Positions 1 to 34,772 of a DNA stretch of 34,772 nucleotides are shown here, piece by piece. The notes below the pieces were generated by a model, which was not told the origin of the DNA, searched no databases, and saw nothing but the letters and a program-made list of their open reading frames with translations. The position numbers and the translations under genes are program-made. Where the stretch lies: positions 1 to 34,772 of the forward strand of contig CAVYBR010000006.1 of the NCBI GenBank assembly GCA_963766765.1, given 5' to 3'. This DNA is from an uncultured Actinomycetota bacterium (GTDB taxonomy: Bacteria > Actinomycetota > Actinomycetes > Mycobacteriales > Geodermatophilaceae). The number at the start of each line of letters is the position of its first letter. Positions within the stretch are counted from its first letter, which is position 1.

Positions 1-58
1 CCACCAGACCCACACCGCCTAGGAGTAGGCCGAACGTCGGATCATGAGAGCCAGCTGG

Positions 59-1150
59 CTAGCTGCCCGGCGCATCCCGCTCAGCATCCAGCACCGCCAT
101 CACGTCCACGACGGCTTCCCCCGCGGAATCGTCGTTGTCCGGTAAGGGACCCGACGAGCCGACCATCCATTCCTGGGGATCGATTCCGTACGACTCCGAC
201 AGCGTTCGGAGGCGGTAGACCGCCTGAGCGCGCCGGAAGGTCCGCTCGGTCAGGCTGGCACTGAGTGCTGCATTCAACCCGACGCCAACCAACGGCACCG
301 TCTGCGCCAGCTTCTTCTGCGTGAGTCGCAGGCCAAGGACCTGGTAGACCTTGCCGATAGCCCGAACGAGAAGGTGCTCGTTCAGCTGCTTCCAGGTCGC
401 TTGACGCATCATCTGCTGGGTCAAGCGCGACAGCGCCCCAAGAGCCTGTGTCTTTGCGCCCATGGAGCCCGCCACCCCGAGTGAAAGGACGCCCATCGCG
501 AAGAGTTCTTCGTCCGAGAGCCGGACATCGTATCCGTAGCGAGTAGCCACCGCACCGATGGTGCGCCCCATCATCGCCATCGATGCGACTGCGTCGGCGG
601 CCACCGCACCGATCGCCACGACTGCAGTCGTACCGGCAGTGACCGTGGTAGCCACCTCCGCTCCGGTGACAGCCAAGGCGGTTGCCGCCCCCTGGCCAGC
701 CGAGCCCAAGGTATAGCCGAACTTCGGCGGCAACATGGCGTCGCGATCCTCGAGCGGCAAGGCCCGGATCTGCTCATAGGTGCGCGTCTCGGGATGCTTC
801 CTGGCGTAGCGCTTCACGATCGAGGCCGGTCGCGTACTGCGAAGCGCAGGCTGGAAGGTCAGCGCAAGCGTTCCCTCGAACACTCTCTCCACGACATCCC
901 TCGCGGACTCCGCCCCGGGCAGGTCGCTGACCCTGCCTGCAACCCAGGACGCGGTCGATGAGACTCGTTCGCGGAGCTTCCTCGGAATGACCGCTTGGCG
1001 CGGCAATTCATGGAGCACACCCAGCGAATATCGCCAGGCCGCCTGCTCATACGGCGTCATCTCCTCGAAGCCCACAGTGGCTGCCCCTCCCCCTCCAGGC
1101 CCGACGAGATCCCGTCCCCCGAGCGCCGCCGAACAGGCTACACGGAACAC
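59..1150 (-). CDS. EcsC-family-like protein. It has a Gly/Ala-rich central region and a conserved IGxxATxYGYD...EELFxxGVLxLG block. The true start may be the internal Met at 1060, which has GAGGAG immediately upstream.
   Basis: 363-aa ORF with protein-like composition. The glycine/alanine-rich segment followed by the YGYD..L..EE..F..G block resembles EcsC (PF12787) proteins as I remember them. No alignment was run. Confidence 0.45.
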   Translation of the reverse strand: MFRVACSAALGGRDLVGPGGGGAATVGFEEMTPYEQAAWRYSLGVLHELPRQAVIPRKLRERVSSTASWVAGRVSDLPGAESARDVVERVFEGTLALTFQPALRSTRPASIVKRYARKHPETRTYEQIRALPLEDRDAMLPPKFGYTLGSAGQGAATALAVTGAEVATTVTAGTTAVVAIGAVAADAVASMAMMGRTIGAVATRYGYDVRLSDEELFAMGVLSLGVAGSMGAKTQALGALSRLTQQMMRQATWKQLNEHLLVRAIGKVYQVLGLRLTQKKLAQTVPLVGVGLNAALSASLTERTFRRAQAVYRLRTLSESYGIDPQEWMVGSSGPLPDNDDSAGEAVVDVMAVLDAERDAPGS

Positions 1151-1178
1151 TGCGATCGGCAGTCGGGAAAAGCGGGAG

Positions 1179-1212
1179 GCTAGCTGTGGTGTCCAGGGAC
1201 GCCACAGCTAGC
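1179..1212. promoter_or_regulatory. Perfect 11-bp inverted repeat GCTAGCTGTGG-N12-CCACAGCTAGC (a stem-loop or protein-binding palindrome) just upstream of the EcsC-like ORF.
   Basis: Read directly from the sequence at 1179-1189 and 1202-1212. No T-tract follows, so it is not a canonical intrinsic terminator. Confidence 0.4.
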
Positions 1213-1639
1213 TCGAAGCCATTGTTCCGGCGCTAGACCGCGGGTAGGTGGGAGCCGGCCCAGCGAGCGCGGGAGGAGCGAACCAACGGCCTAGTGGGCA
1301 TGGCGCGATCACCCTCCGCCCCCGTCAGCGCTGACCTGATGCGCACGCCGCAGACAGGGGTCGGGATCATCAAGCACTGGACTGCTGAGGTGCCTTCGAA
1401 GATGGTGTAGATCTCCTCGGTGCTCGCCAGAACAGCCCAGCCCGAAGCACCGATCCGTCCCTGACCTGCGGCTTTGCCACTCGGCATTTGCCGTCGGTTG
1501 CCACCGCTTGCCGACGTCCCACGGAACTGTCACGGAACACCGACCACCCTCGTTGCGACGATCATTCGAACCCAAGCTGCCTCCAGGCCGGCCCCAAAGC
1601 CAGCCCCGGCACCGACCGCAGCACCGACACCCACTACCG

Positions 1640-1895
1640 CGTGCTCCACGACATCTCAGACCCCGCCGGCAAACTCACCCGGCGCCGCGCCAGCCGCCTC
1701 CACCACATCCCCGTCGGCACCGAACACGCCCGAACCCCCGTCCTCAAACTCGTCGACGACCTCCACATCCCCATCATCAACGCCGCCACCGGCGAACTCC
1801 TCCGCGAGCTCACCCTCGACCCCACCCGCGACTACCAACCCCTCGGCAGACCCCCAGGCCCACCACCCAAAAACAGAAAACCGGACCCCCGATAA
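1640..1895 (+). pseudogene. C-terminal fragment of an IS481/Mu-type (rve plus Mu-transposase-C) transposase. The N-terminal HTH and DDE core are absent.
   Basis: Translation ...RLHHIPVGTEHARTPVLKLVDDLHIPIINAATGELLRELTLDPTRDYQPLGRPPG matches the characteristic C-terminal tail of actinobacterial IS481-family transposases, which end ...NAATGELLREL.LDPTRDYQP. The upstream portion of the ORF has no transposase features. Confidence 0.45.
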
Positions 1896-1933
1896 GGGGC
1901 CGGTCTGTCCGGTATCTCCTGAGAGATCACAAG

Positions 1934-2012
1934 AGCCGGTGAGGGGACTCGAACCCCTAACCCCCGCTTTACCAGACCATGCCTGTCGTCGTACCGCACC
2001 ACTACCCGAAAG
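1934..2012 (-). tRNA. tRNA-derived 3' fragment (T-arm plus acceptor 3' strand). The 5' half cannot be folded into an acceptor stem, so this is a partial or degenerate tRNA and a possible former integration (att) site.
   Basis: The minus strand reads ...AGGGGTTCGAGTCCCCTCACCGGCT. This is a canonical T-stem/T-loop (GGGG-TTCGAGT-CCCC) followed by a 7-nt acceptor strand and discriminator. No complementary 5' acceptor strand (GCCGGTG) is present upstream. Confidence 0.4.
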
Positions 2013-2026
2013 TTGCCGTTGACCTG

Positions 2027-2047
2027 CTCACTCTCCATTGGAGAGTA
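2027..2047. other. Perfect 7-bp stem-loop ACTCTCC-ATT-GGAGAGT at the edge of a locally AT-richer stretch (2040-2130).
   Basis: Palindrome read directly. It is adjacent to a lower-GC segment that could hold a promoter. Confidence 0.3.
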
Positions 2048-2520
2048 AGCAGCTGTTGGCGACTATGCTCGCTAAATTTCATTCAATCCGGTGAGTAAAA
2101 CGGTGAGTTGCGGTGGGCACGAAGCTGCTTTCGAGCGCAAGCTGGTCCGGAGCGGCACCGAAGATACCGAGCGCTGGAGTCTGGGTTGGTCCCATCTCAG
2201 CGATGATCGGCTTGTGGAACGTGACGCAGGGGGCCAAGTAGCTCACATTTGCCCAGCCACGGTTCAGGGTCGTGGTGAACAGACCGTGTCTGTCTTCGGC
2301 CTGGCCAACGCCACCGTGAACAGCCACTCAGGCGAGGTGATCGGGCGGCCAGGAGGTCGACTCCGATCTGGCCGACGATCCCTAGCGCCTGCATCGACCG
2401 TGAGGGTCGGGCCGGTCTACACGACCCGGTCCGGCATGAAGCACGGCAGCTTGGCGGCGGCTGGGCAGAACGCCGAAGCATCGGAGTCGATTTGATGCAC
2501 GGCGGATCGGGCAGCTTGCG

Positions 2521-3333
2521 TCAGCCGTCAGAGTGGGTGGTGCTGTAAGGGCCAAGGGTTGGCCAGTGGCTAACTCGGCCGGCCAGACGGGCCCGACGCG
2601 GCGTCATGGCGTCGTACGCGACGATCACCCGGTCACCCTTGGCGTAGGAAATACGGCTCCCGACCGGGAACCTGCGAGCGACCTCGTACGGTCCCTCACC
2701 CCGGCGGGTGTAGTACTCGACGGTGACCTCGGTGTACACCACCGGGGCACCGCTCTCCGATTCGCCGCGGATCGGACCTCGCACTCGGGTCACTCGTCCC
2801 GCGGTTTTCTCGTCCAGCTCGGACTTGCGGCGCAGACCGGCCAGGACTTCGGTGACGATGAAGCTCCCGACCACCATCACCAGGCCGAACCCACCGAGTA
2901 CGACGATCGTCAACATGTCGCTGTCGCTGGCGAGGTTGATTGCCGCCGGGATCAAGATGACCAGCCCGAGCCCGGACAGCGTCGCGATGACCAACATGAC
3001 AAGTACCCGGAGTGCACGCGGGGCGACTTTGGTGACTGCGCGGAGTGCGCGCGGGGTGACTTTGCTGAGTGCTCGGAGCGGATGTACACGGCGTCGCCTG
3101 GGGGGCGCGCTATCCGCGGGCGACGAGTCGTGGGTCTGCCCAGGTGGATCCAGCGACTGGCTGTCATCGCCGCGCGAATCCAGCTCACTCGACGCGCCAG
3201 CCTCGGCGATAGGCAGCTTTTGCAGGAAGTCTGATGAGGCGCCCAGCTCACCGAGGGTCGCGGCGAACTCGGCGGAAACCTTTGGATCGCGGGAAGGCGT
3301 CTGCTCGATGGCGCCGGTGGGTTCAGCGTCCAT
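2521..3333 (-). CDS. DUF3592-like membrane protein. It has a disordered N-terminal region, two TM helices and a C-terminal beta-rich domain. The probable start is the second Met, MDAEPTG.
   Basis: ORF 2521..3396 with TM segments (TPRALRVLVMLVIATLSGLGLVILIPAAINL and MLTIVVLGGFGLVMVVGSFIVTEVL) followed by the ...PVVYTEVTVEYYTRRGEGPYEV... domain. That architecture fits DUF3592. The assignment is from memory. Confidence 0.45.
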   Translation of the reverse strand: MDAEPTGAIEQTPSRDPKVSAEFAATLGELGASSDFLQKLPIAEAGASSELDSRGDDSQSLDPPGQTHDSSPADSAPPRRRRVHPLRALSKVTPRALRAVTKVAPRALRVLVMLVIATLSGLGLVILIPAAINLASDSDMLTIVVLGGFGLVMVVGSFIVTEVLAGLRRKSELDEKTAGRVTRVRGPIRGESESGAPVVYTEVTVEYYTRRGEGPYEVARRFPVGSRISYAKGDRVIVAYDAMTPRRARLAGRVSHWPTLGPYSTTHSDG

Positions 3334-4069
3334 GTTGCCTCCTCCATCCCTGCGGCGGTGAGCCAGCCTGCTCGATTGCGGCAGCAGCGCTATCAATTAT
3401 CGCCTGCATCTTGCTTGTCAACAGGTCGGTCCTGGTGATCTTTCCGCCGACTACCAGGCAGCCGCGGATTTGGTTGTTGGCAAAGGTGGGACGTGCGAGC
3501 ATGCCCTCGTGCGGGTCGGCGGTGCTCTGCAGTTGGGCCCAGCTGAGGTTGTACCGGTCAGCGGCGCTTCGTTGCTCCCACATTTCGGGGCCAGCTTTGG
3601 CGGCGGCGCGGTAGAAGGCCCCCCAGTTGATGGCCAGGCGATGCTCGGCCTGAAAGGCGGATCCGACGAAGCCGGTGCCGATTTTGATGGGCGGTTCGCC
3701 GTTGTCGAAGTCGGCGCCGGCCATCACCGCGCCGATCCGATGCAAGCGACGCCGGCGTCCGAGCCGGCGGTAGTAGCGCACTTCAACGGTGGGCCAGTCA
3801 GCACCGACGATGTCGTAGATCTGAACGACAACGGCGGACAAGGTGATGCGAACTTTTTGGTCGTATTTGCGGATGCGCTGGTCTTGCCGGGAGAGGCTGA
3901 TCTCGCCAGCCGCTTCGAGGACCGTGATCACGACGAGAAGGCCAACGGCAGTCCACTCCAGCGCTTCGTGGCGTTGCCACCACCCCTTCGGGAGGTTGAG
4001 CTGCGCGAGGGTGATGATCGCACCGGCTACCGCCACGAGGGTGGCTCGGAGTAGCCGCCACACAACCAT
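3323..4069 (-). CDS. Hypothetical protein with two N-terminal TM helices and a roughly 180-aa C-terminal soluble domain.
   Basis: 248-aa ORF co-oriented with the DUF3592-like gene and overlapping it by about 10 nt. The hydrophobic segments are VVWRLLRATLVAVAGAIITLAQL and ALEWTAVGLLVVITVLEAAG. I recognise no known domain. Confidence 0.45.
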   Translation of the reverse strand: MVVWRLLRATLVAVAGAIITLAQLNLPKGWWQRHEALEWTAVGLLVVITVLEAAGEISLSRQDQRIRKYDQKVRITLSAVVVQIYDIVGADWPTVEVRYYRRLGRRRRLHRIGAVMAGADFDNGEPPIKIGTGFVGSAFQAEHRLAINWGAFYRAAAKAGPEMWEQRSAADRYNLSWAQLQSTADPHEGMLARPTFANNQIRGCLVVGGKITRTDLLTSKMQAIIDSAAAAIEQAGSPPQGWRRQHGR

Positions 4070-4666
4070 GGGGAATTGTGGGCTGCTCCACCGTGATTAA
4101 TCCAGACCTGATGCGGTGGCACTTTGACGCCTCGGAGCCGACGCGCCGCGGCGGAGCTGCTTACTCGCGGCTGGGACGGAAGATTGCGCGACGGCTCCGT
4201 GCCGATGAATCGGGCTGGAGGCCGCCCTGGACGGTGTCGTCGGGGTGGATGCTCAGCGGCCAGACGCCATCGGGGCGTAGGCCGTGACTCGCACCGGCCG
4301 GCCGAGCGCGGGGGCGGTTTGGGCGATCCGTTTGCGAGCCTGCTCGCGCATGTCGGCCAGGTCCTGGCGAGTGAGCGGGTGCTCGGGACCGGTCGTCGTT
4401 CAGCGCGATGTCGATCCGCGGGAACGGCAGCGCCCGGCCCGGGTCGGCAGGAGTTGGGGAGGCGTGGTCATCGTGCCCCGGTGTCACTAGTCGGTCCAGA
4501 ACGGCGGTCGACCGGGTGAGCCCGTACACACCTTGGATCGTCGAGTGCATGCAAGAGGCTGGCCGCCGGCTGCCCGCTGTTCACGGCTGCTGCCGGGTCT
4601 GAGCTGGGTAACGCCCCACTACGTGCACGCCTTCGGTTGAGGGCTCACAGACGCGGCGCGTCCTGC

Positions 4667-5256
4667 TCAGCTCGGACAGCGGTTCGGCGCAGGCTTGCTC
4701 GTGGCTTCGCGCGCCGTCTGCTCAGCTGCGGGTGGGCCTTTCTTAGACGGCGTCGCCACCGGTGGTTTGCCGTCCTGGATCGGTGTGATGGGTGTGATGG
4801 TGATGTCGTAGTCCTCGGTGGCTTCGTCGACGACGGCGTCGTAATGCGCGGCGCGGCCGCGGGCGAGAACCTGGATCAGGTGCAGGCCCGGTGCTGCGGG
4901 TCTGTAGACGAGCGATGCTGGCCCGATGCCCTCCAAGGAGGCGAGATACAGGTCGTCCGCGATGAGGATTGCAGCTTGTTCTGCGACGTCCCACCCGTCC
5001 ACGCTGGCCGTAAGGTCCGGCAGTGGCTCGTGCCGATCCGGACGGTGACGTTGACCGGACCGCTGGCACCTGCCCTAGTCTGGCTGGCCGTTGGCCCGTC
5101 TGCCTGCCGGTCAGATGGCGCGACGACTGCCGCCGGCGTACCAGGAGTCGCGCTATCCGCTCCAAAGAGTATGGCGTTGCTCTCGTCTACGACGAAGCGC
5201 TCGAGGAGTTCGGCGCGGCTGGCCACCGAGGCGTATCGACCACACATGCCAGCCAC
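4667..5256 (-). pseudogene. SOS-response-associated peptidase (SRAP / YedK / DUF159) gene, frameshifted. The N-terminal MCGRY part and the central DGW part lie in different frames.
   Basis: ORF 4876..5256 begins MAGMCGRYASVASRAELLERF, with the catalytic Cys2 MCGRY hallmark. The 4667..5074 frame contains ...ASVDGWDVAEQAAILIADDLYLA..., which resembles the xADGWYEW core. The two parts are in different reading frames, and the 5' ORF runs on into junk sequence. Confidence 0.55.
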
Positions 5257-5627
5257 CCTGCCACGTCACACGGACAACAGCAGCGATGCCAGCGGAGCTA
5301 CCGGCCTCGAATGGGGTGCACCGCAAACGCCTGGCCAGCGAGGAAGCCGCGCACCTACCGTGATCGGGTGGTCGCCAGCCCGGCGGCCAGGAGGGTGCCG
5401 CCGGGGTCTGAGGCGAACGTCATCAGCCTACGTACGTCGACGGCGTTCACGATAGGGTCGGGCGCCGACCGCTCCGGCCGGTATGGCGCCGGACGGTGAT
5501 AACGGCGGCATCGCGATCCGGATCGCGCCGGGCGTGTCACGCGGTCTGAGCGGTGATCCGGGGCCGGTCCGGGGCGCCGGCGGGCGGGAGCCGGTGATAG
5601 TGGCAGTATCGACGGGACGGCCAAGAG

Positions 5628-5906
5628 TCAGTCCGGGAAATCGGGCTCGTCTCCCCAGGCCGCGGATCCGGCGCTGGGTGCGCTAGCGCTGCCCGCGCCG
5701 GCCGACTGCGCAAAGGGGCTGCTGATGCTGGCGCTGTCGGTGCTGCGATAGATCACCCGGTCACCGACGACCGTGCCCGCGTACTGTCCGTTGGGGTCGT
5801 ACACCTTGTCACCCTGGATCCGGCCCACGTGCGTCCCCGAGCGCGAGAACAGGTCGTTGCCGCTCCGCCGCAGGGGTCGGCCGTTCTTTGTGTAGAGATC
5901 TGCCAT
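5628..5906 (-). CDS. Small repeat protein resembling the 4-fold beta-flower family, with repeated G-x-x-V-G-x-I-x-G-D-x-V-Y-D units.
   Basis: 92-aa ORF MADLYTKNGRPL...GTHVGRIQGDKVYDPNGQYAGTVVGDRVIYRS... with internal repeats. The ATG is preceded by a purine-rich stretch. Confidence 0.45.
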   Translation of the reverse strand: MADLYTKNGRPLRRSGNDLFSRSGTHVGRIQGDKVYDPNGQYAGTVVGDRVIYRSTDSASISSPFAQSAGAGSASAPSAGSAAWGDEPDFPD

Positions 5907-5980
5907 CCCTCAATTGTGCGCTCGGTCGGCGACTCAGTAGAACGCTGTGGCTCCCGGTGCGTCGGGCTCGTGGTGTCTGC

Positions 5981-6580
5981 TCAACGTGCCTCCGGGGTGC
6001 GGCCTCCTGGGCCGCTCGCTGGGGAGTCCAGCAACGCGATTCGCTCGGCAGAGCTTCCCAGCTGGTCCGGCCGGCGCCGACGTCGGGAAGGATGCGGGTC
6101 GACGTCGAGTTCGATGCGAGCGACGTCGACCAGGTGGTGGCGTCGCTTGTTCATCAGCTGCACGAGACCCTCAAGTTGGTCAGGTGTCGTGTCGCCGGCA
6201 CCGATGGCGTTGCCCAGATCGACGATCACGTCGGCACAGAGGTCTGCCGCGTCGACGACCTCCTTGCTGCCGATGAACCGGATCACGGTCAGAGCCTCAC
6301 CGGCATCCCGGAGCGCAGTTTGGATCGGGACCGCCTGCTGCAGCACACGAATCGGCGCCAGGGAGGCCAGTAGCCGCGGCTTGCTGTTCTTCGAGACGAG
6401 CTCCTGCATCGCCAAGGCGACGTCGGAGAGTCGGGTCCACGCGGTCGTGTACGCGGCCAGCCGCTGCTGATGCCACTGTTTGCGATCACTGCGTTTCGAC
6501 TGCCGGCGATCACCGAGCCAGGCTGTCAGTGCGGTCAGCAGCGCACCGACTGCGACACCGATCAAGGACTCCACCCGCAC
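5981..6580 (-). CDS. Hypothetical protein with a single N-terminal TM anchor.
   Basis: 199-aa ORF. N-terminal hydrophobic helix LIGVAVGALLTALTAWL, then a mostly helical soluble part. No known domain. Confidence 0.4.
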   Translation of the reverse strand: MRVESLIGVAVGALLTALTAWLGDRRQSKRSDRKQWHQQRLAAYTTAWTRLSDVALAMQELVSKNSKPRLLASLAPIRVLQQAVPIQTALRDAGEALTVIRFIGSKEVVDAADLCADVIVDLGNAIGAGDTTPDQLEGLVQLMNKRRHHLVDVARIELDVDPHPSRRRRRPDQLGSSAERIALLDSPASGPGGRTPEAR

Positions 6581-7452
6581 AGGCTAGAGCTCCCCTCAGA
6601 CAGCACCGCAAGGATCGCCGCCCCGGACGAGTTCCTGCGCATGTGTCCGCGTTCTTCATCGACTTCGCCTCGTCCACCGGCGTAAGAACCACGGCTTGTC
6701 CCTGAGCACGAACAACTCTTCCCGTGCACCTCTCCCTCAGCACACGAGCGCGGTCGGCCGCTGTTCACCGGACGGCGTTCCGGGAGACGCGTTGGTGATC
6801 GTCGCCAGGCAGCGGGAACGGCAGCGAGTACCCCAACGCCTGCTGACACAACTACCGGGTGAGCACCACGGCCAGGTTCACGGACGTGACCAACTGACCG
6901 CCCTGCCAGAACTTCTCGGGAAACCCTCAGGACTTTGTGTGCGGCGCCTGCCACGATCCAGAAGTCGAGCGCCAGTCGGCGGCAATTGGCCGACGGTTTG
7001 AATTCCAGCCCATCCGGCTCGATGCGGGGTCGCGGGACTGCGCGAGCTCAGCGGGGTCGCGTACCTGCAGTTCGAGCACGCGGGGTCGGGCTGACATGCC
7101 TGCCCCGGTAGGGACACGGACAAGGTCCCACCACGGGCTGTCGCTCGACGCGACCTTAACCGTGCAGCCAGGGCAGGCTGCTGATCGAGCAGCGGGGAAA
7201 GGATTGCTTGTTCTACCAGAGCGCCCGGAAAAACTTGGGGCCAAGTTGTCACAGACCGCCCGATTTCTATGCCTTCTTCGGGCAGAGGGGTCAGGACGGT
7301 CCCGCCGCACCCAGGGTTATCCAGGCCCACGAACCACATCCGAAGCACCGCAGGAAAGAGCAGCTCACCCATGAACGTAGAACCACGACCGCTGGCAAGG
7401 CGCCGGGCGCCACACCACCAGGCCATCTATCTGTGCGGGTGGTCTACCGAGC

Positions 7453-7743
7453 TCAACGACGGGCCGCACTTCTGCCCGCACCGAATCTCTCGTGGACGGC
7501 CTGTTTGCTCACGCCGCCGAACTGCTCGCCGATCGCGGACCAGGACGCGCCGGCGGCTCGCGCTTCCGCGATGTACCGGGCGAGCTCGTCCTCCAGGAGG
7601 TCGAGAACCCACCGGGCTCCCGCGACGTTCTGCAGATGGTCGGGAGCTGGTGCGGCGCCGCTGTCACGTGCGATCGCCCGGCCGGCCTTGTCGATCGCGG
7701 TCCGGAGCTGCCTCTGGATTTCGCGGATCTCGCCGTCAAGCAT
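7453..7743 (-). CDS. Small helix-turn-helix DNA-binding protein.
   Basis: 96-aa ORF with the C-terminal ...AAGASWSAIGEQFGGVSKQAVHERFG... HTH signature common in actinobacterial regulators. Confidence 0.45.
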   Translation of the reverse strand: MLDGEIREIQRQLRTAIDKAGRAIARDSGAAPAPDHLQNVAGARWVLDLLEDELARYIAEARAAGASWSAIGEQFGGVSKQAVHERFGAGRSAARR

Positions 7744-7924
7744 TCCTTGACCCTACCGCGCAGGCGGTTTGTTGCAACAGACCATTTGCATTCCTGACCT
7801 GCGGCTTTGCAGTTGGAGAACCGGGGGTGCTTCTTCCTACCGTCTTGTACGTGGGACGTGCCAGCGCCCATCAACAAGGAACGGCTCCCTGTGCCAGCAG
7901 AGAGCCGTTCGGAAGCGCAACGCC

Positions 7925-8197
7925 ATGGGAGGCTGCAACTCAAGTGAAGAGTACGACGTGCCGGCGACGCCCGGCTATACAGGATCCCGCCACGCTCTGC
8001 CGGGTGTCGTCGTGTTGACCGTCGGGCTGATCGCGTTGGCGATCGTCGCCGCCCCGATGCTCCTGCTCGTCTTCGCGGTCCTGGTCGTCGCCGTACGGTC
8101 GCAGACGCTCGACGCTGCCGGCCGGAAGCATTCGCTGCAGCTCGTAGCGGAAATGACCCGCCTGGCGGGCGTTCTCATCTCGCGCCGGCGCCAGTAA
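7925..8197 (+). CDS. Small membrane protein of about 90 aa, taken from an internal Met of ORF 7769..8197.
   Basis: MGGCNSSEEYDV...GVVVLTVGLIALAIVAAPMLLLVFAVLVVAV... shows two hydrophobic helices. The start choice is uncertain. Confidence 0.3.
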   Translation: MGGCNSSEEYDVPATPGYTGSRHALPGVVVLTVGLIALAIVAAPMLLLVFAVLVVAVRSQTLDAAGRKHSLQLVAEMTRLAGVLISRRRQ

Positions 8198-8741
8198 CCA
8201 ACCGCAGTGCAAGACGGGTCCGTGCCTGGAGCCGATCGCCGTCCAGTCGGGGTGCCTTCAATAGTTGCGGAGGTGACCCCGATTCCCCACAGGGGAGGAG
8301 TTGACCCGTGACGCGACGCTGCCGATACCGGCCCGGCGAGCCAGATCCGTACGCCGCGGACCTGGTTCGTCGGATCCACGGGCTGATGGCACTCGTCGCC
8401 GGTCCGCCTGTCCGGGGACCGTGCGAGGTACGCCGCGAAGACGAACTGCTCCACCACGTCGGCCGACGGAACACCGTGCACCAGATCGCGGATCGGTGGG
8501 CGTACGCGGTCAACGTGATGCGCGCCGGCCGGAAGATCTACCACGTCGCGGGCCCGAGCTCGGCAAGCTTGGGCGTAGACGGGCAGGTTGGACTTTGATG
8601 CGCAACAACAGCCCCTCGGACCTTCGCAGCTGGGAGCAAGGATTTCGGGTTCGCCTTGTAGAAGGCCGGTCGAGCATCGAGCCTCGCGTCGGCTGCCACG
8701 GATGATCGGTCCCAGGACAGCACCGACGACTACCTCACGGT

Positions 8742-10247
8742 GTGCACGATCTGACGACAGACGGCATAGTCTGCCAGCGGCTTCGACGCCAAGGGTACGT
8801 TCTACGTGTGCTCGAACCGCTCAGGCAGGACTTGTGGGACATTATCCACCCAACACTCGCACCGGCGCGGGATGCCGGGAGGCAATATCTCGAGTCGAAT
8901 CACTATGTGGAACGGACCGACGAGCGCAAGTACCGCGAAAGCGACACGGGCTGGCCGCTCATTATTGCTGATCGAATGTTCGCGGAAGGACCGCCGAACT
9001 GGCGTTCACTGTTCTCCGCAGAGCCCGGCCAGTTGTCGAAGGTACTGGTCGACGAGGTTCCCGCGCTGGCACAGGGAATGCGGGCCGCGGTTGATCTCGC
9101 CGAGCGGGACGCCGAGTTCGCCGAAGGGCTGACCTACCTCTATGAAATCGCAGATCCAGATCGCCGTACGCGATACCTGCAGGGCGAGTTCCTGTCGATC
9201 GTCGGCGACATTCTCGGTCGCGCAGAATCCCTGGGGGTCGAGGACGAGGACGGTCTGCTGGATCTCTACCTCCAGGTCGAGCGTGGCCGGTTCGCAACGG
9301 AGCTCACCGGCGACATCATCGTCCCATTGGTGCTGACTGCCTTCGATATGTCGGAGCCTGTCCAGATGTTGGACTCGTTCTGGCTCGAGCCGATGAGCGT
9401 GGAACTGCAGCGTGCGCGTGCGCTGGATCAGATGTACTCGGAAACCGTGTCGCCGTGGATCGCAGCAGCGGCAACACACGCGATCGTTCAACGCGAAGTC
9501 GTATTTCCCAACACGATGTGGCCGCCAAAACTTCAGCGCGGTGCCGATCGATCGCCCGTACCACTCGAGACCGTCGATCGAGTTCTCGAATGCATCCACT
9601 TGGTGACCGGCAAGAGGACCGGCTATGCGCAGGTTCTCGTGAGAGCGGACAGCTGGGTTTCGTGGTCTGGCTGGATCGGCGATCTACCGCATGTCTGGAG
9701 AGCGGCAACGACGAAGGCATACTCGGATAGCTTCGACGGTGGCTGGTTGCAGCCGAAGCAACCCATCTCCGAGGCTGAGACGGCGGAGATCGCAATCGTC
9801 CTCGCAGCCCTGGTCAGAGCTCCGAAGAACGTGCAACTCGCCGCTCGCCGATGCTTCCGATCGACCTTTCGCGTAGACGTCAAAGACGAGATTCTCGACG
9901 CGACCATCGGCATCGAAGCGCTGCTGAGCCACGGCCGAGATGAGCTGACACACCGGATGTCACAGCGGGCCGCTGCCGCCTTGGCAGGAGAGTTCCGCTC
10001 CGACGCCATCTATCAGCTCCTCAAACAGGTCTACACGCAACGATCCCAAATCGTTCACGGGAGCACGCCGAAGAACTCAAAGGTTCGATTCGAGGACTCC
10101 GACTACTCGACGAACCACATGGGAGTATTCCTGCTCCGCAAGCTGCTCCGAAGCTACCTACTCGCCGACGAACCCTGGACGCCGACCAGTCTGGACGACC
10201 TGATCATCCAGAGGCTTGGCCGCGTCGAGACCGATGGAGCGCCTTGA
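8742..10247 (+). CDS. 501-aa protein with a C-terminal HEPN-like putative RNase domain (R-x4-H motif) and an uncharacterised N-terminal domain. Candidate abortive-infection or toxin protein (ApeA/Abi-like architecture).
   Basis: Intact 1.5-kb ORF in a segment of visibly lower GC (about 55-60%). The C-terminal ...DEILDATIGIEALLSHGRDELTHRMSQRAAAALAGEFRSDAIYQLLKQVYTQRSQIVHGS... contains the conserved helix plus the Rx4-6H motif (TQRSQIVHG) diagnostic of HEPN domains. The GTG start at 8742 is uncertain; internal Met codons at 8979 and 9078 are alternatives. Confidence 0.55.
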   Translation: MHDLTTDGIVCQRLRRQGYVLRVLEPLRQDLWDIIHPTLAPARDAGRQYLESNHYVERTDERKYRESDTGWPLIIADRMFAEGPPNWRSLFSAEPGQLSKVLVDEVPALAQGMRAAVDLAERDAEFAEGLTYLYEIADPDRRTRYLQGEFLSIVGDILGRAESLGVEDEDGLLDLYLQVERGRFATELTGDIIVPLVLTAFDMSEPVQMLDSFWLEPMSVELQRARALDQMYSETVSPWIAAAATHAIVQREVVFPNTMWPPKLQRGADRSPVPLETVDRVLECIHLVTGKRTGYAQVLVRADSWVSWSGWIGDLPHVWRAATTKAYSDSFDGGWLQPKQPISEAETAEIAIVLAALVRAPKNVQLAARRCFRSTFRVDVKDEILDATIGIEALLSHGRDELTHRMSQRAAAALAGEFRSDAIYQLLKQVYTQRSQIVHGSTPKNSKVRFEDSDYSTNHMGVFLLRKLLRSYLLADEPWTPTSLDDLIIQRLGRVETDGAP

Positions 10248-10614
10248 AGTTGCGGTGCTGCTGAGTCAGAGCCTGCCGATCAGTATGCTGGTTCGTGCGT
10301 GACGGATGCGCGGGCTGAGCACGACGGTCCGAACGAGCAGGCACTCACGGCACGACCACAGGAGAAGCAGCTCGGCACTGGTCGCCCGTGCAGCTGGACC
10401 AGGTCCAGGTCGTTGAGTGGAACACTGCTCATATCGGGATCTGGTCCGCGTACCGCTCGAAGAGCGGATTCGATCTCGCTCCGGGCCGACCTGCTCGTGG
10501 CGCTGGCTTCGGAGCGCAATTCGTCAGCCCGGTTGCTGATCTCGGGCCCGCCGGTCGACACGACCGGTCGGGCCGCGTGATGGACCGCGCACTGCCACAC
10601 TGAGCGCTCGAGGA

Positions 10615-11601
10615 ATGTCCCACCCGGGTGGAGTGGCGAACGGGTCGGGCGGCCGATTCCCGACCTACCGACGATCTGGAGGTCATGTGGCGAGACCGAC
10701 CGTGAGCACCATCGTGGCCGCTGTCCGCAGGTCTACGCACAGCGAACTGGTGGCGAGGTACTACCGGCGGATCGTCACAGTCCCGCTCACACTGGCGGTC
10801 GGTTGGTTCAGTGGGTTCATGGTCGTCGGGATCGCGATCTTCGTTGTGCTAGGAATCATCGGCGCAGACAAAGATGCCTTCATGGATCGGCACGTGGGAC
10901 ACATCAGCTTGCTGATCGGTGGAGTCGTGATCGCGGTCCTGGTGACGGCTCGCCGACGATTGATGCTGGTCGCAGATGAGACTGCTCAGCCGACGTACCC
11001 GCGACCCGCACGATCGGAGTGGCCAAGCCGAGCTCGCGATGTCGCGATTTTCTATGTGTTCATGGGCCTGGCGGCGTTGTGGATCGGCGTAGTCATCGTC
11101 GTCAGCATCATCGCGACTGTCGCGGCAAGGTTGTTCGGAGTGGACGAGATCTCCGATCTCGTGTGGATCCTCCCGATCTCCGTGCTGACCCTTCCGCTGG
11201 CCGTGTGGTCCTATGGACTCGGGCGGAACACTCACCTTGCTCAGCTCGAATCGGCGACGCCGCCGGCCCTTCAACGCGCACATCGGCTGCGCGATCTGGC
11301 CCAGTCCCTCGAGGATGCGATGCACGAGGCGACGCTCATGGCCGACGAGCTCCAGACAGCAATCGACACGGAGAAGAGCATGGTCGCTGAGCTGTTGAAA
11401 CAGTCCGCCGAGGCCAGACGAATCGCCGACATCGAATCCGACCAGCTCAACGCCCTCCTGGCCCATCAGGAGCGTCGTCAGCATCGCAGCACGATCCGCG
11501 AACGGTGGATCAACATCGTTGTCGCCGTGCTCGGCCTGATCGTGGGCTACCTGCTCAACTTGGTCAGTCCAGCCTTCTTCACAGGTCTCTTCAGTCATTG
11601 A
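10615..11601 (+). CDS. Integral membrane protein with about 6 N-terminal TM helices, a roughly 70-aa coiled-coil segment and a C-terminal TM helix. The true start is probably an internal Met.
   Basis: 328-aa ORF, co-oriented and immediately downstream of the HEPN-like gene, with the same lower-GC composition. TM segments include LTLAVGWFSGFMVVGIAIFVVLGIIG, ISLLIGGVVIAVLVTA, VAIFYVFMGLAALWIGVVIVVSIIATV, LVWILPISVLTLPLAVW and WINIVVAVLGLIVGYLLNLV. The coiled coil is ...LRDLAQSLEDAMHEATLMADELQTAIDTEKSMVAELLKQSAEARRIADIESDQLNALLAHQERRQ. Confidence 0.5.
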   Translation: MSHPGGVANGSGGRFPTYRRSGGHVARPTVSTIVAAVRRSTHSELVARYYRRIVTVPLTLAVGWFSGFMVVGIAIFVVLGIIGADKDAFMDRHVGHISLLIGGVVIAVLVTARRRLMLVADETAQPTYPRPARSEWPSRARDVAIFYVFMGLAALWIGVVIVVSIIATVAARLFGVDEISDLVWILPISVLTLPLAVWSYGLGRNTHLAQLESATPPALQRAHRLRDLAQSLEDAMHEATLMADELQTAIDTEKSMVAELLKQSAEARRIADIESDQLNALLAHQERRQHRSTIRERWINIVVAVLGLIVGYLLNLVSPAFFTGLFSH

Positions 11602-11779
11602 CCGAACGCAACTGGGCGCCCGCGTGGCAAACTTCAACGCAAGTCACTGGACGCCCAGAATTACGAGGTGAATGTTCTCCAAGTGGCTGTGACAGCGAAT
11701 CCTGACGTCGTTTGCTCGTGAAAGCTAGCGGCACTTGGGCGGGGGCTGAGGTGAGATCTCCGCGACTTTTGATGTCAGC

Positions 11780-12650
11780 GCGAGTGGATCGGCGGCGGCG
11801 AGGGCGGGTGGAGCAGACGGATCGCACGATGCGCTCGGTGACCCGGACCAGGATCGGGCGACCATACCGCTCGGTGTTGGGGATCTGGGCCAGCGCCAGG
11901 ATCAGTCGCCGTGATGTGGTTGGTCGCGGTGTTGCTGCCGGCGTTGCCCGGGGCGCAGCAACCCGGCCGGTGCTTCACCGGTCTTGTCGAGGAACGCCAC
12001 CAGCGGGTTGGTACCCGAAGCCGCCTCTGAACGTGGCAGCAGCCGATTCTTTCTCGCCGGTGACAGGTGACCAGGCTGGCGTCGATGTCGATGACCAGGG
12101 CCGGCAGCACAACCCACCCGCGGCTGCGGCCGGCAACACCCGCCCAACTTCTGTCCGTGCCGGAAACCGACTCTCCAGCGACCTCGGCGTCACCAAGCTC
12201 GTCCTCAAGCAATGTCTACCCTGACAGCGCCAGGCGATCGAGGAGACAGACCAGGTCGGCTGACTGCAAGGACAAGCCCGCCGCCGGCACATCGTTCCAC
12301 TCGGACGGCCAAGCGAGGCCCGCAAACCCATCCTCCGCGGAGATGTCGGTCTCCCCCGTCGGCAGCAGCAAGAACCCGGCGCCGGTGCGAGGTTCGAGGT
12401 ACGCGGTGTGCGCCGCCGACTCAACGGCCGCGATCTCGACGGGCCTGGGGACGCCGACGTCAATCGTAAGGTCCTGGTCTCGCAGCAGCGGGCGCGACGG
12501 CTCGGGGCCGACGTTCAGGTTCCGGTGATAGTAGGCCGAGACCGCCGGCAGCGGAATCCGGCACGTCTGGAGGTCGTGTGTCACCCGCACTACCTTTGCC
12601 AACCCAGCTTTACGAACGGCTGGACGCATTCTTGACGATCTGATGACACC
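11780..12650 (-). pseudogene. IS1380-family (DDE) transposase remnant, frameshifted into at least 3 frames and C-terminally truncated.
   Basis: Minus-strand frames contain, in the correct order, ...ALVIDIDASLVTCH... (first Asp region), ...TFRGGFGYQP..., ...LVAFLDKTGEAPAGLLRPG... and ...APGNAGSNTATNHI... These correspond to the KGGFGYHPL / AFLDxTGE / RPGNAGSNTAxDH signature blocks of IS1380-type transposases. The blocks are split between ORFs 11775..12212, 11975..12463 and 11902..12147. Confidence 0.55.
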
Positions 12651-13002
12651 TGACGTCATCGAGCTGACGACATGAATTGCGGTGCCCAATATTTGCCTCG
12701 CCAAGTCATGGATCCACAGGTCGGGGTGGCTCTGGGCGAAGAAAGGTTGAGACGAAGCGGCGGGGGCGTCCCACAACTTCTTCTCCGGAGCGTCGTCGTC
12801 GCTGCGAGTCGCTGGAGTATTCCGGTGGTGCGGCGAGATTGCGGGCCGGGGACTTCCCGGCGACGCCCGTACTCCACCGATCTGGCAATGATCGACGTGA
12901 AACGTTGGGGCTGCAGGTCCGATGTACACCTTGTTGGGGGCATGCTGAGATCTGCCAACGAGTCGCTGGCCGCTCGGCAACGCGTTACCACAAGGGGGCA
13001 GG

Positions 13003-13644
13003 ATGTCGGGAGCAGGTCATGGGCCCGGAGGATCACCGAGATCGGTGCCTCATTGGCTCGCGATAGCGGCAGCAATCGCCACCGTCATCGGCGTGCCGAT
13101 AGCCATCTATGCGATCGTTTCCGACCCAGGTGACGCCGCTCCGCTCTCGCCGACAACGAACTCGGCGACCACGAGTTCACCGACGCAGAGCGCAAGCCCG
13201 CCGGTCACGCCGGCATCTAGTCCGGTCACAGCGAGTCCGACACCAACGCACGTCCCCACGCCCTCACCCACCCCCACGTCGGCACTTCCCGAGCCGCTCA
13301 AGATCGAAGCGGTCGAGATCGAATTCGGCGAAAGTGCTGGCGGCATCGGGCCGGGCATGTACTCCCTGCGCGCGCAGAGCAAGGTCAACCTTCACTTCTG
13401 GTGGACGACTCACACCAATTACGGCGAACTCGATGGCAAGAAGTGCACTGTCGTCGCTCAGACCCGCAACGCGGCGACCGGATCCTTCGTCAGCGGCGAC
13501 TCAAACTACCCCACGGACGTGTGCTCCTGGAAGGGGTGGCTGGCAATCCAGGTGCCCGAGGGCAGATACCAGGTCAGAGTGAAGGTGACTACCGCTGGCG
13601 GGTCGACTCGCACAGGCGTAGCCAACTTCACAGTCGTGGGATGA
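13003..13644 (+). CDS. Membrane-anchored protein with a Pro/Thr/Ser-rich linker and a roughly 110-aa C-terminal beta-rich domain.
   Basis: 213-aa ORF with ATG preceded by AAGGGGGCAGG. The TM segment is HWLAIAAAIATVIGVPIAIYAIV. A PT-rich low-complexity spacer is followed by a Trp- and Cys-containing globular domain. Confidence 0.55.
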   Translation: MSGAGHGPGGSPRSVPHWLAIAAAIATVIGVPIAIYAIVSDPGDAAPLSPTTNSATTSSPTQSASPPVTPASSPVTASPTPTHVPTPSPTPTSALPEPLKIEAVEIEFGESAGGIGPGMYSLRAQSKVNLHFWWTTHTNYGELDGKKCTVVAQTRNAATGSFVSGDSNYPTDVCSWKGWLAIQVPEGRYQVRVKVTTAGGSTRTGVANFTVVG

Positions 13645-13950
13645 CCCGACCACAGGAACGAGTTCACCAACAACTTAGACCTACGGATCCTGTGAAGACG
13701 GGCCGGCACCCAACCGAGCGACTCCTTGCGGGCCCGATCAGCGCCGCGTCCGCCCTCAATGGTTACGGAACCAACGCCTCCGCCGGTTGCATGTCGACCG
13801 GCGAAACGCATGGATCCGAGGATGTGCGTCGATGGCGTTGGTAAAGACCAGTGGCCGCGAGCGGCGGCCGTCGTCGCACGACCGCGTCAGGCCGTCGATC
13901 GGCTTGTGCAGGCAGTCAGACCCGATCGGTGCACAGGAGGGTGGCGGGCT

Positions 13951-14679
13951 TCATTTGTCTGTGCCTTCGATCAGAGCGTCCCAGTCGATCGTCGTACTGC
14001 CAGGGCTTCCCTCGCCCAGGACGAACCTGCTCGGGTCGCCCGCCGCGCGGGCGCCTGAGGCGAGCCAGGCAGCGAGTCCGGGTGGATTCCGTCGCTCCAG
14101 TTCGTCGAGGAAGGCACGACGCGTCTCAATGATGCGAGAGCGCTCCGCCGGGGATTTAGCCGTCTCCAGAGCAGAGAAGCTGGCCCGCCACGCCAAGCAC
14201 AAGGCATCATCACTCAGCTCGGCAGCCTCGGTTTCTGCAGAGACGGTCAACTCGGCTTCCCACAGAGTGCCGGCGGGCGCAGTCTCCGGCAGGTGCTCGT
14301 CCGGATCCCGGCGCTGCGGCAGTTGGCCCTGCTCTCTGAGCCAACCCATCCAACGACGCGCGACGTACGGCGATCCACCGACGGCCAGCGCCAGCACGAG
14401 CACCGCCATCGGCGCGCCCAGGAGCGACCCGAGTCCGACGAACGCTACGGTGCCTGCTCCGGAGACAACCGTATTCGTGGCAACCAAAGGCCACTGCTGC
14501 CGCTTGACCTGGGTGCCGTCTGCCGGTGTCAGGGCGACCATGGTCGCGGCAGCTCCGGTCAGCGCGGCCAGGACGAACAACAGGATCTGCGTCGACCGCT
14601 CCCAGGTGAGTGCGGCCATCGCGCCGGTCACCCCGACGGCGCCGCAGAAACTCAGCCAGGCAACCCGATGCACCCTCAT
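13951..14679 (-). CDS. Hypothetical 4-TM membrane protein with a conserved cytoplasmic C-terminal domain (paralogue A).
   Basis: 243-aa ORF from an internal Met of ORF 13951..15078. The ATG is preceded by GGAGGAGAAGG. It is paralogous to the disrupted copy at 16355..17109 and shares the ...LSDEALCLAWRASFSAL...RSRIIETRRAFLDELERR...AAWLASGARAAGDPSRFVLG...IDWD... blocks. Confidence 0.55.
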   Translation of the reverse strand: MRVHRVAWLSFCGAVGVTGAMAALTWERSTQILLFVLAALTGAAATMVALTPADGTQVKRQQWPLVATNTVVSGAGTVAFVGLGSLLGAPMAVLVLALAVGGSPYVARRWMGWLREQGQLPQRRDPDEHLPETAPAGTLWEAELTVSAETEAAELSDDALCLAWRASFSALETAKSPAERSRIIETRRAFLDELERRNPPGLAAWLASGARAAGDPSRFVLGEGSPGSTTIDWDALIEGTDK

Positions 14680-15151
14680 CCTTCTCCTCCAACCTACGAG
14701 GCTGTTGCTGCAAGCCTGTTCTGAAACACGAGTGACCCCTAGGGCAACGACCGGCGAACACATCGCCCGCAGATCGCCGACGTCCGGCAATGAAGGCGGC
14801 CCGCAAGGAAGATCGTGCGCGTGCCCATGCGGACGTACGCCGGGGAAGGCGTTGCGAGGCATCCGACGGTCCGATCGGGGGCCCTCACGGGCGTGCTCTG
14901 GCTGCTGTTCATCGGCCTCCACACCACCTTCCTCGTGCAGCACTGGCTCGGCGTCGAGGGCATGCCGCGGCACTACGCCTCGTACGGCGCCAACCGCGCA
15001 TCGGCGGACAACCTGCTGGACGCCGGCTACGACGAGGGCCGCGTGGAGAATCTGGAAAAGAACATCGAAAACGAACACTCCGACACCCGGGCCGCGGCGG
15101 TGACTCCAGGGAATGAAAGGCCCGGGATGGGCGACGAGGATCGGGCAGTTG

Positions 15152-16298
15152 TCAGGCCAACGGTCCTCGATGAGTGTGAACCCGGAGGCCGGGAGTTGGC
15201 GGGTCTGCGGCCAGGTTTGTCAGGTTCGCCAGTACGTCTTGGTAGGCCTTGTTGAAGCTGGCGATGCCGTTGTCCTCCAGGGTGCGACCGACGGCGGTCA
15301 TGTCGACGCCGACGGCCGCCAGCCGCTGCATCAGTTCGGCTGGCTTGCGGCACACCGTTGTCGACGGTGCGAGCCATCGTGCCGTGATCCTCGAAGGCGG
15401 CGATGGTTGCTTCGGGCAAGGTCGTGACCGTTTCGGGGCCGATGAGTTCCTCGACGTAGCGGGTGTCGCGGTCCTTGGGGTTCTTGGTGGACGTCGAGGC
15501 CCACAGCGGACGCTGGACATCTGCGCCCAGGCCGGCGAGCCGGTGCCAGCGCTTGGTAGAGAACTGTTCGGTGAACAACCGGTAGGCCAGCTTGGCCTGC
15601 GCGACCGCGGCCTGGCCGCGCAGGGCGAGCGCCTCGTCGGTGCCGAGCGCCTCGAGTCGCTGGTCGACCTCGGTGTCGACCCGGCTGACGAAGAACGAGG
15701 CGACGCTGCTGACGGTCGAGGGATCGCCGCCGTTGGCGGTGAACTTCTCCAGCCCGGACAGGTAGGCCTCGATGATCTCGGCGTACCGGGACAGGCGAGA
15801 ACAACAGCGTCACGTTGATGCTGGCACCCTCGCCGATCAGTGCTTCGACGGCGGTGACGCCTTCCGCAGTTGCGGGAATCTTCACGAGCAGATTGGGTTG
15901 GGCGATACGACGGCGCAGCCACCGCGCGGCGGCGATCGTTGCCGGGCGCGTCGTGAGCCAGCTCGGGAGACACCTCCACCGACACGAACCCGTCGATGCA
16001 GTCACCCCCGTCGAAGACCGGTCGCAGTACGGCGAGCGCCTGACTGGCGTCGGAGATGACCAGCTCCCAGTAGGCCTCGTCCACCGACTTGCCGGCGGCC
16101 ATCAGCTCCGAGAACTGTTCGTCGTAGTCGTGGGAGCCGGTGATACTCCGGGCGAAGATCGTCGGGTTCGCGGTGACGCCGCGGATCCCGTCGGCGACCA
16201 TGCGCGCCAGGGTGCCGTCACGCAGAGTAGGCGCGGGTGAGGTTGTCCAGCCATGGGCTCTGCCCGAAGTGGCCGTAGAGGTGTTCCAGCTTGGTCAT
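15152..16298 (-). pseudogene. tal: Transaldolase (tal) with at least 4 frameshifts and one internal stop.
   Basis: Transaldolase blocks are spread over three minus-strand frames. They run from MTKLEHLYGHFGQSPWLDNLTRAYSA(stop) and LRDGTLARMVADGIRGVTANPTIFARSI...VSVEVSP, through ...[35 protein letters not shown]... and ...[42 protein letters not shown]..., to the C-terminal ...[31 protein letters not shown]. Confidence 0.7.
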
Positions 16299-16354
16299 CG
16301 TGTTCTCGGTCTCCCTGGCATCCGGCCAGCTGCGGCTATCGAGTTTGTGGTTGT

Positions 16355-17109
16355 TCACTTGTCCGTGTCGTGGAGCAGGTCGTCCCAGTCAATGGGGGCG
16401 CGACCTGCCGCGCCGTCTCCCAGGACGAACCTGCTGGGGTCTCCGGCTGCTCTCGGTCCGGACGCCAGCCACGCGGCCATGCCGTGCGCGGTGCGGCGCT
16501 CGATCTCGTCGAGATACGCCCGGCGCTCGTCGACGATCCGCAACCGTTGCGTCGGCGAACCGGCTCTTTGCAGGGCCGAGAAGCTGGCCCGCCAGGCCAC
16601 GCAGAGGGCTTCGTCGCTCAGGGCATCCGGCGCGATGTGAGGCTTGGGCGCCTGGTCTGGTTCGGTCCCCAAGATGGGTGCCGTCGCCGGACGTTGACGA
16701 GCGGTCGGCACGATCCGGTCGGAGAGGCCGAGGTGACGAGCTGGCCAGGTGGCCGTGTTCGAGGAGCCAGCGAAGGCAGTAGCGAATCGCGTACGGGGAT
16801 GCCGCCGACGAGGATGGCCAGCAGTAGCACCGCTGTCGGCGCGCCTACCAAGGTGCCCAGGCCGATGAAGGAGACCGTGCCGCCCGCGGTGAGGGCTGTG
16901 CTGCGGGCCACGATCCGTCGTCGATCCCGCGGAGGTCGGCTGGGACCGTCGGGGTCCGCCAAAGCGACCATGGCCACGACTGCACCCGTGAGTGCCGCGA
17001 GGACGAGCAGCATGATGACGTTCGTGAGTGACCAGGTGAAGGCCATGACTGCGCCTAGCGGCGCCGAGCACACCACAGAAGAACAACCAGAAGACTCGAT
17101 AGGCCTTCA
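16355..17109 (-). pseudogene. Disrupted paralogue (copy B) of the 4-TM protein at 13951..14679, with two frameshifts.
   Basis: N-terminal MKAYRVFWLFFCGVLGAA... and C-terminal ...LSDEALCVAWRASFSALQRAGSPTQRLRIVDERRAYLDEIERR...IDWDDLLHDTDK sit in ORF 16355..17233. The central TM region (AVMAFTWSLTNVIMLLVLAALTGAVVAMVAL...GLGTLVGAPTAVLLLAILVGG) is in a different frame, ORF 16618..17076. Confidence 0.5.
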
Positions 17110-17411
17110 TGGTGTGTTCTCCTGCGCCGTAGCGTCGGCGCGTCGAGGCGGGCTGCGACTGATTGGTCCACGACAAACCTCCTTGCGGCGGCGGGCGGAT
17201 CCCGAAGGAGACGGCCCTGACTCGGTCATGCACACGAGCGACAGCCCGCCGGCGTCCGTGCCTGGTGAGCCGAGCTCCGGGGTCTTGCTCGTGCAGCTAC
17301 GACTGTGCCGCTGCGGGGCGATGACAGGTACGGCAACGATCGGCGAACCTGAGGCGGCCTTGATGGCCGACGCCCGGCAACGATGGCCCGCGGGAGCAGG
17401 GTCGGGGTCGG

Positions 17412-18650
17412 TTAGGCGTGGGCCTCCGCGCCGGATGGAAGGTCGCGGGCGGGCCAATCGAGGAGTCGTGCGCCGAGGACGGCGATGTGCAGCGTGAACC
17501 GTTGTGCCGGGTCGCCCGGGTCGTGTCCGGTCAGGGTCTTGACCTTGTCCAGCCGGTAGGTGACGGTGCGGACCGACATGTTCAGGCGCCGGGCCGCCTC
17601 GGTGGCGACCTCACCGGTCGCGAAGTACGCCTCGAGGGTCTGCAGCAACGGCTCTGCGCCGCCGCGGGCCTGGGTCAGCGGGCCGAGCACGGCCTGGATG
17701 AGATCGACGATGGCGGCCTGGTCGCGGATCAGAACCCGGTACACGAGCATGTCTTCTGCGTCGACGACAGCGGCGTCGAGTTGCAACCGGTCGGCCAGCG
17801 TCAGCGCTTCCCGCGCCTCTTCGTAGGAGCGGGCGATGCCGTAGGAACCGGGGTAGGGCCGGCCCGTCGTGACGCGCCATTCGCGGCCCGACCGGTGCCG
17901 GATCAACGCGTCGTGGATCAGGGTCCCCACACCCTGGGTGATGGTGCGGGGGGCCGTGCTGGGGGCTGTCGCCGGGATCAAGCACCACGAGCAGGCCTTC
18001 TTTGGTGGCGACGAGAACCTCACGGTCCCCGAAACGGTCGAGAATGAAGGCTTCCAGCATGCTCACGCTCGTGTCGCCCTCGGGGAGGCTGTCGGCAGGG
18101 CGGGCCAGGACCACCTGGTGCGGCCGGCCGAGGTCGAGCCCGAACGGTTCGGCGCGCTCCACGATCCGGCGACGTCAGGGTCGCCGCGCAGCAGGTCGTC
18201 GATCAGTTCGCGGCGCAGCGATTCCTCCTGCCGGATCAGGTGCTGAGTGGCGATCTGGTAGCTGTCGACGAGGACGGCGATCGCTTCACCGACAGCGCGA
18301 AGTACCGCTTGTGCAGAGGCGCGGACGGTGTCGCGGTCGCGGTACGGCACGACGTCGGGCAGGTCCCGCCACATCCGCCAGGCCGCGGACAGGTAGAGGT
18401 CGACGACCCGTCCGGCAGGGATGCCCTGTTCGGCGGCGCGACGCCCGAGTTCACGCACGATCGCCAATTCGTGGTCACGGGGCCGTCGCCCCGAGATGGC
18501 AGCGTCCGCGAGCAGGGTGAGGTATTCGACCAGCAGCTCGAGCGGCGCCTGGGAGTCTCCAGCGGCCGCTTGTGCGATCGCCGTCAGCCATGCTTCATCG
18601 GCGCTGTTCGCGGCGGAACCCGGCCACCGCAGCCCCCCGGACTCGCTCAT
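17412..18650 (-). pseudogene. PucR/CdaR-family transcriptional regulator, split over three frames.
   Basis: The N-terminal part is ORF 18063..18650. The middle part is ORF 17611..18162 (...EAFILDRFGDREVLVATKEGLLVVL...). The C-terminal PucR HTH is in ORF 17412..18023 (...LEAYFATGEVATEAARRLNMSVRTVTYRLDKVKTLTGHDPGDPAQRFTLHIAV...). Confidence 0.6.
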
Positions 18651-18828
18651 GCCGCTCCCCTCGCACTGGATCTACGCAGGTGCTCGGGCCATGTCCCAGT
18701 AGAGCATCGTTGCCGGACGTCGGCCATAAGCCTGGTCACAGGTTCGCCGATCGGCGCCCTACCTGTCTGACCGCTGGAACGGCACAGTCGAAGCCGTGGG
18801 GCACCCAGAGCTGAAGCGGAGCGGCGAC

Positions 18829-19821
18829 ATGACGAAGGCAACTGCTGTGAACAATCGGGGTCGTCGGGCAGTTGTGGTCGGGGTTGACGGCTCGGTATCC
18901 GCGCAAGGCGCGCTGGCCTGGGCCGCCGCCGAGGCGATCGTCGAGGCATCGTCCCGCTGCGCATCGTTCACGCCTTCAGTTGGCCGATGATCGGCAACCC
19001 CCTGGGCATGGACCTTCGCCGGAGACATGAACGTCGGCCTGCAGTCCGCGGCCGAGTGGATCCTCACCGAGGCGGAGGCACACGCGCGCGAAGCTGCGCC
19101 CGACATCAAGGTCACCGCTAACCTGTTGGTCGGTCCCGCGGCGCCGACGCTACTGAACGAGGCACAGGATGCCGAACTGGTGGTCGTGGGCAGCCGTGGC
19201 GTCGGCGGCTTCCGCGGCCTGCTGGTGGGGTCGGTGAGCTCTACCGTGGCTGCGCACGCCCCGTGTCCGGTGATCGTCGTTCACCCGCACCGAGACGGTA
19301 CGGCGTTCCCCGCGTCGCCGACCGGCCGGGTCGTGATAGGCGTCGACGGCTCGGAGGTCTCGGCCGCGGCGATCCGTTTCGCCTTCCAGGAAGCGGCACG
19401 CCTCCGCGTCGGAATCACCGCCGTACATGCCGCGATGCCGACCCGTCAGCACCCGTCACTGCGCGTCCCCGCGGACATCGTCGAGCAGGTCGACCGGCAA
19501 CTGTTCGCCGAGGCGATGGAAAGCAAGCGGGTACTCATCCCCGGCATCGACGTAAAGACCAAACTCGTCCACAGCCACCCGGTCCAGGCGCTGCTCGACG
19601 AAGCTGACGGCGCCGAGCTGCTCGTGGTCGGGTCGCACGGGCGCGGTGGCTTCACCGGCATGTTGCTGGGCTCGATCAGCCATGCAGTGTTGCAACACGC
19701 GGCCTGCCCCGTGGCCGTCGTCCGTCCACACCTGACCCCGGCCCTGAAACCCTCATCTGCGGGCCGTCTCCAGCTTGCGATCGCGTCATCGGATCGAGCT
19801 CGCGGATCTGAAGGAGCTGTC
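18829..19821 (+). pseudogene. Tandem universal stress protein (two UspA domains) with frameshifts near the N-terminus and no stop codon before aceE.
   Basis: MTKATAVNNRGRRAVVVGVDGSVSAQGALAWAAAEA is in ORF 18796..18990. The rest of domain 1 and domain 2 (...[34 protein letters not shown]... and ...[35 protein letters not shown]...) is in the 19027.. frame, which continues without a stop into aceE. Confidence 0.55.
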
Positions 19822-22549
19822 ATGACACCGACACCGCAAGGCCTGCCGGAAAGCCTTGGTTTGCACAGCCAACTGCTCGACCTGGACCCGTCGGAGACGC
19901 AGGAGTGGCTGGAGTCGATCGATCAGGTCGTCGATCATGCTGGGCAGAACAGGGCGCGGTACCTGCTGCTCAGCATCCTGCAGCGAGCTCGCGATCGTCG
20001 CGTCGGTGTCGCGAATCTGCGCAGTACCGACTACCTCAACACGATCGCTCCCGATGCCGAGCCGGCCTTTCCCGGCGACGAGCACGTCGAGCGGCGGATC
20101 CGGGCCTACAACCGCTGGAACGCCGCAGTCATGGTCCATCGCGCGCAACGGCCCGGCATCGGCGTCGGCGGGCACATCTCCACCTACGCCTCCGCCGCGG
20201 CGCTGTTCGAGGTCGGCTTCAACCACTTCTTCCGCGGCCACGACGCCCCCGGCGGCGGCGACCAGATCTACTTCCAAGGCCACGCCTCCCCCGGCATCTA
20301 CGCTCGCGCGTTCCTGGAAGGACGACTCACCAGCGACCAACTCGACGGGTTCCGGCAGGAGATCTCCCACGCCGGCAGGCGGCGGGTTGCCGTCGTACCC
20401 GCACCCCGGCTGATGCCGGACTTCTGGGAGTTCCCGACGGTCTCGATGGGCCTCGGCCCGCTCAACGCGATCTACCAGGCCCGCTTCAACCGGTACCTGC
20501 ACAACCGCGGCCTCAAGGACACCAGCCAGCAGCGTGTGTGGGCATTCCTCGGCGACGGCGAGATGGACGAGCCGGAGTCCCTCGGCGCGATCGGAGTGGC
20601 GGCCCGCGAAGAGCTCGACAACCTGACCTTCGTCGTCAACTGCAACCTGCAGCGCCTCGACGGCCCGGTCCGCGGCAACGGCAAAATCATCCAGGAACTC
20701 GAGTCGTACTTCCGCGGCGCCGGCTGGAACGTCATCAAGGTGATCTGGGGCCGCGAATGGGATCCGCTGCTGGCCGCCGACACCGACGGCGCGCTGCTCA
20801 ACCTGATGAACACCACACCCGACGGCGACTTCCAGACCTACAAGGCCGAGTCCGGCGCGTTCGTGCGCGAGCACTTCTTCGGCCGCGACCCGCGCACCGC
20901 GGCCATGGTCGAGGGTCTGTCCGACAACGAGATCTGGAACCTCAAACGCGGTGGTCACGACTATCGCAAGCTGTACGCCGCGTACCGGGCGGCCACCGAG
21001 CACACCGGACAGCCGACGGTGATCCTGGCCAAGACCATCAAGGGATGGACCCTGGGCTCCCACTTCGAGGGCCGCAACTCGACCCACCAGATGAAGAAGC
21101 TCACCCTCGACGATCTCAAGGGCTTCCGGGACCGGCTGTTCCTCGATATCCCCGACTCGGCGCTCGACGCGGTCAAGCCGCCGTACTACCGGCCGCCGGA
21201 GGACTCGCCGGAACTGGACTACCTGCACGAGCGGCGCCGCGCGCTCGGCGGCTATCTGCCCGCCCGCAGAGTCACCAGCAAACCGCTCACGCTGCCGGGC
21301 GGGGCGGCGTACGCGGTCGCACGGCGGGGCTCCGGCCGGCAGGAGGTCGCCACCACGATGGCGTTCGTCCGGCTGCTCAAGGACCTCATGAAAGACCCGC
21401 AGATCGGGCACCGATTCGTGCCGATCATCCCCGACGAGGCCCGCACCTTCGGCCTGGACTCCCTCTTCCCGTCCAAGAAGATCTACTCCCCGCACGGACA
21501 GCACTACCTGTCGGTGGACCGCGAGCAGATGCTGAGCTATCAGGAAGACGTCCGAGGTGTCCTCCTGCACGAGGGCATCACCGAGGCCGGCTCCGCCGCG
21601 TCCTGGACAGCCGCGGGTACGTCGTACGCCACCCACGGCGAGCCGATGATCCCGCTGTACATCTTCTACTCGATGTTCGGGTTCCAGCGCACCGGCGACC
21701 AACTCTGGGCGGCCGCGGACCAGATGACCAGAGGGTTCCTGCTCGGCGCCACCGCCGGCCGAACCACCCTGAACGGTGAAGGCCTGCAACACCAGGACGG
21801 CCATTCGTTGCTGCTGGCATCGACCAACCCAGCCTGCATCGCCTACGACGCCGCCTATGCGTTCGAGCTCGGCCACATCACCGCCGACGCCCTCCGGCGC
21901 ATGTACGGCGAACCACGACCAGGCGAAGACCAGAACGTCTTCTACTACCTCACCCTCTACAACGAACCGATCACGCAGCCGGCCGAACCCGATCACGTCG
22001 ACATCGACGGCATTCTCGCCGGGATGCATCGCTACTCCCCCGCCCCCGATGGCGACGGCCCGAAGGCGCAAATCCTTGCCTCCGGCATCGCGATGCCCTG
22101 GGCGCTGGAGGCGCAACACCTCCTGCACACCGACTGGGGCGTCCAGGCCGACGTGTGGTCGGTGACGTCCTGGACCCAACTACGCCGCGACGCCCTCGCC
22201 GCTGAGGAGTGGAACCAGTCCCACCCCGACCAGCCTCCCCGCGTTCCCTACGTCACCCGGCGGCTTGCCGGACACCGCCGGACCCGTCCTCGCAGTCTCG
22301 GACTGGATGCGCGCCGTACCCGACCAGATCGCTCCGTTCGTCCGCAGGCCCTGGACGTCCCTGGGCACCGACGGATTCGGCCACTCCGACACCCGCGCCG
22401 CGCTGCGCCGCCACTTCGGAATCGACGCGCAATCAATCGTCGTGCGGACCCTGCAGCAACTGGCCGATTCCGGCGAACTGGACGAGTCGGTGCCGCTGTC
22501 GGCCAGAACGACGTACCTAGTGCCTCTCCAAGAAACGTTGGGGTTGTAA
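19822..22549 (+). CDS. aceE: Pyruvate dehydrogenase E1 component (homodimeric AceE type). There is one frameshift near 22272, and the last codons and the stop are supplied by the IS630 terminal repeat.
   Basis: ATG with GAAGGAG upstream. About 810 aa of continuous AceE-like sequence ([37 protein letters not shown]... through ...[25 protein letters not shown]...PYVT). The C-terminus continues in frame +1 (ORF 22265..22549: ...[54 protein letters not shown]...). Confidence 0.85.
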
Positions 22550-23697
22550 CCGTGTCGGGTTGACCGGTCTGGTGGTGTGTCTGAAGGCTGGCTGTCGGAG
22601 GTGGTGATGGCTCGACAGCCTGAGGTGTTCGTGCGCTCGCTGGAACCGGACGAGGCGCAGCGGTTGGTGAAGATCACGCGGACCACGAGGGATCGGGTCC
22701 GGTTGCGGCGGGCCGGGATCGTGCTGGCGTCGGTTCAGGGCCGCAGCGCCGTTGAGGCGGCGGCGATGTATGCGATGAAGCCGCAGTACGCGCGGGAGGT
22801 GATCCACGCGTTCAACGAACAGGGGTTCGCGGCGCTGGACCCAAAATGGAGCGGGGGCCGACCGAAGAGGTTCGGCCCCCCGGTTCGTGAAACCGTCTGC
22901 CGGGTCGCCAAGACCCCGCCTCAGCGGTTGGGCCGGCCGTTCACGACGTGGAGCCTGTCGAAGCTGGTCGAGTACCTGGCCGAGCACAAGAGCATCGCTA
23001 TCAGCACCGAGTCGGTGCGCCAGATCCTGCGCGCGGCGGGGATCAGGTGGCAGGCGACCAAGACCTGGAAGGGCAGCCGGGACCCCGACTTCACCGCCAA
23101 GATGGCCCGGGTTCTCGAGCTGTACGACCATCCACCAGCCGACGGGCGAGTGGTCTGCGTCGACGAGTTCGGTCCGTTGAACCTGCAGCCCCGGCCGGGC
23201 AGGGGCTGGTTTCCCACCGCTCGTCCGGACCGGTTGCGGGCCACGTTCAACCGCACCGGCGGAGTCCGGCAGATGTTCGCCGCACTCGACCTGGCCACCG
23301 GCCAGATGTTCTACCGGTTCCGCGACCGCAAACGCTGGCTGGAGTTCCTCGGGTTCCTCAAGCAACTCCGGACCCGATTCCCCAGCGGGAAACTGCACGT
23401 GATCTGCGACAACTTCTCACCCCACAAGAAGGCCGAGGTCGTCGACTGGTGCCGCGCCAATGATGTGGAACTGGTGTTCACCCCGAGCAACGCGTCGTGG
23501 TTGAACTGGATCGAGTGCGAGTTCACCGCCCTGCGCTACTTCACCCTCGACGGCAGCGACTACCCCAGCCACACCGCCCAAGAAACAGCCATCGCCGGCT
23601 ACGTCCGCTGGCACAACAAACACGCCCAACCCAAACGACACTTCGCCGTCGACTCCAAGATCCGCCGCCCCGATTACCTACCCAACGTTGCTTGACG
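22530..23697 (+). mobile_element. IS630-family insertion sequence with short terminal inverted repeats containing AACGTTGGG.
   Basis: Left end ...AAACGTTGGGGTTG (22533-22546) and right end CCCAACGTTGC (23681-23691) are inverted complements. A single intact transposase ORF lies between them. It is inserted directly at the aceE 3' end. Confidence 0.65.
22607..23695 (+). CDS. IS630-family DDE transposase. The start is at MARQPEV; an alternative upstream start is at 22577.
   Basis: Intact ORF with an N-terminal HTH (..LRRAGIVLASVQGRSAVEAAAMYAMKPQYAREVIHAFNEQGFAAL..). The DDE_3 core has VVCVDEFGP..., HVICDNFSPHKK...VELVFTPSNASWLNWIECEF. Confidence 0.8.
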   Translation: MARQPEVFVRSLEPDEAQRLVKITRTTRDRVRLRRAGIVLASVQGRSAVEAAAMYAMKPQYAREVIHAFNEQGFAALDPKWSGGRPKRFGPPVRETVCRVAKTPPQRLGRPFTTWSLSKLVEYLAEHKSIAISTESVRQILRAAGIRWQATKTWKGSRDPDFTAKMARVLELYDHPPADGRVVCVDEFGPLNLQPRPGRGWFPTARPDRLRATFNRTGGVRQMFAALDLATGQMFYRFRDRKRWLEFLGFLKQLRTRFPSGKLHVICDNFSPHKKAEVVDWCRANDVELVFTPSNASWLNWIECEFTALRYFTLDGSDYPSHTAQETAIAGYVRWHNKHAQPKRHFAVDSKIRRPDYLPNVA

Positions 23698-23807
23698 AGG
23701 CACTAGCTGGACGGGAAGGTTCGGACCCGATGTCCCGGCAATGAGACCCGAAATTGACGCCGCGACCCGACAGGCAGGGCCGCGTTCAAAGGGAAACTAT
23801 GCGAGTG

Positions 23808-24741
23808 TTCGTAGCCGGTGCAACCGGAGTCATCGGTCGCCGGCTGCTGCCACTACTCACCTCCCAAGGCCATCAGGTGATCGGGACTGGCTCGCTCGTA
23901 CGGCGCCGCCGTCGAGGTCGAGGTGCTGGGAGCCGTGGCCGCCGAGGCCGATGCGCTGGACTCCGGCGCGCTGATCCGCGTCGTCGAGGATGCTGCACCC
24001 GACGCGATCATTCACCTGCTCACCGCGATCCCGGCCAAGATCAACCCGCGGCGGATAGACCGCGACTTCGCGTAGACCAACCGGCTTCGCACCGAAGGCA
24101 CCCGCAACCTGCTGTACGCCGCCGAACAGGCCGGCGTCAAGCGCATCATCACTGAGGGTCTGGCCTGCATCTACGAACCGAACAGGTGGATCCCGGCCAC
24201 CGAGGTCACGCCGTTATGGCGGGACCCACCCCGACAGTTCGCCCGGGTCTTCGCCGCCTTGAGGTCGCTTGAAGAGCGCACCAGGCAGGCAGACGGGCTG
24301 GTACTGCGTCTCGGACAACTCTACGGCCACGGCACGATCTACGGCAGACACGGATCATTCGTCCGTCAGGTACAGGCCGCGAAGATGCCGCTCATCGGCT
24401 CCGGTGACGGCACCTTCTCCTTCACCCACGTCGGCGACGCCGCCTCGGCCATCGCCGCGGCGCTGCACAGCCACGTCCGCGGCGGGCTCAACATCGTCGA
24501 CGACGAGCCGGCGCGGTCGAGAGTGGCGCCCATCCTGGCCGAACTGCTAGATGCTCCCCCGCCGAAGCACCTACCCGTGGCCCTTGCCAGGTTAACCGCC
24601 GGCGCCTGGGGAGTCGCCTTCATGACCCAACTGCGCGGCGCCGACAACACCCTCGCCCGGCGCACCCTCGATTGGGCCCCGCACTACAGCTCATGGCGAC
24701 ACGGATTCGCCGCGGAACTGACCCACGCCGCGCATCCCTGA
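23808..24741 (+). pseudogene. NAD(P)-dependent epimerase/dehydratase (extended SDR, NmrA-like) gene with a frameshift after the Rossmann motif and an in-frame TAG stop near 24072.
   Basis: MRVFVAGATGVIGRRLLPLLTSQGHQVIGT (GxxGxxG motif) is followed by out-of-frame junk. The remaining family blocks (...DAIIHLLTAIPAKINPRRIDRDFA(TAG)TNRLRTEGTRNLLYAAEQAGVKRIITEG... and ORF 24259..24741) are in other frames. Confidence 0.6.
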
Positions 24742-24806
24742 TCCCAACGGCGGCAACCGCGAAGCACACGTTCAACGCGTCCCTCGTCGACCCCTGAGGA
24801 ACGCCG

Positions 24807-24832
24807 GGAAACGTTGGCTCGACCAACGTTCC
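24807..24832. repeat. Small imperfect palindrome GGAAACGTTGG-CTCGA-CCAACGTTCC that shares the AACGTTGG core of the IS630 terminal repeats. Possibly a solo or MITE-like TIR pair.
   Basis: Read directly from the sequence. The core is identical to the IS630 TIR at 22535-22542 and 23683-23690. Confidence 0.35.
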
Positions 24833-24959
24833 GATGATCCCGGGCGTTGCCGAACATCGGCAACCAGACAGGCTCCAAGTCAGCCGACCAGGGGCGGTGC
24901 CAGATCCGCGGCCGTCGGACAAGCATGGAAGTACATCGACGCTCTAGAAGGAGCAGATT

Positions 24960-25340
24960 ATGAGCACTGAGGGGCGCACCGCCCGCACACCAAGCCGGGA
25001 GACACTGTCCGACCCGGCCTACCAGGCCTTCCTGGTCCTGCGAACCGTCTTCACGGTGGCCCCGATCGTGTTCGGCCTGGACAAGTTCGCCAACCTGCTC
25101 ACCGACTGGCCCGCCTACCTGGCCCCCTGGATCAACGACATCGTCCCCGGCTCCGGACAAGACGCCATGTACATCATCGGCGTCATCGAGATCGTCGCCG
25201 GCATCGCCGTCGCCCTGATCCCCCGCTACGGCGCACTCCTCGTCGCGGCCTGGCTCGCAGGCATCATCATCAACCTGCTCACACTCTCCGGCTTCTACGA
25301 CGTCGCCCTGCGCGACTTCGGCCTCCTCTCGTCGCCGCCC
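24960..25340 (+). CDS. Small polytopic membrane protein upstream of the SPFH gene. The ORF lacks its own stop and reads on into low-complexity sequence.
   Basis: N-terminal about 125 aa (…FLVLRTVFTVAPIVFGLDKFANLLTDWPAYLAPW...IIGVIEIVAGIAVALIPRYGALLVAAWLAGIIINLLTL...) is strongly hydrophobic and protein-like. The downstream part of the 509-aa ORF before the SPFH region is Pro/Arg-rich junk. Confidence 0.4.
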
Positions 25341-25449
25341 GCCTCGCCACCAAATGCGCCCGCCTACAGCCCTACCAACGACTACGCCCCTCGCACGCCA
25401 GCAGCTCCGGTTGACCGAGAACCGCAGGCGACGTCCGAACGGAGAAGAA

Positions 25450-26489
25450 ATGATCATCCTTTACCTACTACTCACTGCGATGGTCGTCGGCCTGATCGGG
25501 TCGGCGATGTGCGTCCGCGTCGTCAAGCAGTTCGAGCGCGGCGTCGTGTTCCGGTTCGGCCGGGTGCGCCCGCGATCCGGCCGCCTGGCCTCGCCTTGCT
25601 GGTACCGATCGCCGACCGGCTGCAGAAGGTCAACATGCAGATCATCACGATGCCGGTCCCGGCACAGGACGGCATCACCCGCGACAACGTGACCGTCCGC
25701 GTCGACGCAGTCGTCTACTTCAACGTGATCGACCCGGTCCGCGCGGCCGTCGACGTCGAGGACTACATCTCGGCCATCGGCCAGGTCGCGCAGACATCTC
25801 TGCGCTCGATCATCGGCAAGAGCGACCTGGACGACCTGCTGTCCAACCGGGAACGCCTCAACCAGGGCATGGAGCTGATGATCGACAGCCCGGCACTGGA
25901 CTGGGGCGTCCACATCGAACGGGTCGAGATCAAGGACGTCGCCCTGCCGGAGACGATGAAGCGGTCCATGTCGCGCCAGGCCGAGGCCGAACGGGAACGC
26001 CGGGCCCGCGTCATCACCGCGGACGGCGAACTCCAGGCCTCGGAGAAGCTGGGCCAGGCCGCCGAGGTGATGACCAAGCACCCGGCCGCCCTGCAATTGC
26101 GCCTGCTCCAGACCGTCGTCGAGGTCGCCGCCGAGAAGAACTCCACACTGGTGCTGCCTTTCCCGGTCGAACTGCTCCGGTTTCTAGAGCGATCGACACC
26201 GGCCGAGAGCCCTCGGCCGGCCACTGCTGACTCGGTGCCCGATGCGGCACCGGCCGCGAAGAACGGCGACGCCGTGTCCGATCGGTCGGCGGGCCGTGAG
26301 ATCGCGCCGTCCCAATCGGACCCGGGCGCCGTCTCCTTACACCGATCGCACTCCCCGCAAATGGTGACGGCCCCCGCACCAGCTCTGCCGGGCCCGGTCG
26401 CGACGGTGCCTCCCGCAACGATCGACGCGGGACACACCCGGTGGGGCGGGCTTCACTCCGGGTGCGCCGATCCGGCGTGGCAGCCGTGA
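25450..26489 (+). pseudogene. SPFH/Band-7 (stomatin-like, slipin) protein with a long disordered C-terminal tail. There is one frameshift near 25575.
   Basis: ATG at 25450 (GGAGAAGAAATG). The N-terminal TM plus VRVVKQFERGVVFRFGRVRP is in ORF 25354..25692. The rest of the SPFH domain (...LLVPIADRLQKVNMQIITMPVPAQDGITRDNVTVRVDAVVYFNVIDPVRAAVDVEDYISAIGQVAQTSLRSIIGK...) is in the 24960..26489 frame. Confidence 0.6.
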
Positions 26490-26559
26490 GTCGTGGCATC
26501 AAGGCCGGTTTGGCCGTGCACGCATGTGCCAGTGAATTGAGGAAGGAAGGAAGTGCGAC

Positions 26560-27639
26560 ATGGCAACCGTCTCGTTCAAGGGAGCCACCCGGATCTACCC
26601 CGGTTCCGACACCCCCGCCGTCGACGGGCTGGATCTGGACATCGCCGACGGCGAATTCGTGGTCCTCGTCGGCCCGTCGGGGTGCGGCAAATCCACCTCG
26701 CTGCGGATGCTCGCCGGGCTCGAAGAGGTCAACGAGGGCAAGATCTACATCGGCGACCGCGATGTCACCGACTTTCCGCCGAAGGCGCGTGACATCGCGA
26801 TGGTGTTCCAGAACTACGCGCTCTACCCACACATGACGGTCGCCGACAACATGGGCTTTGCCCTCAAGATGCAGAGCCTGCCCAAGGACGAACGAGTCAA
26901 GCGCGTCACCGAGGCGGCCAAGCTGCTCGGCATCGAGGAGTACCTCGACCGCAAGCCGAAGGCACTGTCCGGTGGTCAACGCCAGCGCGTCGCGATGGGC
27001 CGCGCCATCGTCCGTAACCCGCAGGTCTTCCTGATGGACGAGCCGCTGTCCAACCTCGACGCCAAGCTCCGGGTCCAGACCCGCACGCAGATCGCCGAAC
27101 TGCAGCACCGGCTGGACGTCACCACCGTCTACGTCACCCACGACCAGATCGAGGCGATGACGATGGGCGATCGCGTCGCCGTTCTGAAGGACGGCCGGCT
27201 GCAGCAGGTCGACACGCCACTGGGCCTCTACGACCGGCCGAAGAACGTGTTCGTCGCAGGCTTCATGGGATCGCCGGCGATGAACCTCATCGAGGCCCGA
27301 ATCACCGACGGCGGCGCGAAGATCGGCGACTACGTCGTCCCGATCGAGCGCAGCCTGCTGGCCAAGGCCGACAACGACCAGACGCTGATACTGGGAATCC
27401 GGCCGGAGGCCTTCCACCTCGCGGACGAAGGGCTGCCCGTGAAGGTCGGGGTGATCGAGGAACTCGGCTCGGACGCGTTCCTCTACGGCACCGCGGCCCA
27501 CTCCACCCTCAACCAGCACATCATCGCGCGCATCGGCACCCGGCTGAACAGCGAGACGGGCGCCATCGTGCATCTCGCTGCGCAGCCCGACAAGCTGCAC
27601 CTCTTCTCGGCCTCGACCGGGCTGCGCCTCACGGCCTGA
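26560..27639 (+). CDS. msiK: Sugar ABC transporter ATP-binding protein (MalK/UgpC/MsiK type) with a C-terminal TOBE regulatory domain. Intact.
   Basis: 359-aa ORF with RBS GGAAGGAAGGAAG. It has Walker A GPSGCGKST, the signature LSGGQRQRVAMGRAI, Walker B VFLMDEPLSNLD and the H-loop VTHDQ. The gene symbol is my best guess from similarity to the actinomycete multiple-sugar-import ATPase. Confidence 0.85.
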   Translation: MATVSFKGATRIYPGSDTPAVDGLDLDIADGEFVVLVGPSGCGKSTSLRMLAGLEEVNEGKIYIGDRDVTDFPPKARDIAMVFQNYALYPHMTVADNMGFALKMQSLPKDERVKRVTEAAKLLGIEEYLDRKPKALSGGQRQRVAMGRAIVRNPQVFLMDEPLSNLDAKLRVQTRTQIAELQHRLDVTTVYVTHDQIEAMTMGDRVAVLKDGRLQQVDTPLGLYDRPKNVFVAGFMGSPAMNLIEARITDGGAKIGDYVVPIERSLLAKADNDQTLILGIRPEAFHLADEGLPVKVGVIEELGSDAFLYGTAAHSTLNQHIIARIGTRLNSETGAIVHLAAQPDKLHLFSASTGLRLTA

Positions 27640-28075
27640 GGCTTTCGTAGGCCTGGCCTTCGTGTTCCTGTCGTCCGTTCGCAGTCCGTTTCAGCCCCCA
27701 GAACCGACGCCAGACCAGCTCAGGTTCAGGTGGCAGCCTGCGGGCATCGACAGTTCGGGCGATCGTCTCTTCATGCTGGGCAGTCGCGAGGGCGATCGAG
27801 GCGTGCCGCGCGAGGATGTGCGCGACCGCTTCGTCATCCTCGCTGAACGCGCTGGGTTTGGGCTGCAGATCCGGGGAACGCCCGACGGTATCCTCCGCGG
27901 TGCTCAGTGGGACCTTCAGCACGCTGCGCAGGCCCGAGCGCCCGGGGATGGACTCAGGCGAGTGGTTCGCGGTCGGTCTTTGTAACGGAGGGTGCGGGTC
28001 AGCCGATAGAGCCAGCGTCGAGGCGGGATGGCGCCCACGGGCCAAGAGCTGGGGGGCATCGGGCCAGGGTGTCAT
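27629..28075 (-). CDS. Hypothetical protein. A weak GAF/ANTAR-like C-terminal helix is possible. Low confidence.
   Basis: 148-aa ORF overlapping the msiK stop by 11 nt. Composition is only moderately protein-like. Confidence 0.2.
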   Translation of the reverse strand: MTPWPDAPQLLARGRHPASTLALSADPHPPLQRPTANHSPESIPGRSGLRSVLKVPLSTAEDTVGRSPDLQPKPSAFSEDDEAVAHILARHASIALATAQHEETIARTVDARRLPPEPELVWRRFWGLKRTANGRQEHEGQAYESLRP

Positions 28076-28253
28076 CCCGCCTCCGTGATGGGTGCTCGGC
28101 GTTGAGCAGAGTCGCTATCGCGAGGCGGCCTCACCCACGTGCTCGGACAGCCGCTCCTCCAGCGTGCGGATCTGCAGGCAAACCTCCACGGCCCGCCCCA
28201 TGAAGCTGACGCGGACTCCTTTTGGAGGTCATCCGCCGCGGTCTTGTTGGGCG

Positions 28254-29288
28254 TCAGTCGCGGGGTCTGTCTTCGAGCTGTTCGCCGTGAGATTCGCAGG
28301 CGTGGCGCTCGGCCCGCGCGGCGAGGAGCTTGACGCCGGCCAGCGAGGCGATGACGGTGACGATCAGTACGCCGGCGATCACGCTCAAGGAGACGCCTGT
28401 GCTGATTTCGGCGACATGGAGGGGCTGCGCATCGTTGAGGAACGGGAGGTTGTTCTCGTGCAAGCGCGTGCAGGATGAGCTTGACTCCGATGAATCCGAG
28501 GATGGCTGCGAGGCCGTAGGACAGGTAGATGAGGCGGTCCAGTAGTCCGTCGATGAGGAAGTACAGCTGCCGCAGCCCCAGCAGGGAGAACGCGGTGGCG
28601 GTGAACACGATGAAGACGCTCTGGGTGAGGCCGAAGATCGCCGGGATGGAGTCCAGCGCGAACAGGACGTCGGTGCCGCCGATGGCCACCATGACCAGCA
28701 GCATCGGAGTCATCACCCGGCGGCCCTGGACGATGGTGAACAGCCTGTCGCGGTCGTAGGTTTCAGAGGTCCGCAGGAACCGCTTGGCGAGGCGGACGAT
28801 GACGTTGTTCGCCGATCGGCCGTTCGTCGTCCCGGGTTTGAGCATTTGGCCGGCGGTGACGAGCAGGATCAGTCCGAAGATGTAGAACACGAAGGCATAG
28901 GAGTTGACGAGCGCGGCGCCGAGGAAGATGAAAGCGGTGCGCGCGAGGAGAGAGAAGACGATGCCGAACAGCAGCGCCTTCTGCTGGTCGGCGCGCGGCA
29001 CTTTGAAGCTGGCCATGATGATGAGGAACACGAAGAGGTTGTCGACCGACAAGCGCCTTCTCCGTGAGGTAGCTCGGCGAAGTATTCGCTGCCCATTGCC
29101 GCGCCGCCCAGGAGCCAGACGCCGACGCCGAACAGGACGGCGATGCCCACGTAGATGGCTGACCAGATTGCTGCCTCGCGGAGCGTCGGGGTGTGTGCGG
29201 TGCGTACATGGAAGAAGAAGTCGAAGAGCAGCAGGGCAAGGATCCCGAGGATCGTCAGAGCCCAGACAAGTGGGGGAACATCCATCAA
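28254..29288 (-). pseudogene. TerC-family integral membrane protein gene with at least 3 frameshifts.
   Basis: TerC blocks occur in order across frames. They are MMDVPPLVWALTILGILALLLFDFFFHVRTAHTPTLREAAIWSAIYVGIAVLFGVGVWLLGG...EYFA, then YLTEKAL, then ...VDNLFVFLIIMASFKVPRADQQKALLFGIVFSLLARTAFIFLGAALV...DVLFALDSIPAIFGLTQSVFIVFTATAFSLLGLRQLYFLI...LSYGLAAILGFIGVKLILHAL, then HENNLPFLNDAQPLHVAEISTGVSLSVIAGVLIVTVIASL (ORF 28254..28463). Confidence 0.65.
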
Positions 29289-30708
29289 GCATCGGTCGCT
29301 GTCACGGCCGCCTCGTGGTGGTAGCGCGCCAGCTGTTCGGCGCTGACGCGTTTCAGCTCGGCTGCCGGGAACGGCGCCAGGAGTTGCCAGCCCACCTCGA
29401 GGGTGTCGGTCAGAGTACGGCGGGCTGGTCCTTGGTCGAGGTAGGTGCGTTCGAAGGCGGCGGCGAAGGCCAGGTAGCGGCGGTCCTCTGTGGGCAGTCC
29501 GCTCTCGCCGACGATCGACATCAGCCGGCGGACCTCGCGGCCGCGGGCGTAGCAGGCGTACAGCTGGTCGGCCAGGCCGCGGTGGTCGTCGCGGGTCTTG
29601 CCGGCGCCGATGCCTGCATTCATCAGCCGCGACAGTGACGGCAGTACGTCGATCGGTGGCTGGATGCCTTGCCGGTCGAGTTCACGCGACAGCACGATCT
29701 GGCCTTCGGTGATGTAGCCGGTGAGGTCCGGGATCGGGTGGGTGATGTCGTCGTCGGGCATGGTGAGGATCATCAGTTGGGTCAGCGATCCGGTGCCGCC
29801 GCGGACTCGGCCGGCCCGTTCGTACAGCGAGGCCAGGTCGGTGTACATGTAGCCGGGGTAGCCGCGGCGGCCCGGCATCTCCTCCCGGGCGGCGGAGATC
29901 TCGCGCAGCGCTTCGCAGTAGGCGGTCATGTCGGTCATCACGACCAGGACGTGCCGGTGCTGTTCGAAGGCCAGGTATTCGGCCATGGTGAGCGCGACCC
30001 GCGGTGTCAGCAGCCGTTCGATGGTGGGGTCGTCGGCCAGGTTCAGCAGCAGGACGCTGCGCGCGGCGGCGCCACCGGTCGAGGAACTCGGTGCGGAAGA
30101 ACTCCGCCTCCCGGCGGGTGACGCCCATGGCGGCGAAGATGACCACGACCTCGGCGTCGTCGCCGGGCACGCGTGCCTGCGCGGCGATCCGGGCGGCGAG
30201 GCTGTTCGCGGGCAGCCCGGCGCCGGAGAAGATCGGCAGCTTCTGGCCCCGGACGAGCGTGATGAGTCCGTCGATCGCCGAGACACCGGTTTCGATGAAC
30301 TGGTCGGGGTGGGCGCGGGTGATCGGGTTGAGCGGCAGGCCGTTGACGTGGCGGTAGTCGTCCGGGACGGGTTGCGGGCCGCCGTCGCGTGGCCTGCCGG
30401 CTCCGTCGAGGACGCGGCCGAAGTAGTCGGTGCCGACGCCGGTCCTGGCGGCGCGGCCACGGGTGAGTACGGAGGTTTCGCGGCGACCGATGCCGACGGT
30501 TCCACCGAAGACCTGGACGATCGCCAGTCGACCCGTCGAGCTCGAGCACCTGGCCTTCCCGGACCGGCCCGTCGCCGGTTTCGACCTCGACCAGTTCGCC
30601 GTACCCGACGCCGTCCATCCCGTCCACGATGATGAGCGGCCCGGCGACCCGGGTCACGGTGCGGTGCCCGACGGTGAAGGGCGGCTTGGGAGCTTCGGTG
30701 GTGGTCAC
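29285..30708 (-). pseudogene. atpB: A/V-type ATP synthase subunit B with at least 3 frameshifts.
   Basis: The GTG start overlaps the subunit A stop (GTGA). The N-terminal [60 protein letters not shown] is in ORF 30043..30810. ...[26 protein letters not shown]... is in ORF 29682..30170. ...[83 protein letters not shown]...[38 protein letters not shown]... is in ORF 29285..30505. Confidence 0.75.
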
Positions 30709-32508
30709 AGCGAGCTCATTTCTTCGGCGATCCGCTGGGTCAGGCGGCGTGGCGGAGTCGTCGACGTTGTCGGGGGGCCAGCGGCGCATCCGGCCGAGTT
30801 CGGCCAGCACGCTCGCGGCGGTGATGTCGGTGATGGCGACGCCGCGCTGGAGCGCCGACGCTCATCGCGGCGCCGGCCTCGTGGACGACGCGCAGCATGG
30901 CCAGCAGCCGTGGTGGTGGACAGGACGCGTCGAGGTCGTCGAACGAGGACTGTTGAAGCAGGTCTTCTCGCAGGGCTTGCCCGATGCGCAGGGTGATCCG
31001 TTGTTCGGCGGCCAGCGCTTCGACGCCGAGCAGGGACACCACTTCCTGCAGGGCGCCTTCGTCTTGCAGGGCTGCCGCCGCCCAGCGGCGCAGCGGCGAC
31101 CAGTCCGGGCCGATCTCCCGGTCGAACCATGCGTCCAGGCCGTACTGCGAGAAGCTGCGCAGCCAGTTCACCGCAGGGAAGTGACGCTGCCGGGACAGGG
31201 CGGTGTCGAGCGCCCAGAAGCAGCCCGCGAGCCGCAGGCTGTTCTGGGTGATGGGCTCGGAGAAGTCACCGCCGGCCGGTGAGACGGCGCCGACGATCGT
31301 CACCGACCCGGTGCGTTCCGGCGTGCCGAGGCATTGGACCGCGCCGGCCCGTTCGTAGAAGCCGGCCAGACGGGTGGCCAGGTAGGCGGGGTAGCCGTCC
31401 TCGGCGGGCATCTCCTCCAGCCGGCTCGACACCTCGCGCAGGGCCTCGCCCCAGCGGCTGGTCGAGTCGGCCATCATGGCGACGTCGTAGCCCTGGTCGC
31501 GGTAGTACTCCGCGATCGTGATCCCGCTGTAGATGCTGGCCTCGCGGGCCGCGACCGGCATGTTGGACGTGTTCGCGATCAGCACGGTGCGTTCCATCAG
31601 CGGGGCGCCGGTGCGCGGATCGGTCAGCTGAGGGAACTCCTCGAGCACCTCGGTCAGTTCGTTGCCGCGCTCGCCGCAGCCGACGTAGACGACGATGTCG
31701 GCGGTCGAGAACTTCGCCAGGGCCTGTTCCAGCACGGTCTTGCCGGTCCCGAAACCGCCCGGGATGATGGCGCTGCCGCCGCGGGCGACCGGGAAGAGCA
31801 GGTCGAGGACCCGCTGGCCGGTGACCAGCGGCACGGTGAGCGGCAGCCGGCTCGCGACCGGGCGAGCGCGGCGTAGCGGCCAGCGACGCATCATCGTCAC
31901 CGGGTGCCCGTCGATGTCGACGACAGGATCGAGGACGGTGGCCGGTCCGGGGCGGACCGCGGTGACGACGCCGGCCTGATCCGGCCGGCACCAGGATCCG
32001 GTGCTCGATGGCGCGTCCCTCCGGAACCGATCCGAGCAGGTCGCCGGGTCCGACCCGGTCCCCGACCTCGACGGCGGGCCGGAAGTCCCACCGGCGGTCG
32101 CGGTCGAGCCGCGGCGGGTCGGCACCCTCTGGCGATGTACAGGTTGCCGTCCGTGCTCAGGTTCTCCAGCGGTCGCTGGGTGCCGTCGAGGATGCCGCCG
32201 AGCAGCCCGGGGCCGAGCTCGGCGTACAGCGGTTCGCCGGTCGCCTCGACCGGTTCGCCGACCCGCAGTCCGGTGGTGTCTTCGAAGACCTGCATCACCA
32301 CCAGGTCGCCGTCGATCTTGATGACCTCACCCAGGAGCCGTTCGGCGCCGACCCGCACCACGTCGAACAGGCGGGTGTGGGGCAGGTCGGTGGCGCTGAC
32401 CACCGGGCCCGGAGATCTTGACCACCCGGCCGGTGTCGGTCGGTCACCTGCCTGGCCGGTCCGGCGTCCCCGGCTGGCTGGCTCGGTGCGTGGTCTGGTC
32501 GTGGTCAT
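30705..32508 (-). pseudogene. atpA: A/V-type ATP synthase catalytic subunit A, with multiple frameshifts.
   Basis: ATG at 32508 preceded by GGAGG. N-terminal ...[82 protein letters not shown] is in ORF 31897..32508. The core [69 protein letters not shown]...[68 protein letters not shown]...[26 protein letters not shown]... is in ORF 30740..32125. The C-terminal ...[12 protein letters not shown] is in ORF 30705..31130. Confidence 0.75.
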
Positions 32509-32848
32509 GGCGTGCCTCCGCTGGGGGTGAAGGTGATCTGGTAGCCGATCGCGCGGGCCAGCAGGTCACGCAGCGCGGCGTCTCGGCCGCGGAGACGTCG
32601 CCGTCCTCGTCGGGGAGGCTGAGGATGAGCGGGGTGGTCTGCCTGGTCCAGGTCGCGCGGACCTGCGGTGGGACGAGCGGACCAGAGGGCCCCGTGGACG
32701 GCGATGACCGCGGCCTGGCCGTCCGCGATCGCTGTGGTCGACTGCGGCGACGGTCTCGTCCGCGTCGACGGCGGTGACGGTCCGTGCGCCGCCGAGGCGG
32801 AAGCCCGATGGCGGTCGCGGGGGTGGCGACGACGAGTGCGTCGGTCAT
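32505..32848 (-). pseudogene. A/V-type ATPase subunit F, frameshifted.
   Basis: ATG at 32848 preceded by AGGAAGG. N-terminal MTDALVVATPATAIG resembles the subunit F start (M.IAVIGD.DT..GF). The C-terminal ...LRDLLARAIGYQITFTPSGG ends 3 nt before the subunit A start. Confidence 0.4.
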
Positions 32849-32877
32849 GGCTGGTCCTTCCTGGCCGGCGTCCGTGC

Positions 32878-33895
32878 TCATCGCGACGAGCAGGTCTCGT
32901 GACGTCGTGAGCCGGGAGCGGTGCCGGCGAGCAGGAGCCGGACGGTGCGCGCCTCGCACTCGGCGGCGAGGACGTAGCCGACCGGCACGTCGGCGCCGAG
33001 GGGGTCGCCGCGGCGCAGCCCGCGCACCGCTTGGCGCCACAGCGCCGACGTCCAGGTCCCATTCGAGCGCGGCGAGGTCTCCGTCGCGGAGGTGCCGTTC
33101 GAGGGCTGCTCGCCAGCTGGGGCGCGCGGCCACGAGCGGGCTGCGGATCGCCGCGCCGGGCGGCCAGCAACGCCGGCTCGGGTGACCAGCCCGGCGGGGA
33201 GCAGCCGCGGCGTCTCCAGCGCCGGGTCGCGCAGTACGGCGAGCAGGTTGGCCCGGTCGCACTCGGCCTGGACCAGCTCCAGGACCGGGCGGGCGGCCCG
33301 GCCGACCCGTTCCAGCCGGTCGGTCCAGCCGTCGATGGCGGCCGCCGCGACCGTGGTCTCGAACTCGTCCGGGTCGCCGTTCAGCTCATACCGTTCCCAG
33401 GCCGCCGGCAGCGCCCGGGCGGTCAGCGGGTCCGGGAGCCGGTGGGCCGCCAGCCGCAGGACAGCCGTCGCGCCGTCAGGCGCTGCGGCGATGTCGGCGG
33501 CGGCTCGCTGGTCGAGCGCACCGACACCCATCACCGCGGCGAGCCGGTCCGGCGCCGGCTGCCCGGTGCGTGCGCCGCGCAGCAGCGCAAGCGTGTCGTG
33601 CAGGTCGTGCCGGGCCAGCAGTACCCCGACCACGGTGCCGGCGATGCCGCCGTACAGTCCCCGCACTCCGCGCAGCAGGTCGCGCAGCCGGCGCCCGACC
33701 GCGTCGAGGAGCCGGTCGTCGTCCGCCTGGTCGCGGTTCAGGTAGGGGCGGTAGGTCGACGACGCGCGAGCCGTTCGGCGGCCGCGCTCGCGGGAGAGTC
33801 CGGCGAGCTGGTCGTAGTCGACAGGGCCGAGCAGGGCGGGCAGCCGCGCGCGCAGCCGGGTGTTGCCGGCGATGAAGTCGGGCGCGGGGCGTCAT
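32878..33895 (-). pseudogene. A/V-type ATPase subunit C (d-type, about 339 aa) with a frameshift immediately after the start codon and another near the C-terminus.
   Basis: The ATG overlaps the subunit E stop (ATGA). A +1 frame gives ...DFIAGNTRLRARLPALLGPVDYDQLAGLSRE...TYRPYLNRDQADDDRLLDAVGRRLRDLLRGVRGLYGGIAGTVVGVLLARHDL..., continuing into ORF 32878..33666. Size and position between E and F fit subunit C. Confidence 0.45.
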
Positions 33896-34458
33896 GAGTC
33901 CTGATCCCAGGAACGGCTCAGTTCGGCGCGGATCTCCGGCCAGATGTTCGCCAGCCGGGTGAGGTAGGTGTTGTCGACGTAGCGGCCTTGGTCGTCCTCG
34001 GCGATGGCGCCGCCGTGTTCGAGGTCGGCGACGATCTGGACCGTGGCTTCGGGCCTCAGCGTCGCGGCGTCGGCTGGGTGAACGTGGACTGTCGTGGCCT
34101 GCGGCAGCGCCGTGACAGCTTCGGCCAGGCAGGCGGCTGCCATTGCCGGGCCGTCCGGGCTGCCGGGCAGCGGCGAGCAGTTGCTCGCGTACCTGTGTCG
34201 AGGACCTCCTCCAGCGCGTCGTCGCGCGCGGTCCGGACGGCCCGACGGGCACTTGAACCGCGCGGTGATCAGCAGATTCTCCGCCTCCTGCCGGGCTGCG
34301 GTTTCGGCCGCTGTCACGACGTCGGCGTGGATCTTCGCTGCCCGTTCGTGCGCCTCGGCGAGAAGCTGAGCTGCCTGCCGGCGCCTGTCCTGCTGGGCCT
34401 TCTCGTGCTCGGCTGCTCCTTCTTCCTCCAGTGCGGTGAGCAGATCGCGCAGCGCCAT
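33892..34458 (-). CDS. A/V-type ATPase subunit E. The central segment is possibly corrupted by compensating frameshifts.
   Basis: 188-aa ORF. N-terminal helical MALRDLLTALEEEGAAEHEKAQQDRRRQAAQLLAEAHERAAKIHADVV... and C-terminal ...HGGAIAEDDQGRYVDNTYLTRLANIWPEIRAELS fit subunit E. Residues about 70-115 are junk-like. Confidence 0.5.
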   Translation of the reverse strand: MALRDLLTALEEEGAAEHEKAQQDRRRQAAQLLAEAHERAAKIHADVVTAAETAARQEAENLLITARFKCPSGRPDRARRRAGGGPRHRYASNCSPLPGSPDGPAMAAACLAEAVTALPQATTVHVHPADAATLRPEATVQIVADLEHGGAIAEDDQGRYVDNTYLTRLANIWPEIRAELSRSWDQDS

Positions 34459-34772
34459 CAGTTGCCGCCGAGCAGCAGGATGATCATCGCCGCGACCGCG
34501 AACCCGAGGATGACCAGTGTCTCCGGGATGGCGACGAGCAGGATCGCGCGGCCGGTCAGTTCTGGCTTCTCCGCTACCGCGCCCATGGCTGCGGCGCCGA
34601 TGCGCGCCTGGGCGTAGCCGGCGGTCTCGACGTTGGCGTAGCGGTCCTGGGCGTCGCGGAGCGTGGGACCGCTTGCCGAACAGGGCGTCGGCCTCGTCGA
34701 AGAGGGGCAGGACGCCGTTAGCCGCTGGGCCTCGGCGAAGATCCTGTCGAGGTTCTTCTCGGTCTCACCCAC
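34458..34772 (-). pseudogene. A/V-type ATPase proteolipid subunit K (c-ring), 3' part. It is frameshifted and the 5' end lies beyond the window.
   Basis: C-terminal ...GYAQARIGAAAMGAVAEKPELTGRAILLVAIPETLVILGFAVAAMIILLLGGN is a typical proteolipid helix pair. The N-terminal part of the ORF is out of frame. The stop overlaps the subunit E start. Confidence 0.55.

Follow-up and report, generated by a model that had tools for sequence, protein, structure and literature searches.

Indels that fragment genes in long-read assemblies of small genomes can be repaired by comparison with a reference, as is done by the corrector Kastor (PMC12007338), and the underlying errors are mostly homopolymer-linked and rich in deletions (PMC12007338). 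The DNA analysed here, a stretch of 34,772 nucleotides that we refer to as the window, resembles such assemblies in that private single-base indels fragment its conserved genes, can be recognized when close relatives are aligned and, once removed, leave restored open reading frames; it differs in that its indels are insertions outside homopolymers, adjoining polymorphic sites and copying the alternative allele. With reductive pseudogenes of the Mycobacterium leprae type the window shares many interrupted conserved genes, with an IS insertion and gene remnants nearby, but it displays neither relaxed selection nor a deletion bias nor larger deletions, and almost no nonsense codons. The window is also similar to consensus errors produced by the collapse of haplotypes, strains or repeat copies, its errors apparently falling at template differences and six long ORFs and an IS630 copy in DNA that may be single-template being clean, with the distinction that here the second template is deduced from the alleles of other species. 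We consider it probable, at roughly 0.78, that the frameshifts in the window are an assembly or consensus artefact derived from mixed templates and not mutations of the organism.

The window, which comes from a Kribbella-like actinomycete, was compared with eight relatives at approximately 83–92% nucleotide identity, namely four Kribbella genomes and four soil metagenome contigs (L081, L082, L083 and L119). The intact proteins of the nearest relative, Kribbella sp. VKM Ac-2569 (L001), which served as tblastn queries, align to the window in several frames, in agreement with the frameshifts in conserved genes reported by the initial annotation. The genes that change frame or are scrambled are tal, a 4-TM gene, PucR, Usp, the 3' end of aceE, SDR, SPFH, TerC and the V-ATPase genes B, A, F, C and E, every one of which is a single uninterrupted ORF in L001. 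The affected genes are likewise single-frame by tblastn in L002 and the four soil contigs and, according to NCBI gene calls, single genes in L161 and L162, the exception being SDR, which is fragmented in L161. Comparison with close genomes, which had been proposed as a check, thus finds the breaks to be private to the window, and an independent codon-usage Viterbi analysis recovered identical frame-switch points; given the single-frame relatives, the frame breaks lie far beyond chance. The damage to these genes is confined to the right-hand 20 kb (~15.1–34.7 kb), and the insertion density is patchy along the window (variance/mean 1.7–2.6, p = 0.006 to 0.0005) and does not track GC content (rho 0.17). 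The initial annotation had extended the lesions to the whole window and counted one to four per gene, but positions 1–15 kb contain six long intact ORFs (~6.1 kb in total) and the counts go up to six or more per gene.

The tal gene for transaldolase (15131–16298, minus strand) carries four private +1 insertions (15347, 15795, 15940 and 16227) and aligns to the L001 protein in five frame segments by tblastn; after removal of the insertions its aligned part translates without internal stops, and the best alignment leaves out the final ~21 codons. The 4-TM gene at 16358–17110 (minus strand), ortholog of L001 6471–7223, has private +1 insertions at 16689, 16804 and 17057 and is found by tblastn in four segments (frames -2/-3/-1/-2), its L002 counterpart being single-frame. 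In the PucR-type regulator (17415–18650, minus strand) a +1 is present at 17980 and a -1 at 18164, and the stop at 18063–18065 falls within the shifted stretch. The tandem Usp gene (18865–19825, plus strand) contains +1 insertions at 18937, 18952, 19015 and 19797, the last of which abolishes the stop and makes the frame run on into aceE, such that Pfam detects Usp and PDH E1 domains within a single ORF, 19027–22563. The aceE gene itself (PDH E1; 19822–22519, plus strand) has a +1 at 22270, with residues 1–817 aligning in frame 1 and the remainder in frame 2 (tblastn, L001 protein); its core is clean but for a compensated -2/-1 pair at 20375/20407, and its last 18 codons are split off by an inserted IS630-family element.

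This element (22520–23703, plus strand) encodes an intact DDE_3 transposase at 22607–23695, in which Pfam recognizes DDE_3 together with HTH_32, HTH_28 and HTH_29; its terminal inverted repeats match at 22–23 of 26 positions, a TA target duplication is present at 22518–19 and 23704–05, and the alignments to L001 and L002 contain no counterpart. A DDE_3 transposase with N-terminal HTH domains, inverted repeats and a TA duplication are features of the IS630/Tc1-mariner family, and we conclude that the copy is a genuine insertion of an ordinary kind that has nothing to do with the frameshift artefact. Downstream of it, the SDR epimerase gene (23799–24741, plus strand) has a +1 at 23886, a compensated -2/-1 at 24515/24528 and an in-frame TAG at 24073–24075, which is the one stop left after frame correction among the genes tested in the correct frame; nonsynonymous substitutions on its window branch outnumber synonymous ones (N = 15, S = 13), and this gene is possibly a genuine pseudogene. 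The SPFH/Band 7 gene (25380–26489, plus strand; +1 at 25421, -1 at 25573) reads as a single ORF with an upstream DoxX-like gene (24960–25390), and the msiK-type ABC ATPase gene (26560–27639, plus strand) has zero indels relative to L001.

The remaining affected genes are all on the minus strand. TerC (28254–29288) has +1 insertions at 28283, 28464, 29053 and 29074 as well as a 4-bp deletion at 28265, and gives three frame segments against the L001 protein, as does the gene for V-ATPase subunit B (atpB, 29285–30676; +1 at 30081 and 30526–30529), both by tblastn. The subunit A gene (atpA, 30705–32455) is broken into six tblastn segments by six +1 insertions (30748, 30859, 31977, 32124–32127, 32408–32410 and 32441), and the subunit F gene (atpF, 32514–32881; +1 at 32680, 32738 and 32803, -1 at 32583) aligns in two frames. 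The subunit C (AC39) gene (atpC, 32881–33891) is open but internally scrambled, with +1 insertions at 32884, 32900, 32913, 33042, 33135, 33183, 33786 and 33884 and a -1 at 33767, and matches as a single HSP at 76% amino acid identity; in the subunit E gene (atpE, 33898–34461), three +1 insertions (34171, 34196 and 34251) leave the frame restored. These two ORFs remain open because sets of three +1 insertions bring the frame back, and their amino acid identity is down to 72–76%. All six V-ATPase genes had been described as hit, but the compared part of the subunit K gene (atpK, 34464–34619) is clean, its 52 residues being 100% identical to L083, which leaves five affected.

At the other end of the window, a lower-GC segment (1–14896) is missing from the relatives' loci in sequence alignments. 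Its six long ORFs, comprising an EcsC-like ORF (59–1150), two ORFs within 2524–4096, a HEPN-like ORF (8742–10247), a TM/coiled-coil ORF (10615–11601) and a 4-TM paralog (13954–14679), are all open, and at the average rate the chance of their containing zero insertions is 4e-7. The HEPN-like ORF, the aceE core (the compensated pair aside), msiK and the IS630 transposase had been singled out as clean, as indeed they are. The only proven dirty patch in 1–15 kb is a transposase remnant of the IS1380 family (PF13701; 11840–12180, minus strand), a family whose elements are typically multi-copy; it undergoes four same-direction frame changes, near 12059, 12006, 11950 and 11903, and the frame-stitched peptide is 78% identical to P0136 over 96% of its length, any one frame alone giving 37–40% identity. 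A short run of frame switches at 4215–4448 constitutes a second candidate dirty patch in this part. SRAP, listed earlier among the frameshifted genes, is instead a remnant, any frame yielding only the first ~25 recognisable codons (from 5247, minus strand). The segment common to the relatives starts on its left with a 3' remnant of ctaD, encoding cytochrome oxidase subunit I (14897–15106, plus strand), which in L162 and L001 is present as a full 597-aa gene adjoining tal. Genuine features of the DNA include what is left of ctaD and SRAP as well as the IS630 copy that interrupts the end of aceE.

The indels of the window are strongly asymmetric, with about 45 private +1 insertions versus about 10 small deletions of 1–4 bp (p = 2e-6); the counted insertions are all single-base, and no larger deletions occur inside window genes. 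Across seven sequences aligned from TerC to atpE, 26 private 1-bp insertions and ~4 small private deletions belong to the window, whereas six relatives together have ~4 private 1–3-bp indels plus four larger deletions in L081; at 15187–22518 the window has 16 private 1-bp insertions. The expectation that the indels would sit in homopolymer runs, as errors of the nanopore, HiFi, 454 or Ion Torrent type do, is not borne out: of 40 insertions examined for context, 28 stand alone as singletons, and the 12 that extend a run (30%, no more than the 44–46% expected by random placement) do so in runs of 2 (10 cases) or 3 (two cases), a run of 4 or longer never being involved. The 40 inserted bases are G13, C10, T9 and A8, their codon phase is weakly skewed to third positions (34/44 versus 2/3 expected, p = 0.3), and neither a common motif nor a slippery sequence nor a homopolymer was found at the insertion sites. 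When the private insertions were deleted from the four genes tested, atpA, atpB, TerC and tal, stop-free translations were obtained.

The positions of the insertions are linked to variation among the relatives. Using polymorphism in other species as a proxy for the second template, we found that 36 of 45 insertions (80%) adjoin a column that is variable among the relatives (null 0.41, p = 1e-7) and that in 23 of 45 (51%) the extra base matches the alternative allele that the relatives have there (null ~0.14, with a range of 0.12–0.15 from 49 re-aligned simulations; p = 4e-9). For 15.2–22.5 kb, where five genomes were compared, the proportion is 12 of 16. At site 30081, for instance, the window reads CT-C-GACC, L001 carrying C and the others G, and at site 28464 it shows C followed by T, either of which is found in relatives. 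For roughly half of the insertions, no sampled relative has a matching allele.

Coding constraint shows no corresponding change. The window branch carries 214 private substitutions (N = 68, S = 146), compared with N = 129 and S = 289 for L001 (Fisher p = 0.86), distributed over codon positions 1/2/3 as 41/27/146 and 79/54/285, respectively; 68% of those in the window are thus at third positions. The dN/dS values of shifted genes (tal 0.12 versus L001, PucR 0.10, TerC 0.18) are in the range of the clean aceE (0.09) and msiK (0.12), and private substitutions are not in excess in dirty compared with clean genes, the window/L001 ratio being ~0.45–0.5 in atpA, PucR, atpC and aceE. Purifying selection on the window branch is the same as on that of its nearest relative.

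Allele-copying insertions that adjoin polymorphic sites speak for mixed templates and an artefact of consensus or collapse, and against an origin in read chemistry, and from the sequence comparison we infer that mixed templates and a consensus step are the source of the insertions. Under this scheme, the 15.1–34.7 kb part would derive from at least two templates that differ slightly, either closely related strains occurring together in a sample that was mixed or metagenomic, or collapsed non-identical repeat copies, and at some single-nucleotide differences the consensus would have written both alleles in succession instead of one, each doubled site adding exactly one base and shifting the frame. 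Clean sequence would be left wherever the templates agree (the aceE core and msiK) or only one of them contains the DNA (most of the 1–15 kb island and the IS630 copy). Several observations sit less easily with this scheme: aceE and msiK, although their divergence between species equals that of tal or TerC, are clean, which needs the extra assumption that the templates are identical there or that one is dominant; the -1 deletions at 18164, 25573, 32583 and 33767 are left unexplained by the keeping of both alleles; the IS630 copy is clean, IS elements often being multi-copy; the codon-phase skew to third positions is weak; and about half of the insertions lack a match among the sampled alleles.

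Residual errors of noisy, insertion-prone single-molecule reads in a low-coverage or unpolished consensus, with no mixing of templates, would also produce 1-bp, insertion-dominated indels of near-uniform base composition without an excess of substitutions; uneven depth or partial polishing could account for the patchy density, and indels of this gene-fragmenting kind are a known long-read assembly problem (PMC12007338). We nevertheless consider this explanation unlikely, as random errors would be expected to adjoin polymorphic sites in ~40% of cases and to copy alleles in ~13%, as against the 80% and 51% observed, the usual homopolymer-linked, deletion-rich long-read errors (PMC12007338) differ from those of the window, and the six open ORFs of the first 15 kb are improbable at a uniform rate. 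The assembly error envisaged by the initial annotation is supported in general but not in the form of homopolymer errors, given the 28/40 singletons and the copying of the alternative allele.

The massive pseudogenisation that the same annotation had considered finds no support in view of the intact selection, the nearly exclusive +1 indels and the ORFs restored in all four genes tested. In a more restricted version, relaxed selection on accessory genes (the tal copy, V-ATPase, TerC, PucR and Usp) would have led to very recent decay while selection kept aceE, msiK and the island genes intact; one could regard the genes that were hit as accessory and those that were spared as needed, and some true decay exists in the IS630-interrupted aceE tail, the ctaD and SRAP remnants and the SDR nonsense codon with its N>S. 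Such decay is very unlikely to explain the rest, constraint being unrelaxed on the window branch. In bacterial mutation the ratio of indels to substitutions is roughly 1:10, so that ~45 indels would imply several hundred neutral substitutions where 214, mostly third-position, are seen; insertions exceed deletions ~4.5 to 1, opposite to the deletion bias of bacterial pseudogenes, with zero larger deletions inside genes and one nonsense codon only; and natural mutation has no means of "knowing" which alleles other strains carry. Inter-strain recombination might in principle leave both alleles in tandem, if an enzyme such as the actinobacterial mismatch endonuclease NucS/EndoMS cleaved heteroduplex mismatches and the breaks were end-joined with fill-in, in which case the window would preserve a recombination tract of recent date in which about 13 genes were destroyed, but we regard this as highly improbable. 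Real frameshifts that are decoded by programmed ribosomal frameshifting, transcriptional slippage or RNA editing, the genes still working, would fit the persisting constraint on the original frames; with 13 genes affected, some at six or more sites, no shared motif, slippery sequence or homopolymer and nothing comparable in eight relatives, this is barely conceivable, and we know of no bacterial precedent for such decoding on this scale.

The value of the mixed-template reading lies mainly in quality control, and its biological interest is low. The warning that annotations here need care was correct: gene calls, pseudogene counts and "fusions" in 15–35 kb are all distorted, as exemplified by the Usp-aceE and DoxX-SPFH fusions and by the open but scrambled atpC, atpE, TerC and 4-TM ORFs, and other parts of this assembly are probably similarly affected. 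In high-GC DNA an open ORF is no guarantee of a correct sequence. Private +1 insertions that adjoin polymorphic sites and copy the alternative allele provide a read-free, reference-based signature that tells mixed-template artefacts from homopolymer read errors and from true pseudogenes. Because the ~45 extra single bases look like an assembly artefact, the affected genes should be read as intact, not decaying, and a claim of genome decay or of a symbiotic lifestyle resting on this assembly would be wrong.

From 15187 to 33549 the window is collinear with Kribbella sp. VKM Ac-2569 (L001), its nearest relative, at 87–92% nucleotide identity, with the exception of a 1.2-kb element at 22519–23721 that has no counterpart in the alignments with L001 or K. 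steppae (L002). The aceE core protein is 97% identical to that of L001 and 93% identical to that of K. steppae, and the GC content of the window is 62–75%. A same-species comparison is impossible since no relative above 97% amino acid identity for aceE turned up, the best matches being 97% in a scan of GTDB genomes and 96.6% among the 90% cluster members; frame-corrected atpA reached 95% at best in a metagenome scan, and exact look-ups of the window msiK and IS630 transposase returned no match. The gene order in the relatives is ctaD, tal, 4-TM, PucR, Usp, aceE, SDR, DoxX-like, SPFH, msiK, TerC and V-ATPase B, A, F, C and E, and in L001 every gene of the segment is a single uninterrupted ORF. 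In K. steppae the V-ATPase operon (L002 17682–22304, corresponding to window 29974–34624) is inverted relative to the aceE segment, with neither msiK nor TerC between the two, a rearrangement among closely related species.

The intact L001 proteins were aligned to the window and the frame segments counted for each gene. Six segments were obtained for atpA, five for tal, four for the 4-TM ortholog, three each for TerC and atpB, and two each for SPFH, atpF and SDR, the last with an in-frame TAG in addition, while aceE shifts frame at 22270. PucR contains a +1/−1 pair spaced 184 nt with a stop codon in between; Usp has insertions close to the gene start, and a further one at 19797 joins it to aceE. 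The ORFs of atpC and atpE stay open solely through +1 insertions that come in groups of three and so bring the frame back, and identity is down to 72–76%. A codon-usage Viterbi analysis trained on the relatives' genes independently placed the same switch points. The same L001 proteins align in one frame to K. steppae and to four soil-metagenome contigs from relatives (L081, L082, L083 and L119), and the NCBI gene calls of Kribbella sp. VKM Ac-2571 (L161) and K. soli (L162) have these genes intact, the sole exception being SDR, fragmented in L161. Since the L001 proteins are multi-frame in the window and single-frame in the relatives, the frameshifts in conserved genes described in the initial annotation, which had proposed this comparison, are real and specific to the window sequence. 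Its figure of one to four shifts per gene was too low, as some genes have six or more, and the statement that all six V-ATPase genes are broken does not extend to atpK, which is clean over the part compared. In several genes the shifts sum to 0 mod 3, which was weighed as possible evidence of selection and then set aside. The stretches between shifts are long and retain the original frame's codon structure, and one of them includes a stop.

The frameshifts had been described as spanning the whole window, an extent that is borne out for ~15.1–34.7 kb and for one proven patch to the left, and not elsewhere. This patch, the sole proven one in the left 15 kb, is an IS1380-family (PF13701) transposase remnant at 11840–12180 (−) with four same-direction frame changes ~50 nt apart. 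In such an element one would expect copies that differ slightly to be collapsed; Pfam searches on its X-masked frames found nothing. A short run of same-strand Viterbi frame switches (−fa/−fb/−fa) at 4215–4448 (−) is a possible second patch. The SRAP gene, counted among the frameshifted ones, is represented by an SRAP-like start (MCGRYASVASRAELLERF...) at ~5170–5247 (−) that is recognisable for ~25 codons only, and no frame holds an SRAP motif further on; it is therefore an N-terminal remnant or stub and not a frameshifted gene. The ORFs 3326–4096 and 2524–3396 were considered as one frameshifted gene, a reading that was rejected because the sole homolog, database protein P0001, covers the second ORF alone and in one frame.

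GC and GC3 are lower in positions 1–14896, a stretch for which the loci of the relatives, plasmids and phages offer no counterpart. The ctaD remnant was the only match of 1–15.2 kb in the plasmid and phage searches, tblastx of 1–14.9 kb against every locus in the comparison set yielded nothing above noise, and 20 left-half ORFs had almost no Pfam matches. What is left of ctaD is a 3′ remnant, its final ~200 nt (14897–15106, with an internal ~285-nt gap), adjoining ~15 kb of foreign-looking DNA, and in the relatives a full 597-aa ctaD lies beside tal; the 15 kb left of the remnant may represent an island, result from a rearrangement or reflect a chimeric join. The ORF at 2524–3336 (−), whose single database homolog (P0001, 320 aa, from a Logan assembly) is 70% identical over the C-terminal part, belongs to a very rare membrane-protein family. 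A 501-aa ORF without a Pfam match (8742–10247, +) has in its C-terminal part a candidate R-x4-H motif (RSQIVH) of the type seen in HEPN domains and lies within the foreign-looking DNA, next to a TM/coiled-coil ORF (10615–11601); it could be a defence gene. The short coding stretch at 1581–1847 (+), also without a Pfam match, ends in ...TGELLRELTLDPTRDYQP, which we take to resemble the C-terminus of actinomycete integrase-type transposases. No tRNA genes or Rfam families were found within the window.

An IS630-family element occupies 22520–23703 (22518–23705 with the TA target duplication), 18 codons ahead of the aceE stop. Its DDE_3 transposase is intact and its terminal inverted repeats match at 22–23 of 26 positions; the insertion is genuine and is missing from the L001 and K. 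steppae alignments. Just downstream, the SDR epimerase (23799–24741) may be a true pseudogene because its in-frame TAG (24073–24075) is accompanied by more nonsynonymous than synonymous private changes on the window branch (15 vs 13) and its ortholog in VKM Ac-2571 (L161 12775–13315) is likewise broken, being called as three fragments.

In the alignment from TerC to atpE, which comprises the window and six relatives, single-base insertions private to the window (present in it alone) number 26 and its small private deletions about four, compared with about four private 1–3-bp indels in the six relatives combined, plus four larger deletions in L081. Another 16 private 1-bp insertions lie in 15187–22518, aligned with four genomes, and three in 23722–27639, so that overall ~45 insertions, each of 1 bp, stand against ~10 deletions of 1–4 bp. 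Once the insertions are deleted, atpA, atpB, TerC and tal give stop-free translations. Whereas bacterial pseudogenes are biased towards deletions, insertions here are in excess by 4.5:1 and invariably 1 bp long, which is the reverse pattern. Two local −2/−1 pairs, each with a net loss of one codon, account for four of the deletions: 20375/20407 in aceE (32 nt apart) and 24515/24528 in SDR (13 nt apart). A few residues are recoded there, and the pairs, which are unlike the +1 artefact class, may be natural compensated changes. No more than 12 of the 40 inserted bases lengthen a run, compared with 44–46% expected under random placement, and none falls in a run of at least 4, which excludes replication slippage as well as homopolymer-type read errors, the kind that dominates nanopore and HiFi assemblies (PMC12007338) and that had been suggested as an example of assembly error. 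The insertions have no significant codon-phase preference, and their density is patchy (variance/mean 1.7–2.6), with two clean stretches of 2.3–2.5 kb and a hotspot at 32.2–33.5 kb. This hotspot (32222–33549; atpF, atpC) holds 11 private insertions in 1.3 kb, three of them within 30 nt, and is the part of the operon with the highest GC (0.75) and the greatest divergence. GC-dependent polishing failure was ruled out (Spearman rho 0.17, p = 0.54; local GC of 0.695 at insertions vs a background of 0.686).

The placement of the insertions is non-random. An alignment column that is variable among the relatives adjoins 36 of the 45, and in 23 of the 45 the inserted base is the relatives' alternative allele at that column. 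At 30081, for example, L001 has C and five relatives G, and the window reads C then G; the raw alignments likewise have C then T at 28464 (relatives C or T) and C then G at 30859 (relatives C or G). A null in which the private insertions were removed, random bases placed at random positions and the sequences re-aligned with MAFFT (49 replicates) gave fractions of 0.35–0.42 for a variable neighbour and 0.12–0.15 for the alternative allele (binomial p = 1e-7 and 4e-9, respectively). With more relatives aligned, the alternative-allele fraction rose to 12/16, the null still being 0.14. Mutation cannot know the alleles of other strains.

We consider it probable (about 0.78) that the frameshifts are a consensus artefact of mixed templates, the second of which we infer. 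If two templates with slight differences, strains or collapsed copies, went into the consensus, it would at times emit both alleles of a SNP. This would account for the exclusively +1 bias, for the avoidance of homopolymers, since one allele is never identical to the other, for the observed lack of extra substitutions and the intact constraint, for the patchy insertion density without a link to GC, and for the clean state of the six long ORFs in 1–15 kb, for which the chance of zero insertions at the average rate is 4e-7. Against it, half of the insertions match no allele among the sampled relatives, a few −1 deletions are unaccounted for, and the clean aceE and msiK can be fitted in only by further assuming templates that are alike in these genes. 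Generic insertion-type read noise seems unlikely. Published PacBio CLR error ratios are inconsistent.

The massive pseudogenisation initially offered as the other reading fares worse. With K. steppae used to polarise substitutions, window-private changes (S = 146, N = 68) match L001-private changes in the same codons (S = 289, N = 129; Fisher p = 0.86), and the codon-position profiles are alike, with 68% at third positions. Pairwise dN/dS of the shifted genes (tal 0.12, PucR 0.10, TerC 0.18) matches that of the clean ones (aceE 0.09, msiK 0.12). Drift long enough for four to six frameshifts per gene should leave many nonsynonymous changes, and such an abundance is not seen; genuine recent pseudogenisation is very improbable. 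That real frameshifts are recoded, as the constraint kept across the segments might allow, has next to no likelihood. A literature search on Kribbella and frameshifts found nothing relevant. The mixed-template reading makes the frameshift observation a correct and useful quality flag for this sequence and not a biological feature of the organism.

Follow-up and report, generated by a model that had tools for sequence, protein, structure and literature searches.

A candidate stand-alone HEPN ribonuclease of an undescribed family in a mosaic region of an actinomycete genome

Introduction

Do two adjacent genes in a GC-poor islet of an actinomycete genome work together as a defence or toxin module, or are they independent neighbours? 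The question was raised by a window of 34,772 nucleotides, the whole stretch of DNA that was analysed (contig CAVYBR010000006.1 of assembly GCA_963766765.1, from an uncultured member of the Geodermatophilaceae). A first-pass annotation had proposed that a HEPN nuclease (gene 1) and a membrane partner (gene 2), lying next to an insertion sequence remnant, act together. The analyses described below refute the pairing. The reading that we favour, with a probability of roughly 0.6, is that gene 1 encodes a stand-alone, horizontally mobile, single-protein predicted HEPN ribonuclease of an undescribed family, a candidate for abortive infection with a new sensor region.

Results

Base composition and assembly state of the window

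Of all stretches of this length in the window, the islet had the lowest GC, and only 0.4% of equal-size segments were as low. The drop in GC is real as first described, but its size had been overstated as 55-60% against about 70%: GC was 62.0% in the islet, 66.2-66.3% in the sequence on either side of it, 68.7% from 17.4 kb onwards and 67.1% for the window as a whole. GC3 was depressed across the whole left 17 kb of the window (0.69-0.77 versus 0.82-0.90), so the islet does not stand out sharply from an even background.

The two genes had also been described as intact among frameshifted neighbours. Frameshifts were indeed present; aceE is interrupted near codon 790, its remainder lying in a different frame, and the transaldolase gene (tal) is split across frames. 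Since core housekeeping genes are affected, the most likely reason why some genes look broken and others intact lies in assembly indels and not in biology. The IS1380-like remnant reported near the islet was recovered at approximately 11835-12124 on the reverse strand, where only about 290 bp of an IS1380-family transposase gene survives. By blastn it was 71-76% identical to annotated IS1380 family transposase genes on 65 actinomycete plasmids, and its match to the NCBIfam model NF033539 was weak (E 0.033). No recognised defence genes were seen near gene 1 in the window. Scans for promoters, terminators, tRNAs and Rfam families were uninformative, and a search for repeats bounding the cassettes described below returned short, chance-level repeats only.

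Gene 1 and its HEPN domain

Both open reading frames were found where the first-pass annotation had placed them, on the forward strand at 8742-10247 (the longest ORF of gene 1) and 10615-11601 (gene 2), but the likely starts lie downstream. Homologue alignments and the database gene model place the start of gene 1 at a GTG codon at 8808, so that the gene (8808..10247) encodes a 479-aa stand-alone HEPN-domain protein. The AF2 model of this protein had a pLDDT of 91.4 and a pTM of 0.89. It is divided into a mostly helical N-terminal region (aa 1-162; 8808..9293, forward strand), a middle alpha/beta region (aa ~165-310; 9300..9737, forward strand) and a C-terminal HEPN domain (aa ~322-471; 9771..10220, forward strand). 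The C-terminal domain has the four-helix up-down HEPN fold, and the closest structural matches were the HepT-type HEPN toxins 8xdj, 5yep and 7ae2.

The C-terminal block DEILDATIGIEALL...QVYTQRSQIVHGS, on which the HEPN assignment had originally been based, is present in gene 1, and CAGGTCTACACGCAACGA can be read directly at 10026-10043. The R-x4-H catalytic motif (R412 S Q I V H417) lies at 10041..10058 on the forward strand; it was invariant in alignments A1 and A2, and hhalign placed R412 and H417 onto R502 and H507 of Ec2ApeA. E370, R412, S413, H417 and G418 (479-aa numbering) were invariant across 40 homologues, and E370, R412 and H417 were still invariant in distant homologues (n=29) at 22-30% identity. 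E370, within an IGIEAL motif, is the conserved acidic residue of the first core helix that is expected of the HEPN superfamily. The fold, the invariant motif and the alignment to the ApeA catalytic residues together support a HEPN-fold C-terminal domain in gene 1. Values of dN/dS were 0.20 against the homologue at locus L001 and 0.12 against that at L002, indicating that gene 1 is a functional gene under purifying selection.

For the N-terminal ~320 residues no known fold or family was recognised, as first noted. Scans of gene 1 and 69 family members against Pfam, NCBIfam, PADLOC and PHROGs returned no match, with the single exception of a weak one, over the HEPN motif, to a PHROG of unknown function. 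Searches of PDB sequences with the gene 1 protein and the family profile gave no match, and Foldseek with the whole gene 1 model found nothing in the PDB at E<=0.001; weak matches to alpha-catenin helical bundles had probabilities of 0.14-0.30. The middle region contains the family-invariant residues P173, A222, H224, G272 and W283 (AAATHA and TGYAQ motifs), and may be a sensor or regulatory module, a guess prompted by this conservation.

Gene 2 and the boundaries of the two cassettes

The likely start of gene 2, again a GTG codon supported by homologues and the database gene model, is at 10687, giving a protein of 304 aa with several TM segments and a stretch that resembles a coiled coil (10687..11601, forward strand). 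Its description as a membrane protein with a long coiled-coil-like stretch was borne out by hydropathy analysis, which showed 5-7 hydrophobic segments and, ahead of a TM segment at the C-terminus, a charged helical stretch of ~90 aa. Gene 2 was under purifying selection (dN/dS 0.22-0.30).

That the genes are adjacent, co-oriented and both low in GC would suit a two-gene defence or toxin module, as would the PADLOC match of gene 2 to LeoC, although this match was weak (E 0.0069, 14.5 bits) and confined to the coiled-coil region. A check of co-occurrence had been set beforehand, and the two genes were never found together. Gene 2 was absent from ~23 independent gene 1 loci, even beside relatives of gene 1 at 67-89% identity, and gene 1 was absent from all three independent gene 2 loci. 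Gene 2 had six homologues in total, restricted to Kribbella, compared with hundreds of clusters for gene 1, and a gap of ~440 bp separates the gene 1 stop from the likely gene 2 start.

The boundaries of DNA similarity also argued against a pair, each gene sharing DNA with Kribbella genomes separately. The only stretch of the window alike in DNA to locus L001 of Kribbella sp. NPDC055110 (87.8%) was a gene-1 cassette at 8669..10346, and the only stretch alike to locus L021 (86.9%) was a gene-2 cassette at 10561..11605, both on the forward strand. Between them lies a unique junction of 214 bp. Similarity to related Kribbella genomes ended within ~50-140 bp of each gene; for the 89%-identical Kribbella copy of gene 1 it ended ~100-140 bp beyond the gene. 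At L021, a junction at 6594 joins the gene-2 cassette to a different cassette that is common to L001. Given the separate boundaries and the lack of co-occurrence, a module of HEPN nuclease and membrane partner is refuted, and we regard it as extremely improbable. On these sequence comparisons, gene 2 is an unrelated Kribbella-specific cassette and a chance neighbour of gene 1 in a mosaic, IS-scarred variable region.

Distribution and neighbourhoods of gene 1

The gene 1 family comprised about 484 clusters at E<=1e-30, mostly from Actinomycetota, with hosts that include Mycolicibacterium, Rhodococcus, Nocardia, Micromonospora and Kribbella and distant relatives in Firmicutes and Bacteroidota. 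The family is absent from Pfam, NCBIfam and PADLOC; that no PADLOC model covers it agrees with its first description as undescribed. Its phyletic spread was patchy, a pattern-limited scan finding 16 loci among 185,579 species representatives. The GC content of gene 1 was below that of its flanks in 17 of 18 loci and one copy was located on a Rhodococcus linear plasmid, which speaks for a mobile or accessory nature of the family. Copies were also found in ICE- or IS-rich regions and adjoining polymorphic-toxin genes. No gene 1 copies were found in phage genomes (tblastn) or IMG/VR viral contigs.

Neighbourhoods were compared across 18 loci using adjacent ORFs of at least 60 aa. No conserved neighbour emerged: no cluster other than gene 1 itself was common to at least four of the 18 loci, and external neighbour clusters linked only two or three of them. 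Because gene 1 lacks a conserved neighbour and DNA similarity ends just outside the gene, it is considered to stand alone.

The surroundings varied from locus to locus. L001 contained Tox-REase-2; L002 an integrase, an HTH gene, an M78 peptidase and HEPN_AbiV, the AbiV-type gene lying ~4.4 kb from the gene 1 homologue; L026 NACHT-LRR and a Mu transposase; L027 Peptidase_U49, HEPN_RES_NTD1-RES, SduA_C and Vsr with Dcm; L028 an Abi family gene, HNH and RAMP; and L031 DUF4365, SSB and HNH. In a qualitative tally, recognised defence or conflict genes lay within ~9 kb of gene 1 in these six loci and not in L003 or L025. Flanks at some loci were housekeeping genes (L003, and L025, where gene 1 is between dapB and thyA). 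A bulk scan of gene 1 contexts added three integrases, type I methyltransferases, two AbiLi genes, an HpaII restriction enzyme with Dcm, TrwC and IstB. The claim that the family often resides among defence and mobile genes and is GC-poor relative to its hosts is thus supported, qualitatively. Gene types that often adjoined gene 1 copies were integrases, restriction-modification (R-M), Abi, Shedu, RES and NACHT genes. DUF4365 was considered as a recurrent neighbour and rejected, being present in L031 and L032 only. For the distant homologues from Lachnospiraceae and Bacteroidota, the upstream genes had no PDB match, and embedding in an R-M operon was not established.

Comparison with known HEPN systems

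ApeA is a single-protein HEPN anti-phage system (Gao et al. 2020) whose mechanism is described in a preprint (10.64898/2026.01.26.701840); it forms a decameric or dodecameric ring with a pocket for ligand that lies between its N domain and its HEPN domain, and its defence is abolished by R502A (same preprint). Like gene 1, ApeA is a single gene with an unannotatable N-terminal region, a middle region and a C-terminal HEPN domain carrying R-x4-H, and is found in mobile and defence contexts, an Ec2ApeA-type gene lying inside a P2-like prophage. Homology to gene 1 was undetectable outside ~50 residues of the catalytic helix. When the family profile was compared by hhalign with an ApeA profile of 29 sequences, the probability was 40% over 50 columns of the catalytic helix only, and A1 against A5 gave 2%. 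ApeA membership was accordingly rejected at the sequence-profile level. The proteins differ further in that gene 1 is some 100 aa shorter (479 versus 583-601 aa), that its HEPN domain is compact (~150 aa) where that of ApeA is split and expanded by insertions to ~250 aa, and that its middle region is beta-sheet-rich alpha/beta whereas ApeA is described as predominantly helical.

In DARNA (PD-T7-3), a single protein acts as a HEPN tRNase that is switched on by SSB-bound ssDNA (preprint 10.64898/2026.02.22.705581). It resembles gene 1 in that one polypeptide of ~55 kDa joins a HEPN R-x4-H domain to a large domain of unknown function, which in DARNA is the sensor, and its mode of action is abortive infection. 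In DARNA the HEPN domain is N-terminal, the reverse of the order in gene 1; the protein is all-helical, its sensor is Pds5-like, and no PADLOC match ties gene 1 to it. The HepT/HEPN-MNT toxins (8xdj, 5yep, 7ae2) are minimal proteins of 130-140 aa encoded beside an MNT antitoxin that AMPylates the toxin, whereas gene 1 carries ~320 aa N-terminal to its HEPN domain and lacks a conserved neighbour. An MNT nucleotidyltransferase was not conserved beside gene 1 in the 18 loci; the only candidate, a weak NTP_transf_2 gene, lay ~1.9 kb from gene 1 in L003. AbiV, HepS, PrrC/RloC and other HEPN abortive-infection effectors resemble gene 1 in their logic, being effectors that stand alone or are fused to a sensor, but none is matched at the level of sequence family, and the accessory domains differ, PrrC using an ABC ATPase and HepS binding a phage tail-tip protein.

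Discussion

The structural similarity of gene 1 to the HepT-type toxins of toxin-antitoxin (TA) systems, together with copies on a plasmid, adjoining polymorphic-toxin genes and in regions rich in ICE or IS elements, raises the prospect that gene 1 is a toxin that serves the addiction of mobile elements, or conflict between them, and not phage defence, and that it is neutralised by an antitoxin that escaped recognition. Candidates for such an antitoxin are a small protein, an RNA, a covalent modification or the N-terminal region of gene 1 itself. The neighbourhoods speak against this, with no conserved adjacent ORF of at least 60 aa in the 18 loci and no MNT-type partner, and neither the upstream tandem-repeat array of a type III TA system (AbiF/ToxIN-like), sought in 8000-12000, nor any Rfam match was found. 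The sole tandem repeat in 8000-12000 was a 25-bp repeat inside the gene. The protein is also ~3.5 times the size of minimal HEPN toxins, and its large conserved N-terminal region suits a regulated single-chain effector. We consider the toxin explanation unlikely. A role outside conflict, in RNA processing or nucleotide binding, or a catalytically inert protein, would accord with the housekeeping flanks at some loci and with the many non-catalytic HEPN domains (2013 census, PMC3710099), but strict conservation of R-x4-H and of the helix-1 Glu, the patchy distribution, and a variable context with a consistent GC deficit make it quite improbable.

Descent from a common ancestor with ApeA over the whole length, gene 1 being a very divergent member of that family, would explain the shared domain order (helical N-terminal region, middle, C-terminal HEPN) in a single-gene system and the alignment of the catalytic helices (QRSQIVHG versus TRNLIVHTG). 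The weak alpha-catenin matches echo the catenin-like N-domain of ApeA (preprint 10.64898/2026.01.26.701840), and an actinomycete ApeA exists (Thr1ApeA). The confinement of the profile alignment to the catalytic helix, the compact HEPN domain and the shorter protein count against common ancestry. So does the lack of any match to ApeA models (PADLOC, NCBIfam, Pfam HEPN_Apea and ApeA_NTD1) in 69 family members, although Ec2ApeA-type proteins are themselves without precomputed Pfam matches. Whole-length homology is thus very improbable, and gene 1 is likened to single-protein effectors of the ApeA and DARNA style and not counted as a member of the ApeA family.

For gene 1 as a stand-alone HEPN effector, a mechanism can be proposed by analogy. 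As in ApeA, DARNA, HepS and PrrC, the N-terminal and middle region would keep HEPN dimers inactive until a phage-derived cue sensed by that region licensed RNA cleavage; the cues sensed are deoxydinucleotides for ApeA and SSB-bound ssDNA for DARNA (preprints 10.64898/2026.01.26.701840 and 10.64898/2026.02.22.705581). The RNA target would most likely be tRNA anticodon loops or mRNA, and its cleavage would arrest the infected cell, resulting in abortive infection. More tentatively, the family may represent a new single-protein anti-phage Abi system, widespread in Actinomycetota, in which a two-part sensor of a kind not seen before (a helical part and a beta-sheet module carrying the invariant AAATHA and TGYAQ motifs) would detect a sign of infection and unleash a compact HEPN RNase, convergent in logic with ApeA and DARNA and evolutionarily independent of them.

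The locus also carries lessons of method. Adjacency in one genome together with low GC hinted at a two-gene system, and comparison across loci yielded two independent cassettes; the frameshifts that set other genes apart from the intact ones probably arose in assembly. If confirmed, gene 1 would add a defence family to catalogues that now miss it (Pfam, NCBIfam, PADLOC), and would do so in Actinomycetota, a phylum in which phage defence is of concern both for antibiotic producers and in mycobacterial phage therapy. The N-terminal region of gene 1 would then be a fresh case of infection sensing by single-chain HEPN effectors.

Composition and gene content of the islet

Two open reading frames were found as the first-pass annotation had placed them, at 8742-10247 (+, 501 aa) and 10615-11601 (+, 328 aa). 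Database gene models and homologue alignment set the true starts further downstream, at GTG 8808 for gene 1, the predicted HEPN-domain protein gene (479 aa, VLEPLRQDLW...), and at GTG 10687 for gene 2, the multi-TM membrane-protein gene (304 aa). Both are under purifying selection, the dN/dS of gene 1 being 0.20 and 0.12 and that of gene 2 being 0.30 and 0.22. The GC content of the islet is 62.0%, compared with 66.2-66.3% in the adjacent flanks, 68.7% beyond 17.4 kb and 67.1% over the entire window. No stretch of this length in the window is poorer in GC, and just 0.4% of equally long segments are as low. The reported GC dip is therefore real, with a depth of 4-7 points rather than the 10-15 first estimated.

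Third-position GC is 0.69-0.77 across the left 17 kb versus 0.82-0.90 in the right-hand core genes. Positions 1-17400 hold mostly ORFs without a family match, the only matches being EcsC at 59-1150 and a weak DUF6362-like 96-aa ORF at 7453-7743, and may represent a larger acquired or degraded region. The IS1380 remnant was confirmed at ~11835-12124 (-), where only about 290 bp are left.

That genes 1 and 2 are intact among frameshifted neighbours had also been taken as distinctive. The neighbours are indeed frameshifted. The 1,178-aa ORF at 19027-22563 (+) artificially joins a universal-stress-protein fragment (aa 24-237) to pyruvate dehydrogenase E1 (aceE), its aa 285-1078 corresponding to E1 residues 7-790 of 886; the match ends at residue 790 and picks up in another frame at residues 795-871 (22166-22546, +). 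Transaldolase is likewise split over two frames, 15152-16201 (-) and 15331-16002 (-), one frame covering profile positions 18-92 and the other residues ~105-170. As core genes are among those frameshifted, assembly indels are suggested, or else genome decay, and the contrast with genes 1 and 2 is not to be taken as meaningful.

Gene 1 encodes a HEPN protein with a conserved N-terminal region

Forty homologues of gene 1 could be aligned end to end. Invariant positions include E370 in the IGIEAL helix, R383, R387 and the motif R412-S413-x3-H417-G418; E370, R387, R412 and H417 remained invariant in members of only 22-30% identity, as did P173, A222, H224, G272 and W283 in the N-terminal region. 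An AlphaFold2 model built with the 40-homologue alignment reached a pLDDT of 91.4 and a pTM of 0.89. The invariant motif residues and the model support both the HEPN fold and the catalytic motif originally proposed. Gene 1 had no match in Pfam, NCBIfam, PADLOC or PDB by sequence or profile search; two family members carry the NCBI label "HEPN domain-containing protein".

In the model, the N-terminal 320 residues fall into two parts, one helical (aa 1-162) and one alpha/beta (aa ~165-310), the latter carrying the conserved motifs AAATHA and TGYAQ where strands begin. A whole-chain Foldseek search returned zero matches at E<=0.001. The N-terminal helical region gave weak Foldseek matches to alpha-catenin actin-binding helical bundles (probability 0.14-0.30), and the same weak similarity was reported for the ApeA N-domain (preprint 10.64898/2026.01.26.701840). 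This shared likeness may be coincidence or the trace of a very distant kinship.

A word-indexed search with gene 1 recovered 45 proteins. An exhaustive profile search recovered 484 representative clusters at E<=1e-30, most of them full-length (~480 aa), 1,910 at 1e-10 and 8,618 at 1e-3. The named hosts are all Actinomycetota (Kribbella, Nocardioides, Georgenia, Kocuria, Micromonospora, Jiangella, Nocardia, Pseudonocardia, Mycolicibacterium, Microbacterium, Promicromonospora, Blastococcus and Nanopelagicales); a Lachnospiraceae MAG and a Bacteroidota MAG contain distant copies, and a linear Rhodococcus plasmid carries one copy. No copies were found in phage genomes by tblastn or in viral contigs by an IMG/VR scan.

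Genes 1 and 2 are not a conserved pair

The first-pass annotation had joined the two genes into a HEPN and membrane-partner module. This proved wrong, as genes 1 and 2 were not found together across the compared loci. Only six homologues of gene 2 were recovered, and those with a named host all come from Kribbella. By tblastn against all 33 collected loci, gene 2 matched only its own four loci, none of which was matched by gene 1, and the annotated surroundings of gene-2 homologues contained no gene-1 relative. Conversely, gene-1 relatives at 67-71% identity had no gene-2-like neighbour. When every ORF of >=60 aa lying up to 6 kb from a gene-1 homologue was clustered over 18 loci, no conserved neighbour emerged; the clusters common to >=4 loci were all gene 1 or its alternate frames.

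The window and the Kribbella sp. NPDC055110 locus (L001; gene 1 89% identical) share only 8669-10346, the window and the gene-2 locus L021 (gene 2 85% identical) only 10561-11605, and a 214-bp junction unique to the window separates the two stretches. An antisense 106-aa ORF (10280-10600, -) occupies most of the gap between the genes; its stop-to-stop frame (10280-10732) has a GC3 of 0.72 and lies partly inside this junction. In L021 the gene-2 cassette adjoins, at position 6594, another two-gene cassette that is also found near gene 1 in L001; these regions are thus built as mosaics from cassettes that move independently. The 1.6-kb two-gene cassette (176 aa and 309 aa, neither with a Pfam match; L001:1401-3000, L021:4997-6594) is 90.8% identical between the loci and in L021 ends exactly at the gene-2 cassette start. 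The arrangement suggests that junctions are discrete and that cassettes of one or two genes are shuffled as modules.

Gene 2 contains five to seven hydrophobic segments, followed by ~90 charged, helical residues (aa 205-297) and then a C-terminal TM, with no meaningful family match. Weak matches of aa 221-315 (ORF 10615-11598) to PADLOC LeoC (E 0.0069) and TIGR04211 SH3_and_anchor (E 0.0051) are probably compositional, because both span only the coiled-coil and terminal-TM region. The contexts of its homologues within Kribbella are varied: one (L024) adjoins conjugation genes (TrbL_3, DUF6112, CHAP) and an nSTAND NTPase, another (L022) transposase remnants. Gene 2 is a lineage-specific accessory membrane protein.

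Genomic contexts of the gene-1 family

Most annotated gene-1 loci contain recognised conflict or mobile genes within about 9 kb. These include a Lit-like Peptidase_U49, HEPN_RES_NTD1-RES, Shedu SduA_C and Vsr with a C5-methylase in a Nanopelagicales MAG (L027); a NACHT-LRR NTPase and Mu transposase (L026); an integrase, HTH, M78 peptidase and HEPN_AbiV (L002); Tox-REase-2, ParB_N/DUF4326 and MerB/MerR (L001); an Abi family protein, HNH, RAMP and PAPS reductase on the Rhodococcus plasmid (L028); and DUF4365, SSB, HNH, a phage-type lysozyme and an intein-bearing DnaE (L031). The flanks of L003 and L025 look housekeeping. In L027 the gene-1 homologue lies within a dense defence island (positions 1-17395), with LRAT, AAA_22 and HATPase_c_3 in addition; several unannotated genes there (237-395 aa) are possible further defence candidates.

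A bulk scan of 124 neighbours yielded three integrases, type I methyltransferases, two AbiLi, an HpaII REase with Dcm, a TrwC relaxase and IstB, along with ordinary metabolic genes. In 17 of 18 loci, the GC of gene 1 was 2-11 points below that of its flanks. The neighbourhoods and GC pattern are typical of accessory defence genes, the apparent enrichment being qualitative.

Relationship to ApeA and proposed mechanism

Full-length Ec1ApeA and an Ec2ApeA-type gene, both taken from E. coli genomes, and a 29-sequence ApeA alignment served for profile-profile comparison. The sole match between the gene-1 family and the ApeA profiles covered 50 columns around the catalytic helix (40% probability), setting R412/H417 of gene 1 on R502/H507 of Ec2ApeA. 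The alignment including distant members gave 0.3% against Ec1ApeA alone, and that of the 40 close homologues 2% against the ApeA alignment. The HEPN domain of ApeA is split and of about 250 aa (preprint 10.64898/2026.01.26.701840), whereas gene 1 has a compact one of about 150 aa. Gene 1 thus resembles an ApeA-type system in layout yet, on the evidence available, is not a member of the ApeA family. In the portion available, the 2013 HEPN census (PMC3710099) lists no family of its architecture. As to the reference genes, the Ec2ApeA-type gene (L030:2501-4252), labelled only 'hypothetical protein' in RefSeq, lies inside a P2-like prophage between baseplate and tail/virion-morphogenesis genes, and Ec1ApeA, annotated apeA, adjoins IS2 and a MobQ relaxase.

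The gene 1 protein combines a HEPN fold, whose catalytic motif is intact and invariant, with a large conserved N-terminal region, and its gene is inherited singly. No antitoxin-like conserved neighbour was found in the 18 loci, and neither a repeat array upstream of gene 1 nor a known RNA element (Rfam) was detected. ApeA, an N-Mid-HEPN protein, cuts tRNA anticodon loops and is activated by deoxydinucleotides in a pocket between its N and HEPN domains (preprint 10.64898/2026.01.26.701840); DARNA combines a HEPN domain with a sensor domain and is activated by SSB-bound ssDNA (preprint 10.64898/2026.02.22.705581). By analogy, the gene 1 protein would most likely dimerise through HEPN and be kept inactive before an infection cue, which the N-terminal/middle region would sense to switch it on; RNA cleavage would then lead to cell arrest.

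The initial observation is therefore partly confirmed: the HEPN call was right and the two-gene module was not. Gene 1 stands alone and belongs to a moderately large, uncatalogued HEPN family that has a novel N-terminal region and neighbourhoods of the defence type; it is a reasonable candidate for a single-protein abortive-infection system.

What the first reader, a model, noticed from the sequence alone, without database searches (positions are those of the whole stretch)
29285..34772. A/V-type ATPase operon (K-E-C-F-A-B, no D subunit in the window) in a high-GC actinobacterium, with every gene frameshifted
Actinobacteria normally rely on the F-type ATP synthase. A complete A/V-type (ntp/atpV-like) operon is an accessory, probably horizontally acquired trait. 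Here the gene order K-E-C-F-A-B is intact and has translationally coupled overlaps (ATGA and GTGA junctions). However every gene has frame disruptions, and no D-subunit gene follows B. TerC is immediately adjacent instead. If the frameshifts are real, this is a decaying redundant ATPase operon. If they are errors, it is a functional V-type ATPase in an unusual host.
Basis: partly seen in the sequence, partly recalled or inferred. Interest (0 to 1): 0.6.

Follow-up and report, generated by a model that had tools for sequence, protein, structure and literature searches.

The report
Kribbella V-type ATPase operon, artefactual frameshifts
This is the ordinary, conserved V/A-type rotary ATPase operon of the soil actinobacterium Kribbella, and its many "frameshifts" are almost certainly assembly errors from merging reads of several related strains, not gene decay.

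Summary
The genes are real. On the minus strand the order is K (5'-truncated), E, C, F, A, B, then TerC. Pfam and about 90% nucleotide identity to syntenic Kribbella operons support this. The missing D subunit is not an anomaly. In every actinobacterial relative examined the order is D-(124-aa ORF)-I-K-E-C-F-A-B, so D and I lie beyond the contig end. TerC after B is native.

The operon carries 28 frame-disrupting indels, and 24 of them are 1-nt insertions. Deleting the window-private bases restores full-length E, C, F, A and B with no stop in 1685 codons. dN/dS equals that of intact relatives. The window has only 22 private substitutions, against 60-318 per real genome. It is closer to every relative than they are to each other, and its GC (0.7229) matches their majority consensus (0.7225).

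In 26 of 31 cases contig-wide (19 of 22 in the operon), the inserted base is the alternative allele of the adjacent polymorphic site. Simulation gives 35% (P about 1e-6 for the operon set). Both alleles of a SNP have been written in series, which indicates a consensus built from mixed haplotypes. aceE and transaldolase on the same contig are also frameshifted.

Verdict: a known operon with artefactual frameshifts, of low interest.

The parts
34625..34772 (-). Fragment of a SpoVK/Ycf46/Vps4-type AAA+ ATPase (GETEKNL...LFDEADALFGKRS...DRYANVE). It has two frame changes of its own and is joined to K codon ~22. It does not belong to the operon and is either a chimeric contig end or a rearrangement junction.
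   Evidence: All Kribbella loci lose homology at 34619-34624. Pfam AAA gives 0.0018. Homologues reach 80% identity and are named SpoVK/Ycf46/Vps4 AAA+. The fragment is not within 10 kb of the operon in any relative.
34458..34619 (-). K subunit (c-ring proteolipid), residues 22-74 plus the stop codon. It is in frame, and the first 21 codons are missing.
   Evidence: PF00137 at 4e-13. 98% identity to residues 22-74 of Kribbella K.
33892..34458 (-). E subunit (peripheral stalk). It carries three private +1 insertions (about 34254, 34196, 34171), which give a 27-codon out-of-frame stretch inside an otherwise open ORF.
   Evidence: The repaired 187-aa protein hits PF01991.
32878..33895 (-). C subunit (d/AC39, rotor socket). 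It carries nine private insertions: eight of 1 nt and one of 2 nt.
   Evidence: PF01992. Event list. The repaired 335-aa protein is stop-free.
32505..32848 (-). F subunit (central stalk). It carries three +1 insertions and one -1 deletion. Two further events (+1, -1) lie in the C/F junction at 32851-32873.
   Evidence: tblastn finds two frames. Events. The repaired protein hits PF01990 at 1.6e-11.
30705..32508 (-). A subunit (catalytic, P-loop GGFGTGKT). It carries six +1 insertions and one -2 deletion. The stretch 31980-30859, which is the nucleotide-binding core, is free of indels.
   Evidence: Pfam PF02874/PF00006/PF22919. 95-98% identity to Kribbella A subunits. Events. The repaired 580-aa protein is stop-free. 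The best solved homologues are the P. horikoshii and T. thermophilus A subunits.
29285..30708 (-). B subunit (non-catalytic). It carries two +1 insertions (30529, 30080) and one in-frame 3-nt difference.
   Evidence: Pfam. Three frame segments at 82-95% identity. Events. The repaired 470-aa protein is stop-free.
28250..29285 (-). TerC-family membrane protein. Its ATG overlaps the B stop codon by 1 nt (TGATG). It carries three +1 insertions (29075, 29052, 28463). The 3' end coordinate is approximate.
   Evidence: The same B/TerC 1-nt overlap is seen in L002.

Best explanation
The window is a complete 34,772-nt public contig from a Kribbella-like actinobacterium. Its right end carries the 3' two-thirds of the genus's conserved V/A-type rotary ATPase operon. 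The native order is D, a 124-aa coiled-coil ORF, I, K, E, C, F, A, B, usually followed by a translationally coupled TerC gene.

How the machine works (inferred from established knowledge of V/A-ATPases, not tested here):
- A3B3 is the catalytic head.
- D and F form the central shaft, and C is the socket on the K c-ring.
- E, probably with the 124-aa ORF as a G-like partner, forms the peripheral stalk.
- I is the stator and ion channel.

D, the 124-aa ORF, I and the first 21 codons of K are missing only because the contig ends there. The end is joined to 148 nt of unrelated AAA+ ATPase sequence.

The frameshifts are not biology. The sequence is a consensus built from reads of several co-occurring Kribbella haplotypes, most likely an error-prone long-read metagenome assembly (inferred). 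Where the haplotypes differ by a SNP, the consensus step wrote both alleles one after the other. This produced 1-nt insertions. In the real organisms the operon is most likely intact and under purifying selection.
For: Shown:
1. Identity and synteny. Collinear alignment at 88-90% nucleotide identity to 14 Kribbella genomes or MAGs covers the operon, TerC, the ABC gene, Band7, the epimerase and aceE.
2. D-first order in all actinobacterial loci, and D after B in archaeal and other loci.
3. In the operon, 24 of the 28 frame-disrupting events are 1-nt insertions. There is one 2-nt insertion and only three deletions, none longer than 2 nt. A sign test on a nearby tally, 27 or more insertions out of 29 indels, gives P=8e-7.
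4. Removing the private bases restores full-length E, C, F, A and B with 0 stops in 1685 codons. TerC is restored likewise.
5. Window-to-relative dN/dS is 0.15-0.20. Relative-to-relative dN/dS is 0.14-0.20.
6. Centroid behaviour:
   - Every window-to-relative distance is smaller than that relative's distance to nearly all other relatives.
   - The window has 22 private substitutions, against 60-318 per real genome. It carries the majority allele at 90.3% of variable sites, the highest value in the set.
   - It has the shortest root-to-tip length in the NJ tree.
   - It is 94.4% identical to the majority consensus of 15 relatives, but at most 90.4% identical to any single one. Its GC is 0.7229 and the consensus GC is 0.7225, while real genomes range from 0.689 to 0.711.
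7. Nature of the inserted bases in the operon:
   - 19 of 22 equal an alternative allele of an adjacent polymorphic column. Random insertions that were realigned gave 35% (P=1.2e-6).
   - All 22 lie next to a variable column, against a null of 70%.
   - Only 5 of 22 extend a same-base run, against a null of 53%.
   - Elsewhere on the contig, 7 of 9 further insertions follow the same rule.
8. Housekeeping genes on the same contig are also broken: aceE (+1 at about 22264, and -2/-1 at 20375/20404), transaldolase, a universal stress protein (USP) gene and the epimerase.
9. The ABC gene has a normal number of private substitutions and no indel.

Inferred: the sequencing platform. Insertion-dominated error is typical of PacBio CLR according to the proovframe preprint (10.1101/2021.08.23.457338).
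Against: - No reads, coverage values or assembly metadata could be obtained, so the mechanism rests on sequence signatures alone.
- Indel density is very uneven. It is about 5 per kb in the operon and 0 per 1.1 kb in the ABC gene. The mixture model explains this only by assuming that conserved regions recruited reads from more haplotypes.
- A few events do not follow the SNP-doubling rule: 3 of 22 in the operon, plus the short deletions.
- The AAA+/K junction could be a real rearrangement.
Confidence: 0.85

Rival explanations
1. Real pseudogenisation. The V/A-ATPase operon and TerC are redundant next to an F-type synthase, and they are decaying in this organism through accumulated frameshifts.
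For: The frameshifts are in the deposited record. They are much denser in the operon and TerC than in the neighbouring ABC gene. The operon is also truncated at K and joined to foreign sequence. An intact IS630-family transposase on the contig shows that mobile elements are present.
Against: - No nonsense codon appears in 1685 repaired codons, and no deletion exceeds 2 nt.
- Insertions outnumber deletions about 8 to 1, the opposite of the deletion bias known for bacterial pseudogenes (general knowledge).
- There are more private indels (28) than private substitutions (22).
- dN/dS is not elevated.
- Indels avoid the most conserved cores of A and B, which neutral decay would not do.
- The inserted bases are neighbouring SNP alleles.
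- Essential or core genes (aceE, transaldolase) are hit as well.
Confidence: 0.04
2. Generic residual long-read error. These would be random uncorrected indels at a poorly covered contig end, with no role for strain mixture.
For: Density is highest in the last ~6.5 kb of the contig, and the extreme end looks chimeric. Insertion-dominated raw error is described for PacBio CLR. Frameshifts in long-read MAGs are well documented.
Against: - Random errors would not choose the neighbouring SNP allele in 84% of cases, and would not avoid homopolymers.
- Random errors do not explain why the substitution pattern is centroid-like or why GC equals that of the genus consensus.
- Random error would also add private substitutions, and these are nearly absent.
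Confidence: 0.08
3. The frame changes are decoded. Programmed ribosomal frameshifting or transcriptional slippage would yield functional subunits from the sequence as deposited.
For: None beyond the fact that each out-of-frame segment still encodes conserved peptide.
Against: There are 28 sites with no common slippery motif, and mostly not in homopolymers. None of the sites is shared by any of 15 relatives, all of which have plain ORFs.
Confidence: 0.005

Closest known systems
V/A-type ATP synthase operon of Kribbella species (for example K. pratensis VKM Ac-2574 NZ_SODU01000004.1, locus L005; Kribbella sp. NPDC000426 JBEPDK010000001.1, locus L001)
   Same: The genes are the same and in the same order, with the same overlapping junctions and the same chromosomal neighbourhood (TerC, ABC ATPase, Band7, epimerase, aceE). 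Nucleotide identity is 88-90%. After repair, the A subunit is 95-97% identical and the B subunit 92-94%.
   Different: The window carries 28 private frame-disrupting indels in the operon. It lacks D, the 124-aa ORF, I and K codons 1-21. It ends in an AAA+ fragment. At variable sites it looks like a consensus of the genus rather than a single lineage.
Thermus thermophilus V/A-ATPase (PDB 3A5C, 5Y5X, 7VAI) and Pyrococcus horikoshii A-ATP synthase subunit A (PDB 1VDZ, 3M4Y)
   Same: The subunit repertoire is the same (I, K/L, E, C, F, A, B, D, G). The A subunit aligns end to end (E about 1e-192 to 1e-197). By inference the rotary mechanism is the same.
   Different: In Thermus (operon order from my own knowledge, not tested here) and in the archaeal and other bacterial loci fetched here, D follows B. 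In the actinobacterial clade D is the first gene. A-subunit identity to archaeal and Thermotogota homologues is only 54-64%.
Enterococcus hirae Na+-translocating V-ATPase, ntp operon (PDB 3VR2, 5ZEA)
   Same: The core order K-E-C-(F/G)-A-B is shared. The A subunit matches at E about 1e-181.
   Different: E. hirae NtpK is a double-hairpin 16-kDa proteolipid and ntpD follows ntpB (my own knowledge). Here K is a 74-aa single hairpin and D is first. Ion specificity was not tested here.
Frameshift artefacts in long-read metagenome assemblies and collapsed strain consensus (proovframe preprint 10.1101/2021.08.23.457338; Sereika et al. 2022, PMC9262707; Strainberry, PMC8302730)
   Same: Small indels break ORFs in otherwise conserved genes, are repairable against guide proteins, and come with a consensus-like sequence.
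   Different: I did not find the specific signature seen here, an inserted base equal to the neighbouring SNP allele, described in the passages I read. The platform and pipeline of this contig are unknown.

Membership tests
V/A-type rotary ATPase operon | Catalytic A subunit with N-terminal beta-barrel, P-loop nucleotide-binding domain and V/A-type C-terminal domain | tested here: met
   PF02874, PF00006 (1e-72) and PF22919. GGFGTGKT is visible in the ORF. Relatives also carry PF16886. The top PDB matches are A/V-type A subunits.
V/A-type rotary ATPase operon | Non-catalytic B subunit adjacent to A | tested here: met
   PF02874, PF00006 and PF22919. 82-95% identity to Kribbella B in three frame segments.
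V/A-type rotary ATPase operon | Accessory subunits C (d/AC39), E, F and the proteolipid K | tested here: met
   C: PF01992 at 72.5 bits. F: PF01990 at 1.6e-11. E: PF01991 at 24.8 bits, just above the 24.2 cutoff. K: PF00137 at 4e-13, although only residues 22-74 are present.
V/A-type rotary ATPase operon | Central-shaft subunit D and stator subunit I (a) present | tested here: not met
   tblastn with Kribbella D, the 124-aa ORF and I finds nothing in the window. In all relatives these genes lie immediately upstream of K, which is beyond this contig's end.
V/A-type rotary ATPase operon | Uninterrupted reading frames | tested here: not met
   The deposited sequence has 28 frame-disrupting indels in E, C, F, A and B. 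All frames are restored by removing the window-private bases.
Decaying (pseudogenised) operon | Nonsense substitutions and multi-nucleotide deletions accompany the frameshifts | tested here: not met
   There are 0 stops in 1685 repaired codons. The largest deletion is 2 nt.
Decaying (pseudogenised) operon | Relaxed selection or an excess of lineage-specific substitutions | tested here: not met
   dN/dS is 0.15-0.20, the same as between intact relatives. There are 22 private substitutions against 60-318 in real genomes.
Consensus artefact from mixed haplotypes | Indels sit at polymorphic sites, and the inserted base is the other allele | tested here: met
   19 of 22 in the operon and 7 of 9 elsewhere, against 35% in the realigned simulation (P=1.2e-6 for the operon set).
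Consensus artefact from mixed haplotypes | The sequence behaves as a centroid or consensus of related lineages | tested here: met
   Identity to the majority consensus is 94.4%. GC is 0.7229 against 0.7225 for the consensus.
Consensus artefact from mixed haplotypes | Read pile-ups show two or more haplotypes, with no read carrying both bases | not testable with these tools
   The source record and its reads could not be identified.

The most novel reading that the evidence does not exclude
The 1-nt insertions are real in one genome. In this reading, an unusual mutational process retained both alleles at mismatched sites and inactivated the V/A-ATPase operon very recently. An example would be faulty processing of heteroduplex DNA after repeated recombination between diverged Kribbella alleles. 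That would also explain the mosaic, consensus-like substitution pattern.
Probability: 0.03. Interest if true: 0.6.

Novelty: already known. Interest (0 to 1): 0.1.

Why it matters
There is little biological consequence. The operon is the standard V/A-type ATPase that NCBI and JGI already annotate in Kribbella and many other Actinomycetota. The practical value is cautionary. This public contig is a strain-collapsed consensus, and its frameshifts would be miscounted as pseudogenes. Its sequence would also sit misleadingly near the base of a phylogeny. The signature found here, an inserted base equal to the neighbouring SNP allele combined with centroid behaviour, is a reference-only test that can flag such contigs without reads. 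Two side observations may merit a note by specialists in rotary ATPases. One is that the D-first gene order is conserved across the actinobacterial clade. The other is that TerC is translationally coupled to B.

Tried and rejected
1. Identifying the source record. The look-up of encoding contigs for P0010 and for the intact ABC protein found nothing. The listing of cluster members returned no accession. The contig itself was not among the GTDB representatives.
2. Homopolymer slippage as the cause. Rejected, because only 5 of 22 insertions extend a same-base neighbour, against a null of 53%.
3. Alignment artefact, that is, real 3-nt insertions split into three 1-nt gaps. Rejected, because the stretches between the insertions encode the homologous peptide in the shifted frame. 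An example is SARRAVRTARDDALEEVLD in E. Segment-wise tblastn also gives 84-95% identity in different frames.
4. Uniform random sequencing error. Rejected, because density is uneven (0 indels in the 1.1-kb ABC gene) and the inserted bases are not random.
5. D or I located elsewhere in the window. None found.
6. The AAA+ fragment as a native neighbour of the operon. It is absent within 10 kb of the operon in all fetched loci.
7. Literature on actinobacterial V-type ATPases. Two full-text searches (one of them malformed) gave nothing specific to this clade.
8. Frame-plot scan of the left 18 kb. It shows frequent phase switching, but without references I could not separate frameshifts from short genes. 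The exception is transaldolase.
Full report
**What is there.** All genes of the finding lie on the minus strand. Pfam recognises four of them:
- the K proteolipid (ATP-synt_C, 4e-13);
- subunit C (vATP-synt_AC39);
- the catalytic A subunit (beta-barrel, nucleotide-binding and V/A C-terminal domains, 1e-72);
- the B subunit (3e-58).

E and F are recognised only after frame repair (PF01991 at 24.8 bits against a 24.2 cutoff; PF01990 at 1.6e-11). They are K/E TGATG, E/C ATGA, F/A ATGA and A/B GTGA. The TerC start codon overlaps the B stop codon by one base. First, K is not frameshifted but lacks its first 21 codons. The last 148 nt of the window (34625-34772) are a fragment of a SpoVK/Vps4-type AAA+ ATPase with two frame changes of its own. 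Second, E is still one open 188-aa ORF, because three +1 insertions within 84 nt restore the frame.

**Where it comes from.** A protein search with the long in-frame part of A found a 384-aa public protein that is 100% identical. It lies on a contig of exactly 34,772 nt (NCBI/ENA) and carries the same out-of-frame tail. The window is therefore a whole public contig, and the frameshifts are in the deposited record. The closest relatives are Kribbella species, at 95-98% identity in the A subunit. A scan of species-representative genomes returned 14 Kribbella genomes or MAGs. They are collinear with the window at 88-92% nucleotide identity across the operon, TerC, an ABC ATPase, Band7, an epimerase and aceE.

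**The "missing D" and the "unusual host".** In Kribbella sp. NPDC000426 the called genes are D (222 aa), a 124-aa coiled-coil ORF, I (647), K (74), E (187), C (335), F (113), A (580) and B (470), followed by TerC. tblastn of these proteins against all fetched loci shows the same D-first order in every actinobacterial locus: Kribbella, Nocardioides, Janibacter, Jiangella, a Mycobacterium MAG, Dermatophilaceae and Gaiellaceae. In the archaeal and other bacterial loci, D follows B. TerC follows B in most Kribbella loci. D, the 124-aa ORF and I have no match anywhere in the window. They would lie just beyond the contig end. A subunits at 70% identity or more occur in many actinobacterial genera and are already named V-type ATP synthase by NCBI and JGI. 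Neither the gene order nor the host is anomalous.

**The frameshifts.**
- *Event tally.* A 16-sequence alignment (window plus 15 relatives) gives the following window-private, frame-disrupting events in the operon: 24 one-nt insertions, one two-nt insertion, two one-nt deletions and one two-nt deletion. By gene the counts are E 3, C 9, the C/F junction 2, F 4, A 7 and B 2. TerC has three more one-nt insertions.
- *Repair.* Deleting the private bases yields full-length E, C, F, A and B with no stop in 1685 codons, and a full-length TerC.
- *Selection.* dN/dS between the repaired window and relatives is 0.15-0.20, the same as among intact relatives (0.14-0.20).
- *Verdict on decay.* An operon that had drifted long enough to collect 28 indels should also show nonsense codons, larger deletions, a deletion bias and many extra substitutions. 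None of these is seen.

**The sequence is a centroid.**
- Almost every window-to-relative distance, both dN and dS, is smaller than that relative's distance to the other relatives.
- Over 5204 shared columns the window has 22 private substitutions, against 60-318 for each real genome. It carries the majority allele at 90.3% of variable sites, the highest value in the set.
- It has the shortest root-to-tip path in a neighbour-joining tree (0.051 against 0.056-0.137).
- In sliding windows it is the nearest neighbour of many unrelated Kribbella genomes, and its own best match switches among 12 genomes.
- It is 94.4% identical to the majority consensus of the 15 relatives, yet at most 90.4% identical to any single one.
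- Its GC over the shared columns (0.7229) equals that of the consensus (0.7225) and exceeds every real genome (0.689-0.711).
- The window's private indels (28) therefore outnumber its private substitutions (22). Natural divergence does not produce that ratio.

**What the inserted bases are.**
- For 19 of 22 single-base insertions in the operon, the inserted base equals an alternative allele that relatives carry at the immediately adjacent column. At 30080, for example, relatives split C:8 and G:7, and the window reads CG.
- All 22 insertions lie next to a variable column. Only 5 extend a same-base neighbour.
- As a control I inserted random bases into real Kribbella sequences and realigned them. 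The corresponding fractions were 35%, 70% and 53% over 161 events. This gives P=1.2e-6 for the allele match.
- Seven of nine further insertions elsewhere on the contig obey the same rule.
- Writing both alleles of a SNP in series is what a pile-up or partial-order consensus does when reads from diverged haplotypes are merged and mismatches are represented as insertion plus deletion. That last step is my inference about the mechanism. The insertion-rich error profile of PacBio CLR reads and the frequency of frameshifts in long-read assemblies are documented.

**Consistency across the contig.** The artefact model predicts more insertions where the haplotypes differ more, and none where only one strain contributes. 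Insertions are dense in the variable genes E, C and F and in the N-terminus of A. They are absent from the conserved cores of A (31980-30859) and B (30080-29285). The ABC gene (26560-27639) has no indel and a normal count of private substitutions (20, against 23-40 for the other genomes, apart from the closely related pair L006/L022 with 4 and 2). Core genes elsewhere on the contig are also broken:
- aceE, with +1 near 22264 and a -2/-1 pair at 20375/20404;
- transaldolase, split between two frames;
- a universal stress protein (USP) gene;
- the epimerase.

That is implausible for a living cell and expected for a consensus artefact.

**Function of the real operon.** This part rests on established knowledge of V/A-ATPases and was not tested here. 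A3B3 hydrolyses or synthesises ATP. D and F form the rotating shaft, which docks through C onto a ring of 74-aa single-hairpin K subunits. E, probably with the 124-aa coiled-coil ORF in the position of Thermus subunit G, forms the peripheral stalk. I is the stator and ion path. The closest solved homologues of A are those of Pyrococcus horikoshii, Thermus thermophilus and Enterococcus hirae. Low dN/dS across Kribbella indicates that the operon is functional in the genus.

**Limits.** I could not obtain the accession, reads or coverage. The platform and pipeline are therefore inferred. The AAA+/K junction could be either a chimeric contig end or a real rearrangement. The left 18 kb of the contig lacks references, so its frameshift load is only partly assessed.

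**Verdict.** This is a known operon in a usual host with its native gene order. The frameshifts are, with about 0.9 confidence, assembly artefacts. The specific mixed-haplotype mechanism has about 0.85 confidence. Interest is low.

Noticed in passing
window 22550-23692 (+): An intact 381-aa IS630-family transposase ORF (DDE_3 plus HTH_32/HTH_28/HTH_29). It lies in a ~1.18-kb insertion between aceE and the epimerase that is absent from K. pratensis, where L005 positions 17023/17024 are contiguous.
   Followed up: partly
window 19800-22563 (+): aceE (pyruvate dehydrogenase E1) has a +1 insertion near 22264-22270 that puts its last ~100 codons in another frame. It also has a -2/-1 deletion pair at 20375/20404 that garbles about 10 codons in a conserved motif. 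Because no stop intervenes, the ORF runs on as a spurious 1178-aa fusion with an upstream tandem USP gene.
   Followed up: partly
window 15030-16201 (-): Transaldolase is split between at least two frames. Pfam TAL_FSA model positions 18-92 fall in one ORF and 144-243 in another. A PucR-type regulator at 17415-18671 also looks split.
   Followed up: partly
loci L001-L026 (relatives), operon start: In every actinobacterial locus the V/A-ATPase D gene is the first gene of the operon (D, ~124-aa coiled-coil ORF with no Pfam hit, I, K, E, C, F, A, B). In the archaeal, Thermotogota and Chloroflexota loci D follows B. I did not find this clade-specific order in the literature I searched.
   Followed up: partly
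window 29283-29287; L002 7036: The TerC start codon overlaps the B stop codon by one base (TGATG), both in the window and in the metagenome contig L002. This suggests TerC is co-translated as a tenth operon gene. TerC is absent after B in K. pratensis (L005), K. orskensis (L008) and L003.
   Followed up: partly
loci L015-L026, K gene: The 74-aa K proteolipid stays 90-97% identical across most of the non-Kribbella actinobacterial loci (80% in the Gaiellaceae MAG), where A is only 62-79% and E 31-56% identical to the Kribbella proteins. That is unusually strong conservation.
   Followed up: no
window 1-14000: GC is lower here (62-66%) than in the rest of the contig. The long ORFs mostly lack Pfam hits, apart from an EcsC-family protein at 62-1207. 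No fetched Kribbella locus reaches this part of the contig, so no homologous sequence was available to compare. This looks like an accessory island.
   Followed up: no
window 27629-28075 (-): Between TerC and the ABC gene lies a short ORF with a weak GAF_2 match (0.0036). It ends in ...HILARHASIALATAQHEETIARTVDARR, possibly a remnant of a GAF/ANTAR-type regulator.
   Followed up: no
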